Positions 1-64,000 of a DNA stretch of 64,000 nt are shown one piece after another. The stretch lies in NCBI RefSeq assembly GCF_004765795.1, contig NZ_SBIV01000009.1, positions 62,001 through 126,000 on the forward strand, in the 5' to 3' direction. Source of the DNA: Halorussus marinus (GTDB lineage Archaea > Halobacteriota > Halobacteria > Halobacteriales > Haladaptataceae). How positions within the stretch are numbered: position 1 is the first letter of the stretch; the number at the start of each line of letters is the position of its first letter. The notes under the pieces were generated by a model, which was given only the letters and a program-made list of their open reading frames with translations, ran no database searches and had not been told where the DNA came from. Both the position numbers and the translations under genes were made by a program.

Positions 1-115
1 CGACCAGCGGCGTGCTCATCGCCCGGAGCACGCGGGGATGCACTTCGCTGGGACCGGGACCCATCAGCGTCCTGTCCGGGGGTGTCAGCTCGCCAACGGC
101 AGGTTTCTCTACCAT
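1..115 (-). CDS. Alanine-glyoxylate/serine-pyruvate aminotransferase family (class V PLP), N-terminal fragment running off the window
   Basis: Manual translation MVEKPAVGELTPPDRTLMGPGPSEVHPRVLRAMSTPLV; the LMGPGPS motif is the typical class V N-terminus. TATA-like CTTTTA lies about 27-31 nt upstream. Not in the ORF track. Confidence 0.8.
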   Translation of the reverse strand, partial: MVEKPAVGELTPPDRTLMGPGPSEVHPRVLRAMSTPLV

Positions 116-704
116 GGGCCGTGATACCGCCCCCGGCGACTAAAAGACTTCCACCCGACCGCGGGGATTATTCGGCTGTTGTCGCGGGGCGTCGGTCGGG
201 TAACGCGGGATTGATGGACAGCCACTCGACCTGTCGCCGAGAAACAATCTGTTTCCCGAGCGAACGGGCGCGAACGGTCACGCCCGTTTATTCGGGATAC
301 CGGTGTAGCCGAGAGCGCCCGGGGATGAACGGGGGCGTCCGCCGGGCGAGAGTTCCCAACGACACGACCGGACTGCGGGAGACGCGCGGCGCCGACCGAC
401 GACCCGGCGGACGCGGTCCGGCCCGTCCGGGACCGATCACATGGGGGAGGGGTCGGTCCCGACGCGGCGGGGCCGTCGTCACGGGGGACGGCGGGTCGCC
501 GGTCGGCGCCGTTGCGCTCCGTACCGAGCCGTCGAGATCGAGGGGCCGAAGCGACCGGCGGCGGGCGAACCGTCGTCCGCCGGCCGGCGCATTTTCCGAT
601 TTCGGTGCGCGGGAGTCGAGCGTCGAGGCGCGCTGTTTTCAGACCGGTCGGGACCGAACGGGCGACAAGAGACTTATATCGCCCGAGCGCCAATCGACTA
701 CTCC

Positions 705-1667
705 ATGATGGTCGGCCACGCGATGGTGGCGTTCGCGCTCGCCACCGCCGTCGCGGCGCGGCGGTGGCCCGCCGAGCGAGCGCTGGCGTTCGGCGTCGTG
801 GCCGGCGGGTTCGCCGCGGTCCCCGACGTCGACATGGCGTACGCGATGTTCGGGCTCGCGCAGGCGGGCCTGGGCGGCGTCTGGGAGATGACGTCCGCGT
901 TCTGGGGGAGTTCGACGCTAGTCCACCGCGCGGTCACCCACTCGCTGGTCGTCGGCGCGGTCGGTGCGGTCGGGTTCGGACTCGCCGCCTGCGAGAGGTG
1001 GCCGGCCCGGCTCCTCGCGGTCGGGTTCGCGAGCGCCCTCGTCGCGGTCGCGTTCGCGACCGGGGGCGGACTCGCGGGCGCGATCATGACGCTGTTCGTA
1101 CTCTCGGGGCTCGCACTCGCGGTCGTCGCGGCCGGAACCACCGATCTCGGGCCGCGTGCGGTGGTCGTCGCCGCGCTCGTCGGGCTGTTGAGCCACCCCT
1201 TCGGCGACGTGTTCACCGGAACCCCGCCCGCGTTCCTCTATCCGTTCGAGCCGAGCCTGCTCGACGCCCGGGTGGTGTTGCACGCCGACCCGACGCTGAA
1301 TCTGGTGGGCGTGTTCGGGATCGAACTCGCCACCATCTGGGCGGCGGGCTACGTCTACCTCCGGGCGACCGACCGCCGGCTGTTCGCCCACGTCGACGCC
1401 CGCGCGGCGGTCGGGATCGCGTACGCCATCGCGGCGGTGGTGTTGCCCGCGCCCTCGGTCGACGGCTCCTATCAGTTCGTGTTCTCGATTCTGGCGCTCG
1501 GTTTCGTAGGCGTCGCGCCCCAACTGCTCCCGTCGCGGTCGATCCTGACCGCCGAGTGGCACGAGACGGTAACGTGGGCGCTGACGGGGCTGGGCGCGGT
1601 CAGCGTCGCGACGCTGGCGTACACGCTGACCTACCTCGCGTCGACGGGGTCGGCGTATTTCTTGTAG
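705..1667 (+). CDS. Membrane-bound metal-dependent hydrolase (YdjM-like) with extra C-terminal TM helices
   Basis: GH..., PDVD, HRAVTHS and SHPFGD motifs. ATG 705 follows TATA-like CTTATAT at 673-679. Confidence 0.8.
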   Translation: MMVGHAMVAFALATAVAARRWPAERALAFGVVAGGFAAVPDVDMAYAMFGLAQAGLGGVWEMTSAFWGSSTLVHRAVTHSLVVGAVGAVGFGLAACERWPARLLAVGFASALVAVAFATGGGLAGAIMTLFVLSGLALAVVAAGTTDLGPRAVVVAALVGLLSHPFGDVFTGTPPAFLYPFEPSLLDARVVLHADPTLNLVGVFGIELATIWAAGYVYLRATDRRLFAHVDARAAVGIAYAIAAVVLPAPSVDGSYQFVFSILALGFVGVAPQLLPSRSILTAEWHETVTWALTGLGAVSVATLAYTLTYLASTGSAYFL

Positions 1668-1716
1668 AACCCCGAGACCCTCACATTTCTTGTAGCGGGA
1701 GTGAGAACCCCGGCGT

Positions 1717-2322
1717 ATGGCACGCCGCGCGCCGACGCTAGAGAGCGTGGTCGAAGACGAGCGAGTGAACGCGGGGCTCGCGTGGCTACTCGTCGCGTTC
1801 ATCCTTCTCGTGGTCGTCGAGAGCGCTCTCGACGGCGACTTCCTCTGGGCGGGGTTCGCGGCGTTCGTCGCGGGGGTGGCGATCGCCCCGGCCGCGATCT
1901 ACCGCGATCCCAACGCGATGCTCCCGTGGGAGGTGCTCGTGCTCGCCGCGCTCCCTCTGCTCGGCCGGGCGCTCGCGACGATGGTGCTCACCTCGCGGGT
2001 CGCAACCTACTTTTCGGTCGCGGCGCTCGCGCTCATCGTGGCGGTCGAACTCCACGCGTTCACGCCGGTGAAGATGACCCACTGGTTCGCGGTGCTGTTC
2101 GTGGTCGTCGCCACGATCGCGACCGCGGGCGTGTGGGCGGTCGTCCAGTGGCTCTCTGACATCTATCTCGGCACCGCGTTCATCCAGAGCGAGCACCGAC
2201 TCATGTGGGACTTCGTGGCGGCGACCGCGACCGGCGCGGCCGCGGGGGTCGTCTTCGAGTGGTACTTCCGACGGTTCGTCCGGATGGACCCGCGGCTCCC
2301 CGACGAGGTGAGCCGGCGATGA
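1717..2322 (+). CDS. Multi-pass membrane protein, apparent degenerate paralog of the next gene
   Basis: About 6 hydrophobic segments; ATGA overlap with the next ORF. Confidence 0.7.
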   Translation: MARRAPTLESVVEDERVNAGLAWLLVAFILLVVVESALDGDFLWAGFAAFVAGVAIAPAAIYRDPNAMLPWEVLVLAALPLLGRALATMVLTSRVATYFSVAALALIVAVELHAFTPVKMTHWFAVLFVVVATIATAGVWAVVQWLSDIYLGTAFIQSEHRLMWDFVAATATGAAAGVVFEWYFRRFVRMDPRLPDEVSRR

Positions 2323-2981
2323 AGCTCCGAGACCGGCTCAGAATCTCCAAGCGCCGCCAAGAACAGCTGACCCGCGCGATGGAGCTGATACTGCTTGGCA
2401 TCTTTTTCATCGGGCTCGACCGGGGCCACGTCGGCATCATGGTCAACTCCACCATCGCGCTCGCGGTCACCTTTCTCCCGGCGGTGCTCGAACGCGACTA
2501 CGACATCCCGATGGACGCCGGGCTCACCCTCTGGATCACGAGCGCGGTGTTCCTCCACGTCGTCGGCACCCTCGGGCCGTACCAGAGCCGGATGACGGTC
2601 ATGGGGCTGGGATGGGACAGCGTGACTCACGCCCTCTCGTCGTCGCTCGTGGCCGCGATCGGCTACACGACCGCCCGCGCCATCGACCGCCACACCGACG
2701 ACGTCTACCTCCCGCCGAAGTTCATGTTCGTGTTCATCCTCATGTTCGTGATGGCGTTCGGCGTGGTCTGGGAGGTCATCGAGTTCGGCATCGCCGGCGT
2801 GGCCTCGATGACCGGGAGCACCTCGGTGCTCACCCAGTACGGACTCGAAGACACGATGCGTGACCTGCTGTTCGATGCGGTCGGCGGCCTCCTCGTGGCG
2901 GTGTGGGGCACCGCGTACCTCACCGACGTCGTCGGTGCCGTCGAGGAGCGCCTCGACAACCGCGGGCGACAGGCCGACTGA
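2319..2981 (+). CDS. Multi-pass membrane protein, DUF2238/VanZ-like putative metal-binding hydrolase
   Basis: FLH, WDSVTH, WEVIEF and DTMRDL motifs; ATG 2319 overlaps the upstream stop. Confidence 0.65.
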
Positions 2982-3034
2982 GCCCGCGACCGCCGGGTGG
3001 CTTTATGACAGTCTGGGACGAACGTCTACTCGCT

Positions 3035-3235
3035 ATGGTGTTCAAGAAGATCACGCTCATCGGTACGAGTCCCGAGAGCTTCGACGAGGCCGCAGACGAC
3101 GCCATCGACCGCGCGGAAGACACCCTCCAGAACATCAAGTGGGTCGAGGTCGACGAACTCGGCGTCGAACTCGGGAGCGTCGACGACCGAGAGTATCAGG
3201 CCGAGGTAACGGTCGCGTTCGAACTCGAAGCGTAG
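3035..3235 (+). CDS. Dodecin (flavin-binding protein)
   Basis: [31 protein letters not shown]...[11 protein letters not shown] matches haloarchaeal dodecin; CTTTAT at 3001-3006. Confidence 0.93.
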
Positions 3236-3314
3236 CACTCCCGGAAATATTCCCGGCCGAACCCGTTCGATTCTCGGCGTCACAATTATCATCCCGGGCC
3301 CGAAAGGGAGTGGT

Positions 3315-3683
3315 ATGAGTACCGACACCGCGCCGAACGGCGAGACCACGCCCCGAATCGAGGTGACCGAGACCGCCGCCGAGGAGGCGCTCGCGCTCCT
3401 CGACAGCGAGGGCCTCGACGCCGACGAGGCCGGTCTCCGGCTGTTCGTCCAGCAGGGGGGCTGTGCGGGCCTCTCGTACGGGATGCGGTTCGACGAGTCC
3501 GCCGAGGCCGACGACACCGTCTACGAGCACCACGACCTCCGGGTGTTCGTCGACCCCGCGAGTCTGAACTACATCGAGGGCAGCGTCGTCGACTACGAGG
3601 ACGGCCTTCAGGGTGCGGGCTTCCACGTCGAGAACCCCAACGTCGTCAGCGAGTGTGGCTGCGGCGAGAGCTTCCGGACGTAA
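3315..3683 (+). CDS. HesB/IscA family Fe-S cluster assembly accessory protein
   Basis: GGCAGLSY and CGCGESF motifs. Confidence 0.95.
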   Translation: MSTDTAPNGETTPRIEVTETAAEEALALLDSEGLDADEAGLRLFVQQGGCAGLSYGMRFDESAEADDTVYEHHDLRVFVDPASLNYIEGSVVDYEDGLQGAGFHVENPNVVSECGCGESFRT

Positions 3684-3691
3684 GCCGGCGC

Positions 3692-3884
3692 CTACGCCGT
3701 CCCGTCGAGCGCGTCCGGATCGACCACCCGTACTGCGCATGGCGTCGAACCGCTCGTCGCCGAGTCGCGCGCCGTCGGTGATCCCGTAGACCTCGTCGTC
3801 GCCGAACTGGGACGCGACGAACCACCGGGCGACGAGCGCCCAGTAGTTGCAGTGGCGTACGGCGATCTCGACGCCGGACGCCAT
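3692..3884 (-). pseudogene. Possible frameshifted small acidic gene of unknown function
   Basis: ATG 3884 opens a frame with strong haloarchaeal codon bias (MASGVEIAVRHCNYW...DERFDAM). A one-base shift near 3734 continues as VRVVDPDALDGTA* and stops at 3692, converging on iscA. Confidence 0.3.
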
Positions 3885-3977
3885 CTGTTTTCGTGTCGTC
3901 CGTTCACACTACGTCCAGCGGTCGCATAAAGCTCCGAGAACTACCGACAACGACCCGAACGTGGGTTCGGTCGGCTC

Positions 3978-5258
3978 TCAGTCGCCGCCGTCGAACCGCT
4001 TGCGGACGCTCTCGGCGTGGGCTTCGAGCCCTTCGGCTTCGGCGAGCGTCGTGATCGTCTCCGAGAGGTCGCCCAGTCCCGTCTCGTCGAGGCGCTGGAC
4101 CGTGGTCGAGCGCACGAACGTGTCGACCGACAGTCCGCCGGTGAGCTTCGCCAGCCCGTTCGTCGGCAGGACGTGGTTGGTCCCGCTGGCGTAATCGCCC
4201 GCCGCGACCGGGGTGTACGGCCCCAAAAAGACGCTCCCGGCCGAGTCGATCCGGTCGAGGATCGCCTCGTCGTCGTCGGCCTGAATCGAGAGGTGCTCGG
4301 CGGCGTACTCCTCGGCGAACAACACGGCCTCGCTCATCGAGCGCGCGACGAACAGCCCGCTGGTCTCGTTGTCGAGAGCCGCCCGGATCGTCTCGGTGCG
4401 CTCGCGTTCGGGAGCCTGCCGGTCGATCTCGTCGGCGACCGCCTCGGCGAGCGCCTCGTCGTCGGTCGCGAGCGCGACCGCCGCGTCCGGGTCGTGTTCG
4501 GCCTGCGCGAGCAGGTCGGCCGCGACCAGTTCGGGGTCGGCGGTGTCGTCGGCGACCACCAGCACCTCGCTCGGCCCCGCGAGGAAGTCGATCTCGACGT
4601 CGCCCCGGACCTCGGCCTTCGCCGCGGTGACCCACTTGTTGCCCGGCCCGACGATCTTCTGAACCCGATCGACCTGTTCGGTGCCGTAGGCCATCGCGGC
4701 GACCGCTTGGGCGCCCCCGACGCTGACCACGGTGTCGGCGCCGGCGACGTGGATCGCCGCGAGCGTCGCCGGGTTCAGTTCGTCGGCCGGCGGGGTCGCG
4801 ACCAGCACCTGCTCGACGCCCGCGACCGTCGCGGGGATCACGCCCATCAGCGCGCTGGAGGGGTAGGCCGCGGCCCCGCCGGGGACGTACACGCCGACGC
4901 GCTCGATGGGGCGAAACCGCCGGCCGAGTTCGCGGCCCTCGCCGAACGACTCGCGCCAGTCGTCGGGCGCTTGGGCCTCGTGGAACTCCCGGACGTTCCG
5001 AGCGGTGGCCTCGATCGCCGACCGGAGGTCGTCGTCGAGATCCTCGTAGGCGCGTTCGGCCGCGTCGGTCACGTCGAGGTTGCCGACTTCGACCCCGTCG
5101 AACTCCCGGCAGAACTCCCGGACCGCCACGTCGCCCTCCTCGCGGACGCGCGCGACGATGTCGCCGACGTCGTCCCGAACCGCCTCGATGCCGGCGTCCC
5201 GGTCGAACAGCGCTCGCCGGTCGTCCGGCCCGAGGTCCGCGATCTGTCGTGCGTTCAT
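3978..5258 (-). CDS. hisD: Histidinol dehydrogenase
   Basis: GVYVPGG, GPGNKWV, AGPSE, QAEHDP, AEHL and GDYASGTNHVLPT motifs. Confidence 0.97.
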   Translation of the reverse strand: MNARQIADLGPDDRRALFDRDAGIEAVRDDVGDIVARVREEGDVAVREFCREFDGVEVGNLDVTDAAERAYEDLDDDLRSAIEATARNVREFHEAQAPDDWRESFGEGRELGRRFRPIERVGVYVPGGAAAYPSSALMGVIPATVAGVEQVLVATPPADELNPATLAAIHVAGADTVVSVGGAQAVAAMAYGTEQVDRVQKIVGPGNKWVTAAKAEVRGDVEIDFLAGPSEVLVVADDTADPELVAADLLAQAEHDPDAAVALATDDEALAEAVADEIDRQAPERERTETIRAALDNETSGLFVARSMSEAVLFAEEYAAEHLSIQADDDEAILDRIDSAGSVFLGPYTPVAAGDYASGTNHVLPTNGLAKLTGGLSVDTFVRSTTVQRLDETGLGDLSETITTLAEAEGLEAHAESVRKRFDGGD

Positions 5259-5328
5259 ACCACGCGGTTCGGAGGCCGGGCGAAAAACGGTTTCCTTCCG
5301 GCCGGGGACCCGACCGGCGATCGACCGC

Positions 5329-6108
5329 TCAGACGTCGGGCGTCTCCATGATGTCGGGGACGCCGGCCGCGGTGATCGTCTCGCCGACCACGTAGGAGGC
5401 CGCGGGGCTGGCGAGGAACTGCGCGACGTCGGCGATCTCCTCGGACGTGCCGATCCGGCGTTCGACCTGCTCGCGGTCGATCTCGTCGGCGCTGACGCCC
5501 ATCTGGGACTCGACGCCCGGCGTGGCGACGAACCCGGGCGCGATGCAGTTGACCCGCACGTCGTCGCCGGCCCACTCGAACGCGAGCGTCGAGGTCAGGT
5601 TGATCACGCCCGCCTTGGCCGCGCCGTAGTGGCTCATGTGGGGCGCGCCCTTCTGGCCGGCGACGCTGGCGAGGTTGATCACCGCGCCGCCGCCGTCCTC
5701 GCGCATGCGCTCGCCGGCGACCTGCGTGCAGTGGTAGGTCCCGTGGAGGTTGATGTCCACGATGGTCTCCCAGCCGTTCTCGCTGATGTCCCCAAAGGAG
5801 GCCATGAAGCTCGCGCCCGCGTTGTTGACCAGCACGTCGACGCCGCCGAACTCCTCGACGGTCGCCTCGACCAGCGCCTCGACCGCGTCCCGGTCGGTCA
5901 CGTCGCACTCGACCGCGAGCGCCCGGCCCTCTCGGTCGCTGTCGGCGATGGCGTCGGCGACCGGGTCGACGTTGTCCTGCTCGCGCGAGCAGACCACCAC
6001 GTCGGCCCCGTCGGCGGCGAACCGCTCGGCGATCGCCTTCCCGATGCCCGAGCTCGCGCCCGTGACGATGGCGGTCCGACCGTCGACGCCGAACTGGTCG
6101 GTCGTCAC
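5329..6108 (-). CDS. SDR family NAD(P)-dependent oxidoreductase
   Basis: TGASSGIG, NNAG and YGAAK motifs; GTG start at 6108 preceded by GGAGG. Confidence 0.9.
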   Translation of the reverse strand: MTTDQFGVDGRTAIVTGASSGIGKAIAERFAADGADVVVCSREQDNVDPVADAIADSDREGRALAVECDVTDRDAVEALVEATVEEFGGVDVLVNNAGASFMASFGDISENGWETIVDINLHGTYHCTQVAGERMREDGGGAVINLASVAGQKGAPHMSHYGAAKAGVINLTSTLAFEWAGDDVRVNCIAPGFVATPGVESQMGVSADEIDREQVERRIGTSEEIADVAQFLASPAASYVVGETITAAGVPDIMETPDV

Positions 6109-6256
6109 GCGCGTCCCTCCGTCCCGATCGCCGCGTTCGAAGCTACCATTGTTAACACAATCTCCGTATTGTCGCCGATCGTTAATAAAGGTGGGCCGCG
6201 GTGCGGTCGCGACCGGTGCGAGACCAGATCGGGGCAGACCGAACGGGCTCGGCGAC

Positions 6257-7474
6257 TCAGCCGTCCCGATACCGAGTGAGGTGTTCGACCTCGCCGGCGT
6301 CGACGTCCTCGAAGGCGTCGCGCGCGATGACGCGCTTGTGGACCTCGTCGGCGCCGTCGATGATCCGGAACTGCCGGACGTTCTCGTAGAAGTCCGCCAG
6401 CGGGAGGTCCTTGCCGATGCCGTTGCCGCCACAGATCTGGACCGCGGTGTCGACGGCGTCCTGGACGACGTTGGCGGCGTAGGTCTTGCTCATCGCCACC
6501 TCGGTCCGGGCCTCCTCGCCGGCCGCGATCCGGTCGGCGGCGTGGCGAACGGTCGTCCGGACCGCGTGGAGGCGGGTCTCGGCCTCGGCGATTTCGAACC
6601 GGAGCGCCTGCTTCTCCGAGAGCGTCCCGTCGAACGCGCGCCGTTCTTCGGCGTAGGCCTTCGCGACGTCGAGGGCGCGCTCGGCCATCCCCGAAAAGCG
6701 CATGCAGTGGGTGAGTCGGGCGGGTCCGAGCCGCTGTTGGGAGATGGCGAACCCCGCGTTTTCGGCCCCGAGCAGGTTCTCCTCGGGGACCCGGACCCCG
6801 TCGTACCGGATCTCGGCGTGGCCGATCCCGGTGAGTCCGCCGCCGACGTGGGGCACGTCTCGGACGACCTCCACGCCGGGCGCGTCGGCGGGCACGAGGA
6901 AGATCGAACACCCCTCGTAGGGGTGGGCGTCGGGGTCGGTCCGCGCCATCACTAACAACACGTCGGCCTCGCTTCCCTGCGTGGTCCACCACTTGTGGCC
7001 GTCGATGACCCACTCGTCGCCGTCTTTCTCGGCGGTCGTGCGTATCATCTTGGGGTCGGAGCCGGCGCCGTCCATCGGCTCGGTCATCGAGAACCCCGAC
7101 CGGATCTCCCCGCGAGCGAGCGGCCCGAGCCACCGCTCTTTCTGGTCGTCGGTCCCCACCAGTTCGAGCGTGTGCATGTTGCCCTCGTCGGGCGCGTCGA
7201 CCCGGATCGCGGCGGCCCCGAGCAGGCTCCGACCCGCCTCCTCGAACAGCGCGAGCGCTTCCCGGAACCCGAGGCCGAGCCCGCCGTACTCCTCGGGAAT
7301 CTGGGGCGCGTACACGTCGTACTCGCGGGCCGCTTCCCGGAGGCTCTCGATCGTCTCGGCCGTGACGGGCGGGCCGCCGAGGTGCTCGCGCTCTACCGGT
7401 ATCACTTCCCGGTCGACGAACTCCCGAACTCGGTCGGCCACCGCCTCCCCGCTCGCTGGGTCGTCGTACTCCAT
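6257..7474 (-). CDS. Acyl-CoA dehydrogenase, ACAD10/11 (LvaC-like) subtype
   Basis: APDEGNM, FSMTEP, GHKWW, RLGPARLTHCMR, and IIDGADEVHK with Asp in place of the usual catalytic Glu. Confidence 0.88.
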   Translation of the reverse strand: MEYDDPASGEAVADRVREFVDREVIPVEREHLGGPPVTAETIESLREAAREYDVYAPQIPEEYGGLGLGFREALALFEEAGRSLLGAAAIRVDAPDEGNMHTLELVGTDDQKERWLGPLARGEIRSGFSMTEPMDGAGSDPKMIRTTAEKDGDEWVIDGHKWWTTQGSEADVLLVMARTDPDAHPYEGCSIFLVPADAPGVEVVRDVPHVGGGLTGIGHAEIRYDGVRVPEENLLGAENAGFAISQQRLGPARLTHCMRFSGMAERALDVAKAYAEERRAFDGTLSEKQALRFEIAEAETRLHAVRTTVRHAADRIAAGEEARTEVAMSKTYAANVVQDAVDTAVQICGGNGIGKDLPLADFYENVRQFRIIDGADEVHKRVIARDAFEDVDAGEVEHLTRYRDG

Positions 7475-7618
7475 ACGCCAACGTCTCCGCAACGATGTAA
7501 AAATATTACTCCGTTTCGGTTACTCGCGTAAGTACTATACCGGCGTTGGGCGTACAGTAGATCGACGCGGACCGTGGCCCAGGCGGGTCGCTCCGACGGC
7601 CGCATCCGACCACGAACC

Positions 7619-8689
7619 ATGACCGACGACGAATCCGACTACTTCGACCGACTCGTCGACGAACAGGCGCTTCGAGAGTATCTCGCCGATCGACTGGGCG
7701 AGCCAGACGACTACGCGGTCGCCCACCACGAGGAGGGGTACTCCAACGAGACGCTGTTCGTGACGTGGGGCGACCGAGAGCTGGTCGTCCGACGGCCGCC
7801 GCCGGGCGAGACCGCCGACACCGCCCACGACGTGCTCCGGGAGTACCGCGTGCTCGACGCGCTCGGGGAGACGGCCGTGCCGGTCCCGACCGCGGTGCTG
7901 GCCTGCGAGGACCGGTCGATCATCGGGAGCGACTTCTACGTGATGGAGCGCATCGAGGGCGACGTACTCCGGCGGCGCGAGCCCGATCGGTTCGGCTCCG
8001 TCGACCACCGCCGGCGCGTCGGCGAGGAGCTCGTCGACGGCCTCGCGGAGATTCACGCCGTCGACTACGAGGCGGTCGGGCTCGACGATTTCGGCCGGCC
8101 GGCGGGCTACACCGAACGGCAGGTCGAGCGCTGGACCAAACAGCTACAGTGGGCGTTCGAGCGGACCGCCGACGAGCGGGCGGTCCCCCAACTCCGGAGG
8201 GTCGGCGAGTGGCTCGCCCAGCACTGCCCGGCCGACCACCCCGAGACGCTCGTTCACGGCGACTACAAGCTCGACAACGTGATGTTCGGGCCGGGGACCC
8301 CGCCGGAGCTCGTCGGGGTGTTCGACTGGGAGATGGCGACGCTCGGGGACCCGCGGGCGGACCTCGGTTGGCTGCTGTCCTATTGGCGCGATCCCGGCGA
8401 CCCCGAGCCCGCCACGCCCGACCTCACCGCGGCGTTCATGGAAGCCGAGGGCTACCCGACGCGCCGAGAGCTGGTCGATCGCTACGAGGCGGCGACCGGG
8501 ATCGAGTACGCCCACGACCGGTTCTACCGGACGCTGGCGGTGTACAAGCTCGCGGCGCTCGGCGAGATGTTCTACCGGCGGTACCTCGAAGGCAACAGCG
8601 ACGACGACCTCTACCCGCTGATGGAAGACCGCGTGCCCGCGCTCGCCGACCGCGCCCAGCGGATCATCGACGGCGGCGAGCCGTTGTAG
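7619..8689 (+). CDS. APH-family phosphotransferase (ACAD10/11 kinase-domain / LvaA-like)
   Basis: GYSNET, RRPP, AHDVLREY, LVHGDYKLDN and DWEMATLGDP motifs. Confidence 0.9.
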   Translation: MTDDESDYFDRLVDEQALREYLADRLGEPDDYAVAHHEEGYSNETLFVTWGDRELVVRRPPPGETADTAHDVLREYRVLDALGETAVPVPTAVLACEDRSIIGSDFYVMERIEGDVLRRREPDRFGSVDHRRRVGEELVDGLAEIHAVDYEAVGLDDFGRPAGYTERQVERWTKQLQWAFERTADERAVPQLRRVGEWLAQHCPADHPETLVHGDYKLDNVMFGPGTPPELVGVFDWEMATLGDPRADLGWLLSYWRDPGDPEPATPDLTAAFMEAEGYPTRRELVDRYEAATGIEYAHDRFYRTLAVYKLAALGEMFYRRYLEGNSDDDLYPLMEDRVPALADRAQRIIDGGEPL

Positions 8690-8811
8690 CGCCGCCGGGA
8701 GCGCGGCCACCCCCACCTCGAATTACCAAATTTTTGAATAGCCGAACGATCGGTTAATATCGGTAGCGTAGCTCGGTGGAGTTAAGTCGGCGTGTCACGA
8801 ACCGATTGGGC

Positions 8812-10011
8812 ATGACGGTCGATAGCATCCAGCGAGTCGCGGTGGTCGGCGCGGGCAACATGGGCCACGGCATCGCGGAGGTCGCCGCGATGGCGGGCTA
8901 CGAGGTCGCGATGCGCGACGTCGAGGCCGAAATCGTCGCCGACGGCTACGAGGACATCGAGTGGAGCCTCGAAAAACTCGCCGAGAAGGGCCGGCTCGAC
9001 GAGCCGGTCGAGACGATCCTCGACCGGATCGAGACCACGACCGCCCTCCGGGCCGCGGTCGAGGACGCCGAGCTGGTGATCGAGGCCGCGCCCGAACAGA
9101 TGGCGATCAAGAAAGACGTGTTCGCCGACGTCGACGAGTTCGCGCCCGAGGACGCGATCCTCGCGTCGAACACGTCGAGTCTCAGCATCACCGAGATGGC
9201 GTCGGCGACCGACCGGCCGGCGTCCGTGGTCGGTCTGCACTTTTTCAACCCGCCGGTGAAGATGGAGCTCGTGGAAGTCGTCTACGGCGCCGAGACCGCC
9301 GACGAGACAGCCGAGACCGCCGCCGCGTTCGCCGAGTCGATCGGCAAGACCCCGATCTACGTCCGGAAGGATGTCCGGGGATTCGTGGTCAACACGGTGC
9401 TGGGGCCGTTCTCGGCCGAGCCCGCCTGGATGGTCTCGGAGGGCGAGGCCACCGTCCGGGCGGCCGACGCCGCGATGGTCCACCGCCGGGGCTACCCGAT
9501 GGGGCCGTTCGAACTCGCCGACCTCACCGGCATCGACGTCGGCTACCACGTCCGCGAGGAGGGCGGCCGGCCGATTCCGCCGATCATGGCCGAGAAGGTC
9601 GAGCGCGGCGATCTCGGGCGGAAGACCGGCCGAGGGTACTACGACTACGAGGACGGCGACGGCGCGGACTACGAGCCCGGCGACGGCGAGGACTTCGATA
9701 CCCTCCGAGTGGAGGCCCGGATGGTCAACGAGGCCGCGGGGCTCGTCGGCGAGGACGTGGCGACCCCCGAGGAGATCGACACCGGGGTCACGCTCGGACT
9801 CGGCTTCCCGGAGGGGATCTGTCGGCGGGCGGACGAACTCGGCCTCGAGACGGTCCTCGACGAACTTCGGACGCTCCGCGAGGAGACGGGCGACGACCGG
9901 TTCGCGCCCGACGACTACCTTCTCGAACTCGTCGAGAACGGCCGGACCGGCGAGGCGGCGGGCGCGGGGTTCCACCGCTACGACGACGGCGAGTCGGCGT
10001 CGGACGCCTGA
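8812..10011 (+). CDS. 3-hydroxyacyl-CoA dehydrogenase with duplicated C-terminal domain and no hydratase domain
   Basis: GAGNMGHGIA, SNTSSL, GLHFFNP, PMGPF and GRKTGRGYY motifs. Confidence 0.92.
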   Translation: MTVDSIQRVAVVGAGNMGHGIAEVAAMAGYEVAMRDVEAEIVADGYEDIEWSLEKLAEKGRLDEPVETILDRIETTTALRAAVEDAELVIEAAPEQMAIKKDVFADVDEFAPEDAILASNTSSLSITEMASATDRPASVVGLHFFNPPVKMELVEVVYGAETADETAETAAAFAESIGKTPIYVRKDVRGFVVNTVLGPFSAEPAWMVSEGEATVRAADAAMVHRRGYPMGPFELADLTGIDVGYHVREEGGRPIPPIMAEKVERGDLGRKTGRGYYDYEDGDGADYEPGDGEDFDTLRVEARMVNEAAGLVGEDVATPEEIDTGVTLGLGFPEGICRRADELGLETVLDELRTLREETGDDRFAPDDYLLELVENGRTGEAAGAGFHRYDDGESASDA

Positions 10012-10022
10012 ACGCCGAGGGA

Positions 10023-10550
10023 CTACTCGTCGCGTTCGGCGTGTAACCCCTCGAATATCTCGGGGTCGGTGCCGAACTTGAGCACGTTGTGGATGACCGA
10101 GTTGCGGACGTTGGCGATCACGTCGCCGTGGGCTTTGTAGAATTCGTGGATCCAGCGCGACTCGGACTCCCGATCGGGGAACATCATCACGGTCTTCCAC
10201 TGGTACTCGCCGTCAGAGAGGAAGTAAAACAGGGTGTGGGGGTCGTCGCGGATGTACTCCATCGCCTCGCGCCACCCCTCCGCGAAGTGCTCGGGGTTGA
10301 ACTTGAACTCGAGCAGGCCGAAGATGTAGTACTCCTCGTTCGGGATGATGGCCTCCCGAAACACGCCCTCGTTTCGCATCTGACGGATCGACTCGCTCAC
10401 GGTGACGTGCGAGACGTCGATGTCGTACTCCTCGGCGAGGATGTCGGTGAGATCCCGCGAGGACAGCTGGGGGTCCCGCGTGAGCTCGCGCAGGATGGCG
10501 ATGTCGCGGTCCTTGAACTCCCAGTCGGGAGGCTCCGATTCGGCGGTCAT
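10023..10550 (-). CDS. Lrp/AsnC-like winged-helix transcriptional regulator
   Basis: N-terminal DRDIAILRELTRDPQLS HTH followed by a RAM-like domain. Confidence 0.75.
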   Translation of the reverse strand: MTAESEPPDWEFKDRDIAILRELTRDPQLSSRDLTDILAEEYDIDVSHVTVSESIRQMRNEGVFREAIIPNEEYYIFGLLEFKFNPEHFAEGWREAMEYIRDDPHTLFYFLSDGEYQWKTVMMFPDRESESRWIHEFYKAHGDVIANVRNSVIHNVLKFGTDPEIFEGLHAERDE

Positions 10551-10698
10551 GATGGGTAGGTTTCCGGGAGTGCGTTAAGAGGGTTGTCCTTCCAAAGGGC
10601 GCCGCGGTCGCCCTGCGAGCCACCGCGGTTCTGTCGGGGCGAACTGTCTCGGCCCCGGGGTCACCGAGACGGTCGAGGGCACGAACCGGGTGTCGGCG

Positions 10699-12318
10699 CT
10701 ACTCATCCTCGTCGCGATCCCGGAGTTCGTACTTCTGGACTTTCCCGGTCGTGGTCCGCGGGAGTTCCTCGACGAACTCGACCTCGCGGGGGTGTTTGTA
10801 CTCCGCGAGGTTGTCGAGGCAGTACTGCTTGAGTTCGTCGGGAGTCACGTCGACGTCGGGCACCGGCACACCGTCAGACTCACCGTCCGACGAGCCCCCA
10901 CTCGCGGTGCTCGCGGGGACGACGAACGCCTTCACGGTCTCGCCCCGCCGCTCGTCCGGAATCCCGACGACCGCGGCGTCGGCGACCGCCTCGTGTTCGA
11001 ACAGGAGCTCTTCGACCTCGCGGGGGTAGACGTTGTAGCCGGCGGTGTTGATCATGTGTTTCTTCCGGTCGACGACGTAGAAGAAGCCGTCCTCGTCCCA
11101 GTAGCCGATGTCGCCGGTGTGGAACCACCGCTTGCCGTCGGCGTCGGTGAACGCCTCCGCGTTGGCCTCCGGGAGGTCGTAGTAACCTTTCATCACGTTC
11201 GGTCCGGCGACGACCAACTCTCCGGTGATCTCGTCGAGATCGGTCTCCTCCTCGTCGACCGGGCCCGCCTCGACCGGCGGACGCTCCTCGAAGCTCCCGT
11301 CGACGATCCTCGCGTCGACGCCGTCCAGCGACTTGCCGATACTGCCGACCCGGCGTCCGGCCTCGGGGCTGTTGAAGTGGGTCACGGGACTGGTCTCGGT
11401 CAGGCCGTACCCCTCGTAGATCTTCACGTCGTAGAGCTCCTCGAACCGCCGGAGGACTTCGATCGGGATTCCCGAGCCACCGACGCCCGCGAGCCGGAGC
11501 GACGAGAGGTCGAACTCCGCGGCGTTGGGCTGATTTATCACGTCGTTGTACATCGCGGGGACGCCGTGCATCAGCGTGAGTCGTTCGTCCTCGACGAGCG
11601 AGAGCGCCTGCTGGGCGTCCCACTCGGGGAGCGGGTAGTAGGCGCCGCCGTTGAACAGGGTCGCGTTCATCACCACCGTCATCCCGTAGATGTGAAACAG
11701 CGGGAGCACGCCCAGTTGCTTGTCGTCGGTCCGGATGCCGTCGGGGACCAGATCGGCCGCGGTCTGGGCGTTCGACGCGAGATTTCGGTGGGTGAGCTGG
11801 ACGCCCTTCGGTCGACCGGTCGTCCCGCTGGTGTAGGGCTGGACCGCCAGGTCCTCGTCGTCGCGCTCGACCGCCTCGAGTTCGTCGTCGGCGAGAAACG
11901 CCTCGAAGTCGGTGCCCGAATCGACCGCCTCGCCCACGGTGACGACGTGTTCGACCGCCGTGTCGGCCCGGACCTCCTCGACGAACGGGACGAGGTCCGA
12001 GAGGGTCACGACCGTCCGCGCCTCGCTGTCCTCGAGCAGGTGGCTGATCTCCCGTGACTTGTACTGGGGGTTCATCGGGACCACGACGCCGCCCGCCCGG
12101 AGCGTCCCGTGGAACGCGGTCACGAACTGCGGGAGGTTCGGGAGATAGATCCCCACCCGGTCGCCCTCGCCGACCCCGCGGTCGTCCAGCGCGGCGGCGA
12201 ACTGTCCAGTTCGCGACCAGAAGTCCTCGTAGGTCGTCTCCCGGCCCTGATACGAGAGCGCGACTTCGTCGGGGTGTTCCTCCGCGACCGATCGTACGTG
12301 CGTGGCAATATCTGCCAT
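10699..12318 (-). CDS. Acyl-CoA synthetase (long-chain fatty acid-CoA ligase family)
   Basis: YTSGTTGRPKG, YGLTETSP, WFHTGDIG and LPRTTTGK motifs; apparent 17-aa insertion near the C-terminus. Confidence 0.93.
   Translation of the reverse strand: MADIATHVRSVAEEHPDEVALSYQGRETTYEDFWSRTGQFAAALDDRGVGEGDRVGIYLPNLPQFVTAFHGTLRAGGVVVPMNPQYKSREISHLLEDSEARTVVTLSDLVPFVEEVRADTAVEHVVTVGEAVDSGTDFEAFLADDELEAVERDDEDLAVQPYTSGTTGRPKGVQLTHRNLASNAQTAADLVPDGIRTDDKQLGVLPLFHIYGMTVVMNATLFNGGAYYPLPEWDAQQALSLVEDERLTLMHGVPAMYNDVINQPNAAEFDLSSLRLAGVGGSGIPIEVLRRFEELYDVKIYEGYGLTETSPVTHFNSPEAGRRVGSIGKSLDGVDARIVDGSFEERPPVEAGPVDEEETDLDEITGELVVAGPNVMKGYYDLPEANAEAFTDADGKRWFHTGDIGYWDEDGFFYVVDRKKHMINTAGYNVYPREVEELLFEHEAVADAAVVGIPDERRGETVKAFVVPASTASGGSSDGESDGVPVPDVDVTPDELKQYCLDNLAEYKHPREVEFVEELPRTTTGKVQKYELRDRDEDE
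10864..10914 (-). repeat. 51-bp in-frame double-hairpin element in the acyl-CoA synthetase
   Basis: CCCCGCGAGCACCGCGAGTGGGGG plus CTCGTCGGAC-GGTGA-GTCTGACGGT, flanked by a duplicated VP dipeptide. Confidence 0.55.
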
Positions 12319-12598
12319 ATAGGGTACGTATCGGAGGTCACCCTCTAAAGCGTTGCCCCGACCCGAACCGATATTGGACCTAATCGGCCTATTCGCTAAC
12401 GATCGTAGCCGTTAGCAGTTTGATCCTTACGATGGAACTCCGGGCTCGGGCGCCGGGCGTCGCCGTGGCCGTCCGAGTTCGGTCGACTGGGCCAGAGCGC
12501 AGATCGAATCCGACTCGACGTGTCATACATCATCGACGAACGTCTATCGTAACTGATAGTGACGTTGTTAAGCGTGCCAGATGTTATCACTGGTGGCT

Positions 12599-13660
12599 AT
12601 GGCGGGGGACGGGATACAACGACGACACTTCTTGCACGGGGCGGCAACTGCCGGCGTCATCGGACTGACCAGTACGACGACCGGTGCTCAAGAGACCACG
12701 ACGGACGGCGACGGCGGCGACGGCCAACAGTTGTCGCTCCGGGTCGGGACGTCGGCGGGCGGCACTCGCGACGTCGGACTCGCGGTCGAACGCGCGGTCA
12801 GCCAGCACAGCGACGCGCTCGACTACTCGACGATCGAGAGTCCGGGCTACATCGGGACCATCTTCCGGATGGCCCAGGGGCAGTTCAACGCCGGCATCAC
12901 GGACAACAACTCGCTGACGAAGGCGATGGACGACCGCGGGCGGTTCTCCGAACAGTCGGTCGATCAGGTGCCCTACTACGGATTCTACGCGTTCCCGTAC
13001 AGCATCTACGTCGTCGCGCGCGACGGCACCGACATCGAGACGTTCGACGATCTGGCGGGCGCGAACGTCTACCCGGCCGAACCGGGCTACTCGACCCGGG
13101 CGACCACCCTCGACGTGTGGTCCCAGGAGCCGACCGCCGACGTGTTCGAGCAGATGAACCTCCAGAACATGGGCGTCGACTCCGCGCCGGGCGCGATGGA
13201 AGAAGGCCGGATCGACGCCGCCATCGCGTACGGCACGCCGGGAGTCAGATACACCGGCTGGGTCCGGGAGTTCGCCTCCCGGGTCGACGTCCACTACGTC
13301 GAGCCGACCGACGCGCTCATCGAGTCCGCCGAGTCCTACGACGGAGCGGGGACCAGCCGGACGGCCTACGACGACTGGAGCATGGATCAGGACATCGGCA
13401 CCGACGAGGTGTTCACCTGGGACCTCCAGGTCAACTACACGTTCAACCCGGCCGCGAGCGAGGACGCGGTCTACGAACTGTGTCGGGTCGTCGACGAGCA
13501 CAACGAGACGGTCAACGAGGCCGAAGAGCAGTTCAACGACTTCGAGTCGGTGAGCGAGATGCACGCCTCGGCGATCGAGCGGCTCCCGGTCCACCCCGGC
13601 GCCGCTCAGTACTACAAGGACAACGACGCCTGGAACGACGACCTCCAGGTCGGCGAGTAA
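12599..13660 (+). CDS. TAXI family TRAP transporter solute-binding protein (Tat-exported)
   Basis: RRHFL twin-arginine signal; IETFDDLAG, GRIDA and PVHPGAAQYY motifs. Confidence 0.88.
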   Translation: MAGDGIQRRHFLHGAATAGVIGLTSTTTGAQETTTDGDGGDGQQLSLRVGTSAGGTRDVGLAVERAVSQHSDALDYSTIESPGYIGTIFRMAQGQFNAGITDNNSLTKAMDDRGRFSEQSVDQVPYYGFYAFPYSIYVVARDGTDIETFDDLAGANVYPAEPGYSTRATTLDVWSQEPTADVFEQMNLQNMGVDSAPGAMEEGRIDAAIAYGTPGVRYTGWVREFASRVDVHYVEPTDALIESAESYDGAGTSRTAYDDWSMDQDIGTDEVFTWDLQVNYTFNPAASEDAVYELCRVVDEHNETVNEAEEQFNDFESVSEMHASAIERLPVHPGAAQYYKDNDAWNDDLQVGE

Positions 13661-13717
13661 ACCACGGCGGCGCGACGAGAGCCCCTCTCCGGAGGGGCGA
13701 ACCTGTTCACAGACACT

Positions 13718-15709
13718 ATGAGTTCAGAGACAGACCGAGCCACCCTAACGACCAGATTCCTCGGGGGCCTCGACGTGACGGTCACGATCGCCGCGGTCGT
13801 GTTCTGGGCGATCGTCCTCAACTGGTCGTACAACCAGCAGATGTCGAACGTCAAGTACGCCGTCATCTTCGTCGGCGGAATCATGACGGTGTACGCCATC
13901 GACCAGAGCCGGCAGGCGCTCGAGGAGGGCGACTGGGTCGACACCGCGGTGCTGTTGCCGACCTCGATCGTCCTCATCACGGCGTCGGTGTACTTCGCGT
14001 CGAACTTTCAGGACGTCTATCTCCTCCGGCAGGGGTACGCGCTCGACCACGAGTACATGCTCGCGCGGCTCATCATCCTCTCGTTGCTGTATCTCACCTG
14101 GCGGGAGTTCGGAAACCTCTTTCTCGGGCTGGTCGCGGGGGTGATGCTCTACGGGGTCTACGGCAACTACGTGCCGGGCGTGCTCGGTCACGCCGGCATG
14201 AGCGAGCTGACGCTTCTGCAGGCGACCGTCACCGATCTCTACGGCTTTTACGGGAGTCTGACCCAGCTCACCGCCTCGTGGATCGCCCCGTTCTTGCTGT
14301 ACGCCGGCCTGCTGTTCGCGTACGGCGCGTTCGACCTCATCCTCCGGGTCGCCATCGTGGCGGCCCGCCACATCAAGTCCGGGGTGGCCCAGACCGCGGT
14401 GCTGGCGTCGGCGGTCATCGGCTCGATCAACGGCTCGTACACCGCCAACGCCGCGATGACCGGTTCGTTCACCATCCCGACGATGCAAGACAGCGGGATG
14501 GCGGGCCACCGCGCGGCCGCCATCGAGTCGGTCGCCTCGACGTCCGGGCAGGTCCTCCCGCCGGTCATGGGCGCCTCCGCGTTCGTGATGGCGTCGTATC
14601 TGGGCGTCCCGTACATCGACATCGTGGTCGCGGGGCTGATCCCGGCGGCGATCCTGGTCGCCTGCATCGCGGTCGCGGTCCACTACGTCGCGATCAGCGA
14701 CGCGAGCAGTCAGGACATGGAGTTCTCCGAGTTCTTCGACGACGAGCTCTCCTCGAAGCAGAAGCTCTTCGAGGGGGTCCGGTTCGGCGTCCCGTTTTTC
14801 GTCCTGATCTACCTGCTCGGGGTCGCGCAGTTCACCGTGATGACCGCCGCGCTGTACACGATCGTCGCGATGGTGCTTACCGGCGTCCTGATGCCGACGG
14901 TCCAGCGCGCCGTCGACGGCTCCGAGGTTTCGCCTGTCGGGGAGCTCCTCACGCAGGTTCGAAACACCGTCGGCGGGTTCCGACGGGGCGCGATCATCCT
15001 CGCGCCGATCGCGATCATTCTGGTCGTCATCAGCGGCGTGGTCAACATCTTCGGGACGACCGGCGTCCCCGCGAAGATCGCGCTGCTTTTGATCAACCTC
15101 TCGGGCGGGGTGTTGTTGTTCGCGGTGTTGCTCGCGATGGCGGTCTCGATCCTGATGGGCGTCGGGATGCCCACCGTCGCCGCCTACGTCATCGTCGCCA
15201 TCCTGATCGCGCCCACGCTCATCGCCGACTTCGGGATCACCGAGATCTCGGCCCACTACACCGTGTTCTACGCCGCGATCCTCGCGGGGATCACCCCACC
15301 GGTCGCGACCGCGGCGGTGGTCGCGGCCGGCATCGCGGGCGCGAACTTCTGGCGGACCTGCGGGGTCGCGATCAAGATCGCCGCGCCGCTTTTCGTCCTC
15401 CCGGTCGCGTTCGTCTACAACCCCGAGCTCGTCTCGCTGTCGGTCGGCCTCGACAACGCGGTGGTCGGGTCGATGGTGCTGGTCGGCGGCCTGTCGCTGA
15501 TCTACGGGCTGAACTACCCCTTCGAGATGCGGCCCGGCCGGCGGATCGGTCTTCGGGCCGGACTGACCGGGCTCGGGCTGTTCGTGATGGTCTATCCCGG
15601 CCGACTGTTCAAGCTGGCGGGTATCGCGGTGTTCGTCGCGGTGTTCGTCGCCGAGAAGGTCGTGACGAGGGGGCTCCAGTTGCCCTTCCTCAAGGGGGTG
15701 GGTCAATGA
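13718..15709 (+). CDS. TRAP transporter fused 4TM/12TM permease
   Basis: GSINGS, AAIESVASTSGQVLPPVMGASAF, GVGMPT and ITPPVA motifs. Confidence 0.92.
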   Translation: MSSETDRATLTTRFLGGLDVTVTIAAVVFWAIVLNWSYNQQMSNVKYAVIFVGGIMTVYAIDQSRQALEEGDWVDTAVLLPTSIVLITASVYFASNFQDVYLLRQGYALDHEYMLARLIILSLLYLTWREFGNLFLGLVAGVMLYGVYGNYVPGVLGHAGMSELTLLQATVTDLYGFYGSLTQLTASWIAPFLLYAGLLFAYGAFDLILRVAIVAARHIKSGVAQTAVLASAVIGSINGSYTANAAMTGSFTIPTMQDSGMAGHRAAAIESVASTSGQVLPPVMGASAFVMASYLGVPYIDIVVAGLIPAAILVACIAVAVHYVAISDASSQDMEFSEFFDDELSSKQKLFEGVRFGVPFFVLIYLLGVAQFTVMTAALYTIVAMVLTGVLMPTVQRAVDGSEVSPVGELLTQVRNTVGGFRRGAIILAPIAIILVVISGVVNIFGTTGVPAKIALLLINLSGGVLLFAVLLAMAVSILMGVGMPTVAAYVIVAILIAPTLIADFGITEISAHYTVFYAAILAGITPPVATAAVVAAGIAGANFWRTCGVAIKIAAPLFVLPVAFVYNPELVSLSVGLDNAVVGSMVLVGGLSLIYGLNYPFEMRPGRRIGLRAGLTGLGLFVMVYPGRLFKLAGIAVFVAVFVAEKVVTRGLQLPFLKGVGQ

Positions 15710-15933
15710 GTACCTCCCAGGATGATCCCGAAGAGCAGGTCGACACCGAGGACGTCGGCGGACTGGGCGAGGTGCTGCCCGACCAGTTGGACCCGGTGTG
15801 GGGCCGGGTCGAGTCGTTCCAGGCGTTCCGGCGACGCCACGGGGACACCTACACCAAGGCGATGGAGGCGATCCTCGGGGCGGCGCTCGCCGCGGGCTAC
15901 CTCTACTGGCTGTTCCTCTACCTCACGGGGTGA
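15706..15933 (+). CDS. Small acidic single-TM protein co-transcribed with the TRAP permease
   Basis: ATGA overlap; MSTSQDDPEEQ... with a C-terminal hydrophobic helix. Confidence 0.65.
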   Translation: MSTSQDDPEEQVDTEDVGGLGEVLPDQLDPVWGRVESFQAFRRRHGDTYTKAMEAILGAALAAGYLYWLFLYLTG

Positions 15934-15992
15934 GATCGGGCGGGCGAGCCCCGAGCGCGGTCCGACTGGGCGTCGCGCCGCCGTCCGATTCG

Positions 15993-17471
15993 CTACTCGT
16001 GCCACTCCGCGGCCCGCGCCACGTCGTGGGGGATGTGGCCGTCCTGTTCCCGGACGTCGTCGAGGTATGCCCGGAGTTCGGGCGCGAACGACGGGTGAGC
16101 ACACTCCTCGACGATCAATTCGGCGCGCTCGACCGGCGCGAGCCCCCGCACGTCGGCGACGCCCTGTTCGGTCACGAACACGTCGATGTCGTGTTCGGTG
16201 TGGTCGACGTGGAACGCCATCGGGACCACCCGAGAGATCTCTCCGCCCTTCAGCGTCGAGGGGAGCGCACAGACCGACACCAGCGCGTTCCGGTTGTAGT
16301 CGGCCGACCCGCCGATCCCGTTTATCATCCGGGTCCCGCGGGCGTGGGTCGAGTTGACGTTGCCGTAGATGTCGATTTCGACGGCGCTGTTGACGCCGAC
16401 GACTCCGAACCGGTCGATGAGCCCCGGGTGGTTCGAGACGTCGGCCGGTCGGAGGACGACGTCCTCGGCGTAGCGCTCGACGTCGTCGAACAGCCGACGC
16501 TGGCCCTCGTCGGTGAGCGCCAGCGAGGTCGCGCTCGCGGACGCCAGCCGGCCCGCATCGAGCATGTCGAACAGTCCGTCCTGGACGACCTCGCCGAAGT
16601 ACACCACGTCCCGGTCACCGAAGTCCAGTTCCTTCAGCTCGCCCATCAGCGCGTTGCCGAGCGAGCCGACGCCGAACTGGAGGTGGACCGCGTCGTCGAA
16701 CGCGGCCGAGCGCGCCAGCTCGTCGGCGAGAAACGCCCCGAGATTGGCCGCGACCGCCAGATCGTCGTCGGTCGGGTCCCGGAAAGTGTAGGTGTCGTCG
16801 GCGCGGTCGGTCTCGACGACCCCGACCAGCGTCTCCGGCTCGAACTCGACGAACGGGTCGCCGATCCGGCCGCCGGGATCGGCCAGCGGGATCGGCTCGC
16901 GGTCGGGCGGCGCCCCCGGCCGATAGACGTCGTGGAGCGCCTGTAGTTCGAGGGGCTGGGCGCGGTTGAGTTCGATCACCAGCCGATCGGCCGCCTCGAC
17001 GAACGCCGGCACCTGCCCGAGCGACGTCGAGGGAACGAACCACCCCTCGCCGACCGCGATCGCCTCCACGACCGCGACGTCGGGGTCGACCAGCCCGCCG
17101 TACTGGACCTCGTCGCCGATCGCAGAGGCGTTCCGGTCGCCGAACGCGATCTCGCGGGCGTTGGTCTTCGCGCGGGCGACCGACGACGACTGGTAGGAGA
17201 ACCGCCGGTCGACGGCCCCCGACTCGACGAGGTCGACGTCGATCTCCGCGCCGACGTTCCCGCTACTCACGAGCGTCAGCGACAGATCGCGGTCCGATTC
17301 CGCGAGCGCGAGCGGTATCAGCTTGGGGTAGCCGACGCTCCCGAAGCCGCCGGTGAGCACCGTCGCGTCGGCGTCGATCCCGGCGGCCGCGGTCTCGGCG
17401 TCGAGCCTCGTCGGATCGCCGTAGAGGCGTCGGTCGACGGTACCCGGCTCGGGTCGCGTATTGTGCGTCAT
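15993..17471 (-). CDS. Acetyl-CoA hydrolase / CoA-transferase family protein
   Basis: GYPK, LQFGVG, EVVQD, EIDIYGNVNS, NGIGGSADY and FVTEQGVADVRG motifs. Confidence 0.92.
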   Translation of the reverse strand: MTHNTRPEPGTVDRRLYGDPTRLDAETAAAGIDADATVLTGGFGSVGYPKLIPLALAESDRDLSLTLVSSGNVGAEIDVDLVESGAVDRRFSYQSSSVARAKTNAREIAFGDRNASAIGDEVQYGGLVDPDVAVVEAIAVGEGWFVPSTSLGQVPAFVEAADRLVIELNRAQPLELQALHDVYRPGAPPDREPIPLADPGGRIGDPFVEFEPETLVGVVETDRADDTYTFRDPTDDDLAVAANLGAFLADELARSAAFDDAVHLQFGVGSLGNALMGELKELDFGDRDVVYFGEVVQDGLFDMLDAGRLASASATSLALTDEGQRRLFDDVERYAEDVVLRPADVSNHPGLIDRFGVVGVNSAVEIDIYGNVNSTHARGTRMINGIGGSADYNRNALVSVCALPSTLKGGEISRVVPMAFHVDHTEHDIDVFVTEQGVADVRGLAPVERAELIVEECAHPSFAPELRAYLDDVREQDGHIPHDVARAAEWHE

Positions 17472-17581
17472 GTGTGGACACGCCCCTAAACGGTCGGCGG
17501 TGGGTTGGAACTTCCGATACCGACGAGCTCACCGTTACGACTCGTCAAAAGGTATTTTCCTCCGAGTTCCCGAGAGACAGT

Positions 17582-18268
17582 ATGGTCCCGCTGGAGATGG
17601 GATGGCGCCACCTGTTGTTCGAGAACTGGCCGGTCGACCCCGACCTCGTCGACGCTCACCTCCCCGACGGGCTAACACCCGACGTCCACGACGGATCGGC
17701 GTGGCTCTCGGTGGTCCCGTTCACCAACGTCGCCGTTCGACCGAGCGGCGTCCCCGAGCGACTCGGAATCAGGCTCCCTGAGCTCAATCTCCGGACGTAC
17801 GTCACCCGCGACGGCGTTCCGAGCGTCTACTTCTACAGCCTCGACGCGCAGGGAGTCGTGAGCGTCCTCGGCGCCCGATTGTTCCAGCATCTGCCCTACT
17901 ACTACGCACGAATCTCGCTCGAGCGGGCCGACGGCCGGATCAGATTCAGTAGCCGGCGGCGCCATCCCGGCGCTCGTCCCGTCCACTACGAGGCGAGCTA
18001 CTGGCCGACCGGCGAGCCCTTCTCGGCGTCCGAAGACTCGTTGGCCGCGTTTCTCACCGAGCGCTATCGGTTCTACACGCAGGCCCCGGACGGGACGATC
18101 CGATACACCGACGTCGACCACGACCCGTGGACGCTCTATCCCGCGGCCGCCGACGTCGAGACGAACACGCTGTTTTCGGCCAACGGTTTCGGGACTCCTG
18201 ACGCCGACCCGGTGTGTTACTACAGCCCGGGCCTCGACGTGGTCGCCTCTCGAAGCGAGCGGGCGTAG
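17582..18268 (+). CDS. YqjF/DUF2071 family protein
   Basis: WRHLLFENWPV, AWLSVVPF, ELNLRTYV, FYSLDA and FLTERY motifs. Confidence 0.88.
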   Translation: MVPLEMGWRHLLFENWPVDPDLVDAHLPDGLTPDVHDGSAWLSVVPFTNVAVRPSGVPERLGIRLPELNLRTYVTRDGVPSVYFYSLDAQGVVSVLGARLFQHLPYYYARISLERADGRIRFSSRRRHPGARPVHYEASYWPTGEPFSASEDSLAAFLTERYRFYTQAPDGTIRYTDVDHDPWTLYPAAADVETNTLFSANGFGTPDADPVCYYSPGLDVVASRSERA

Positions 18269-18357
18269 CTCTCGGAGCGGTCGCCGACCGACGAGACGCA
18301 GGCCGCGTCGACGAGCGAACGCGGGATTTATGAGCGCACGGTCGGACGTTCGACCGA

Positions 18358-19629
18358 ATGGTGCCCGGCGTCGCCCGACTTCGAGCGATCGCTCCGCGGC
18401 CGGCACTGGTCGCCGTCGGCGTCGCGAACGCCGTCCCGATGGCCGGAATCGGCGTGCTCGGATGGGACGCGGCGGCGCTCGTTTTGCTCTACTGGCTCGA
18501 ACTCGGGATCATGTGTCTGTTCGCTGTCGTTCGAGCGATCTTCGCGGGGCGACCGTCGGAGTTCGACGGCGACCCGCTGATCGTCGGCGCGCTCGAACGC
18601 AGGCGGGCGTCGCTCTCGATTCCGGGGACCGGCCTCGGTGTTCAGCTCTCGACGCTCCCCGTCCTCGTCGCCGCGGTCCCGATGCTCGCGATGGTCTGGC
18701 TGTTCGCCGGGGCGGTGACGGTGGGCGTCCTCGGCGAGCCGCCGGATCCGGGGGCGCTGGAGACGGTGATTCTCGGCGCGTTGGGCATCCTCGTCGGCGA
18801 GGGCGCCCAGACGCTCCGGGAGTACTTCTACGGGGGCGAGTACCGCGAGCACAGCGCACAGACCGCGATTCAGGGCGTGTTCGTTCGCGGTGCCGCGATA
18901 GCTCTGGGCGGGCTGTTCACCGTTACGATGATCGGTCTCGCCAGCGACTCGGTCGCGACCGACGAACCGATCGCCGCGCTCGAACCCGGAGTCGTCGGCG
19001 CCCCGCTGTTGCTCGGACTCGTCGTCGTCAAGTTCGGCTTCGATCTGGCGGGGGTCTACCGCGATCGGCTGGTCGCGTTCGACGAGTCGACGAACGTGCT
19101 GTTCGGGTGGGCGTACGAGCCGCCGACGGACGAGCCGGTCGACGGGTCGCTGGCCTCGAACGCGTCCCGGATTCGGCCAGCGCTCTGGGGGCGACTGCTC
19201 GGCGGTCTCGCGCGCGTCCGGCGACGGCCCGGCGCGGCGCTCGTCGGCGTGCCGGTCCTCCTCGTCGCGCTCCTGTTCGCGACCGGACGGGCGTGGACGA
19301 TCGCGGGAGCGCTCGCTCTCGGTGCGGTTCTCGTCCCGGGAGCGCTCTTGCAGGCCGACTACTGGCTGCGGTATGGCGCCGTGGAGTACCGGACCGACGG
19401 CGACGCGGTCGTCGCGTCCGACCGGCTGTTCCGAACGACCCTCTGGCGGGTCGAGCCGTGGGACGAGACCGGACTCCGGATCGAGCGCGACTGGCTCGAC
19501 GAGCGACTCGGGACGCGGACGCTCGTCATCGAACTCGGGGACGACGAGGAACTGCGACTCGCCCGGCTCCCGGACGTCGCGCCGGTACTCGAAGCGTTCG
19601 ATCGACGCCCGGATCGACCGAAGGAGTGA
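18358..19629 (+). CDS. Membrane protein (DUF6498-like N-terminus, PH-like C-terminal domain)
   Basis: ANAVP..G...GWD...L..LYWLE motif with several TM helices; TTTATG about 28 nt upstream. Confidence 0.65.
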   Translation: MVPGVARLRAIAPRPALVAVGVANAVPMAGIGVLGWDAAALVLLYWLELGIMCLFAVVRAIFAGRPSEFDGDPLIVGALERRRASLSIPGTGLGVQLSTLPVLVAAVPMLAMVWLFAGAVTVGVLGEPPDPGALETVILGALGILVGEGAQTLREYFYGGEYREHSAQTAIQGVFVRGAAIALGGLFTVTMIGLASDSVATDEPIAALEPGVVGAPLLLGLVVVKFGFDLAGVYRDRLVAFDESTNVLFGWAYEPPTDEPVDGSLASNASRIRPALWGRLLGGLARVRRRPGAALVGVPVLLVALLFATGRAWTIAGALALGAVLVPGALLQADYWLRYGAVEYRTDGDAVVASDRLFRTTLWRVEPWDETGLRIERDWLDERLGTRTLVIELGDDEELRLARLPDVAPVLEAFDRRPDRPKE

Positions 19630-19906
19630 TCGCCCGCTCTCGACACCGGGCGATTCCGACCGACCAACCCCGTCACGGCTCCGTCCCCGACCGAACCTGC
19701 GTCTCGGGAGCCGTGGCGAGGGCTCGTCGGGAGCAAAATGTGCGCTCGGAGCACTACCGGGCGAAGGTCTGTTAGTAGGTTCGGCGGAGATAGAATCGAC
19801 AATCGTTCGGTCCGAAGGATCCGGAAGGTCGCCGATTCGCTGGCGGAACGGATGTGAGCGCGAGGCCGACGAGCGACTACGCGCCGAAGGCGCACTGGAG
19901 CGGAGA

Positions 19907-19958
19907 GATTTTGGTCGAGCTTTTGCAAGCGAGCGAAGCGAGCGCTACAAGAGGTCGG
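19907..19958. repeat. Haloarchaeal intergenic palindromic (REP/MITE-like) element
   Basis: TTTTGGTCGAGCTTTTGCAA-GCGAGC-GAA-GCGAGC-GCTACAAGAGGTCG: imperfect stem around a GCGAGCGAAGCGAGC core. Confidence 0.5.
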
Positions 19959-20235
19959 AATGTACGCCCGGAACACTAACCTCCAGCGTCATCCCTGGCG
20001 GCGCGCCGAGTCGGCTGGCAAACCCTCGTGCCGGGCGGGTGCTGTGCTGCACCGAGCGGCGGGCCGGCGGTGCCGACCCGCCCGTCGCGGCGTGACGTGT
20101 CGCGAATCGGGCCGGTGTGACCGGCCAGCAGGCGCCGTGAGGTGGCGCCGGCCCGTACTGTCGCGCACCCGGGTTCTCCGCGCTGTCATCGCTCCCGTGT
20201 GGGTTCGCTCGGGCGGGGACTTGAGGTACGCGCTC
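19958..20235 (-). ncRNA. Box H/ACA guide RNA with two K-turn hairpins, predicted to guide 23S rRNA pseudouridylation
   Basis: TTTAA box at 20260-20256. HP1 (20232-20159): CGCGUACC/GGUGCGCG stem, CGA...AUGA K-turn, ACA. HP2 (20037-19961): CGCCCGG/CCGGGCG stem, CCAGC/GCUGG, CGA...AUGA, ACA. Pockets are complementary to conserved 23S segments recalled from memory. Confidence 0.85.
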
Positions 20236-20331
20236 GGAGTTGGCGCCCGCCGCGGTTAAACGTTGCCCGACCCGACGCCTAACTGTTTAGGGTGCGTACT
20301 TTTTGACCCGGAATGAGAACGGTATTATTAC

Positions 20332-20697
20332 ATGATGAACGTGGACACCTCGGACGCGCCCGACGAGTACGCGAGCGAGGGTGGCATCTCGCCGACGCTC
20401 GACGCGACGCTCGATCTCCTCTCGGATCGTCGTCGCCGGTACGTCCTCTACACCCTCCGACGCCACAGCTCCGCGATGGCGCTCGACGAGTTGGCCGAGG
20501 CGGTCGCGTCGCGGGACGACGACGCCGAGACCGACCACGTCCGAACGGCCCTCTACCACAGCCATCTTCCCCGGATGGAGAACGCGGGGGTCGTCTCGTT
20601 CGACCCCGACTCGGAACTGGTCCGGCTCACCGACGGCGACAGTTCGCCGGTCGAGGAGTACCTCGATCTGGCGGCCGAAGCCGAGAACGTCGCGTAA
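20332..20697 (+). CDS. Small haloarchaeal winged-helix protein (DUF7344-like)
   Basis: LSDRRRRYVL...LYHSHLPRMENAGVVSFD motif. Confidence 0.8.
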   Translation: MMNVDTSDAPDEYASEGGISPTLDATLDLLSDRRRRYVLYTLRRHSSAMALDELAEAVASRDDDAETDHVRTALYHSHLPRMENAGVVSFDPDSELVRLTDGDSSPVEEYLDLAAEAENVA

Positions 20698-20751
20698 TCG
20701 GTCGCCCGCTGGCGTCCGGTCGGTCTCTTCCTCTGAGATGGGTCGTCCGAC

Positions 20752-21360
20752 TCACTCGCGCCGAACTTCGCTGACGCTCTCGGTCACGTCTTCCTCGACG
20801 CGCCAGAGATAGAGGCTGGCGTAACTGCGGTAGGGCGCCCACCGCTCGGCGCGCTCTACCATCTCGGCCCGCGTGAGGTCGCCGTAGAGCGACGCCATCC
20901 CCTTCCGGATCCCCAGATCTCCGACCGGGAACACGTCCGGACGCCCGAGCGAGAACATGAGTTGCATGTTGGCGGTCCACTCCCCGACGCCCGTGATCGC
21001 GGTGAGTTCGGCGACGACCTCCTGGTCGGTCATCTCGGCGAAAAACTCCTTGGTGTAGCCCCGGTCGCGGAACGCCGCCGCGATGTTCCGCACGTAGTCG
21101 GTCTTCTGTCGGGAGAGCCCCGCGTCCCGGAGGACTTGTTCGTCGGCCGCGAGCACGCCCTCGGGGGTCGTCTCGACCGCGGCTTCAAGGCGCTCGCGGG
21201 TCGCGGCCGCCGACGCCATCGACACCTGCTGGCGGAGCACCGACACCACGAACCGCCAGAAGAAGTCGTCGGCGGGCTCGATGGTCAGCGGGCCGTGCGC
21301 CTCTACGAACGGACCCAGATCGGCATCGGCGCGCAGTGCCTCGTTGGGGTCGGCCGTCAT
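20752..21360 (-). CDS. alkA: DNA-3-methyladenine glycosylase II (HhH-GPD family)
   Basis: RQQVS, GLSRQK, ITGVGEWTA, DVFPVGDLG and WAPYRSYA motifs. Confidence 0.9.
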   Translation of the reverse strand: MTADPNEALRADADLGPFVEAHGPLTIEPADDFFWRFVVSVLRQQVSMASAAATRERLEAAVETTPEGVLAADEQVLRDAGLSRQKTDYVRNIAAAFRDRGYTKEFFAEMTDQEVVAELTAITGVGEWTANMQLMFSLGRPDVFPVGDLGIRKGMASLYGDLTRAEMVERAERWAPYRSYASLYLWRVEEDVTESVSEVRRE

Positions 21361-21417
21361 CGCCCGACCGTACGGACCGGAGCCAAATGAGGGTGTGGCT
21401 TCCGGTCGCGGGCGCCG

Positions 21418-22773
21418 TCACTCCTCGGACTCTTCGTAGTCGACCCGCTTTTGGACGTTCACCTGGTAGTGTTTCAGGATGTCCCGACCCAGCAACACCG
21501 GGTACTCCATGTGGCCGCGGTCCTCGACGCTCGCGGTCACGGTGTGGCGGTTCCCGCCGACGCCGATCACCACGTCGACGACCGGTCGCGACCGGCTCGA
21601 CTTGCTGGAGCCGGACTTGACCCGGGCGATGGACTTGATCGGGCCCGCGCCGATCTTGGCGGCGAGTTGGGTGTCGATGCTGGTCCGGGTGGCTCCGGTG
21701 TCGGACTTGGCGACGATGTTCTCCGACCCGCTGGTGCCGCTCACGATGACCTCCTCGGTGTAGCCGATCACGATCGGATCGCCCGACGCGATGTCCTTGG
21801 GCATCGGCTTGCACGCCGGGACCGAGTCGTCGAGCGTCGCCGTCAGGTTCTCGACCGTCGCCTCGTCGACCGCGCCGCCGGCCCGCTCGATGGCGAGTTG
21901 GGCGATGTACGGCGCGGCGCTCCGACCCGTGGCCTTGAACAGCCCCTTGAACCCCGCGGTGGGGTTGACTTCGAGGACGTACCAGCCGTCGTGGCCCTCG
22001 ATCAGGTCGACGCCGGCGCAGTCGAGGCCGATGGTGTCGGCCGCGTCCCGGGCGAGGTCCGCGACCTCACGCGGGAGGCGATCGGTCGCGTCCTCGACGT
22101 TGCCCCCGAGCGCGACGTTGGTCCGCCAGTCGTTGTCGGGCGCGTAGCGGTTCATCGCCCCGACGATCCGGTCGCCGACGACGTACACCCGGAGGTCGCG
22201 GTGTTCGCCCTCGTCGCGCTCGATGAGCTCCTGGAGGAACGCCTGCCGGTCGCCGACTCGGGGGTTCACCAGCTCGTCGGGGCCGACCTTCCACGTCCCG
22301 CCGCCGTGGGTGCCGATCGCGGTCTTGTACACCGCTTCGTCGCCGAACTCCCCGCGGCCGTCGTTGAGCCGGTCGTTCGACAGCGCGAGCAACGCGTCCG
22401 GGACCGGGATGTCGGCCTCCGCGAGCGCGGTCGCGGTCGAGAACTTGTGGATCGCGGTCATCACCGCGCCGGGTCCGTTGAGAACCGGCCGAGCCGCATC
22501 GTAGATTTTCGCCAGTCCGAGCGCCTCGGACGGCTGTTCGGTGTTCGACAACAGGAGTCGGTTCATCACGACGTCGACGTCGGGTTCGAGCTCGACCGAC
22601 CCGTCCTCGATCGAGACCGCGGTGTTCTCCTCTCTGAGCCAGAACGGCTCGTGGCCGAGGTCTTCGATCGCGTTCAGAATCGCTTTCGTCTCCTTGCTGT
22701 TGTGGAGGCTGAGGACGCCTACGCGCACGCCGGACCGGTCGTTGCTCATCTGTACGGGAGTATTGGACGCCAT
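21418..22773 (-). CDS. rimK: RimK-family ATP-grasp glutamate ligase fused to a retropepsin-like (RimB-like) protease domain
   Basis: GTHGGG, DLRVYVVG, WRTNVALGG, GVDLI and EVNPTAGF motifs; C-terminal KSDTGATRTS...VLLGRD. Confidence 0.85.
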   Translation of the reverse strand: MASNTPVQMSNDRSGVRVGVLSLHNSKETKAILNAIEDLGHEPFWLREENTAVSIEDGSVELEPDVDVVMNRLLLSNTEQPSEALGLAKIYDAARPVLNGPGAVMTAIHKFSTATALAEADIPVPDALLALSNDRLNDGRGEFGDEAVYKTAIGTHGGGTWKVGPDELVNPRVGDRQAFLQELIERDEGEHRDLRVYVVGDRIVGAMNRYAPDNDWRTNVALGGNVEDATDRLPREVADLARDAADTIGLDCAGVDLIEGHDGWYVLEVNPTAGFKGLFKATGRSAAPYIAQLAIERAGGAVDEATVENLTATLDDSVPACKPMPKDIASGDPIVIGYTEEVIVSGTSGSENIVAKSDTGATRTSIDTQLAAKIGAGPIKSIARVKSGSSKSSRSRPVVDVVIGVGGNRHTVTASVEDRGHMEYPVLLGRDILKHYQVNVQKRVDYEESEE

Positions 22774-22936
22774 CTCTTAAAAAGGCCCCCACCTCGGCGG
22801 AACCGGCGACCGACCGCTCGAACGCCGGGACGCGAGCGGTCCGGCCGGCCGAAAGCCGTCGTTACTCGGCGGCGTCGGCCTCGACCGCTCGGCGCTTCCA
22901 CCCACCCTTAAATAGGGCGGGGTCAGAGAGGTAGGT

Positions 22937-24001
22937 ATGGCCGGGTCGGACGCCGACGACGCGTTCACGTACAACGGCGGAATCGTCGAACCGGGCGAGA
23001 CCCAGAACATCCGGTACGGCATCAGCGAGACGTATCTGGGCGACCCGGTGCGGATTCCCGTCACCATCGTCAACGGCGCGGAGCCGGGGCCGACCGTGTT
23101 CCTCTCGGCGGCCGCTCACGGCGACGAACTCAACGGTATCGAGGTCGTCCGGGAGGTCGCCCAGGAGTGGAACCACGACGAGCTCTGTGGCACGCTGGTC
23201 TGTCTCCCGGTGTTGAACGTCCCGGGCTTTCTCGCACAGGAGCGGTACCTCCCCATCTACGACCGGGACCTGAACCGGTCGTTCCCCGGACGGGTCGACT
23301 CGACCAGCGCCAAACGCATGGCCCACCAGATCTTCCGGAACTTCCTCGCACCCTGTGACATCGGGCTCGACTTTCACACCTCCACGCGCGGGCGCACGAA
23401 CATGCTCCACGTCCGGGCGGACATGGACGACCCGGACGTGGCCCGGCTCGCTCGGGCATTCGGCTCGAACGTCATCATCTCCTCGCAGGGGCCCTCGGGG
23501 ACGCTCCGTCGCGAGACCAGCGAGTACGGCGTCCCGACCATCACCATCGAGATGGGAGAGGCCCACCGGTTCCAGCGCCAGTTCATCGACCGCGGACTGG
23601 AGGGGGTCGCGAGCGTCCTCGCGGAGTACGGCGTCCACCGTACCGACGCCGTCCGGTGGCCCGGCTGGCGGACCGTGATCGACGACGAGAAAGAAAAGAC
23701 GTGGCTGCGGGCCGACGCCGGCGGCCTCGTCGAGATGCACCACGATCGGGGCTCGCTGGTCTACGAGGGCGACACCGTCTGCACCATCACGAACCCGTTC
23801 AAGACCGACAGCGAGCGAGTCGAGGCGCCCTTTACCGGACTGCTGGTGGGCGTGCTCGAGAACCCGGTCGTCTACCCGGGCAACCCGCTGTGTCACATGG
23901 TCGAACTCGCGGCCGACACCCGGCGGGCGCTCAAGCGCGAGCGGGCCCGGACCGGCCCGGAGGACGACGGCGACGTCCCGCCCCCGCCCGAGAGCCGATA
24001 G
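22937..24001 (+). CDS. Succinylglutamate desuccinylase/aspartoacylase family (M14) protein
   Basis: HGDELNG, DLNRSFPG, LDFHT and TIEMG motifs. Confidence 0.9.
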   Translation: MAGSDADDAFTYNGGIVEPGETQNIRYGISETYLGDPVRIPVTIVNGAEPGPTVFLSAAAHGDELNGIEVVREVAQEWNHDELCGTLVCLPVLNVPGFLAQERYLPIYDRDLNRSFPGRVDSTSAKRMAHQIFRNFLAPCDIGLDFHTSTRGRTNMLHVRADMDDPDVARLARAFGSNVIISSQGPSGTLRRETSEYGVPTITIEMGEAHRFQRQFIDRGLEGVASVLAEYGVHRTDAVRWPGWRTVIDDEKEKTWLRADAGGLVEMHHDRGSLVYEGDTVCTITNPFKTDSERVEAPFTGLLVGVLENPVVYPGNPLCHMVELAADTRRALKRERARTGPEDDGDVPPPPESR

Positions 24002-24070
24002 TCACAGACGGCGGCCAGTTTCGTCGGGACCGTCACGGACTGGGTCGACCGGTGACAACGCCGAGCCGGG

Positions 24071-25387
24071 ATGAGTACGAAAACGCTCAGACGCGGATGG
24101 CATCGGTACCGGTCGGTGCCGATCGTGTATCGGATCGCGGCCGGCTTCCTGCTCGGCGCGCTCGTCGGGCTCTCGGTCGGCGAGCGCGCCACGGTGGTCC
24201 GGCCGCTCGGCGAACTGTTTTTGAACCTGCTTCGGATGCTGGTCGTCCCGCTGGTGGTGTTCACGCTCCTTTCGGGGATGCAGAAGCTCTCGCCGTCGAA
24301 GCTCGGACGCGTCGGAGGCACCGTCGTCGGCCTCTACGCGGTCACGACCGCCATCGCGGCCGCGATCGGACTGGCGGTCGCAAACCTCGTCCAGCCCGGC
24401 CGAGGCGTCGAGTTCACGGGCGGGGAGGCCCAGTCGGCGAGCGCCCCCTCGGTCGCGGAGGTCGTGCTCGGCATCGTGCCCGAGAACCCCCTCGGCGCGA
24501 TGGCGTCGGGCGACCTCCTGGCGACGATCTTCTTCGCGGTCGTGTTCGGCCTCGCGCTCGCGATCGTGCGCGACACCGCCGACGACGAGGCGATACGGGA
24601 GGGCGCCGAGACGTTCTTCGCGCTCGCGAACGCCGCCACCGAGGCGCTGTTCAAAGTCGTCTGGGGCGTGATGGAGTACGGCGTGATCGGCGTGTTCGCA
24701 CTGACGGCGGCGTCGCTCGGCTCCTCGGGCGTCGAGGCCGCGCTCTCGCTGGCGACGCTCGTGGGAGCGATCGCGCTCGGGATCGCGGTCCACATCGCGG
24801 TCACCTACCTCGGGCTCGTCGTCGTCGGACTGCTCGGTCAGTCGCCGCTCGCGTTCCTCGACGGGGCCAAAGACGCGATGGTGACCGCCTTCTCGATCCG
24901 GTCGTCGAGCGGGACGCTCCCGGTCACCATCGCGGACGCCGAGGACAACCTCGGCATCGACGAGAGCGTCTACGGCTTCTCGCTACCGCTCGGGGCGACC
25001 ATCAACATGGACGGGGCGGCGATCCGGCAGGCGGTAACGGCAGTTTTCGCCGCTAACTTGGTCGGGGTTTCGCTCGGGATCGGCGATCAGATCGTGGTGC
25101 TGGCGACCGTGGTCCTCATCAGCGTCGGCACCGCGGGCGTACCCGGTGCGGGGTTGATCATGCTCACGATCATCCTCGAGGCGCTCGGGCTCCCGCTGGA
25201 AATCGTCGGTTTCGTGGCTGGCGTCGACCCGATCCTCGGTCGGATCGCCACGATGAACAACGTGACCGGCGACCTCGCAGTGTCGTCGCTGGCGGCCAAG
25301 TGGAACGACGCGATCGACTTCGGATCGGGCGCGTGGGCCCGCGGGTCCGAGGCCGGTGGCGCCGCGGCGTCTGTTTCAGACGACTGA
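24071..25387 (+). CDS. Dicarboxylate/amino acid:cation symporter (GltP/Glt-Ph family)
   Basis: [27 protein letters not shown] and TMNNVTGD motifs. Confidence 0.93.
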
Positions 25388-25497
25388 TTGGTTTAGGCTC
25401 TGATTCCCCCGTCGCATCGCGGATTTCCGATCCGTTTCCCCGGCGCGGGTCTCGTAACTTCTATTTGCCCACAGTCCAACCACCCGAACGGACAAGT

Positions 25498-25923
25498 ATG
25501 AGTCAATCGTACAATCGAGGCCTCGTCGAAGACTTCGGCCGGTGGCGGGAGTTCACGGCCGGGATGTGGGCCTGGATACTTCACAAGTTTACCGGGTGGG
25601 TACTCGTCGGCTACCTGTTCACGCACATCGCCGTCCTGAGTACCGCGCTCCCGGCGTCGAACGCCGCGTCGGGCGTCATCGCCGCCGAGACCGACGTCTA
25701 CACGACGACGCTCCAGGGGCTCGAAAGCCTCGCGCTCGTCCGCGTTCTGGAGGTCGGACTGCTCGCGGTCGCCGTCTTCCACATACTCAACGGCGTCCGC
25801 CTGCTGTTCGTGGACCTCGGCGTCGGCCTCGAAGCACAGGACAAGAGCTTCTACGCGTCGCTGGTAGTCACCGCCGCCATCGTGTTGGCGTCGGTGCCGA
25901 CGTTCCTGGAAGGGGTGTTCTGA
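25498..25923 (+). CDS. sdhC: Succinate dehydrogenase cytochrome b subunit
   Basis: WILHKFTG and FHILNGVR motifs; first gene of the sdh operon. Confidence 0.92.
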
Positions 25924-25924
25924 G

Positions 25925-26290
25925 ATGGCCGAGCGCTACTCCTCGTTCCGGAGCGGCAGTCGATCGTGGCTGTTCCAGCGGGTCACCGCCGCGTTCTTAG
26001 TCGTCGTTCTGGCGTTTCACTTCTTCCTGCTCCACTTCGTCAACCACGCCTCCGAAGTGACGTTCGCGGGGACCAGCGCCCGGATGGAGCAGTGGGGCTA
26101 TCTCCTCACGATGGTACTGTTTTTGCTGACCGCGACGTTCCACGGCGTCAACGGCGTCTACGCCGCGCTGTTGAATCAGGGACTCACGGGCACGAAAAAG
26201 CGCGCGGTGAAGGGCGTGCTCGCGATCGCCGGCCTCGCGCTGGCCGCACAGGGAACCTACGTCGCGCTCGTGATGTCCGGAGTGATGTAA
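25925..26290 (+). CDS. sdhD: Succinate dehydrogenase membrane anchor subunit
   Basis: WLFQRVTA and FHGVNG motifs; operon position. Confidence 0.92.
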   Translation: MAERYSSFRSGSRSWLFQRVTAAFLVVVLAFHFFLLHFVNHASEVTFAGTSARMEQWGYLLTMVLFLLTATFHGVNGVYAALLNQGLTGTKKRAVKGVLAIAGLALAAQGTYVALVMSGVM

Positions 26291-26291
26291 C

Positions 26292-27173
26292 ATGAGTACG
26301 CAAATCCAAGAAGAATCCGAAGAGGCGACCGAGACCGAGACCGAGACAGCGCCGGTCGAGCGCGAGTCGCCGGGCGACCGGCGCCGCGAGGCCAAACGAA
26401 CGGCCAGCGACCAGCGGGTCGCGTCCGAGCCGGTCGGCGAGATCGAGGGAGACACCTTCCGGCTGAAGGTGTTCCGCTACGACCCCGAGGTCGAGGGGAA
26501 GATGGAGCCGCGGTTCGACGACTTCACCGTCCCCCGCGAGAAGGGGATGACGGTCCTCGATGCGCTCATCTACGCCCGCGACCACTACGACACGACCCTG
26601 ACCTTCCGTCACTCGTGTCGGCAGGCGGTCTGTGGCTCGGACGCCTTTTTCATCAACGGCCGCCAGCGGCTCGGCTGTCAGACCCAGATCTCGGACCTCG
26701 ACGGACCGGTCCGGGTCGAACCGCTCCCCCACCAGGACGTGGTGAAAGATCTGGTCGTCGATATGGAGCACTTCTACGATCAGATGCACGCGGTCGAGCC
26801 GTTCTTCCAGGGCGACACGCCGGACGGCGACCTCGAAGAGCAGCGCCAGTCCCGGGAGAACCGCGAGAAGATCAAGATGTCGACGCGCTGTATCTGGTGT
26901 GGCGCGTGTATGTCTTCGTGTAACATCGCGGCCGGGGACAACGAGTATCTCGGCCCGGCGGCGATCAACAAGGCCTACCGGTTCGCGATGGACGACCGCG
27001 AGGAAGACGAGCTCAAGGAACACCGCATGAAGATCCTGGATCAGGAACACGGCGTCTGGCGCTGTCAGACCCAGTTTTCCTGTACGAACGTCTGCCCGAA
27101 GGACATCCCGCTGACCGAGCACATCCAGGAGCTCAAGCGCGAAGCGGTCAAGCAGAACCTGAAATTCTGGTGA
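26292..27173 (+). CDS. sdhB: Succinate dehydrogenase iron-sulfur subunit
   Basis: SCRQAVCGSD, CIWCGACMSSC and CQTQFSCTNVCP motifs. Confidence 0.97.
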   Translation: MSTQIQEESEEATETETETAPVERESPGDRRREAKRTASDQRVASEPVGEIEGDTFRLKVFRYDPEVEGKMEPRFDDFTVPREKGMTVLDALIYARDHYDTTLTFRHSCRQAVCGSDAFFINGRQRLGCQTQISDLDGPVRVEPLPHQDVVKDLVVDMEHFYDQMHAVEPFFQGDTPDGDLEEQRQSRENREKIKMSTRCIWCGACMSSCNIAAGDNEYLGPAAINKAYRFAMDDREEDELKEHRMKILDQEHGVWRCQTQFSCTNVCPKDIPLTEHIQELKREAVKQNLKFW

Positions 27174-27177
27174 AACC

Positions 27178-29064
27178 ATGCACGAACACGACGTACTCGT
27201 AATCGGCGGCGGCGGCGCCGGACTCCGAGCGGCCATCGCGGCCCAAGAGGAGGGCGCCGACGTGGCCATCGTAACGAAGCTCCACCCGGTTCGGAGCCAC
27301 ACCGGGGCGGCCGAGGGCGGTATCAACGCGGCGATCCGGGAGGGCGACTCGTGGGACCTCCACGCCTACGACACCATGAAGGGGTCGGACTACCTCGGCG
27401 ACGCCCCCGCGATCGAGACCCTCGCACAGGACAGCCCCGAGGAGACGATCCAACTCGAACACTGGGGGATGCCGTTCTCCCGCGAGGACGACGGCACCGT
27501 CTCCCAGCGGCCGTTCGGCGGACTCTCGTTCCCCCGGACGACCTACGCCGGCGCCGAAACCGGCCACCACCTGCTCCACACGATGTACGAGCAGGTCGTC
27601 AAACGCGGCATTCAGGTGTACGACGAGTGGTACGTGAGCGAGCTCGCGGTCACCGACGAGGACGACCCGAGCGAGCGGACGTGCCACGGCGTCGTCGGCT
27701 ACGACATCAAGACGGGGCAGGTCGAGGGGTTCAAGGCCCGGAACGGCGTCATCCTCGCGACCGGCGGCCTCGGACAGGTGTACGACCACACCACCAACGC
27801 GGTCGCCAACACCGGCGACGGCGCGGCGATGGCGTATCGGGCGGGCGTCCCGCTCGAAGACATGGAGTTCATCCAGTTCCACCCGACCACCCTCCCCTCG
27901 ACGGGCGTGCTGATCTCCGAGGGGGTCCGCGGCGAGGGCGGCATCCTCTACAACGCCGAGGGCGAGCGGTTCATGTTCGAGTACGGCTACGCGAACAACG
28001 ACGGCGAACTGGCCTCCCGTGACGTGGTCTCGCGGGCCGAACTCACCGAGATCAACGAGGGCCGGGGCGTCGAAGACGAGTACGTGTACCTCGACATGCG
28101 CCACCTCGGCGAGGAGCGCATCACCGACCGGCTGGAGAACATCCTCCACCTCGCGCGGGACTTCGAGGGCGTCGACGGCCTCGAAGAGCCGATGCCGGTC
28201 AAGCCCGGCCAACACTACGCCATGGGCGGCATCGAGACCAACGAGCACGGCCAGACCTGCATCGACGGCCTCTACGCCGCCGGCGAGTGCGCCTGCGTGT
28301 CGGTCCACGGCTCGAACCGGCTGGGCGGCAACGCCCTGCCCGAACTCATCGTGTTCGGCGCTCGGGCGGGCCGTCACGCCGCCGGCACCGACCTCGGCGA
28401 GCCCGAGATCGCGACCGGCCGCGACGAGGAGTTCGAACGCGAGGACGGTCTCGACACGCCCGTCGACCCCGGTGCGGTCGGTGGCGCGAGCGACGCGGTC
28501 GCCGACGGCGGTGAGCGAACCGACGGTTCGCGATCCTCGTCGGACGCGCGGTCCGACGGTGGAACGGCGGTCGCGAGCGCCGACGACGTGGTCCAGCGCG
28601 CGGTCGAGAACCAGCGCACCCGGATCGACCGCCTCCTCAACGAGGACTCGGGCGTCCAGCAGGCCGAACTCCGCGAGAAGCTCCAGAAGTCGATGACCCA
28701 GAACGTCAACGTCTTCCGGAACGAGGAGGGGCTGAAGACGGCGCTCGAAGACATCCGAGAGGTGCGCGAGCGCTACGAGGACGTGTACGTCGACGACCCC
28801 TCCCGGACGTTCAACACCGACCTCATCCACACCATCGAGATGCAGAACCTGCTCGACCTCGCCGAGGCGATCACGCTGGGCGCGCTCGCGCGCGACGAGT
28901 TCCGCGGCGCCCACTGGCGCCAGGAACACCAAGAGCGCAAGGACGACGAGTGGCTCAAGCACACGATGCTTGCGTGGAACGACGGGAGCCCCGAGCTCTA
29001 CTACAAGCCGGTCATCCTCGAAGGCGAGGAAGACACCTACGAGCCGAAGGTCCGGTCGTACTGA
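27178..29064 (+). CDS. sdhA: Succinate dehydrogenase flavoprotein subunit
   Basis: GGGGAG, RSHTGAAEGG, QFHPT, HYAMGG and HGSNRLGGN motifs. Confidence 0.97.
   Translation: MHEHDVLVIGGGGAGLRAAIAAQEEGADVAIVTKLHPVRSHTGAAEGGINAAIREGDSWDLHAYDTMKGSDYLGDAPAIETLAQDSPEETIQLEHWGMPFSREDDGTVSQRPFGGLSFPRTTYAGAETGHHLLHTMYEQVVKRGIQVYDEWYVSELAVTDEDDPSERTCHGVVGYDIKTGQVEGFKARNGVILATGGLGQVYDHTTNAVANTGDGAAMAYRAGVPLEDMEFIQFHPTTLPSTGVLISEGVRGEGGILYNAEGERFMFEYGYANNDGELASRDVVSRAELTEINEGRGVEDEYVYLDMRHLGEERITDRLENILHLARDFEGVDGLEEPMPVKPGQHYAMGGIETNEHGQTCIDGLYAAGECACVSVHGSNRLGGNALPELIVFGARAGRHAAGTDLGEPEIATGRDEEFEREDGLDTPVDPGAVGGASDAVADGGERTDGSRSSSDARSDGGTAVASADDVVQRAVENQRTRIDRLLNEDSGVQQAELREKLQKSMTQNVNVFRNEEGLKTALEDIREVRERYEDVYVDDPSRTFNTDLIHTIEMQNLLDLAEAITLGALARDEFRGAHWRQEHQERKDDEWLKHTMLAWNDGSPELYYKPVILEGEEDTYEPKVRSY
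28510..28560 (+). repeat. 51-bp in-frame double-hairpin element in sdhA
   Basis: GCGAACC-GAC-GGTTCGC plus CTCGTCGGAC-GCGCG-GTCCGACGGT, flanked by a duplicated DGG. Confidence 0.55.
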
Positions 29065-29219
29065 GACGGCGATTTTTTCCGGGCGGTCGACGCCCGACGC
29101 GTCTCCTCCGCGTTCGCTCGATCGACCCACCGGAGAGCGTCCCGCTCGCGGTTCGATCGGATCCCCGTCGGCGTCGGCGGCGCGCCGAGCGCAGACCGAA
29201 CGGGCCGACGAGTGGGTTC

Positions 29220-29573
29220 TCAGCCGTCTTCTTCGATCACCGTCGTCTCGTCGCCGCTCGCGTGGCGGAGTTCGAGGCGATGGCGGGTGTGGCGGGCGTG
29301 GGTCTCGGCCCACCGCCGGGCGGCGTCCTCCGAGAGGCGCTCGACGGTCTCCGGGCAGTTGCGACACGCGACCCGCCACGTCGCGATCCCGTCCGGGAAG
29401 TGGCCGGTGTGGCGCTGGTGGTCGAGCGCGAACTGCTCGAGCGCCTGATTGCCGACCCCGAGGTCGTCGAGTTCGTACGCCAGATCCCACTCTTGGCCAC
29501 ACCGCTCGCAGGAGACCGTCGGAGTGTCGTCGATGTCGGTCGCCGATGGCGGGCGGTCGTCGCTGTCGGTCAC
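29220..29573 (-). CDS. Small protein with two CxxC...HxxHxxH zinc-finger-like repeats
   Basis: CERC...HQRHTGH and CRNC...HARHTRH; GTG start inferred. Confidence 0.7.
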   Translation of the reverse strand: MTDSDDRPPSATDIDDTPTVSCERCGQEWDLAYELDDLGVGNQALEQFALDHQRHTGHFPDGIATWRVACRNCPETVERLSEDAARRWAETHARHTRHRLELRHASGDETTVIEEDG

Positions 29574-29670
29574 GCGCCTGTGTAGCGCCCGCGAGTGCTT
29601 GAACCTGTCCTCCGAGCAGTCTCGGGGAATCGCCAACTATATCTCCGTCTCGGTGTTTTCCCACGGTGGT

Positions 29671-30969
29671 ATGTTGTTGGAGGGAACCGTCGTCGCCGAC
29701 GCGGACACCGTGATCGACGACGGCGCAGTCGTCGTGGAGGGCGACCGTATCGCCGCGGTCGGCGACCGCTCCGAACTGGCAGAGCGCTACCCCGACCGCG
29801 AGCGCCGGCGCTACGACGTGCTCGCGCCGGGGATCGTCGGCGGCCACGTCCACTCGGTCCAGTCGCTCGGACGTGGCATCGCCGACGACACCGCGCTGTT
29901 AGACTGGCTGTTCGAGTACGTCCTCCCGATGGAGGCCGACCTCGACGCCGACGGGATGCGTATCGCGGCCGAGCTGGGGTACGCGGAGCTGATCGAGTCG
30001 GGCGTGACGACCGTCATCGACCACCTCTCGGTCCGCCACGCCGACGAGGCGTTCGAGGCCGCCAGCCGGATCGGGATCCGGGGCCGGATCGGGAAGGTGC
30101 TGATGGACAAAGACGCCCCCGACGGGCTGGCCGAAGACACTGACGCCGCGCTGGCCGAGAGCGAGCGCCTCATCGAAGAGTATCACGGCGCCAACGACGG
30201 TCGGATCGGCTACGCGCTCACCCCGCGGTTCGCGGTGAGCTGTACCGAGGCGTGTCTCCGGGGCGTCCGGGAGCTCGCCGACGCCCACGACGGCGTCCGG
30301 ATCCACACCCACGCCAGCGAGAACCGCGACGAGATCGCGCAGGTCGAGGCCGACACCGGGATGCGGAACATCCACTGGCTCGACGAGGTCGGGCTGACCG
30401 GCGAGGACGTCGTGCTGGCCCACTGCGTCTGGACCGACGAGAGCGAGCGCGAGGTGCTGGCCGAGACGGGCACGCACGTCACCTACTGCCCGTCCTCGAA
30501 CATGAAACTCGCGTCGGGCGTCGCGCCGATCCCCGACTACCTCGACCGGGGGATCAACGTCGCCCTCGGCAACGACGGCCCGCCGTGTAACAACACGCTC
30601 GATCCGTTCACCGAGATGCGTCAGGCCAGCCTGCTCCAGAAGGTCGAGGACCTCGATCCGACTACGTTGCCGGCCCGGACGGTGTTCGAGATGGCGACCG
30701 TCAACGGCGCGGCGGCCGCGGGCTTCGAGGGGGTCGGCCGGCTGGAGCCGGGGTGGAAGGCCGACGTGGTCGGGCTGAGGACCGACCTCACGCGGGCGAC
30801 CCCGATCCACGACGTGCTCTCGCATCTGGTGTTCGCGGCCCACGGCGACGACGTGGCGTTCACCATGGTCGACGGCGAGGTGCTCTACGAGGACGGCGAC
30901 CACGTCGCGGTCGACGCCGATCGGATCCGACGGGAGGCCGACGAGTACGAGGTGTCGGTCGCCGATTAG
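29671..30969 (+). CDS. Amidohydrolase, MTA/SAH or 5'-deoxyadenosine deaminase family
   Basis: GHVH, HTHASE, LAHCVW, CPSSNMKLASG and LGNDG motifs. Confidence 0.88.
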   Translation: MLLEGTVVADADTVIDDGAVVVEGDRIAAVGDRSELAERYPDRERRRYDVLAPGIVGGHVHSVQSLGRGIADDTALLDWLFEYVLPMEADLDADGMRIAAELGYAELIESGVTTVIDHLSVRHADEAFEAASRIGIRGRIGKVLMDKDAPDGLAEDTDAALAESERLIEEYHGANDGRIGYALTPRFAVSCTEACLRGVRELADAHDGVRIHTHASENRDEIAQVEADTGMRNIHWLDEVGLTGEDVVLAHCVWTDESEREVLAETGTHVTYCPSSNMKLASGVAPIPDYLDRGINVALGNDGPPCNNTLDPFTEMRQASLLQKVEDLDPTTLPARTVFEMATVNGAAAAGFEGVGRLEPGWKADVVGLRTDLTRATPIHDVLSHLVFAAHGDDVAFTMVDGEVLYEDGDHVAVDADRIRREADEYEVSVAD

Positions 30970-31163
30970 GAGAGTCCGAGCGCCGCCAGCAGGTCGAAAC
31001 TGAAACCGAGTTCTTCTACGATGCGGTATCCCAGATAGATCCCGACGACTCCCATCACGCCCGGCAGTTCGGGCGGCGCCGGGACGGGTATCTGGAGTGC
31101 GTGAAACAGCGCGCCGAGGACCGTGCCGGTCGCCAGCGCGAGGGCGGTGAGCGTCGCGTCCAT
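30966..31163 (-). CDS. XapX-domain small membrane protein
   Basis: LQIPVPAPP.LPGVMGVVGIYLGY motif. Confidence 0.8.
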   Translation of the reverse strand: MDATLTALALATGTVLGALFHALQIPVPAPPELPGVMGVVGIYLGYRIVEELGFSFDLLAALGLS

Positions 31164-31236
31164 GCGGGGACGTGGACGTCGATCGCCTAAAAACCGTTCT
31201 GCTCGGCGGCGGCCTCCGAACCGGAGTCGCCGACCG

Positions 31237-31425
31237 TCACCGCCACTGCGAGAGGGTGTGTGACTCCTCGTAGGGCATCACGAGCCACGCGTCGTCGTTC
31301 GACACGTCCGCGATCACGGTCGTGGGCTCGTCGCCGCTGTCGTCGAGGGCGAACATGACTTCGCCGTCTTCGAACGATTCGTCGATGTCGTCTGCGGATG
31401 GGATAGTCCAACTCAGGGTAATCAC
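31237..31425 (-). CDS. Small acidic haloarchaeal protein (start uncertain)
   Basis: EVMFALDD...VIADVSNDDAWLVMP...LSQWR. Confidence 0.6.
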   Translation of the reverse strand: MITLSWTIPSADDIDESFEDGEVMFALDDSGDEPTTVIADVSNDDAWLVMPYEESHTLSQWR

Positions 31426-31548
31426 CGTGTGGTTCGGACGGGTGTGATCGTTCCTTGTGACGGACGGCTCTTTAGTATTCACCACTGTTCCGGTCGTAAC
31501 GACCCGTTATAGCGCGGTACGCCCGCCAAAACGCGGTGAAACGGTTGG

Positions 31549-33765
31549 CTAACGAACGCGTCTCGCCGACAGGACGGCGGCCGCGAGCGCGACCAGCGCG
31601 GCGGCGACGCCGAAGCCGGGGACGCCGCCGTCGGCGCCGCCGGCTTCGGTCGTTCGGGTCGTCTCCGAGTCGCCGGCCTGCGAGTCGACGGTCACGGTCA
31701 CCGACTCGGTCGCCGTCGCGCCGTACTCGTCTTCGACCACGACCTCGACCGTCGCGGTCCCGCTCGTCCCGAAGCTGTGTTCGACCGACTCGCCGGTCAC
31801 CTCGGCGTCACCGAACCGCCACGTCACCGTGGTCTCGCCAACCGAGTCGGTCACGTCGGCCGAGAAGGTCGCGGCCGAGCCGACGGTCACCGAGTCGGGC
31901 GCGTCGACGGTGACCCCGGGTCGGTCGTTGACCACCAGCGTCGCGGTCGCGGTGTCGTTCAGCGCGGCCGAGTCGGTGACGGTGAGCGCGACCTCGCGCT
32001 CGCCGGGGTCGTCGAAGCTGACGGTCGCGGTCTCGCCGTCGTAACGCTCGCCGTCGATCTCCCATCGGTAGCCGGTCAGTCGACCGTCCTCGGCGGCCGA
32101 ATCGGCCGCGCTCAGTTCGACCGACTCGCCGACCAGCACCGACTCGGCGGCGTCGATGCTCGCGGTCGGCGCGTCGACCGCCGTCACCGCCAGCGTCCCG
32201 GTGCCCTCGGCCGCGGCCGAGAGCCGCGCCGTCGCGTTCGACTCGGCGACGACCTCGGTGTCGAGGATCGCCCAGCCGTCGGCGGCTCGCTGGGCTACCC
32301 GGAGGTCCTCGACCGCCGCCGCGTCGGTCGGCACCGAGAGCTCGACGGTCGCCGAGGCGTTGGCGGCCGCCGCCGGACCGGTCAGCGTGACCGCGTAGAC
32401 GGGGTCGCCCGGCGGCGCCAGCGCCGAGAGGTTCGCCCGCTCGGACACCGTCAGCACGCCCGAGGCGTTCGCGTCGGCCAGCGTCACCGACCTGACGGGC
32501 GAGTCCTCGAGCGCGACGGTGGTGCCCGGCCGGTCGGCGTCGGCGTCCCGGATCGCGGCCGAGGCGGGGCCGCCGATCCGGACCAGCCAGCCGTCTTGGT
32601 TCTCCGAATAGCTCGTCGTGTCGCCGACCCCGACGTAGCCGCCGCCGTGGCCGTCGATCGCCGGCCAGAACTTATCCCAGTACTGGTTGCCGTAGGTCCG
32701 CTCCCACTGCGTTTGACCCTCGCTGTCGGCCTTTACGAGCCAGCCGTCGGCGCCGGTCTGGCCCAGTTTGTGCTTCGCGCCCGAGAGGACGACCCCGTCG
32801 TCGTCGGCCAGCACGCCGTAGAAGGCGTCGTCTTTCTCGGTGCCGTAGGTTCGTTCCCACTGCTTGTCGCCGCCGCCGTCGATCTTCACGAGCCAGCCGT
32901 CTTCGGCGCCGTCGCCCTGACTGGCGGTCCGACCCGCGAGGAGGAACCCGCCGTCCTCGGTCGCGGCCGCGTCGTGGATCCGGTCGGCGTCGGCGCCGCC
33001 GTACTCGGCGTCCCAGTTCACCTCGCCCTCGGCGTCGACGTTCAGCACCCACGCGTCTGAGGGGTCGTAGGTGCTCGACTCGACGGTGCCGGTCAACAGC
33101 AGGTCGCCGTCGTCGGCGACGAAGATCGAGTTGACGTACTCGTCGGCGTTGGACTTGAGCGTGTCGTAGGTCTGGCTCCACGCTTGGGTGCCGTCGCTTT
33201 CGAGTTCGACCAGCCACGCCTCGGCGGTCGAGCCCTTCTGCCAGCCGCCGGCGTAGACGGTGTCGCCCGACTTGGCGAGCGACCAGAAGCCGCTGGGGCC
33301 GTCGCCGCCGTGGGTCTCCTCCCAGACGACTTCGCCGTCGTCGTCGACTTTCAGCACCCAGCCGTCCCACGCCGAGTCTGCGTCGGGACTGGAGTAGCCC
33401 GCGAGCAGGTAGCCGTCCTCGACCGCCTTCACGTCGAAGAGCCGGTCGGTGCCGGGGCCGCCGTAGCTCCGCTCCCACGTCGTCCGGCCCGCCTCGTCGA
33501 CCATCGCGACGTAGCCGTCGTCGGTCCCGTCATCGCCGGCGGTCCACCCGACGACGAGGTAGCCGCCGTCGGTCCGGATGCCGGTCGTCAGCTTGTCGTC
33601 GCCGTCCCCGCCCACCGACGTGTTCCACCGCTCGGGGAGCGGCTCGTCGGCGTCGGCGGCCGGCGGCGACGCGCTGGCGGTCGGCGTCGGTGCGGCCCCG
33701 ACGGTGCCGACGGCCGGAGCCGCCAGCACCGCCACCGCGATCACGCACAGCATCGCTCGGTTCAT
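31549..33765 (-). CDS. Cell-surface protein: signal peptide, beta-propeller-like repeats, two PKD domains, PGF-CTERM anchor
   Basis: About 7 repeats of W.RTYG...D....DGGY...G...DGWL.K.D..G; PKD-like YRWEID and WRFGD; C-terminal VPGFG-TM-RRVR (archaeosortase A signal). Confidence 0.85.
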   Translation of the reverse strand: MNRAMLCVIAVAVLAAPAVGTVGAAPTPTASASPPAADADEPLPERWNTSVGGDGDDKLTTGIRTDGGYLVVGWTAGDDGTDDGYVAMVDEAGRTTWERSYGGPGTDRLFDVKAVEDGYLLAGYSSPDADSAWDGWVLKVDDDGEVVWEETHGGDGPSGFWSLAKSGDTVYAGGWQKGSTAEAWLVELESDGTQAWSQTYDTLKSNADEYVNSIFVADDGDLLLTGTVESSTYDPSDAWVLNVDAEGEVNWDAEYGGADADRIHDAAATEDGGFLLAGRTASQGDGAEDGWLVKIDGGGDKQWERTYGTEKDDAFYGVLADDDGVVLSGAKHKLGQTGADGWLVKADSEGQTQWERTYGNQYWDKFWPAIDGHGGGYVGVGDTTSYSENQDGWLVRIGGPASAAIRDADADRPGTTVALEDSPVRSVTLADANASGVLTVSERANLSALAPPGDPVYAVTLTGPAAAANASATVELSVPTDAAAVEDLRVAQRAADGWAILDTEVVAESNATARLSAAAEGTGTLAVTAVDAPTASIDAAESVLVGESVELSAADSAAEDGRLTGYRWEIDGERYDGETATVSFDDPGEREVALTVTDSAALNDTATATLVVNDRPGVTVDAPDSVTVGSAATFSADVTDSVGETTVTWRFGDAEVTGESVEHSFGTSGTATVEVVVEDEYGATATESVTVTVDSQAGDSETTRTTEAGGADGGVPGFGVAAALVALAAAVLSARRVR

Positions 33766-33911
33766 GCTCGGTACCCCCGGTCTGCCCTCGTCGCGGCGTC
33801 CAGTTTCATTGGTAATCCACCGTTGTGTTGTCGTATCGAGGCATTTCCCCGCCTGCGCCGGCCTGCGGTCGCCGGAGCGAAGGTTCGATACGACCGTGGG
33901 ACCGATCGAGC

Positions 33912-33930
33912 CTTTGTTATGTGGCGTCTG
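33912..33930 (-). promoter_or_regulatory. Glycan-island motif CAGACG-N4-ATAACAAAG
   Basis: CAGACGCCACATAACAAAG, pointing toward the PGF-CTERM gene. Confidence 0.7.
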
Positions 33931-34059
33931 AACGCGCGGTAGGCGTCGGTTGAACGACGTCCTCGCCCGCGACTCTCGGGGAGTCTCGTCGAACCGAATC
34001 GGCGGCGGTCGCCGAGATCGGTCGCGTCGGTCCGGCCGTACCCGGCGCCTACCGGCCGA

Positions 34060-34078
34060 CAGACGGGAGATAACAAAG
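34060..34078 (+). promoter_or_regulatory. Glycan-island motif
   Basis: CAGACGGGAGATAACAAAG, upstream of the DUF1616 gene. Confidence 0.7.
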
Positions 34079-34165
34079 TACCGGTCGCCCGATACTCCGG
34101 GCGATGAGTCGCCGACACGTCGCTCGCGAGCACCGGACGACAGCCGTCCCGCGGTGGCCCGCGCC

Positions 34166-35182
34166 ATGAGCCTCGAAACCAGCGACGGCACGCTGGTCGA
34201 TCGACTCGCGCGGCCGGGCGCGCCGGTCGATCTGATCGCCGTCGTCGGCTACCTCGCTGTCGCGGTCCTCGTGGTCTTTCGGCCCGGAGTGTACGGGACG
34301 CCGATAGCGACCGCGCTCGGGCTCCCGGCGCTTCTGTTCGCGCCCGGCTACGCGCTCGTCTCGCTGCTGTTCCCCGGAGCGACGCCCGACGACGCGGCCG
34401 GCGGCCGAGCGCTCGACGCCGTCCGGTCGGACGGGCTCGGTGGCGGCGAGCGCGCGGCGCTCGGGTTCGGGATCAGTCTGGCGTTTCTCCCGGCGTTCGG
34501 GCTCGCGCTCGCGGCGTCGCCGTGGGCAATCGCGCCGGTCCCGGTCCTGGTCGGGGCGAGCGGGTTCGCGGTCGCCTGCTCGATCGGGGCGGCGATCCGG
34601 CGGCTTCGCCGGCCGGCCGACCGCCGGTTCTCGGTGCCGGTCCGAGGGTTGCTCGCGGACGCCCGGCGCGCGGTCCGGGACGGGTCGGTCGGGGAGGTCG
34701 CGCTCGACGTGGCGCTGGCCGGCGCGGTCGTTATCGCGGTCGCCGCGGTCGGGTACGCGGTCGCCGCGCCCGGCCCCGGTCAGTCGTACACCGACGCCTA
34801 CCTGCTCTCGCAGAACGAGACCGGCCAGCTCGTCGCCGACGACTACCCGCGGAACTTCACCAGCGGCGAGAGCCGACCAATCGTCGTCGGCCTCGACAAC
34901 CACGAGGGCGCCGAGACCGACTACACGGTGGTGGTCGAACTCCAGCGAGTCCAGCAGGCCGACGACGGGGGCGCCCGAGTCGTCCAGGATCGCCGGCTCG
35001 CGGCGTTCACGCCGACCGTCGCGGACGGGGAGACGTGGCGTGTCCGCCACGACGTCACGCCGACGATGACCGGCGATGATCTCCGGCTCGCGTATCTCGT
35101 CTACCGCGGGGCGCCCCCGGAGGACCCGTCCACCGAGAGCGCGTACGAACACGTCCACGTCTGGGTGAACGTCTCGGCGTGA
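34166..35182 (+). CDS. DUF1616 family membrane protein
   Basis: LFAPGYALVSLLFP, ERAALGFGIS, YTDAYLL...DYP and NHEG..TDYTVVV motifs. Confidence 0.85.
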   Translation: MSLETSDGTLVDRLARPGAPVDLIAVVGYLAVAVLVVFRPGVYGTPIATALGLPALLFAPGYALVSLLFPGATPDDAAGGRALDAVRSDGLGGGERAALGFGISLAFLPAFGLALAASPWAIAPVPVLVGASGFAVACSIGAAIRRLRRPADRRFSVPVRGLLADARRAVRDGSVGEVALDVALAGAVVIAVAAVGYAVAAPGPGQSYTDAYLLSQNETGQLVADDYPRNFTSGESRPIVVGLDNHEGAETDYTVVVELQRVQQADDGGARVVQDRRLAAFTPTVADGETWRVRHDVTPTMTGDDLRLAYLVYRGAPPEDPSTESAYEHVHVWVNVSA

Positions 35183-35211
35183 TCGACCGCATGCGGAGCC
35201 ACGACTGATCC

Positions 35212-35790
35212 ATGTGGCCGTGGGAACACCTCGCTGTCGGCTACCTCGCGTACTCGTTGAGCTGTCACCTGCGCGGCGACGGCGCCCCCGGCGGCTGGCC
35301 CGCGGTCGCGCTCGCGGTCGGGACCCAGTTTCCGGATCTGCTCGACAAGCCGCTGTCGTGGTCGCTCGGGGTGGTCGCGAGCGGCCAGTCGGTGGCCCAC
35401 TCGGTGCTACTCGCGGTCCCGGTCTCGGCGCTCGCGATCGGCGCGGCCACCGGGGTCGGGCGGCGCCGCGTCGGGGAGGGGTTCGCGGTCGGATACCTCA
35501 GCCATCTCCCGAGCGACGTCTTCTACCCGCTGGTCCGCGGCGCTCGACCGAACGTCGACGCCGTGCTCTGGCCGCTGGCGAGCGCGCCCGCCGGGGAGGC
35601 CAACGCGGGCCTGCTCGCCACCGCCCGGCGGCTGTTCGACCGGTACGCGGGCGAACTGCTCGCCGGCGAGCCGACGCCCTACCTCGCAGTCGAACTCGGC
35701 TTGCTGGTCGGGGTAGTCGCGCTGTGGGTGTACGACGGGATGCCACCGGTCGGCGCGCTGGTGGCGAACGCGACCGAAGACGCCGCCTAG
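35212..35790 (+). CDS. Membrane-bound metal-dependent hydrolase (YdjM-like)
   Basis: MWPWEH, GTQFPDLLDKPL, AHS and SHLPSD motifs. Confidence 0.85.
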   Translation: MWPWEHLAVGYLAYSLSCHLRGDGAPGGWPAVALAVGTQFPDLLDKPLSWSLGVVASGQSVAHSVLLAVPVSALAIGAATGVGRRRVGEGFAVGYLSHLPSDVFYPLVRGARPNVDAVLWPLASAPAGEANAGLLATARRLFDRYAGELLAGEPTPYLAVELGLLVGVVALWVYDGMPPVGALVANATEDAA

Positions 35791-35796
35791 GATCGT

Positions 35797-35815
35797 CAGG
35801 ACGGTCATAACAATG
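35797..35815 (+). promoter_or_regulatory. Glycan-island motif (variant)
   Basis: CAGGACGGTCATAACAATG; the ATAAC box begins 33 nt before GTG 35840. Confidence 0.6.
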
Positions 35816-35839
35816 TGTTCGTCCGGCAAACGTCCGGGC

Positions 35840-37249
35840 GTGACAGAGGACGACCGTCGGCTGAACAGACGCGCGTATCTGCGGGCGCTCGGCGCGACCG
35901 GAGCGGCCGGGGCGTTGGCCGGCTGTGGCGGTCTCGACGCCGATCCGGACGGCACCGCGACCGAGACGACCGGTCGGACCCCGACCGGCGGCGAGCCGGC
36001 CGAGGCCCCAGCCCGGGAGAACGCGACGACCGAGGCGACCGACCGCTTCGAGACGGTGGTGAACGTCGCGGACGAGGGGGCCGACACCGCCGGCGAGGAG
36101 CGCGTCGACGACCTGCTCGCGGAGCTGGCGGCCGACGATACGATGCTTTACTTCCCGGCCGGACGCTACCGGCTCGGAAAGTGGAACCTCAGCGGTCACC
36201 GAAACATCGGCGTCGTCGGCGACGACGCGACCTTCGTCCCGCCAGCGGGCAAACAGGACTACTGGCTGGCGTGGGGCCAACTCGAGGACCTCCTTTTCGA
36301 GGGGTTCGCGCTCGATTGCACCGCCGACGGGGTCGCCCCGGTCAACCACATCTCGGTGACCGGCGGCCAGAGCGCGGTCCGGGACGTGGCGCTCCGGGGC
36401 CACCGACGAGTCCCCCGGAGCGGCTTCGAGATCGCGGCCGCCGACCCGGACGCCGAACTCCTGTTCGAGGACGTCCGGCTCCCCGACGGCTCGACCGCGG
36501 GCAACGCCATCTACACCTTTCCGAAGAGCGTCGGCCGCCTGAGGATCCGGAACTGCCGGGTCGAAGACTGGGCAGAGGGGCTGTACGCCTCGCCCCACTC
36601 GGGACCCCTCGAAATCGTCGGGGGCCACTACGCCAACAACGGTATCGACCAGGTCCGGGTCGGCGGCGGCCCGTCGGGCGCGACGGTCCGGGACGTGACC
36701 GTCCGAGTCGACGACCCCGAGCACGCCGACAGCAAGCCGAACATGCGGGGCATCTGGATGGAGGAGGGCGGCCGGGTCCGGATCGAGAACTGCGACATCG
36801 CCATCACCGATCTGACGGGCACGTACAGCTCCGGGGCGATCGTCGTCGGCCAGCAGTTCGGGGCGGCGACCATCGCCGACACGACGATCCGGACCGACGC
36901 CGACGCGCCGGCGATCAGCGTCCGAAACCCGATCGACTCGATCGAGGGCCAGACGATGCCGAGCATGGACCGGCTCCCCGAGGACTGGCGGGTGGAGTGT
37001 CGGAACGTCACCGTCACGGGGTCGGTCGGCTCGGGCACCGCGATCCGGGCGGTCGATCGAGACGACTGCGTCTTCGAGAACATCTGTGTCAGCCACCCCG
37101 AGGGGAGCCGGGACGGCGTGCTCGTCGAGAGCGCCGAGGGGTGTGCGGTCCGGAACGCGACGATCGCGGTCGGCGGCGACGCCGTCGTCGGCGAGGACGC
37201 GACCGTCGAAACCACCGCCGTCCGGACGGACGGCTCCTGTGGCGACTAG
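35840..37249 (+). CDS. Tat-exported lipoprotein with a right-handed parallel beta-helix (pectin-lyase-like)
   Basis: RRAYL plus LAGC lipobox; LYFPAGRY and repeated IRNC/VRDV/IENC beta-helix strands. Confidence 0.8.
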   Translation: MTEDDRRLNRRAYLRALGATGAAGALAGCGGLDADPDGTATETTGRTPTGGEPAEAPARENATTEATDRFETVVNVADEGADTAGEERVDDLLAELAADDTMLYFPAGRYRLGKWNLSGHRNIGVVGDDATFVPPAGKQDYWLAWGQLEDLLFEGFALDCTADGVAPVNHISVTGGQSAVRDVALRGHRRVPRSGFEIAAADPDAELLFEDVRLPDGSTAGNAIYTFPKSVGRLRIRNCRVEDWAEGLYASPHSGPLEIVGGHYANNGIDQVRVGGGPSGATVRDVTVRVDDPEHADSKPNMRGIWMEEGGRVRIENCDIAITDLTGTYSSGAIVVGQQFGAATIADTTIRTDADAPAISVRNPIDSIEGQTMPSMDRLPEDWRVECRNVTVTGSVGSGTAIRAVDRDDCVFENICVSHPEGSRDGVLVESAEGCAVRNATIAVGGDAVVGEDATVETTAVRTDGSCGD

Positions 37250-38877
37250 ATGTAGCCGAGGTCCGCGAGCCGATCCTCGACCGCGCCGTCGTCGCCGTCC
37301 CCGACGGCGGCGGTCCCGAACGCCACGTCGCCGTAGTCGGCCCGCGTGACCGCCCGGTCGAGCAGGCCGTCTGGCACCCCGCCCGACATCCGGTCGGGCA
37401 CGTCCCGTCCGGCCGACGCGAGCGCGATCGGCGCGACGTCGGTCAGCGAGAGGACGTCGAGGTCCGTCCCGGCGTCGAACGCGGGTCCGTCGGCGACGAA
37501 CACGCCCCGGGGCTTGTGGTCGTGGGCGTCGATCGGCGCGAACCGCTCGCCGATGAGGTTGGGGTTCACGACGTGGTTCATCTCGGTCGGCATGAACAGC
37601 ACGTCGCAGGCCCGGTCGGCGTACGGTCCGTCGTACACCGCCTCCCGGCGCCGGACCCACTCAAACACCGGGTCGCCGTCGGGCGTCCGGAGCGACGCCA
37701 GCAGTTCCACGAGATCCTCGCGGACCTGTTCGTACTCGTCGGGCGACACGACGCCGCCGGGGTCCCGGCCCGCGACGTTCACCCGGACGCCCAGTTCCGT
37801 GCTCCGGCAGTAGGCCGCCGACGCCCGCCTGTCGACCCCCTCGCTCGCGGCCGAGACCGCGCCGTCGGGGAGCAGATCGAGCAAGAGGTCGTCGATCCCG
37901 GCCCGCCGCGCGAGTGCGTAGGCGTCCCCGGGCGTGAGTCCGACGGCCCCGAGCGCGCTCGTCAGCGCCGAGACCGCGTTCGCGGCGAGGGGCGACCCGT
38001 CGTCGTCGGTCGCGTCGTCCTCGCCGGTGAGCGTCGACTTCTCGCTCGCGAGGCTCGGGCCGGTCTCGTCGTCGGTCGTCTCCACGTAGCCGGCCTCGCG
38101 GAGGATCTCGTTGAGATAGACGTCGTAGCCGTCGACCCGACCGATGCCGTGGTCCGAACAGACCACGACGTTGGCGCCCGGGGCGGCGTCCCTGACCCGT
38201 CCGAGCACCTCGTCGGCGGCCTCGTAGATCTCCCGGAAGGTCTCGCGGTCGTCGAAGTTGTGGAAGACGGCGTCGGTCTTCTGGACCTGAATCACCGCGA
38301 CCCGCCAGTCGTACGATTCGAGGAGGTACTCGGCGGCCCGGCCGCGGACCTCGATCGCGTCGAGGTAGCCCCGGCGCTTCTGGGCCTTGTCGTCGCTGGT
38401 CTCGCCCGACGAGTAGATCCGGTAGGGCTCGCCGATCGCCGCCGAGAGCTCGTCGCGAACGCTCGCCGGATGGCCCGGATCGTCTTCGTGGGCCAGATAC
38501 CCCGGGATCAGCGCTCCCTCGATCGGTTCGGCGGGGTGGGTGACCGGGACGTTCAACACGACCGCCGGCTCGCCGGTCGCCGAGAGGTAGTTCCAGATCG
38601 CCGGGCGCCGGACGTGGTTGCGGGTGACCAGCTCGTCGTCGCCCGGATCGTCGCCGGGGCTGAAAAAGCCGTAGACGCCGTGGCGGCTCGGATCGGTGCC
38701 GGTGTACATCGACGGCCACGCGCTCGCGGTCCACGGCGGGAACGTCGAGGCCAGCGGCGCTTGTACGCCCGACTCGCGTAGCGACGCGAAGTTGGGGAGC
38801 GATTCGTCGAACGCATCGAGGTACTCGAAGTCGAGGGCGTCGAAGCCCACGACCACGGTTTTGTTCTCGGCTGTCAT
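37246..38877 (-). CDS. Alkaline phosphatase superfamily (NPP-type) protein, paralog 1
   Basis: GFDAL, PPWTASAWPSMYTG, SDHG and HDHK motifs; C-terminal RLADLGY. Confidence 0.88.
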   Translation of the reverse strand: MTAENKTVVVGFDALDFEYLDAFDESLPNFASLRESGVQAPLASTFPPWTASAWPSMYTGTDPSRHGVYGFFSPGDDPGDDELVTRNHVRRPAIWNYLSATGEPAVVLNVPVTHPAEPIEGALIPGYLAHEDDPGHPASVRDELSAAIGEPYRIYSSGETSDDKAQKRRGYLDAIEVRGRAAEYLLESYDWRVAVIQVQKTDAVFHNFDDRETFREIYEAADEVLGRVRDAAPGANVVVCSDHGIGRVDGYDVYLNEILREAGYVETTDDETGPSLASEKSTLTGEDDATDDDGSPLAANAVSALTSALGAVGLTPGDAYALARRAGIDDLLLDLLPDGAVSAASEGVDRRASAAYCRSTELGVRVNVAGRDPGGVVSPDEYEQVREDLVELLASLRTPDGDPVFEWVRRREAVYDGPYADRACDVLFMPTEMNHVVNPNLIGERFAPIDAHDHKPRGVFVADGPAFDAGTDLDVLSLTDVAPIALASAGRDVPDRMSGGVPDGLLDRAVTRADYGDVAFGTAAVGDGDDGAVEDRLADLGYI

Positions 38878-39152
38878 TGTCGTCTCCGCGCGGTCTCCGG
38901 GACCGCCCGCTCGTCAGATCGAGACGACGCCGGCCACCATTGTTCTCTGGAGCTTAGGTAACCGACAGCACCGGACTAAATCGCCTGCGGTCAGGCACCG
39001 CCTGTGGGAGCGCGCCGGCGCCGAACGCGGCGCCTGAACCAGCCGACGGTCGGCGATGGGAGCGCCTGACCGGTCGCAGACGCCGCGAGAACGGAGTTAC
39101 GAGGACGCTGAGCCCGAGAACAGCGGTCGGTTAAACCGGCGATGGCGCAGGC

Positions 39153-40172
39153 TTACCGGAGCCGCTTGTAGACGCTCGACAGCGCGTTCGTGACCCGCGT
39201 GCCGCGTTCGAGGCTGTAGTACGACCGGAGCTCCGGGCCGAACTTCGCCTTGTACTCACACAGCCGGCGCTCGTTGGCGCCGACCAGATCGTAGCGCTCG
39301 ACCCCGCGGTCGATCGCGTCCGAGACGATGGCCCAGTCGACCAGATCGTTGACCGGCAGGTCCCGATCGTGTTTCGCGCCGCCCTGCCACCGGTAGACGG
39401 TGTCGTCGAACTCCAGCGCGACCATCCCGCCCGCGATCTCGCCGTCGACCTCGCAGGCGTAGGGGCGGACCGTCCCGTCCGGGAGTCGGTCGTAGAGGTC
39501 GGTGACGAACTCGGGCGTGACGCCGTAGGCCTCGTCCTGGTCGGCGTGGCGCTGGGCGACCTGCGAGATGACGGCCTCGATCTCGTCGTGGCCGCCCTCG
39601 TAGACGCGGTAGTCGCCATCGGTCCGGATGTTGTTCCGGGCGTCTCGCGAGAACGACATCAACACGTCGTCCTCGCCGGGCGTGAGGTCCACCTCGTAGG
39701 TGTGGCGGACGTCGACGTCGAACTCGGACCACTCGAACGGCCGCACGTCCCGGTAGGCCGGATCCGACCGGATTTGGACGTACTTGGGGCCGAGTTCGCG
39801 CTCGATCCAGTTGAGACAGCCGTCGACGAACAGCCGGTTTCGCCGCTCGGCCTTCCGGCGCTTGAGCTTGGCCTGATTCAGGAGAGTCGGGCCCAGATAC
39901 GACACCCACAGCCCCGGCGGCGGCGAGAACGCCATCGTCATCCCGCCCTTGCGGAGCTCGAACACCGGGAAGAGCCCGACCGGCTCTTGGCCCTTGTACC
40001 CGACCAGCGGGTGGAGTTCGGCGCCGGCCCGATCGGCCTGGACTTCCAGTGACTCACGGTAATGAAAGACGTTCGCTTCGGGCGACCGTTCGACGAGATC
40101 GTTCCACCGCCGCCAGTCGCCGTCGTCGGCCCGACTGACCGAGATGCCGCGTTTCTGTATCGTCGTGCTCAT
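39153..40172 (-). CDS. FemABX-like GNAT (aminoacyl/acyl transferase)
   Basis: SFSRDARNNIR, YRWQGG and YDLVGAN...YKAKFG motifs. Confidence 0.8.
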   Translation of the reverse strand: MSTTIQKRGISVSRADDGDWRRWNDLVERSPEANVFHYRESLEVQADRAGAELHPLVGYKGQEPVGLFPVFELRKGGMTMAFSPPPGLWVSYLGPTLLNQAKLKRRKAERRNRLFVDGCLNWIERELGPKYVQIRSDPAYRDVRPFEWSEFDVDVRHTYEVDLTPGEDDVLMSFSRDARNNIRTDGDYRVYEGGHDEIEAVISQVAQRHADQDEAYGVTPEFVTDLYDRLPDGTVRPYACEVDGEIAGGMVALEFDDTVYRWQGGAKHDRDLPVNDLVDWAIVSDAIDRGVERYDLVGANERRLCEYKAKFGPELRSYYSLERGTRVTNALSSVYKRLR

Positions 40173-40173
40173 G

Positions 40174-41805
40174 TTATTCGATGTACCCCAGATCCGCGAG
40201 TCGCGCTTCGACGTCGCCGTCGTCCGTTGCCACCTGCGCGTCCGGGTCGAACGCCGGATACGCCCGGGTGCCGACCGGCTCGACCGCCGGGAGCGCGGAC
40301 CCGTCCATCCTGTCGCCGGCGGGGATTCCCAGCGTCGCCAGCACCGTCGGCGCCACGTCGAAGAGGTGTGCGCCCGAGAGGTCGGCGTCCGCGTCGACGC
40401 CCGCCCCCGCCATCGCGATCACCCCTTCGCGCTTGTGGTTGTACGGTTCGGAGGGCGGCCCGAACTGGCCGTCGCCCACCCGCGTCGAGAGGAACTCGTC
40501 GAACTCCCGCGGGACCGTCACCACGTCGGGCGCCGCCTCGACGTACGGCCCGGAGAACACCTCCTCGCGGCGCGCGACCCGCTCGAACGCCGGCCGGCCG
40601 TCGGGGGTCTCGACCGCCGACAGCATCGCGATCAGGTCCTCGCGCACTCGCTCGTAATCGCCGGGCGCGACGACGCCGTCGGGTTCGCGGCCCCGCAGGT
40701 TCACCCGGACGCCGAGTTCGATCCGGTCGCGCATGTACGCGACCGACTCGGCGAAGTCGACCCGTTCGGCGGCCGCCCGCGCCACGTCGTTCGGGACGCG
40801 CTCGGCGACGAAGTCGGCGAGCCCCACCGCGTCGAGTCCGGCGCGGATGCGCTGGCTGGTGATGCCGACCGCCGCACCCGCGGCGAGCGCCCGCCCGAGC
40901 GGGGAGAGACTGTCGGCGGCGTCCCTGCTCTCTTTGCCTTCCCGGAGCTGGTTCGACGCGATGGTCGACCACGTCGGCATCCCCTCGCCGTCGGCGGTGG
41001 TCTCGACGAGCCCCTGCTCGCGGAGGAATTCGTTGACTCGGAACTCGCTCCCGCGGTACTCGCCCATGCCGTGGTCGCTCGCTACCACGACGGTGTCCGG
41101 ATCGCACTGGTCGAGGATCGCGCCGACCTGCTCGTCGACCGCCTCGTAGACCGCCCGGACGGCCTCGTCGTCGCCTGGCCGCTCGTGGAAGACGGTGTCG
41201 GTCTGCTGGAACTGGACGAACCCGAACGACGGGTCGAACCGATCGGCGAGGTACCGAAACGCCTCCCCGCGCATCTCGGTGAGTCGGCGGTACCACTCGA
41301 TCTGCTCGTCGCCCGACACGTCCCGGGGCGCGTACACTCGGTAATCGCCCATTTCCGCCCGGAGGTCGGCGAGGAGTCCGGCGGGGTGACAGTCCGGCTC
41401 CTCGGGCGCGGTGTATCCGGGGACGATCGCGCCGTCGATCTCGCGGGGCGGGTGTGTCACGGGCGCGTTCACGACCACGCTGGTGCGGTCGTTGCGGTCT
41501 AAGACCTCCCAGAGGGTCCGCTCGCGGACGTGGGTCGCGTTCACCACGTCCCAGTCGTAGCCGTCGAACGTCAGAAACCCGAACACGCCGTGCTTGCCGG
41601 GGTTGACGCCGGTGTACAGCGACGGCCACGCGCTCGGGGTCCACGGCGGGATCTGCGAGCGCAGTCCCCCCGCGGTCCCCTCGTCGAATATCGACTCCAG
41701 CCGCGGCACCGCGTCGGTCTCGAACAGCGGGTCGAGGACCCGACGACACCCCGCGTCGACCCCGACGAGCAGGGTCTCCAAGTTCGTCTCCGGGCGATCA
41801 GCCAT
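40174..41805 (-). CDS. Alkaline phosphatase superfamily (NPP-type) protein, paralog 2
   Basis: GVDAG, PPWTPSAWPSLYTG, SDHG and YNHK motifs; RLADLGY. Confidence 0.88.
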   Translation of the reverse strand: MADRPETNLETLLVGVDAGCRRVLDPLFETDAVPRLESIFDEGTAGGLRSQIPPWTPSAWPSLYTGVNPGKHGVFGFLTFDGYDWDVVNATHVRERTLWEVLDRNDRTSVVVNAPVTHPPREIDGAIVPGYTAPEEPDCHPAGLLADLRAEMGDYRVYAPRDVSGDEQIEWYRRLTEMRGEAFRYLADRFDPSFGFVQFQQTDTVFHERPGDDEAVRAVYEAVDEQVGAILDQCDPDTVVVASDHGMGEYRGSEFRVNEFLREQGLVETTADGEGMPTWSTIASNQLREGKESRDAADSLSPLGRALAAGAAVGITSQRIRAGLDAVGLADFVAERVPNDVARAAAERVDFAESVAYMRDRIELGVRVNLRGREPDGVVAPGDYERVREDLIAMLSAVETPDGRPAFERVARREEVFSGPYVEAAPDVVTVPREFDEFLSTRVGDGQFGPPSEPYNHKREGVIAMAGAGVDADADLSGAHLFDVAPTVLATLGIPAGDRMDGSALPAVEPVGTRAYPAFDPDAQVATDDGDVEARLADLGYIE

Positions 41806-41830
41806 GTATCGGATCCACCGCCCGTCCGTC

Positions 41831-41849
41831 CTTTGTTATGGGCCGTCTG
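41831..41849 (-). promoter_or_regulatory. Glycan-island motif
   Basis: CAGACGGCCCATAACAAAG; the box begins 34 nt before ATG 41805. Confidence 0.75.
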
Positions 41850-41959
41850 TCCCCCGACAAACCTGACCTGTCGGATCGTTCGGCGGTTATGCTTCCATTA
41901 CGGCCCCTCACTCGCTATTCAACGGAGTGTTTCGATTTCTCTCCCGGACCGTTCGGTAA

Positions 41960-42069
41960 ACGGCCACTACATTTAAATTGGTAAGCTAGTCTTGAATTGA
42001 AATCGGTACACTTTTGAATAGGTAACTTCCCATTGAGATACACATGGCACGCGATGATGCGGCACGCGA
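41960..42069 (+). promoter_or_regulatory. Duplicated tandem-promoter cassette, copy 1
   Basis: Two TTTRAA..GTAA-N7-TTGA units 41 bp apart, then ATGGCACGCGA; colinear with 43708-43817. Confidence 0.7.
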
Positions 42070-43558
42070 GACGGAGTCCGAAACGTCCCTGCTCGACCGG
42101 CGGTCGTACCTCAAGATGGCGGGTGCGGCGGCGGCGTCGGTCGCGGCGGTCGGTGCGTCAAGCAGTACCGCCGACGCGGCCGACTACGAGACGATCGAGA
42201 TCCCCGCGGGCGAGCGCCGAGTGTTCGACGTCGGGTCGGGCGAGACCTTCGAGAACAAGCTGATCGACATCAGCGCCGACGGCGCTCACTTCAAGATCAT
42301 GACCAACGGCGACGGTTGGACCGTCCGGAACATCGGCGTCCGGGGCCGGAACAACGACCGGTCGGACACGTTCGGCTGTATCTACTGCCGGGCCGACGAG
42401 GGCGGCGAGGGTCTCGTCGAGAACGTCTACATGGGCGACGGCGCGGCCGACCGGTGTGGCCACGCCGCCTTTTCGGGCTACGGCAACGCCGGCCACGTCA
42501 CCATCCGGAACGTACACGTCCAGGGCTGGTCGGCCGACGGGATGTATCTGAGCCACCCCGGCGTCCCCGGCAACTCCGGCGGGACGTTCACGGTCGAGCG
42601 CGCGTTCGCGAAGAACAACAACATCGAGAACATTCGGATCGGCACCACGGGTAGCGAGATCCGCGACTCGGTCGTCCACGTCGAGGGCGAGAGCGCGGTC
42701 ACGAGCAACGAGTCGGGCCAGAAGAACCCCCGCGGGATCTGGTTCAAAGAGGAGACCGGCCTGCTGGCCGTGAACTGCGACGTGAAGGTCGACGGCGCGA
42801 CCGCCGTCTACGGCGGCGGGCGCGGCGGCGCGGGCACCCTCCGGAACTGCCGGGTCGACGGCTCGATCCGGGGCGACGTGACCGAGGAGAACGTCTCGGG
42901 CGACCCCGACGTCACCCCGCCCGAGACCGTCCCGATGTCCGCCGAGGCCGCGGCCGCGGGCGAGTCCGGCGGCGACGGCGGTAGCACCACTCAACCGACC
43001 ACCGACGCCGACCAGTCCGCAGACGAGGACGGAACGCTGTTCGAACTGATCAGCGCCGACGACGCGTCGAGCGTCACCTACGAGTTCACCGTCGAGGGGA
43101 GCGTCTCGAAGAACCTCTCGGGGGACAACTCCGCGGAGGTCGCCGACTCGATCACCGACAACGGCGACGGGACCGTGACGGTCTCGGGCGTCGGGGGCAA
43201 CGGGTACGGCGACTCCTTCTACGTTCAGGGGTCGATCACGGCGATCGACGTCGACGAGAGCGTCTGGACGCTCCGGTACGGCGGCGAGGAGGTGTCGGTC
43301 GAGGAGTTGGTCCTCCCGAACAAGCTGATCGTCGACGGCTCGAACCGACCGCGTGCGGTCACCACCTACACCTTCGAGGTCTCGGGGCGGGCCCGCAAGA
43401 GCGCCGACCTCGGGTCGGTCAACGCGTACGACGAGGTCTCGGACGGCGAGATCTCCGGTCGCATCGTCGGCGGGAAAGACGGCTACCGGTTCTCGGGCGA
43501 GGTCACCGGCTTCAGCATCGACGGCCCCGCCGACGTGCAGGTAGAGAACAACTCCTGA
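42044..43558 (+). CDS. Tat-secreted beta-helix protein with two C-terminal beta-rich repeat domains
   Basis: DRRSYLK signal; beta-helix strands; G/T linker; repeats YEFTVEG..GDSFYVQG and YTFEVSG..DGYRFSG. Confidence 0.8.
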   Translation: MARDDAARETESETSLLDRRSYLKMAGAAAASVAAVGASSSTADAADYETIEIPAGERRVFDVGSGETFENKLIDISADGAHFKIMTNGDGWTVRNIGVRGRNNDRSDTFGCIYCRADEGGEGLVENVYMGDGAADRCGHAAFSGYGNAGHVTIRNVHVQGWSADGMYLSHPGVPGNSGGTFTVERAFAKNNNIENIRIGTTGSEIRDSVVHVEGESAVTSNESGQKNPRGIWFKEETGLLAVNCDVKVDGATAVYGGGRGGAGTLRNCRVDGSIRGDVTEENVSGDPDVTPPETVPMSAEAAAAGESGGDGGSTTQPTTDADQSADEDGTLFELISADDASSVTYEFTVEGSVSKNLSGDNSAEVADSITDNGDGTVTVSGVGGNGYGDSFYVQGSITAIDVDESVWTLRYGGEEVSVEELVLPNKLIVDGSNRPRAVTTYTFEVSGRARKSADLGSVNAYDEVSDGEISGRIVGGKDGYRFSGEVTGFSIDGPADVQVENNS

Positions 43559-43707
43559 TCGACGAATCGCTTCGACGCCGACCCTCGCGGCTAATCGGTC
43601 CCAAGCCCGGGAGAAACCGCTCGTTACTCCACGCTCGCCGTGAGACGGCTCGCGCGAGCGCTGTCCGTTGCAGACTGTTTCGGCCCTCCCGGATGACTGT
43701 TCCACCG

Positions 43708-43817
43708 ACGGCCAGTGCTTTTAAATTAGTAACTTCACATTGAGCGAAAGTCGGAAGCTTTTTGAAGTGGTAAGCAACCATTGAGAACTGCATGGCACGC
43801 GACGATACGGCACGCGA
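43708..43817 (+). promoter_or_regulatory. Duplicated tandem-promoter cassette, copy 2
   Basis: Gap-free alignment to 41960-42069, including the first codons (MARDDTAR vs MARDDAAR). Confidence 0.7.
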
Positions 43818-43978
43818 CCCCGGCACCGAACGCACTCGCCCCGACGAACGGTCACACCCCCGGCTGGCAGGTGTGGCCGCCACCCGTTCGGGCCGCACCG
43901 AGTCTCCCGTCCCCGCTGACACGACCCGGACGCTCGCGCCCGGCGACGCTCGGTCCGTCTGCTCCCCGGAGGGTCGAG

Positions 43979-44203
43979 ATGGCGAGTAACGTTCAGGCCG
44001 GCCGCGAACGCTGGGAAGACGTGGCCCGCGATCCGGACCCCGAGGATCTGGGGTACGAACTCGACGACTGGGAGGTCATCCAGGCCCAGAAGGGCGATCG
44101 GGGCCACCTAATGTTCCTCCCCGACGACGAGGATCAGCTCCGCGAGGAGGCGTTCGTGGTGGCCGACGCCTGCTCGGTCTGCGACGTCGTCGACCGGATC
44201 TAG
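43979..44203 (+). CDS. Small acidic hypothetical protein (74 aa)
   Basis: GGAGG upstream; DPEDLGYELDDWEV...LMFLPDDEDQLREEAFVVAD. Confidence 0.7.
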   Translation: MASNVQAGRERWEDVARDPDPEDLGYELDDWEVIQAQKGDRGHLMFLPDDEDQLREEAFVVADACSVCDVVDRI

Positions 44204-45516
44204 CTCGACTCGACGATCCGTCGGGCCGCCGCGAACAGGTCCTCGGCCCGCTCGGCCCGCCTCGCCTCCGCGGTCACGCGAACGAGGGGCTCGGTCCCGC
44301 TGGCGCGCACCAGAAACCACCCGCCCTCCGCGCTCGCGCGCACGCCGTCTCTGGTGTCGACTTCCGCGTACCGGGCGCAGACTCGCTCCCGGACGCCCTC
44401 CATCACCGCCTCCTTGCGATCGGTTTCGACGCTCCCACGAGAGAGCGGGTACGTCTCGATCTCCCCGACCAGCGACGCGAGCGATCCGCGGCGTGCGACC
44501 AGACCCGCGAGCCGACACGCCGCCAGCGGGCCGTCGGGACACAGCGTCTCGTCGGGCCAGATCCACGCGCCGCTTGGCTCGCCGCCGAACGCGACGTCGG
44601 GCTCGCTCGCCCGCTCGGCGACGTACACGTCTCCGACGCGCGTACGCGAGACCGAGACCCCGAGCGGGTCGAGCGAGTCGGCGACCGCGAGGCTCGTATC
44701 GACCGGGACGGCCACCCGGTCGGCCGCCGACCGATCGCCGGTCGCCTCGCGGGCGAACAGCGCGAGCAGGACGTCGCCCCCGACGAACTCCCCGTCGGCG
44801 GCGACCGCGCGCATCCGGTCGGCGTCGCCGTCGTGAGCGATCCCGAGGTCGGCGCCGGTCGCGGCGACGGTGTCCGCGAGCGTCCGGCAGTTCTCGGCGG
44901 TCGGCTCGCTCGGGCGCGCCGGGAACGATCCGTCGGGGTCGGCGTCGAGCGTCTGGACGTCGTGTCCAAGCGCCCGGAGCGCCTCGGCGGTCACCCCGCC
45001 GACCCCGTTGCCGACGTCGAGAACCACCGAGAGGTCGCCCGGCTCGGCGGCGTCGGCAAGCGCCGCGGCGTGGCGGTCGGTCGCGCCGTCCCACCGCGTG
45101 ACCTCGCCGAGCCCGTCCCACGGCGCGAGGTCGACGTCGCCCTCCCGGACCCGGCGGGCGACGGCCTCGCGCTGGGCCTCGTCGAACGCCTGCCCGGAGG
45201 GATTCCACAGCTTCAGTCCGTTGTCGGGCGCGGGGTTGTGACTCGCGGTGACCACGAGCCCGGCGTCGGCGTCGCGCCACCCGACGCTCCGGGCGACGGT
45301 GGGCGTGGCCGCCCGTCCGATTCGGACGACGTCAGCGCCACACTCCCGGAGTCCGGCGGCCGCCGCGTCCGCGAGCATCCGGCCGCTCTCGCGGGCGTCG
45401 CGCCCGACCACGACCGTCTCGTACCCCTCGCTGGCGACCGCCCGGCCCACGTCGAGCGCGAGCCGGCAGGTCACGGTGTCGCCGACCGCGCCGCGGACGC
45501 CGCTTGTCCCGAACAT
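44200..45516 (-). CDS. Phosphohexomutase (phosphoglucosamine mutase/phosphomannomutase)
   Basis: MFGTSGVRG, TASHNP, DGDADR, GGEPSG and RASGTEP motifs. Confidence 0.92.
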   Translation of the reverse strand: MFGTSGVRGAVGDTVTCRLALDVGRAVASEGYETVVVGRDARESGRMLADAAAAGLRECGADVVRIGRAATPTVARSVGWRDADAGLVVTASHNPAPDNGLKLWNPSGQAFDEAQREAVARRVREGDVDLAPWDGLGEVTRWDGATDRHAAALADAAEPGDLSVVLDVGNGVGGVTAEALRALGHDVQTLDADPDGSFPARPSEPTAENCRTLADTVAATGADLGIAHDGDADRMRAVAADGEFVGGDVLLALFAREATGDRSAADRVAVPVDTSLAVADSLDPLGVSVSRTRVGDVYVAERASEPDVAFGGEPSGAWIWPDETLCPDGPLAACRLAGLVARRGSLASLVGEIETYPLSRGSVETDRKEAVMEGVRERVCARYAEVDTRDGVRASAEGGWFLVRASGTEPLVRVTAEARRAERAEDLFAAARRIVESS

Positions 45517-45517
45517 C

Positions 45518-46078
45518 TCAGTGCTCCTGGCCGTCGGCGCGGCTCAGTTCGGGCGGGGTGCCGACCTCGTCGGTCCGCCGGTAGTTGAGAAAGTGGACGA
45601 CCGACGAGACGCCGAACGCCACGAGGATCACCGTCGCCACCACGAGCCCCGAGAGCAACTCGAACGGGTAGACGTCGAGCCAGACCGCCGCGACCAGCGC
45701 GGAGCTCACCGCGACCAGCCCGAGGTAGTACCGGTCCCACGGGAACTGCTCGCGAGAGACCTCGCCGAGATAGAGGTTGAGATCCGACGCCCGGTCGCCG
45801 AGTCGGACCACGCCCGCGTCCCGATCGTACTCGACGATGTCGGCCTCATCGAGCTTCGGGAGGTGGGTCTGGTACAGCGAGATGTACACCCGCTTTCGCT
45901 GTTCGGTCGTGAGCGCCGCGAGCGTGGTTTCGTTTTCCCACGCCGCGACCTGCTCGGTGAGATCCGACAGCTCGGTTTCGCCGCCCTCCTGACGGAGGTA
46001 GTAGAGCGCGTATCGGCGTCTGGGGCTTTTCAGCACTTCGAACACCTCGTCTTGGGAGAGCTGGTCGGTTCTAGACAT
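45518..46078 (-). CDS. Membrane-anchored winged-helix protein (DUF7344-like plus 2 TM), candidate regulator
   Basis: LKSPRRRYAL, RKRVYISLYQTHLPKL, then two hydrophobic helices. Confidence 0.8.
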   Translation of the reverse strand: MSRTDQLSQDEVFEVLKSPRRRYALYYLRQEGGETELSDLTEQVAAWENETTLAALTTEQRKRVYISLYQTHLPKLDEADIVEYDRDAGVVRLGDRASDLNLYLGEVSREQFPWDRYYLGLVAVSSALVAAVWLDVYPFELLSGLVVATVILVAFGVSSVVHFLNYRRTDEVGTPPELSRADGQEH

Positions 46079-46190
46079 AGTCCAGTGGCCGCCGGCCGGT
46101 CGTCGGGGGCGATACGTCTACTGGGCCACCGGACGGGGGAGATGTGCGCAGGTGAGACCGCCGCATACACCCGATATTGCGGCGTTGGCA

Positions 46191-46209
46191 CTTTGTTACC
46201 CGCGTGCTG
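46191..46209 (-). promoter_or_regulatory. Glycan-island motif (variant)
   Basis: CAGCACGCGGGTAACAAAG, upstream of the wHTH-TM gene. Confidence 0.6.
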
Positions 46210-46374
46210 TTCGGGGGTAATCCGACGGTACGGTCGGTCAGCGCCGGCGATACGGGGTGGATAGCCCGCGTCGATCCGCGCGCTCGACTCGGCGACGACC
46301 GGGGGTCGACCGCTGGGTCTCGTTCGGGCCCATTCGCCCGCGAGAGGCCCGATAGGCGTCGCCTTCGGGGGAAC

Positions 46375-46393
46375 CAGCCGGCGTATAACAAAG
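46375..46393 (+). promoter_or_regulatory. Glycan-island motif
   Basis: CAGCCGGCGTATAACAAAG, upstream of the wbp-like operon. Confidence 0.7.
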
Positions 46394-46534
46394 AGGCGTG
46401 CAGGGCATGGGGAGAATAACGCCCGGCCTTCCCCCGCTCGGGACGCACGGGCACACCCACTCGATCCCCTATGATCACGTTACCGACCGAAACGACTCGA
46501 TTCTCGACGCGCACAGCGCCGGAGGTGACCGTCC

Positions 46535-47152
46535 GTGGCTAAGTCGGACGCCCCCGCCACCGACGACCGACTGGTCCCGCGGCTCGGAGACGACTGTGAG
46601 ATCGCTCCCGACGCGATCCTCGGCCACCGCCACGCCGCCGACGCCGATCCCCCGGTCGTCGGCGACCGCGCCACCGTCCGGTCGGGGAGCATCGTCTACG
46701 CGGACGTGGAGATCGGCGACGACTTCACCACCGGCCACAACGCCGTGATCCGGGAGGACACCCGGATCGGCGACGACGTGGTCGTCGGCACCGACACGGT
46801 GATCGACGGGACGACGGCGATCGGCTCGCACGTCAGCCTCCAGACCGGAGTCTACGTCCCGACCGACACCGTCCTCGGCGACGAGGTGTTCGTCGGTCCG
46901 CACGCGGTGCTCACAAACGACCCCTACCCGATCCGCCGGGACGTCGACCTCGACGGACCGACCCTCGAAGACCACGTCTCGATCGGCGCGAACGCCACCC
47001 TCCTGCCCGGCGTAACCGTCGGCGAGGGCGCGTTCGTGGCCGCGGGCGCGGTCGTGACCGAAGACGTCCCGCCCGGGACGCTCGCGGTGGGCGCACCCGC
47101 CGACCACCGACCGCTCCCGGCGGAACTGACCGGGGGGAACCGGATCGCATGA
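46535..47152 (+). CDS. Hexapeptide-repeat N-acetyltransferase (WbpD-like)
   Basis: Left-handed beta-helix repeats, [12 protein letters not shown] and [10 protein letters not shown] motifs. Confidence 0.85.
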
Positions 47153-48243
47153 GCGAGATTCCGATCGCCGACCCCGCGCTCGGCGACCGCGAGATCGCAG
47201 AGGTGGTCGACGTGCTCGAATCCGGTCACCTCGCCGACGGCCCGCAGGTCCGGAAGTTCGAGGCCGAGTTCGCAGAGTTCAGCGGAGCCGACCGGGGCGT
47301 CGCGACCGCCAACGGCACGACCGCGCTCCACGCCGCCCTCGAAGCGCTCGGCGTCGGCGACGGCGACGTGGTCGTCACCTCGCCGTTCTCGTTCGTCGCG
47401 AGCGCGAACGCGATCCGGCTCGCGGGCGCCGAACCCCGGTTCGCCGACGTCGACCCCGAGACCTTCACCCTCGATCCGACCGCGGTCGAGGAGACGCTCC
47501 GGCGCGAGGACGACGTGGCCGCGATCCTGGCGGTCCACCTCTACGGGCTGGCGGCCGAGATGGACCGACTCGGCGAGCTCGCCGACCGTCACGACGTGGC
47601 GCTGGTCGAGGACGCCGCACAGGCCCACGGCGCGCAGTTCCGTGGCCGGAAGGTGGGATCGTTCGGCGACGCCGCCTGCTTCTCGTTTTACCCGACCAAG
47701 AACATGACCACCGGGGAGGGCGGGATGATCACGACCGACCGCGACGACGTCGCCGACCGCGCCGAGAGCTACGTCAACCACGGCCGACCCCCCGAGGGCG
47801 GCTACGACCACGTCCGGGTCGGCCACAACTTCCGGCTGACCTCGATGGCGGCCGCGATCGGCCGGGTCCAACTGGAGCGGCTCCCCGAGTACAACGACGC
47901 CCGGCGGGCGAACGCCGCCGCCCTGAACGAGGCGCTGGCCGACGCCGACGTGATCACGCCGACCGAGCCCGACGATCGCCGCCACGTCTATCACCAGTAC
48001 ACGATCCGGGCGAACGATCGGGACGCGCTGGCCGCACACCTCGACGACGCCGGGATCGCCACCGGGGTCTACTACCCGACGCCGATCCACGAACAGCCGG
48101 CGTACGACGACGTCGACGACGCCGCCCCCGTCGCCGAGCGCACCGCCGAACAGGCCCTCTCGCTCCCGGTTCATCCGAACGTCTCCGAGCGAGACGTCAG
48201 AACGATCGCCAAAGCGGTCCGCGAGTACGACTCCGATTCATGA
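47149..48243 (+). CDS. DegT/DnrJ/EryC1/StrS aminotransferase (WbpE-like)
   Basis: [19 protein letters not shown] and [14 protein letters not shown] motifs. Confidence 0.93.
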
Positions 48244-49229
48244 ACGACAACGCATCTCCGATCGACACAGCGGTACTGGGCGTCGGCAGCATGGGTCGCC
48301 ACCACGCCCGCGTCTACAGCGAACTCCCCGACGTGAACCTCGTCGGCGTCTACGACCTCGACCGGGACGCCGCCCGCGAGGTGGCCGCCGACAACGGCAC
48401 GCGTGCCCTGCCGCTCGACGAACTGCTGGACGCCACCGACGCCGCCTCGATCGCCGTCCCGACGCCGTACCACGCCGAACTCGCCGAGGCGTGTATCGAC
48501 AACGGCGTCGACGTGCTGGTCGAAAAGCCGTTCGTCGACGACCTCGACGCCGGCCGAGCGCTCCTCGACCGGGCCGAGGCGGCGGGCGTGACCGTGCAGG
48601 TCGGCCACGTCGAGCGGTTCAACCCGGCGGTCCGGGCGCTGGCCGACATCGTCGCCGACCTCGACGTGATCGCGGTCGACGCCCACCGGCTCGGGCCGCC
48701 CCCGGAGGGTCGAGCCGTCGACGAGAGCGCGGTGCTCGATCTGATGATCCACGACATCGACGTGGTGCTGGCGATGCTCGACGCCGAGGTCGCGGACGTG
48801 AGCGCCAACGGCGCGAAGTCCAACCAGTACGCCAGCGCGAACGTCCGGTTCGACGACGGCACCCTCGCGTCGTTCACCGCGAGCCGGGTGACCCAACAGC
48901 GGGTCCGGACGCTCGCGATCACGGCCGAGGACTGCCGGGTCAACGTCGACTACATCGACCGATCGGTCGAGATCCACCGCCACTCGCTTCCCGAGTACAT
49001 CGAGGACAACGGCGACGTGCGCTACCGCCACGAGAGCATCGTCGAGCGCCCGACCGTCGAGACCGGCGAGCCGCTCAAAAACGAACTGGAGTCGTTCGTC
49101 GCGGCGGCCCGCGGCGAGCGCGAACCGGTGGTCTCCGGCGAGGACGGCCTCCGGGTCCTCGAAGTCGCCCGCCGGATCGACCGGGTCGCCGGTCGCGAGG
49201 CCCCCGAAGCCGAGGTGAGCGCGCGGTGA
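48240..49229 (+). CDS. Gfo/Idh/MocA oxidoreductase (WbpB-like)
   Basis: GVGSMG, VEKP, GHVERFNP and DLMIHDID motifs. Confidence 0.9.
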   Translation: MNDNASPIDTAVLGVGSMGRHHARVYSELPDVNLVGVYDLDRDAAREVAADNGTRALPLDELLDATDAASIAVPTPYHAELAEACIDNGVDVLVEKPFVDDLDAGRALLDRAEAAGVTVQVGHVERFNPAVRALADIVADLDVIAVDAHRLGPPPEGRAVDESAVLDLMIHDIDVVLAMLDAEVADVSANGAKSNQYASANVRFDDGTLASFTASRVTQQRVRTLAITAEDCRVNVDYIDRSVEIHRHSLPEYIEDNGDVRYRHESIVERPTVETGEPLKNELESFVAAARGEREPVVSGEDGLRVLEVARRIDRVAGREAPEAEVSAR

Positions 49230-50617
49230 GCCTACAGGTCCACGGCCTCTACGGGAGCGAGGCGCCCGAGAGCGTCCAGCGGGCGGCGTTCCGGACCGGG
49301 CAAGTCCCGGTCGCGGTGTACGGCCTCGGGAAGATGGGGCTCCCGCTGGCGGCGGTGTACGCCGAGACGACCGGCAACGTCGTCGGCGCGGACGTCGATC
49401 CCGAGGTAGTCGAGGCGATCGACGCCGGGGAGTGTCACGTCGACCGCGAGCCCGGCCTGCCCGAGTTGGTCCGCGAGACCGTCGCGGCGGGGGCGCTCGA
49501 AGCGACCGACGATCCCCGAGAGGCGGCGGCTCGCGCCGCCGTCCACGTCGTCATCGTCCCGACCCCGATCACCGACGAGAAGGAGGCCGACCTCTCGATC
49601 CTGCGGTCGGTCGCCGGCGACATCGGCGCGAACCTCGACCCCGGCGACCTCGTGGTCGTCGAGTGCACGGTACCGCCCCGGACCTGCGAGGACCTCCTCC
49701 GGCCGTTGCTCGCCGACGCGGCGGGCCACGAGGCGTTCGGGCTCGCGTTCTGTCCCGAGCGCACCGCGAGCGGGCGCGCGCTCAGGGACATCCGGGGCGC
49801 CTACCCCAAGGTGGTCGGCGGGATCGACGACGAGAGCACCCGAGTCGCCGAACTCGTCTACGACCACATCACGGACAACGAGGTGCTCGCGGTCTCGGAC
49901 GCCACCACCGCGGAGGCGGTGAAGGTGTTCGAGGGCCTCTACCGCGACGTGAACATCGCACTGGCGAACGAGCTGGCGACGCTCACCGACGAGTTCGGGA
50001 TCGACGTCAACGAGGCGATCGCGACCGCCAACACCCAGCCGTTCTGCGACATCCACGACCCCGGACCGGGCGTCGGGGGCCACTGCATCCCCTACTACCC
50101 GTACTTCGTGATCAACGAGGTCGACGCCGACGCCCGACTGCTGTCGACCGCCCGCGAGGTCAACGACGCGATGCCGGCGTTCACCGTCGAGACGCTGGCT
50201 CGCGAACTCGACGCCGAGGGGACGAGTCCCGACGACGCGACCGTCGCGGTGCTGGGCCTGACCTACCGACCCGGCGTCGAGGAGATCCGGGCGACCCCGG
50301 CCGGCCCCATCGCCGAGCGGCTCTCGGCGCTCGGCGCCGAAGTCCTCGCGGTCGATCCGATGCTCGACGACGCCGAACCCTTCGAGGCCGAAATGGTATC
50401 GCGCGCGGAGCTTTACGGCGCCGATCTCGACGCCGCCGTGATGGTGACCCCCCACGAGGAGTTCGACGCCATCGAGTGGGAGCGGTTCGACCCGCTGGTC
50501 GTCGTCGACGGTCGCGGGAGCCTCGACCTCGCGGCCACCGACCACCGCGTCTACACCATCGGGAGCGGCCCGACGGGCGGACGCGACGCGGCGCTCTCCG
50601 AGGAGGTGGCCGAATGA
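49226..50617 (+). CDS. Nucleotide-sugar 6-dehydrogenase (WbpA/WecC-like)
   Basis: GLGKMG, FCPER, YRDVNIALANE and GVGGHCIP motifs; GTGA overlap. Confidence 0.92.
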   Translation: MSLQVHGLYGSEAPESVQRAAFRTGQVPVAVYGLGKMGLPLAAVYAETTGNVVGADVDPEVVEAIDAGECHVDREPGLPELVRETVAAGALEATDDPREAAARAAVHVVIVPTPITDEKEADLSILRSVAGDIGANLDPGDLVVVECTVPPRTCEDLLRPLLADAAGHEAFGLAFCPERTASGRALRDIRGAYPKVVGGIDDESTRVAELVYDHITDNEVLAVSDATTAEAVKVFEGLYRDVNIALANELATLTDEFGIDVNEAIATANTQPFCDIHDPGPGVGGHCIPYYPYFVINEVDADARLLSTAREVNDAMPAFTVETLARELDAEGTSPDDATVAVLGLTYRPGVEEIRATPAGPIAERLSALGAEVLAVDPMLDDAEPFEAEMVSRAELYGADLDAAVMVTPHEEFDAIEWERFDPLVVVDGRGSLDLAATDHRVYTIGSGPTGGRDAALSEEVAE

Positions 50618-51675
50618 AGGTCCTGACCGTGGTCGGGGCCCGACCGCAGTTCATCAAGGCCGCCGCGGTCTCGCGCGAGCTTCGCGAGCGCCACGAGGAG
50701 GTGCTGGTCCACACCGGCCAACACTACGACGAGGAGATGTCGGACGTGTTCTTCGAGGAACTGGGGATCCCGGAGCCCGACGCCAACCTCGGGGTCGGGT
50801 CCGACGACCACGGCGCCCAGACCGCCGAGATGCTGGTCGGGCTCGAAGACCTGATCGCCAGCGAGCGACCGGACGCGGTGCTCGTCTACGGCGACACCAA
50901 CTCCACGCTCGCGGCGGCGATCGCCGCCGCGAAGATGGACCCCGCGCTGGCGCACGTCGAGGCCGGGCTCCGGAGCTACAACCGCGAGATGCCCGAGGAG
51001 ATAAACCGGGTCCTGACCGACCACGCCGCAGACCGGCTGTTCGCGCCCTCCGCGCGTGCGGTCGAGAACCTCGCCGCCGAGGGCGTGACCGACGGGGTCC
51101 GGGACACCGGCGACGTGATGTACGACGCGGTGCTGTGGGCGCGCGACCGGGCGACCGACCGCTCTACGGTCCTCGACGATCTCGGAGTCGACCCCGGCGA
51201 GTACGTGCTTGCGACGGTCCACCGCGCGGCCAACACCGACGACCCCGACCGGCTCGCGGCCGTGCTCGACGCGCTGGCCGCCGACTCTCGCGAGGTGGTG
51301 TTCCCGGCCCACCCACGGACAGTAAACCGTATGCGCGAATACGGACTCTACGACGAGGCGCGCGACCGACTCACGCTCACCGATCCGGTGGGGTACCTCG
51401 ACTTCGTGCGCCTGCAGGACGCGGCGGCCGTCGTCGCGACCGACTCCGGGGGCGTCCAGAAGGAGGCGTTCTTCCTCGATACGCCCTGCGTGACGATGCG
51501 CGAGGAGACCGAGTGGCGCGAGACCGTCGCCGCGGGCTGGAACACCCTCGTGGGCGCCGACGGCGAGGCCATCAGCCGGGCGCTCGCGAGCGCCGACCCG
51601 CCGGCGGACAAGCCCCAGCCGTACGGCGACGGCACCGCCGCGGCGGCCATCGTCGACGGATTAGACGATGTCTGA
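50614..51675 (+). CDS. Non-hydrolysing UDP-N-acetylhexosamine 2-epimerase (WecB/WbpI-like)
   Basis: GARPQFIK, HTGQHYD, GDTNS, HVEAGLRS and TDSGGVQKEA motifs. Confidence 0.93.
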   Translation: MKVLTVVGARPQFIKAAAVSRELRERHEEVLVHTGQHYDEEMSDVFFEELGIPEPDANLGVGSDDHGAQTAEMLVGLEDLIASERPDAVLVYGDTNSTLAAAIAAAKMDPALAHVEAGLRSYNREMPEEINRVLTDHAADRLFAPSARAVENLAAEGVTDGVRDTGDVMYDAVLWARDRATDRSTVLDDLGVDPGEYVLATVHRAANTDDPDRLAAVLDALAADSREVVFPAHPRTVNRMREYGLYDEARDRLTLTDPVGYLDFVRLQDAAAVVATDSGGVQKEAFFLDTPCVTMREETEWRETVAAGWNTLVGADGEAISRALASADPPADKPQPYGDGTAAAAIVDGLDDV

Positions 51676-52699
51676 GCCGACGTCGGCGCCGATGCCCGGT
51701 GGCGCCGAGTTCGTCCTCCTGCTGACCCACGACGTCGACCGGCCGTACAAGTCGGTGCAGGCGCTCTATCACGCGGTCGAGCGCCGAGACCTGGGCCAGC
51801 TCCGGTCGCTTGTCCCCGGAACCAACCCGTGGTGGCAGTTCGAGGAGATCAGGGAGTTAGAGGCGTCGCTCGGGGTGCGGTCGGCGTTTTACTTCCTCCG
51901 GGAGAGACGCCTGCTCGAACGCGAGCCGAGCGACTGGCTCGATCCCTTCTACTGGATCGAGCACGTCGGACGCTACGATTTTACGGCCCCCGAGATGCGA
52001 GATCTCCTCGCCGAACTCGACGAGGGCGGCTGGGAGGTCGGCCTCCACGGCTCGTACGACTCCTACGACGACCCCGACCGGCTCCAGCGCGAGAAGGCGC
52101 TGCTGGAGGCGGCGCTGGGGGGGTCGGTCGCGGGCGGGCGCCAGCACCACCTGAACCGGGGGCCCGAGACGTGGCGCCATCACCGCGAGATCGGACTGCG
52201 ATACGACGCCACGCCGGGGTCGAGCACCGAGTACGGGTTCGAGCGGGGCTACGAACCGCTCCGGCCGTTCGACGACGAGTTCGTCGTGTTCCCGCTCACC
52301 CTGATGGAGGCCGCGCTCCCGGACCCCGGCGAACAGTTCGACCGGGCGTGGGCGGCGTGTGCGGATCTGCTCGCGGAAGCCGACGACAACGACGCCGTGA
52401 TGACGGTGCTGTGGCACCCGCGGCTGTTCACCGAGCGGGACTTCCCCGGCTACCGGTCGCTCTATCGGCGCCTCGTCGAGACCGCCCTCGAAATGGGCGC
52501 GTGGGTCGGCCCGCCGGGCGAGTACTACGAACTGCTCGACCACCCCGACGGATCGGCGTCCGGCGCCGAGTCCGACCGCCCGAACGGCGCGAACGCCGAC
52601 GACCGCGCGGGCCGCGGTGAGGGGCAGGGCGGCCCTACCTCGGGACAGGCGGGGGATAACAAAGTGAAAACCGCCGCTAATCGGGAGCCAACAGGATGA
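51668..52699 (+). CDS. Polysaccharide deacetylase family protein
   Basis: LTHDVD, EVGLHGS, GGRQHHL and VLWHP motifs; low-complexity C-terminal tail. Confidence 0.85.
   Translation: MSEPTSAPMPGGAEFVLLLTHDVDRPYKSVQALYHAVERRDLGQLRSLVPGTNPWWQFEEIRELEASLGVRSAFYFLRERRLLEREPSDWLDPFYWIEHVGRYDFTAPEMRDLLAELDEGGWEVGLHGSYDSYDDPDRLQREKALLEAALGGSVAGGRQHHLNRGPETWRHHREIGLRYDATPGSSTEYGFERGYEPLRPFDDEFVVFPLTLMEAALPDPGEQFDRAWAACADLLAEADDNDAVMTVLWHPRLFTERDFPGYRSLYRRLVETALEMGAWVGPPGEYYELLDHPDGSASGAESDRPNGANADDRAGRGEGQGGPTSGQAGDNKVKTAANREPTG
52646..52664 (+). promoter_or_regulatory. Glycan-island motif inside the deacetylase 3' end
   Basis: CAGGCGGGGGATAACAAAG; the box begins 40 nt before ATG 52696. Confidence 0.7.
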
Positions 52700-53778
52700 G
52701 AGTCGAGCAACTCGAACTGTCCGAGTGGGAGTCGGCGCTGCCGAGCGACGGCTTCGAGGTCTTCCACCTGCCCGAGGCCCTGACCGTGATCGAGCGCCAC
52801 ACCGACGCGGAGATGAAGCTGTTCGGCGGCTTCAAGGGCCAACAGCCCATCGCGCTGTTGCCCGCGTTCGTCCGCGAGCGGTCGGTCGGGACCGCCGTGA
52901 CGTCGCCGCCGCCGGGACTCGGCATCCCGCGGCTCGGCCCGATCATGATGCCCACCAGCCCGAAGCGGCGCAAGCAGGAGAAAGTCAACCAGGAGTTCAC
53001 CGAGAAGGTGCTCGCGCAGGTCGGCACCGACCTCGGGCTCGACGAGCGCCTCGCCGACGCGGGCGTCGAATCGCCGGTGGCCGAGTCGGTGCTCGATCGG
53101 CTCGACGTCGACTCGCGGCTGACGCTCTTCCGGATGATCTGTAACGCCGACTACGCGGACCCCCGGCCGTACGCGTGGGGGAGCCTCCGGGTCGAGCCCA
53201 ACTTCACGTACTTCCTCGATCTGAGCGGTCGAGACGCCGAGGCCGTCCGCAACTCCTTCTCGAAGAGCCTCCGGCGGGAGATCCGCGACGCCGAGGCGCT
53301 CGACGTGAGCGTCGACACCGAGGGGCTGGCGGGCGCTCGGGACGTGTTCCGGGCGACCCGGCGGCGGTACGCCGAGCAAGACGAGCCGTTCACCCAGTCG
53401 TGGGCGTACGTCCGGAGCCTCTTCGAGGCGCTTGACGACCGCGCGCGGGCGTACGTCGCCCGCGGTCCCGACGGCGAGTACCTCTCGGGGATCACCGCCC
53501 TCTACTCGAACGACGCGGCGTACTTCTGGCAGGGCGGCGCGAAGGCGATCTACGAGGGAACCGCGGTCAACAGCCTGATCCACTGGCGGCTCATCGAGGA
53601 TATCATCGAGGACCCGCCGGTCGAGTCGGTCGACACCTACGACCTGATGGGCGCGAACACCGAGCGGCTCTGTCGGTACAAGGCGAAGTTCGGCGCCGAC
53701 CTCGTCCCCTACTACGTGGTCGAGTCGTCGGGCGCGGCGATGGACGTCGCCAAACGGGCCTATCAGCTGGTCCAGTAA
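52696..53778 (+). CDS. FemABX-like GNAT, paralog 2
   Basis: SFSKSLRREIR, YFWQGG and YDLMGAN...YKAKFG motifs. Confidence 0.8.
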   Translation: MRVEQLELSEWESALPSDGFEVFHLPEALTVIERHTDAEMKLFGGFKGQQPIALLPAFVRERSVGTAVTSPPPGLGIPRLGPIMMPTSPKRRKQEKVNQEFTEKVLAQVGTDLGLDERLADAGVESPVAESVLDRLDVDSRLTLFRMICNADYADPRPYAWGSLRVEPNFTYFLDLSGRDAEAVRNSFSKSLRREIRDAEALDVSVDTEGLAGARDVFRATRRRYAEQDEPFTQSWAYVRSLFEALDDRARAYVARGPDGEYLSGITALYSNDAAYFWQGGAKAIYEGTAVNSLIHWRLIEDIIEDPPVESVDTYDLMGANTERLCRYKAKFGADLVPYYVVESSGAAMDVAKRAYQLVQ

Positions 53779-53845
53779 CGAACTCGACAGTCGCTCGCGA
53801 GCGTCCGTTTTCTCGCCGGCGCAGTTTCCGGCCGGAAGCGGCCGG

Positions 53846-54013
53846 CTACGCCATCTCGGCGATCTCGACGCCGGCGTCGGATTCGAGCCACGCGGCGTGG
53901 TTCCGGGTGTCGTAGACGACGACCCGGCCCTCGCCGTCGGTGAACGCGGCGTAGCGGTCGGTCTCGGGGCGGTTCTCCCGTCGGTCGTTCTCGCCGTCGT
54001 ACTTGGTGGTCAT
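53846..54013 (-). CDS. Small acidic protein (55 aa), absent from the ORF track
   Basis: Manual translation MTTKYDGENDRRENRPETDRYAAFTDGEGRVVVYDTRNHAAWLESDAGVEIAEMA*. Confidence 0.7.
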   Translation of the reverse strand: MTTKYDGENDRRENRPETDRYAAFTDGEGRVVVYDTRNHAAWLESDAGVEIAEMA

Positions 54014-54141
54014 TGGATTCGCTCGCTGTGTCCCCGTTAGTGGGTTTCTATGAGTAACTCAGGGTCGAGGACTGATAAGTATTAGCACGGTGTGGAAACT
54101 CGCCCCACTGCCGTGTCCGCTTTTCGGAGCCTATCGGTCTA

Positions 54142-54160
54142 CAGGCGCCCCATAACAAAG
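54142..54160 (+). promoter_or_regulatory. Glycan-island motif
   Basis: CAGGCGCCCCATAACAAAG; the box begins 50 nt before ATG 54202. Confidence 0.75.
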
Positions 54161-54201
54161 CCCCGAGACGGGCACGGTTCGACGTACCTACCGCTCTCAC
54201 C

Positions 54202-55995
54202 ATGGATTCGGACACCCACGCCTCCCGAACGCGGGAGAAAGTGACACTCCTCGTCGGTTTCGCGTCGCTCGCCGCGGCGGTGGCCATCGCCCACCGGTCG
54301 CCGCCGTCGGCGTACGAGCTGTCGATCTACGCCGGGACCCCGGCGGCGTTCTGGGTCGGTGCGGGCGCCGGTCTCGTCGCGTCGGTGTTCGTCTCGCTGA
54401 CCGGACGGGGCCGGCGTCGACGGCTCGGGCTGGTCCTCGGCGGAGTCACCGCGCTCGCGATCGCCTCGCTGCCCGTGATCCGGTCGTACCACTTCTACGG
54501 CGCCGGCGACTCGCTCACTCACCTCGGATGGGCGAAAGACATCGCGGCCGGCCGGCTCTCGGTACTGGAGTTTCTCTACCCCGGGGTCCACACGATCGCG
54601 GTGATGATCGGCGACGTGACCGGGATGGCGCTGTCGCGCGCGCTGCTCGTGACGGTGGTGGCGTTCACCGCGGTGTTCGTGGTCTTCGTCCCGCTCGCGA
54701 CGTGGGCGATGACCCGGGACCGCCGCGCCACCGCGGTCGCGGCCCTGTCGTCGTTTCTCTTCTTGCCCGTAAACAACCTCAGCGTCTTCGAGATGGCCCA
54801 TCCGACCTCTCAGGCCATCATGTTCCTGCCGCTGGTGCTGTATCTGCTTGCCCGGTACGTGACCCGCGCCGACCGCGGGGGCCTGCCGATCGGGACCCCG
54901 ACGGGCGTGCTCGCGGCGCTCGCGTCGGTCGCGATCCTGCTGGTCCACCCCCAGCAGGCCGCCAACGTGGTGGTCGTGTTCGGCGCGGTGCTCGGAATCC
55001 AGTTGCTCTCGCGGTGGCTCGGGACGCCGGCCGCCGACCACAAGCTTCTGGGCTTCCAGACCGCCTTCGTGGCGGCGGCGTTCCTGCTGTGGGCGCCCCG
55101 CCACGACCGAGCGTCGGGTGCCACCTCCTCGCTGGTCGAGATGCTACTGAGCGGATCCGAGATAGCCGGCGACGTCGGCGCGCAGGCGCTGTCGGTGTCT
55201 GCCATCGGCGGGAGCGTCGCGGTGCTCTTTCTGAAGCTCTTTCTGGTGAGTCTCGTGTTCGCCGCCCTCACCGCACTGCTGGTCTTCGACGGGCTCCGGG
55301 GCGGGCTCGAAGACCCCGACGCCAACGCCTTCGTCCGGTACTTCGGGGTCGGACTGATCCCGCTTCTGGGGCTTTTCGCGGCGTTCCTGCTCGTGAGCTA
55401 CGCCGGGCTCCACTTCCGCCAGCTCGGGTTCGTGATGGTGCTCGGGACGATACTGGGCGCGCTCGCGATCGCCCGGGCCATCGAAACGCTTTCGACCCGG
55501 TTCTCGGCGGGAACCGCGAGGGCCGCGGTCGGCGTGGTCTTCGTCGTGATGCTGGCGCTCTCGGTCCCGACGCTATATCAGTCTCCGTACATGTATCAGG
55601 GGTCGGGCCACGTCACGCAGGCCCAGATGACCGGCTACGAACACTCGTTCGAGTACGCCGGCGACCCGTCGTTCTTCGGAATCAGAGGCACCGGCGAGCG
55701 GTACGCGGACGGCACGCTCGGCTTCGAGGCGAGCCGAGAGCGTGCGCCCACCGCCGGGAGCCTCTACGCGAACACGAACGCCACCGGCGAGAACTTCACC
55801 GGATCGTACATCGCCGCCAACCTCGGGGAGCGGTACCTCGCGTTCACCGACGCGACGCGCCAACAGGACGTGGCGGTGTATCGCGAACTCCGGTTCTCGG
55901 CGGCGGGCTTCCGGTCGCTCGACGCCACGCCGGGGATCGACCGCGTGCGGGCCAACCCCGACGCACAGACGTACCTGATCAACGGGACGCGATAG
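54202..55995 (+). CDS. Polytopic membrane protein, possible GT-C-type transferase or polymerase
   Basis: Around 12 or more TM segments; GDSLTHLG loop motif and YPGVH; directly upstream of the flippase. Confidence 0.6.
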   Translation: MDSDTHASRTREKVTLLVGFASLAAAVAIAHRSPPSAYELSIYAGTPAAFWVGAGAGLVASVFVSLTGRGRRRRLGLVLGGVTALAIASLPVIRSYHFYGAGDSLTHLGWAKDIAAGRLSVLEFLYPGVHTIAVMIGDVTGMALSRALLVTVVAFTAVFVVFVPLATWAMTRDRRATAVAALSSFLFLPVNNLSVFEMAHPTSQAIMFLPLVLYLLARYVTRADRGGLPIGTPTGVLAALASVAILLVHPQQAANVVVVFGAVLGIQLLSRWLGTPAADHKLLGFQTAFVAAAFLLWAPRHDRASGATSSLVEMLLSGSEIAGDVGAQALSVSAIGGSVAVLFLKLFLVSLVFAALTALLVFDGLRGGLEDPDANAFVRYFGVGLIPLLGLFAAFLLVSYAGLHFRQLGFVMVLGTILGALAIARAIETLSTRFSAGTARAAVGVVFVVMLALSVPTLYQSPYMYQGSGHVTQAQMTGYEHSFEYAGDPSFFGIRGTGERYADGTLGFEASRERAPTAGSLYANTNATGENFTGSYIAANLGERYLAFTDATRQQDVAVYRELRFSAAGFRSLDATPGIDRVRANPDAQTYLINGTR

Positions 55996-55996
55996 G

Positions 55997-57463
55997 ATGG
56001 ACCTCAAACGCATCTCCCGCGGGCTCAAGGCGACGTTCGGCGCGCGAGTCATCTACATGGCCGCGAGCGGACTGTTGACGCTCGTTCTGACCCGGTTTCT
56101 CCTCTCTAACGAGCAGTACGGCCTGCTCGGCTCGGCGGTCGCGGTGCTCGGCGTCGCCCAGCTGTTCGGCGACCTCGGCATCGCCAAATCGGCCGCCAAG
56201 TACGTGACCGAGTACCGCGAGAAAGACCCCGGACAAGCGCCCCACGTCCTCCGGGCCGCGGTGGTCTTCCGACTCGCCGCGGCGGGGGTCGTCGCCGGCG
56301 CGTTCCTCGCGTTCGGCGGCCCCATCGCGTCGCTGGTCGGCCAGCCCGAGATCGAACCCCTGCTCGCGCTCGGGGCCGGCTACATCGTGGTCCACTCGCT
56401 TTTCACCTTCTCGCAGGTCGTCTTCCAGGGATACAACCGGGTGAGCTACAGCGCGCTCGTTCAGGCGACCGGCGCGGCCGCCCGGCTCGTGCTCGCGGTC
56501 GCGGGGGTCGTCCTCGTCGGCGGCGCGGTCGGCGCCATGGCCGGCTACGTCGCGGGGTACGGGCTCGCGGCCGCGCTCGGGCTCGGGCTCCTGTACGCCA
56601 AGTGTTACCGGGGCGTCGAGGCCACCGCCGACCCCGAGCCCGGACTCGTCGGTCGGATGCTCCGGTACAGCGTGCCCCTGACCGCGACCCGAGGCGCGAA
56701 CGTCCTCGACAAGCGGGTCGACACCATCCTGGTCGGATACTTCATGACGCCGGTGGCGGTCGGCTACTACTACCTCGCCAAACAGATCGTCGGGTTCGTC
56801 CAGACCCCGGCGGCGTCGCTCGGATTTACGCTCTCGCCGACCTACGGCGAGGAGAAGGCCAACGGCGACACCGACCGGGCGGCCCGACTCTACGAGACCG
56901 CCCTCGAACACACGCTTTTGTTCTACGTGCCGGCCGCGGCCGGCATCGTGCTGGTCGCCGAGCCCGCGATCAGGCTGGTGTTCGGCGAAAGCTACGTCGG
57001 AGCGGCGCCCGTGCTCCAGGTGTTCTCTGGGTACGTCGTCCTCCAGGCGGTCGCGTTCATCACCAGCGACGCGCTCGATTTCCTCGGGCGGGCCCGGTCG
57101 CGGGCCTACGCGAAGGGGCTGACCTCGGTCGGGAACTTCCTGCTCAACCTCGTTCTCATCCCGGCGTACGGCGTCGCGGGCGCGGCGGCCGCGACGGTCG
57201 TGACGTTCGCGGGCTACACCGCGGTCAACGTCTGGGTCATCCACAGCGAGCTGTCGCTGTCGGTCGGCCGGCTCGTCCGCCACCTCGCGGCGACCGTCGG
57301 GGTCGCGGCCGCGATGTCGGTCGCGGTGGCGCTCGTGTTGACCGCCACGACGGGCGCGTTCGCGGTGGTCGCCGCGATCGCACTCGGAGTCGCGGTCTGG
57401 GCGGGGCTGTCGGTCGCCGGCGGGCTGGTCGATCCCGGACGGGTCACCGCCATCCTCTCGTGA
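55997..57463 (+). CDS. Polysaccharide flippase (Wzx/MOP family)
   Basis: QYGLL, DLGI..SAAKY, DTILVGYF..VGYY and LNLVLIPAYGVAGAA motifs. Confidence 0.9.
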   Translation: MDLKRISRGLKATFGARVIYMAASGLLTLVLTRFLLSNEQYGLLGSAVAVLGVAQLFGDLGIAKSAAKYVTEYREKDPGQAPHVLRAAVVFRLAAAGVVAGAFLAFGGPIASLVGQPEIEPLLALGAGYIVVHSLFTFSQVVFQGYNRVSYSALVQATGAAARLVLAVAGVVLVGGAVGAMAGYVAGYGLAAALGLGLLYAKCYRGVEATADPEPGLVGRMLRYSVPLTATRGANVLDKRVDTILVGYFMTPVAVGYYYLAKQIVGFVQTPAASLGFTLSPTYGEEKANGDTDRAARLYETALEHTLLFYVPAAAGIVLVAEPAIRLVFGESYVGAAPVLQVFSGYVVLQAVAFITSDALDFLGRARSRAYAKGLTSVGNFLLNLVLIPAYGVAGAAAATVVTFAGYTAVNVWVIHSELSLSVGRLVRHLAATVGVAAAMSVAVALVLTATTGAFAVVAAIALGVAVWAGLSVAGGLVDPGRVTAILS

Positions 57464-57550
57464 GTCGACCGAGCCCCACACCGCCCGAGCCGACGGTCGG
57501 GTCGGCGGTACGCCCCGCGTAAATCCCCGCAGAACGCGCGTACGGCCCCG

Positions 57551-57569
57551 AAGACGGGCCATAACAAAG
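57551..57569 (+). promoter_or_regulatory. Glycan-island motif
   Basis: AAGACGGGCCATAACAAAG; the box begins 66 nt before ATG 57627. Confidence 0.72.
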
Positions 57570-57626
57570 GCCGACCCGCCCCTCGGTTGCGGCGAGCGGC
57601 GGGTTCGACGCCCGCAGTACACAACT

Positions 57627-59216
57627 ATGTCCATGGAAACCTCTGATCCGAACCGAGCGTTCGTGCTCGGCCTCGACGGCGTCCCGTGGTCGCTCGTCGA
57701 GGGATGGGTCGACGACGGCGAGCTACCGAACTTCGGCCGCCTCCTCGCGGAGGGCGCGGCCGGACCGCTCGAGAGCACGATGCCCCCGACCACGGCGCTC
57801 GCGTGGCCCACCATCGCCACCGGGACGTGGGCCGACAAGCACGGCGTCTACTCCTTCCGGGAGGTCCAGTCTGACTACACCAACCGGATGAACACGAGCA
57901 ACGACGTCTCGCGGCCCGAGCTCTGGGATCTCCTCGCGCCCGCGGTGGTCGCGAACGTCCCGATGACCTACCCCGCCGACGACGTCGACGGGCGAGTCGT
58001 CACCGGGATGATGACCCCCGAGATCGGCGAGGGGTTCACACAGCCGCCCGCGCTGGCCGAGGAGATCGCCGACCGGATCCCCGACTACGACGTCGGACTG
58101 TCGTGGGAGGAGTACCGCGACGACACCGAGGGGTTTCGGGCCGACCTCGACGAGCTGGTCGAAGCCCGCCGGGCGCTGTTGGACCTGCTGATGGAGACCG
58201 ACGACTGGCGGCTGTTTTTCTTCGTGTTCACCGCGCCCGACCGGCTCCAGCACCTCGTCTGGGACGAGGAGGTGCTCCTCGATCACTACCGCGACCTCGA
58301 CGACGCGCTCGGGGACGTCCTCGACTACGTCGCCGACCGCGACGCGAACCTCTACGTGGTCTCGGACCACGGCTTCGGGCCGGTCGACACCTACGTCCAC
58401 ACCAACACGTTCCTCGAACGCGAGGGGTATCTCACCCGGAAGGGCGGGTCTGGCCGGGGCACGCTCGAACGCCTCGGGCTCACCAAAGACCGGATCAGGG
58501 GCGCTATCTCCTCGGTCGGCATCGACGAGCGGGCGCTGTACGACCACCTCCCCGACGCGCTGGTCGACTCGCTCGCCTCTCAAGTCCCGGGAACCCACGA
58601 GCTCTACGACGTCGAGTTCTCCGAGACGGTCGCGTTCACCCACGGCGCGGGCAACTTATTCGTCAACGACACCGAGCGCTTCGAGGAGGGCGTGGTCGCG
58701 CCCGACGATATCCCGGCGGTCAAAGCCGAGATCCGATCCCGGCTCGAAGGCCTCACCGATCCCAAGACCGACGAGCCGGTGTTGAACGTCTACGACGGCG
58801 ACGACGTGTTCGAGACCGACCCCGAGAGCCCCGACCTCGTGGTTCGGGCCGACGAAGATGCGGGGTATCTGGTCGGCAACTCGCTGACCGACGAGGTGTT
58901 CCGCGAGAGTCGGATGGCCGCCAGCCACCGGGCCGAGGGCGTCTTCTTCGCGTGGGGCCCCTCTATCGAGGCCGGCGCGCGCCCCGACGGCGCCACGGTC
59001 GCCGACGTTGCCCCGACCGTGCTCCACGGCGTCGGCGAACCGGTGCCGGCGGACGCCGACGGCCGGGTGCTCGCGGAGATCTTCGACGCCGACGCGGCCG
59101 CCGGGCGAACTCGCCCGAGCGAGCGCGACTACGCCGACCGAGAGAGCGCCCAAGCGGTCGAGGCCGACTTCGAGGACGTGGAGTCCCGACTCAAAGGCCT
59201 CGGCTATATGGAGTAA
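57627..59216 (+). CDS. Alkaline phosphatase superfamily (NPP-type) protein, paralog 3
   Basis: GLDG, PPTTALAWPTIATG, DRLQH, SDHGFG and SHR motifs; RLKGLGY. Confidence 0.88.
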   Translation: MSMETSDPNRAFVLGLDGVPWSLVEGWVDDGELPNFGRLLAEGAAGPLESTMPPTTALAWPTIATGTWADKHGVYSFREVQSDYTNRMNTSNDVSRPELWDLLAPAVVANVPMTYPADDVDGRVVTGMMTPEIGEGFTQPPALAEEIADRIPDYDVGLSWEEYRDDTEGFRADLDELVEARRALLDLLMETDDWRLFFFVFTAPDRLQHLVWDEEVLLDHYRDLDDALGDVLDYVADRDANLYVVSDHGFGPVDTYVHTNTFLEREGYLTRKGGSGRGTLERLGLTKDRIRGAISSVGIDERALYDHLPDALVDSLASQVPGTHELYDVEFSETVAFTHGAGNLFVNDTERFEEGVVAPDDIPAVKAEIRSRLEGLTDPKTDEPVLNVYDGDDVFETDPESPDLVVRADEDAGYLVGNSLTDEVFRESRMAASHRAEGVFFAWGPSIEAGARPDGATVADVAPTVLHGVGEPVPADADGRVLAEIFDADAAAGRTRPSERDYADRESAQAVEADFEDVESRLKGLGYME

Positions 59217-59234
59217 GAGCGCGGAGTCAGACCC

Positions 59235-60179
59235 ATGCCCGAGGCCACAGCCCCGGACATCGACGTGTCGAACCGAACGGTGTTGATAACCGGCGGCGCG
59301 GGGTTCGTCGGAAGCCACCTCGCGGAAGCGCTGGTCGCCGACAACGAGGTGCGGGTGCTCGACGACCTCTCGGGGGGCTCGCCCGACAACGTCCCCGCGG
59401 GCGCCGAACTGATCGAGGGCGATATCCGGGACCCCGAGACCGTCGCCGACGCGATGGCGGGGGTCGATCTCGTCTTCCATCAGGCCGCGCTGGTCAGCGT
59501 CGAGCAGTCGATCGAGCGCCCGCAGGCCAGCCACCGGATCAACGTCGACGCCACGGTCGAACTCCTCGAACGCGCACGCCAGACGGACGCTCGGGTGGTG
59601 CTCGCCTCCTCGGCCGCGATCTACGGTCACCCCGAGTCGGTGCCGGTCGCCGAGAGCGATCCGAAAGAGCCGACCTCGCCGTACGGGATCGACAAGCTCT
59701 CGATCGACCACTACGCCCGGCGCTACCGGGACCTCTACGGGCTCGAAGCCGTCCCGCTCCGGTACTTTAACGTCTACGGGCCGCGCCAGAACCCCGAGTA
59801 CAGCGCGGTCGTGAGCGTGTTCTTCCGGCAGGCCCGCGACGGCGGTCCGATCACGGTCGAAGGCGACGGCGAGCAGACCCGCGACTTCGTCCACGTCTCG
59901 GACGTGGTCCGGGCGAACCTGCTGGCGGCGACCACCGACCGCGTCGGCGAGCCGTTCAACGTCGGGACCGGCACCAGCGTCACCGTCAACGAGCTCGCCG
60001 AGACGGTGATCGAGGTGACCGGCTCGGACGCCGACATCGAACACGTCGACCCCAGACCCGGCGACATCCGCCACAGCGAGGCCGACGTCTCGGCGGCCCG
60101 CGAGGCGCTCGGCTACGAGCCGACCGTCTCGTTAGAGGATGGGCTCCGGGAGTTAGCCGAGGCCCAGGGCCTCAGATAG
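59235..60179 (+). CDS. NAD-dependent nucleotide-sugar epimerase/dehydratase
   Basis: TGGAGFVG, SSAAIYG, YGIDK, RYFNVYGP and RDFVHV motifs. Confidence 0.92.
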   Translation: MPEATAPDIDVSNRTVLITGGAGFVGSHLAEALVADNEVRVLDDLSGGSPDNVPAGAELIEGDIRDPETVADAMAGVDLVFHQAALVSVEQSIERPQASHRINVDATVELLERARQTDARVVLASSAAIYGHPESVPVAESDPKEPTSPYGIDKLSIDHYARRYRDLYGLEAVPLRYFNVYGPRQNPEYSAVVSVFFRQARDGGPITVEGDGEQTRDFVHVSDVVRANLLAATTDRVGEPFNVGTGTSVTVNELAETVIEVTGSDADIEHVDPRPGDIRHSEADVSAAREALGYEPTVSLEDGLRELAEAQGLR

Positions 60180-60283
60180 CCCGGTCGAGAGACCGATCGG
60201 ACTCGGAGTCCTGAGTCGGCGTTCTCCGAGCCGAAAACCAGACCGCACCGCGAGAGACGCGTTCGCACGTTCCCCGACGTCGG

Positions 60284-61150
60284 TCACTTCTCGTTGATGG
60301 ACTCGCTTGCGATGTTACGCCCGCGAGTCTTCAAACTCACTTCGCGCCGCTTGCGGACCTCCTCCAGCACGTCGACTTCGATGAGTCGCTCGAAGATGCT
60401 CTCGACCTCGTCGACGTCCATCCCGAGGAAGTCCGGGATCTCGAACGGCGATACCCCCGAGTACAGCGCCATCAGCACTTCTTTTTCGACTTCGTTCAGC
60501 TCGACGCCGCCCTCGTTCTTTCGCTCGCCCTTCCGGAGGAGCGACTCCAGGAGGGTTGCCCGCCGGGTGTCGCCCGAGATGTACGTCTGGACGCTGGTGT
60601 CGCCCTGCGTGTGTTCGACTTCGAGGACGGTCCGCTGTTGGCCCTTGACCGTTCGGGCCGCCCGGTCGACGCCGCCGATGTCGTCGAGTTCGATGCCGAC
60701 GAACGTCCCGCTCGCGATGGCGACGTTGACCATCTCTTCGGTGATCTTGATGCGGGCTTTCTCCCACTCGGTGTCCTGGACGACGCCCCCTTCGACCGCG
60801 GGGTGTTTCGTCAGGATCATCTCCTGGTTGAGGAGCGCGCCGTAGAAGTCGGTCTCGAACTCGTCGATGTCGGTGTTGGGCCCGAGCAACACGACGTTAT
60901 CGCCGAACTCCACGCTCAGGTAGTCCGAGACGCTCGCGACCGCCTGATTCACGTCGTAGCGCCCCTTCAGGCCGTCGACCTCCGAGAGGGGAATCGTTCG
61001 CTTGCCACCGTTGCCGGCCAGCACCAGTCGCTTGTTCGACAGCAGGATGCGGCCGCTGGTCCAGTCGGGGTCGTTCAGCTTGCGGCCCTTCTTGACCACT
61101 TGCAGGAACTTCCCCTGCGTGTCGGATATCTTGTACTCGCCTTCGCTCAT
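60284..61150 (-). CDS. cheF: Archaeal chemotaxis adaptor CheF
   Basis: GRILLSNKRLVL and HPAVEGGVV motifs; C-terminal LMALYSGVSPFEIPDF wHTH. Confidence 0.9.
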   Translation of the reverse strand: MSEGEYKISDTQGKFLQVVKKGRKLNDPDWTSGRILLSNKRLVLAGNGGKRTIPLSEVDGLKGRYDVNQAVASVSDYLSVEFGDNVVLLGPNTDIDEFETDFYGALLNQEMILTKHPAVEGGVVQDTEWEKARIKITEEMVNVAIASGTFVGIELDDIGGVDRAARTVKGQQRTVLEVEHTQGDTSVQTYISGDTRRATLLESLLRKGERKNEGGVELNEVEKEVLMALYSGVSPFEIPDFLGMDVDEVESIFERLIEVDVLEEVRKRREVSLKTRGRNIASESINEK

Positions 61151-61258
61151 GCGTTATCTCCGGGCTCGCGGCGTCTCGCCTGCCGGCGGGGCGCCGCGAT
61201 TCGTCGCGGATCGTCGGTTCCGGTGGCGCGATTCGATCATGCGGGTGGCCGAACGGGC

Positions 61259-63226
61259 TCAGTCGCCATCGCGCATCGCGTCCACGCGGGTCGAGAGCTC
61301 CTCGATGGCGTCTGTCTGTGCCTCGGTCGCCGCGACGATGTCGTCGGTCGCCGACTCGACGTCGTTGGTCTGATCGCGCACCGAATCGACCGTCGCCATC
61401 ACCTGCTCGACGTTGGCCGCCTGCTCGTCGTTGGCCTCCGCGACCTCGGTCACGCCGGAGGCGGCCTCCTCGACCGCGTCGGCGATCTCTTCGAGCGCGA
61501 CCAGCGCGTCTTCGATCTCGTTGCCGGCGTGCTTGACCTGCTCGTTCGACTCCTCGACGGCGACCACAGTCTCGTTGGCCTGCGACTGGATCTCCTCGAT
61601 CCGGCCGGCGATCTCCTCGGTGTGCTCGCGGGTCTCGTTGGCCAACTGCTTGACCTCGTCGGCGACGACTTCGAATCCCGAACCGGCCTCGCCCGCGCGG
61701 GCGGCCTCGATGTTGGCATTGAGCGCGAGGAGGTTGGTCTGGTCGGCGACCTCCGCGATCACCTCGACGACGTCCTCGATCTCGTTCATCTGGGATTCGA
61801 GTTCGGTCACCGTCTCGACGAGGCTCTCGCTCATCTCGATGACCTCGTCGGTCGCCTCCCGGGCACCCTGACTCGATTCGAGCCCGCTGTCCGCCGAGGC
61901 CTTCGCCTGCTCGGCCGCCGACGCCACCTGATCGGAGCTCGCGGCGACCTCCTGCATGCTCGCCGAGAAGTTCTCCATCTCGGTCGCGACCTCCGACAGC
62001 TGGTCGGTCTGCTCGTCGACCCGATCGTCGATGACCCGGGCGGCCTCGGCCGCGTTCTCGACCTCGGTCGCGAGGTCGTCGGCTTTCTGCCCGACGTGCT
62101 CGGCCGACGTCTCGAACCGCTCGGCCATCGCGTTGACCTGATCGACGACTTCGATCAGCGAGTCATCGACCACGCCGTACTCGTCCTCGAACGAGGCTCT
62201 CGCCGAGAGCTCCCCGGCCTCCATCGCCGAGAGAGTCCCGCCGAGCTCCTCGACCAGCGAGGCGATCCCTCGCTGGCGGCGTGCGTCCTCGGTGCGGTCG
62301 CGCACGGTTTCGACCACCGCGACGAGTTCGTCGCCCTCGTACAGCGGCATCGCGGAGAACTCGATCTCGCGGTGCTCGCCGTCACGGTCGGTCATCGTCC
62401 CCTCGTCGCGATAGAGCGTCCGCTCGCCGCCGGCCCGTTCGACATCGAACTCCGTGTGGGCCGACTCCGGCGCCGCCGCGACCTTGTCGGCCAGCGTCTT
62501 GACCCGACGGCCGTCGGGGTAGAACGCCTCGCTGACCTGCTCCATCCCGAGCGCCTCCTCGGCGGAACGGCCGGTCAGCTCCTCGAGCGCCGTGTTCCAC
62601 GCCGCGACCTCGTCGCGTTCGACGTCGAGCATGAACACCGGAACGCCGATCCCGTCGAGGAGTTCGTCGTCGTCGACGTTGAGTTCGTCGGCTGGCTCGG
62701 CCCCACCAGTCGCCGCCCCCGCGTCGCTCGCCGTCCTCGCGCCGTACGCCTCGAGACCGCGCTCCATATCCTCGAACGTCGCCGACAGCGCCGACCGGAG
62801 CTCCGATTCGGCGTGCTGGATCTCGGCGGCGACCGCTTCGTTGTCGGCCCCGAGTCGGTGTTCGAGCCGCTCGAACGCCTCCTCGACGAGCGTCGAGACG
62901 CTCGCCTCGTACGTGGCCGCGAACGCGGCCGCCGGAGCCCCCGCCTCGACGTGGCGCCGCCCCAGTTCGGTCGCGTCTTCGATTACGCCGCCGGGGTCCT
63001 CGACCGTTCGGCCGAGGTGAGTCGCTTGGGACTGCTGGAGGGCCTCGTCGGTTTCCGTTCCACGATAGGCGTCCGCGAGATCGGCCGGGGCGATACGCTC
63101 GGTGTCGGAGACCGACACCGCGGACGTCTGCGTTCCCCCGTCGAAGGTGACATCGTGCTGTCGATCGGCGGGATTGCTATCCCGACTGAATCTTGTTAAA
63201 ATTTTTACGAGCCTGTCCCTGACCAT
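61259..63226 (-). CDS. Soluble methyl-accepting chemotaxis transducer (degenerate globin-like, PAS, HAMP, MCP domains)
   Basis: QTNLLALNANIEAARAG; PAS segment PVFMLD..WNTALEELTG; no TM helix; CTTTATA about 30 nt upstream. Confidence 0.9.
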   Translation of the reverse strand: MVRDRLVKILTRFSRDSNPADRQHDVTFDGGTQTSAVSVSDTERIAPADLADAYRGTETDEALQQSQATHLGRTVEDPGGVIEDATELGRRHVEAGAPAAAFAATYEASVSTLVEEAFERLEHRLGADNEAVAAEIQHAESELRSALSATFEDMERGLEAYGARTASDAGAATGGAEPADELNVDDDELLDGIGVPVFMLDVERDEVAAWNTALEELTGRSAEEALGMEQVSEAFYPDGRRVKTLADKVAAAPESAHTEFDVERAGGERTLYRDEGTMTDRDGEHREIEFSAMPLYEGDELVAVVETVRDRTEDARRQRGIASLVEELGGTLSAMEAGELSARASFEDEYGVVDDSLIEVVDQVNAMAERFETSAEHVGQKADDLATEVENAAEAARVIDDRVDEQTDQLSEVATEMENFSASMQEVAASSDQVASAAEQAKASADSGLESSQGAREATDEVIEMSESLVETVTELESQMNEIEDVVEVIAEVADQTNLLALNANIEAARAGEAGSGFEVVADEVKQLANETREHTEEIAGRIEEIQSQANETVVAVEESNEQVKHAGNEIEDALVALEEIADAVEEAASGVTEVAEANDEQAANVEQVMATVDSVRDQTNDVESATDDIVAATEAQTDAIEELSTRVDAMRDGD

Positions 63227-63388
63227 CTTTGGCGGAAAGAGACACCAAATGGATATAAAGCTTTACGCAAATTTCACACGCGATAACCCCGTTCGGCCGC
63301 GCGACTCGACGGAGTATCACGTCCCTGTCAAGCCGTTCGATGTCGGTCGATCGATCCCGGGCTGACTCGTCCGGCGACGGCGAGCGAA

Positions 63389-64000
63389 TCAGGCCCTCCC
63401 GCCGAGTTTCGAGAGCGCCGAGAACGCCCGCTTTCGGACCTGCTCGTCGTCGGTGTCGTCGATCAAGCTGTCGAGTCTGTCGCGCGAGCGCTCGCCGCCC
63501 ACCTTCCCGAGCGTGAACGCCGCCTTCGCCCGGGCGTCCGCGCCGGCCTCGGGATCGTCGAGCAGGTCGAGCAGGGCGTCTTCGGCGGCTTCGCCGCCGA
63601 CGTTCGCGATGCTCGTGGCCGCGAACTGGGCGGTCATGCCGTCGTCGTCACCCAGAACCGACACCAGCGCCTCGACCGCGGCCTCCCTGTTCGCCTCGCC
63701 CGTGACGCGCCCGAGGAGCCACGCCGCGTTCCGGCGCTGGTGGGCCTGGGTCCCCTGTTCGAGGATGTCGATCAGCGACTCGACGACGCTCCGGTGGTCG
63801 TTGGCGCTCAGCTTCTCGACCATTCGCTGGCGGAGCTGGTGGCTCTGCTGGCCGGGGGCGTTCGAGAGGAGTTCGATGAGCGAGAACACCGCCGCCCGGC
63901 GGACCGCCTCGACGTCGTCGGACAGCAGCGAGACGAGCGCGTCGAGCGGTTTGGCGCTCCCGAAGTTCCCCAGCGAGTTGGCGGCGATCCGCCGGACGGT
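63389..64000 (-). CDS. HEAT/PBS-lyase repeat protein associated with the taxis locus, 5'-truncated by the window
   Basis: Frame open to the window edge; repeats VRRIAANSLG, RRNAAWLLG, RAKAAFTLG and VRKRAFSAL. Confidence 0.85.
   Translation of the reverse strand, partial: TVRRIAANSLGNFGSAKPLDALVSLLSDDVEAVRRAAVFSLIELLSNAPGQQSHQLRQRMVEKLSANDHRSVVESLIDILEQGTQAHQRRNAAWLLGRVTGEANREAAVEALVSVLGDDDGMTAQFAATSIANVGGEAAEDALLDLLDDPEAGADARAKAAFTLGKVGGERSRDRLDSLIDDTDDEQVRKRAFSALSKLGGRA

Follow-up and report, generated by a model that had tools for sequence, protein, structure and literature searches.

Predicted promoters of the surface-polymer island

The window, a 64,000-nucleotide stretch of the Halorussus marinus genome, contains a surface-polymer island served by nine predicted promoters of a shared type, whose cores match or resemble the nine-base element ATAACAAAG (Table 1). 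The predicted transcription start lies 33 nucleotides downstream of the core's first A, so that the core occupies positions -33 to -25.

Table 1 Predicted class promoters and associated features in the window; starts and target genes are predictions.
Feature	Coordinates	Strand	Score (bits)	Description
Surface-polymer island	31549..60179			Nucleotide-sugar synthesis, flippase, GNAT and phosphodiesterase-family modifiers, PKD and beta-helix surface proteins; served by nine promoters
Class promoter	33887..33953	-	28.0	Core 33912-33920, phased steps to 33953, start 33887; PKD surface protein 31549-33765
Class promoter	34037..34103	+	31.7	Core 34070-34078, start 34103; DUF1616 gene 34166-35182, probably also the following YdjM gene
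Class promoter, variant core (T for third-last A)	35774..35840	+	16.6	Core 35807-35815; start coincides with GTG of beta-helix protein 35840-37249 (leaderless)
Doubtful weak site	38913..38979	-	9.2	Core 38938-38946; background score; before phosphodiesterase-family gene 37246-38877
Class promoter	41806..41872	-	27.9	Core 41831-41839, start 41806, 1 nt ahead of the ATG of phosphodiesterase-family gene 40174-41805; a GNAT gene comes next
DUF7344 protein, 186 aa	45518..46078	-		Winged helix-turn-helix (residues 9-100), two predicted membrane helices, LYQ-type recognition helix; candidate reader and itself a target
Class promoter, core beginning with G	46166..46232	-	26.2	Core 46191-46199, start 46166; DUF7344 regulator, probably also phosphohexomutase gene
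Class promoter	46352..46418	+	29.6	Core 46385-46393, start 46418; nucleotide-sugar operon
Nucleotide-sugar operon	46535..52699	+		Acyltransferase, DegT, oxidoreductase, UDP-sugar dehydrogenase, 2-epimerase, deacetylase-like
Class promoter within 3' end of preceding gene	52623..52689	+	29.4	Core 52656-52664, start 52689; GNAT gene 52696-53778
Class promoter	54119..54185	+	25.9	Core 54152-54160, start 54185; membrane protein 54202-55995, flippase 55997-57463
Class promoter	57528..57594	+	20.3	Core 57561-57569, start 57594; phosphodiesterase-family gene 57627-59216, NAD-dependent epimerase

The initial annotation described nine copies of CAGRCG-N4-ATAACAAAG in the island, and its coordinates, strands and distances from core to start codon (33, 34, 40, 50, 66, 96, 121, 150 and 155 nucleotides) are correct. 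Seven of the nine copies match this sequence with at most one mismatch, where shuffling yields a mean of 0.01 (100 shuffles). Three mismatches are found at 35797 and four at 46191, and a fuller model of the site scores both copies well. A weak tenth copy at 38938 scores at the background level, as a cut-off of 9 bits gives 264 matches in the genome and 305 in a reversed control. The model leaves the first 31 kb of the window empty at a threshold of 9 bits, in agreement with the absence noted there by eye. Pairing of one copy per direction was claimed for two divergent gaps; four such gaps carry the motif, and those at 41805/42044 and 54013/54202 have it in one direction only.

A core element spread over the genome

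The genome of Halorussus marinus contains 39 copies of ATAACAAAG, of which seven are in the window. Of these, 37 copies lie outside called genes, nearly always oriented towards a gene, and the element is the most over-represented 9-mer of upstream regions (observed 29, expected 0.4). Because most of the sites lie outside the island, the proposed name of glycan-island regulon is too narrow, and an island-only regulon was rejected. The exact CAGRCG form is private to the island, which holds all five exact copies of the genome. When sites are selected on the core alone, the upstream half is reduced to an A at position -9 relative to the core (35 of 39) preceded by a pyrimidine at -10 (34 of 39), with additional TA steps at -21/-20 and -31/-30. 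Only the Y-A step is general, and CAGRCG was discarded as a required half. The motif is real, and it is neither specific to the island nor defined by CAGRCG. No description of it was found in the literature, although logo-only figures, subscription papers and supplements could escape such a search.

The target set of about 40 genes includes the glycan island, PKD and adhesin proteins, a pilin, small proteins and DUF7344 regulators. Other regulators preceded by the motif are a short DUF7344 protein and PadR-like and TrmB-like proteins, whose starts were recognized by eye, and a TFB gene in one genome (G088). The motif is common to several families of haloarchaea, including the laboratory model Haloferax volcanii. 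Orthologous islands are present on pHV4 of Hfx. volcanii, pHTUR04 of Htg. turkmenica and pHH400 of Har. hispanica. The pHV4 island carries the same promoters, with a site 151 nucleotides before the ortholog of the acyltransferase gene of the nucleotide-sugar operon.

The position of the core relative to the predicted transcription start

Start codons peak 33–35 nucleotides downstream of the core. Among 105 sites from seven genomes, ATG begins at +33, +34 and +35 relative to the core in nine, six and eleven cases, respectively, and start codons of matching genes are rarely closer than 33 nucleotides to the core. Of the 34 sites of the genome itself, 14 have a start triplet at +33 to +35, compared with 3.3 per three-nucleotide window farther downstream and 0.8 per window on the opposite side of the core. 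Among the 71 sites that lack a start codon at these positions, 41 (58%) have a pyrimidine-purine step at +32/+33, which other positions have in 14–46% of the sites, and A or T is found at +22 and +23 in 82% and 75%, corresponding to a WW at -11/-10 from the predicted start. A conserved non-coding RNA driven by the motif, with four copies in two genera, begins in all of them exactly at +33; a search of Rfam with three loci that have sites without open reading frames gave no matches.

The published haloarchaeal promoter includes a BRE of CGAAA, a TATA box of TTWT and a WW at -10, according to the parts of the source available (PMC4983044). Canonical TTTA boxes in the Halorussus marinus genome start at -30. 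By contrast, the class sites read ACAAAG from -30 to -25, with no TTWT box starting near -30, and the core has C at -29, where the canonical boxes have T. The WW, the initiator step and the leaderless starts, all at a fixed spacing from the core, therefore place the predicted start at +33 and the core in the position of the TATA box. They support the core-promoter reading of the initial annotation: ATAACAAAG is very probably a core promoter element. Against it, no target gene has a mapped start at +33 in the start map of Hfx. volcanii from mid-exponential growth. It likely marks a separate, TATA-less class of promoters that switches its genes on together.

Upstream of the core, A/T dinucleotides recur with a period of 10.5 bp (109 sites; none of 500 rotations was as strong), and the period also holds for the segment from -78 to -36 alone. 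The track extends over at least eight turns. In relation to the predicted start, the Y-A step is at -43/-42 and TA steps follow near -54 and -64, at a fixed distance. The phased track is absent from 363 canonical promoters.

LYQ-type DUF7344 proteins as candidate readers of the promoter

The winged-helix protein encoded at 45518-46078, which had been suggested as a reader, scores 113 bits against the DUF7344 profile (PF24035, cut-off 27.8) and 19.5 bits, below the cut-off of 55, against the ArsR/SmtB metalloregulator profile. Its predicted fold is a helix-turn-helix with a wing and two C-terminal hydrophobic helices (pLDDT 87.8), with weak matches to the ArsR-family proteins SrnR, YodB and BigR (E 0.02–0.08). 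Sequence searches of the PDB with DUF7344 gave nothing meaningful, and an Atlas search returned only DUF7344 clusters. DUF7344 is a large uncharacterized family with 29 genes in Halorussus marinus; no description of it was found in the literature, in a search that subscription papers and supplements could escape.

In a tree of 72 membrane-helix-containing DUF7344 (DUF7344-TM) genes, from which seven DUF7344 loci without a detected open reading frame were left out, nine of the ten motif-bearing genes fall into one clade of 22 (SH-aLRT 98), which was delimited after the tree was seen. The recognition helix contains LYQ in 21 of the 22 clade members and in none of the 50 others. Thirteen clade members have no motif upstream. 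A private promoter motif was not seen for the non-LYQ clades, whose commonest shared 7-mers resemble ordinary TATA boxes or reflect similarity of orthologues.

Among 220 genomes from outside the family, an excess of at least four motifs over the control is found in 74 of the 155 with a LYQ gene and in none of the 65 without one; genome size also tracks the motif count (rho 0.57), and related genomes are not independent. The other 81 LYQ-positive genomes have no clear excess. The link agrees in 13 of 14 within-genus contrasts. When a second motif pattern is used, an excess of 4–6 is seen in 4 of 28 LYQ-negative genomes. Motif counts do not follow the number of non-LYQ paralogues (rho 0.15, 80 genomes). 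The proposal that all DUF7344-TM proteins are readers was rejected, since the genomes of one genus (g8) carry two to eight such proteins with hardly any motif excess or none. In a LYQ-negative genus (g9), which represents one lineage, seven island loci retain the island genes without the class promoter. The LYQ genes are targets of the class and passengers of the island, so co-occurrence with the motif would be expected even if their products did not read it. Clade membership and co-occurrence, to which one genome (G044, below) is a clear exception, make the 45518-46078 protein the best candidate suggested by the sequences, and it stays a candidate. Provided that the element is a core promoter with the start at +33, a LYQ-type DUF7344 protein as the activating reader is slightly favored.

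Possible mechanism and alternatives

The favored reading, with a probability of about 0.47, is that ATAACAAAG stands where BRE and TATA would be in a second class of core promoters with the start at +33, which LYQ-type DUF7344 protein likely activates. The membrane-anchored proteins would bind as an oligomer to the TA half-sites phased at 10.5 bp and recruit the usual TBP and TFB. Because it has C instead of T at -29, the box by itself would bind TBP too loosely for transcription. The program would then be silent unless the regulator were activated by a signal from the envelope or of dormancy. Activation could commit the cell to surface polysaccharide, adhesins and small stress proteins, and it would feed back, since several LYQ genes carry the class promoter themselves. 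An unlikely stronger version is a sigma-like switch, in which the triggered, membrane-tethered protein would read the core itself in place of TATA/BRE and turn on a cryptic developmental program. This program might comprise the surface polymer, adhesins, stress proteins, an MCM fragment and the small RNA, for example in a walled dormant or biofilm cell type; if so, it could be woken in Hfx. volcanii by expression of HVO_A0597.

The same promoters might be read by another activator, with the LYQ proteins as second-tier regulators inside the regulon, an arrangement of rather low probability. One draft genome (G044, 99% complete in about 20 contigs) retains some ten strong sites in its island, and no LYQ gene was found there by pattern or profile. 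The motif also precedes the other regulator genes named above, and co-occurrence does not separate a reader from a target. However, the island of the window has no DNA-binding gene other than that of DUF7344, the motif-bearing DUF7344 genes have one common type of recognition helix, and 10 of the 11 LYQ-negative genomes that possess the island marker DUF1616 have a motif excess of three or less. It is less probable that the phased array is an operator, over which a polymer of DUF7344 or another repressor would cover -78 to -25 and silence a weak promoter until released. ArsR-like folds, which that of DUF7344 resembles, are mostly repressors, and the island is quiet in laboratory cultures of Hfx. 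volcanii: none of 4749 starts mapped in mid-exponential growth lies behind the class promoters of pHV4 and pHV3. In that map, which was the only means of assessing chromosomal sites of this species, one internal start elsewhere has a core 33 nucleotides upstream, and the start at pHV4 202704 sits 1 nucleotide upstream of a core, as for an operator behind the start. An operator would nevertheless have no canonical TATA box at -30 to de-repress, the initiator and WW signals are locked to the core at +33 and +22/23, and start codons of the matching genes are seldom nearer to it than 33 nucleotides.

Recognition of the variant box by a dedicated TBP or TFB paralogue, as proposed in the initial annotation, is improbable to a similar degree. 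The element occupies the BRE/TATA position, and promoter use specific to a paralogue has been published for hsp5 and TFB2/TfbB, but in the part of that report consulted the hsp5 TATA box is typical and no upstream sequence is needed (PMC2396416). A dedicated TBP is refuted by 12 of 23 genomes of the same family, which have a single TBP gene and 22–34 copies of the motif. For a dedicated TFB the genome gives no support, as none of its eight chromosomal TFB-family genes is preceded by the motif and six of the seven full-length chromosomal proteins keep the usual recognition helix. Contact of a TFB with steps at -43 to -108 is not expected from its geometry. Two sporadic links, the TFB gene behind the motif in G088 and another beside the island regulator of pHTUR04, involve unrelated duplicates within a standard clade. 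Least probable is that the TA track serves to wrap DNA around a promoter-gating chromatin protein, such as the histone HstA/HpyA or an Lrp-like oligomer. The period and the length look right, and periodicities of 10.4 bp and 11 bp are given for regions bound by HpyA and HstA, respectively, in the accessible part of PMC10128011. According to the same source, HstA peaks are few (32) and not enriched at promoters, their motif has a different sequence and was rejected as a match, and the histone is conserved through the order, whereas the class motif is patchy and follows the LYQ genes. Wrapping would also leave the invariant 9-mer unexplained.

Significance and comparison with known systems

The class is a sharply defined set of TATA-less core promoters found in several haloarchaeal families and in a genetic model. 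It provides a list of targets, predicted start sites and a candidate regulator from the large DUF7344 family, which makes the question of switching testable with existing Hfx. volcanii tools, and a class promoter may serve as a tight inducible promoter. Archaea are not known to have sigma factors, and the switching of their programs is usually ascribed to TBP/TFB paralogues or to activators that work next to an ordinary TATA box. Bacterial membrane winged-helix activators of the ToxR/TcpP type and the tandem boxes of OxyR/LysR likewise have half-sites spaced by one helical turn and reaching into the core promoter; given the bacterial polymerase context and no demonstrated sequence relation, this likeness is an analogy only. 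On pHV4 the class heads operons named putative exopolysaccharide operons in the section of PMC4180959 consulted, which have no mapped starts in standard culture.

The class shares with the canonical haloarchaeal promoter the WW at -11/-10, the pyrimidine-purine start, many leaderless mRNAs and the A at -33; it differs in ACAAAG instead of TTWT, the near-invariant 9-mer and the phased upstream track. In CsmR of Hfx. volcanii, as far as the source was available (PMC13286277), a haloarchaeal winged-helix regulator of surface genes also uses a promoter-proximal site. However, that site, TATCA-N4-TGATA, is palindromic and lies upstream of a normal BRE/TATA, with other targets, and it was rejected as a match to the class motif because of its different sequence. 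TFB2/TfbB and hsp5 resemble the class in that regulation is encoded in core elements with sigma-like logic, according to the same partly consulted report; unlike there, no dedicated TBP or TFB tracks the class motif.

As at promoters of the GvpE, ArnR and EarA activator type, the core is preceded at a constant spacing by a conserved site, but no recognizable BRE/TATA is present downstream of the upstream steps of the class. Gas-vesicle promoters activated by GvpE, in the portion of PMC2241852 seen, resemble the class in their bipartite element, which keeps a constant spacing to the core, and in their frequent divergent arrangement; they depend on an activator, as is proposed for the class. Their UAS, of two 8-nucleotide parts, adjoins the BRE on its upstream side, whereas the class element is the core itself and has tens of targets in the genome. 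ArnR and ArnR1 of Sulfolobus acidocaldarius, a different lineage, are membrane-bound, oligomer-forming activators of surface-structure genes, for which the part of the source consulted reports no TATA-less promoters (PMC6396743); by description, they are similar to the candidate role of the LYQ-type DUF7344 proteins.

Distribution of the motif and its targets

The surface-polymer gene island, set in haloarchaeal DNA, spans 31.5–60.2 kb of the window according to domain profiles and gene calls, the latter made with our own codon-model script, which missed some small genes. It encodes nucleotide-sugar enzymes, a flippase, GNAT and phosphodiesterase-family proteins, PKD and beta-helix surface proteins, and a single regulator, a DUF7344 protein. 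The initial annotation described an island-specific 19-bp motif in nine copies. Seven are confirmed with at most two mismatches (five exact, two with one; 0.01 expected), the other two, at 35797 and 46191, match more loosely, and a weak tenth at 38938 scores at background level; all nine distances from motif to start codon were correct on recheck. All five exact copies of the 19-mer lie in the island; however, its nine-base core, ATAACAAAG, occurs genome-wide in 39 copies, of which the window holds 7.

This count is the highest among the 504 permutations of the core (median 3), 37 of the 39 copies fall outside called genes, and the core is the top 9-mer of upstream regions (29 observed, 0.4 expected). 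Counted from the first A of the core, the 39 sites, selected by the core only, have A at -9 (35/39), a pyrimidine at -10 (34/39), A or T at +22 (33/39) and, less strongly, TA steps at -21/-20 and -31/-30. With a fuller motif model, 43 sites in the genome score above 20 bits, compared with 5 in the reversed genome. Further over-represented upstream words are CCCTTGCAA/TTGCAAGGG (9 observed, 0.3 expected), pieces of TTTCACTTTCAC, and GGTTCAAATC.

Pfam domains were sought in 36 downstream proteins, 11 of which gave no match. The surface proteins among them are three large PKD proteins, a malectin protein, an FG-GAP/TSP3 protein and a type IV pilin; the enzymes are two GT2 enzymes, GlmS and a TatD-like protein; the others include an MCM N-terminal fragment, DUF378, DUF1328, small zinc-finger-like proteins and four DUF7344 proteins. 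The glmS gene and a nucleotidyltransferase-like gene truncated by the contig end share a divergent promoter pair and probably supply amino sugars for the island. The 244-residue MCM protein consists of the N-terminal part of the helicase alone and is leaderless; as a guess, it could disturb replication while the programme is on. A role in dormancy or biofilms is likewise a guess from the target list, and the accessible part of a paper on haloarchaeal spores (PMC10067837) offered no link to the programme. Upstream of the gene for a 504-residue island protein that looks secreted and gave no Pfam match, the DNA is AT-rich and contains TATA-like boxes of the ordinary kind.

Coordinates of features with and without class promoters (core plus phased upstream A/T steps); L-numbers denote loci, unprefixed positions refer to the window
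Feature	Position	Strand	Remark
~135-nt RNA	L027:2590-2725	-	behind class promoter
~135-nt RNA	L032:2477-2600	+	behind class promoter
~135-nt RNA	L212:1343-1476	-	behind class promoter
~135-nt RNA	L219:1343-1476	-	behind class promoter
ORF-less stretch, ~100 nt	L048 (G000:C2:466608)	+	variant class promoter
MCM N-terminal fragment	L036:1638-2372	-	class promoter in front
glmS and nucleotidyltransferase-like gene	L034:1-2390		start of G000:C8
Island DUF7344 gene	45518-46078
Island gene	42044-43558	+	no class promoter
Island gene	43979-44203	+	no class promoter
Island gene	53846-54013	-	no class promoter
Weak look-alike site	31470-31478	-	9.3 bits, background; precedes 62-aa gene just left of island
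TFB gene	L141:1624-2595	+	behind class promoter; genome G088
TFB gene	L092:18230-19186	-	adjoins island DUF7344 gene; pHTUR04
Type I-B CRISPR-Cas locus	L139:12955-22617		Hfx. volcanii pHV4

Position of the core relative to the predicted start

Canonical TTTAT/TTTAA boxes begin 30 nt ahead of leaderless ATGs in this genome. Among 34 of its own sites, 14 start triplets lie at +33 to +35; by comparison, a 3-nt window holds 3.3 of them downstream and 0.8 on the opposite side. A pool of 105 sites combined 30 from this genome, 27 from one genome of the same family and 48 from four other families, represented by five genomes; these 48 are the sites with a pyrimidine at -10 among 60 taken from 81 matches. 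In this pool, ATG peaks at +33, +34 and +35 with 9, 6 and 11 cases. The 71 sites without ATG or GTG there have a pyrimidine-purine step at +32/+33 in 41 cases (58%; elsewhere 14–46%) and A or T at +22 and +23 in 82% and 75%. If transcription starts at +33, these features match an initiator and the published haloarchaeal -10 WW element (PMC4983044).

Independent support for this start comes from a structured RNA of ~135 nt with two paralogues here and two in a second genome (G024). Each follows an ORF-less site, and the similarity among them starts exactly at +33. The RNA has a 5' hairpin, a long stem and an invariant C-rich single-stranded stretch close to its 3' end; 6 of 32 predicted pairs are changed on both sides, and the changes in the long stem are compensatory. 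An Rfam search of three ORF-less loci gave no match, and the family is unannotated. A separate ORF-less stretch of ~100 nt, internally repeated and foldable, is possibly a second small RNA.

The start-codon peak, WW element, initiator and onset of RNA similarity together place the core at -33 to -25, with ACAAAG where TTWWW normally stands; such a box presumably binds TBP poorly. The proposal of an alternative core promoter fits in position, elements and leaderless starts, with the start at +33 predicted. RTAAC also peaks at -36 of leaderless genes (13 cases), where a T-rich box of the normal type often comes next; the pentamer may be the BRE of canonical promoters, 3 nt farther upstream than in class promoters.

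Conservation and expression in relatives

All 24 same-family genomes carry 15–34 motif copies, against 0–5 in controls; other families have fewer, with A or C at the last position. Orthologous islands with sites occur on Htg. turkmenica pHTUR04, Har. hispanica pHH400 and Hfx. volcanii pHV4, where the acyltransferase site lies 151 nt before the start (150 here) and a CRISPR-Cas locus divides the island. HVO_A0216-A0221 and A0594-0595 have been named putative exopolysaccharide operons (PMC4180959).

In the rows of the Hfx. volcanii start map retrieved by term search, ATAACAAA lies at most 70 nt upstream in three, none behind these promoters; therefore, the start at +33 is predicted, not observed. 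An internal start of HVO_1838 has ATAACAAA 33 nt upstream by hand count, and the start at pHV4 202704, 1 nt upstream of a core, is at odds with the model. The matched rows of a four-condition transcript table (PMC6490895) contain no coding transcripts for A0215-A0224. The CsmR-study tables searched (PMC13286277) give apparently small normalised counts (A0597 1–2, A0217 7–22); the baseMean of 180–407 for A0217 indicates that this gene is not fully silent.

Candidate readers of the class promoter

A/T peaks lie at about -10, -20, -31, -41, -52, -63 and -74 from the core in 109 sites, which include orthologues and are not all independent. The period is 10.5 bp (10.6 bp in the far part alone), equally strong in 0 of 500 rotated controls, and the track was not seen in 363 canonical promoters. 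It suggests a protein on one DNA face across several turns, or wrapped DNA. Wrapping by a chromatin protein is the least probable explanation weighed here, and an array of repressor sites is quite unlikely. The dedicated TBP of the initial annotation is excluded, because a single TBP gene accompanies 22–34 sites in 12 of 23 same-family genomes. Direction by a TFB paralogue is improbable: the motif precedes none of the chromosomal TFB genes of this genome, and the two TFBs linked elsewhere to a class promoter or to the island regulator are sporadic duplicates.

The preferred candidate belongs to the DUF7344 family, with 29 genes in this genome; the motif precedes 3 of the 8 membrane-anchored ones and 2 short ones. 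The island protein is predicted to combine a winged helix, weakly resembling ArsR-family folds, with two membrane helices. A quick tree built from 72 membrane-anchored members groups 9 of the 10 genes that carry the motif into one clade of 22 (SH-aLRT 98; delimited after inspection), in which 21 members have L-Y-Q in the recognition helix, compared to 0 of 50 others; 13 of the 22 have no upstream motif. The LYQ codon pattern occurs in 30/30 same-family and 155/220 other genomes. Among these 220, a motif excess of at least 4 is reached by 74 of 155 LYQ-positive genomes, the other 81 showing no clear excess, versus 0 of 65 LYQ-negative ones; with a second motif pattern, an excess of 4–6 appears in 4 of 28 LYQ-negative genomes. 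LYQ presence and motif agree in 13 of 14 within-genus contrasts, and the count of non-LYQ paralogues does not track the motif. Motif count also tracks genome size, and the co-occurrence would arise anyway if targets travel with the island; as a passenger control, 11 LYQ-negative genomes carry DUF1616, and in 10 of them the excess is at most 3. In the same control, seven island loci of one LYQ-negative genus (g9) lack the class promoter. Another activator is an unlikely reader of the promoters; it is favoured, against an LYQ reader, by one genome (G044) that keeps about ten strong island sites and in which no LYQ gene was found.

We give a probability of about 0.47 to a model in which an LYQ-type DUF7344 oligomer would bind the phased half-sites as far as the ATAAC of the core, bring the single TBP, together with a TFB, to a box too weak to drive transcription by itself, and reinforce its own synthesis through its class promoter. 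Four proteins (P0001, P0004, P0009 and P0032) have two or three tandem DUF7344 domains, some with membrane segments, an arrangement that would suit binding to tandem half-sites.

Comparison with known systems

No description of the motif or of DUF7344 was found in full-text literature searches, although figure logos, subscription papers and supplements could hold one. A true sigma-like switch is doubtful. In the accessible parts of the cited papers, the CsmR (PMC13286277) and HstA (PMC10128011) motifs differ from the ATAACAAAG class motif, and hsp5, under TFB control (PMC2396416), uses a typical TATA box, whereas class promoters do not. Class promoters would work like those activated by GvpE (PMC2241852) or ArnR (PMC6396743); however, as they lack the TATA box, they fall outside this type of activation. 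The class promoter would be a regulon-specific archaeal promoter.
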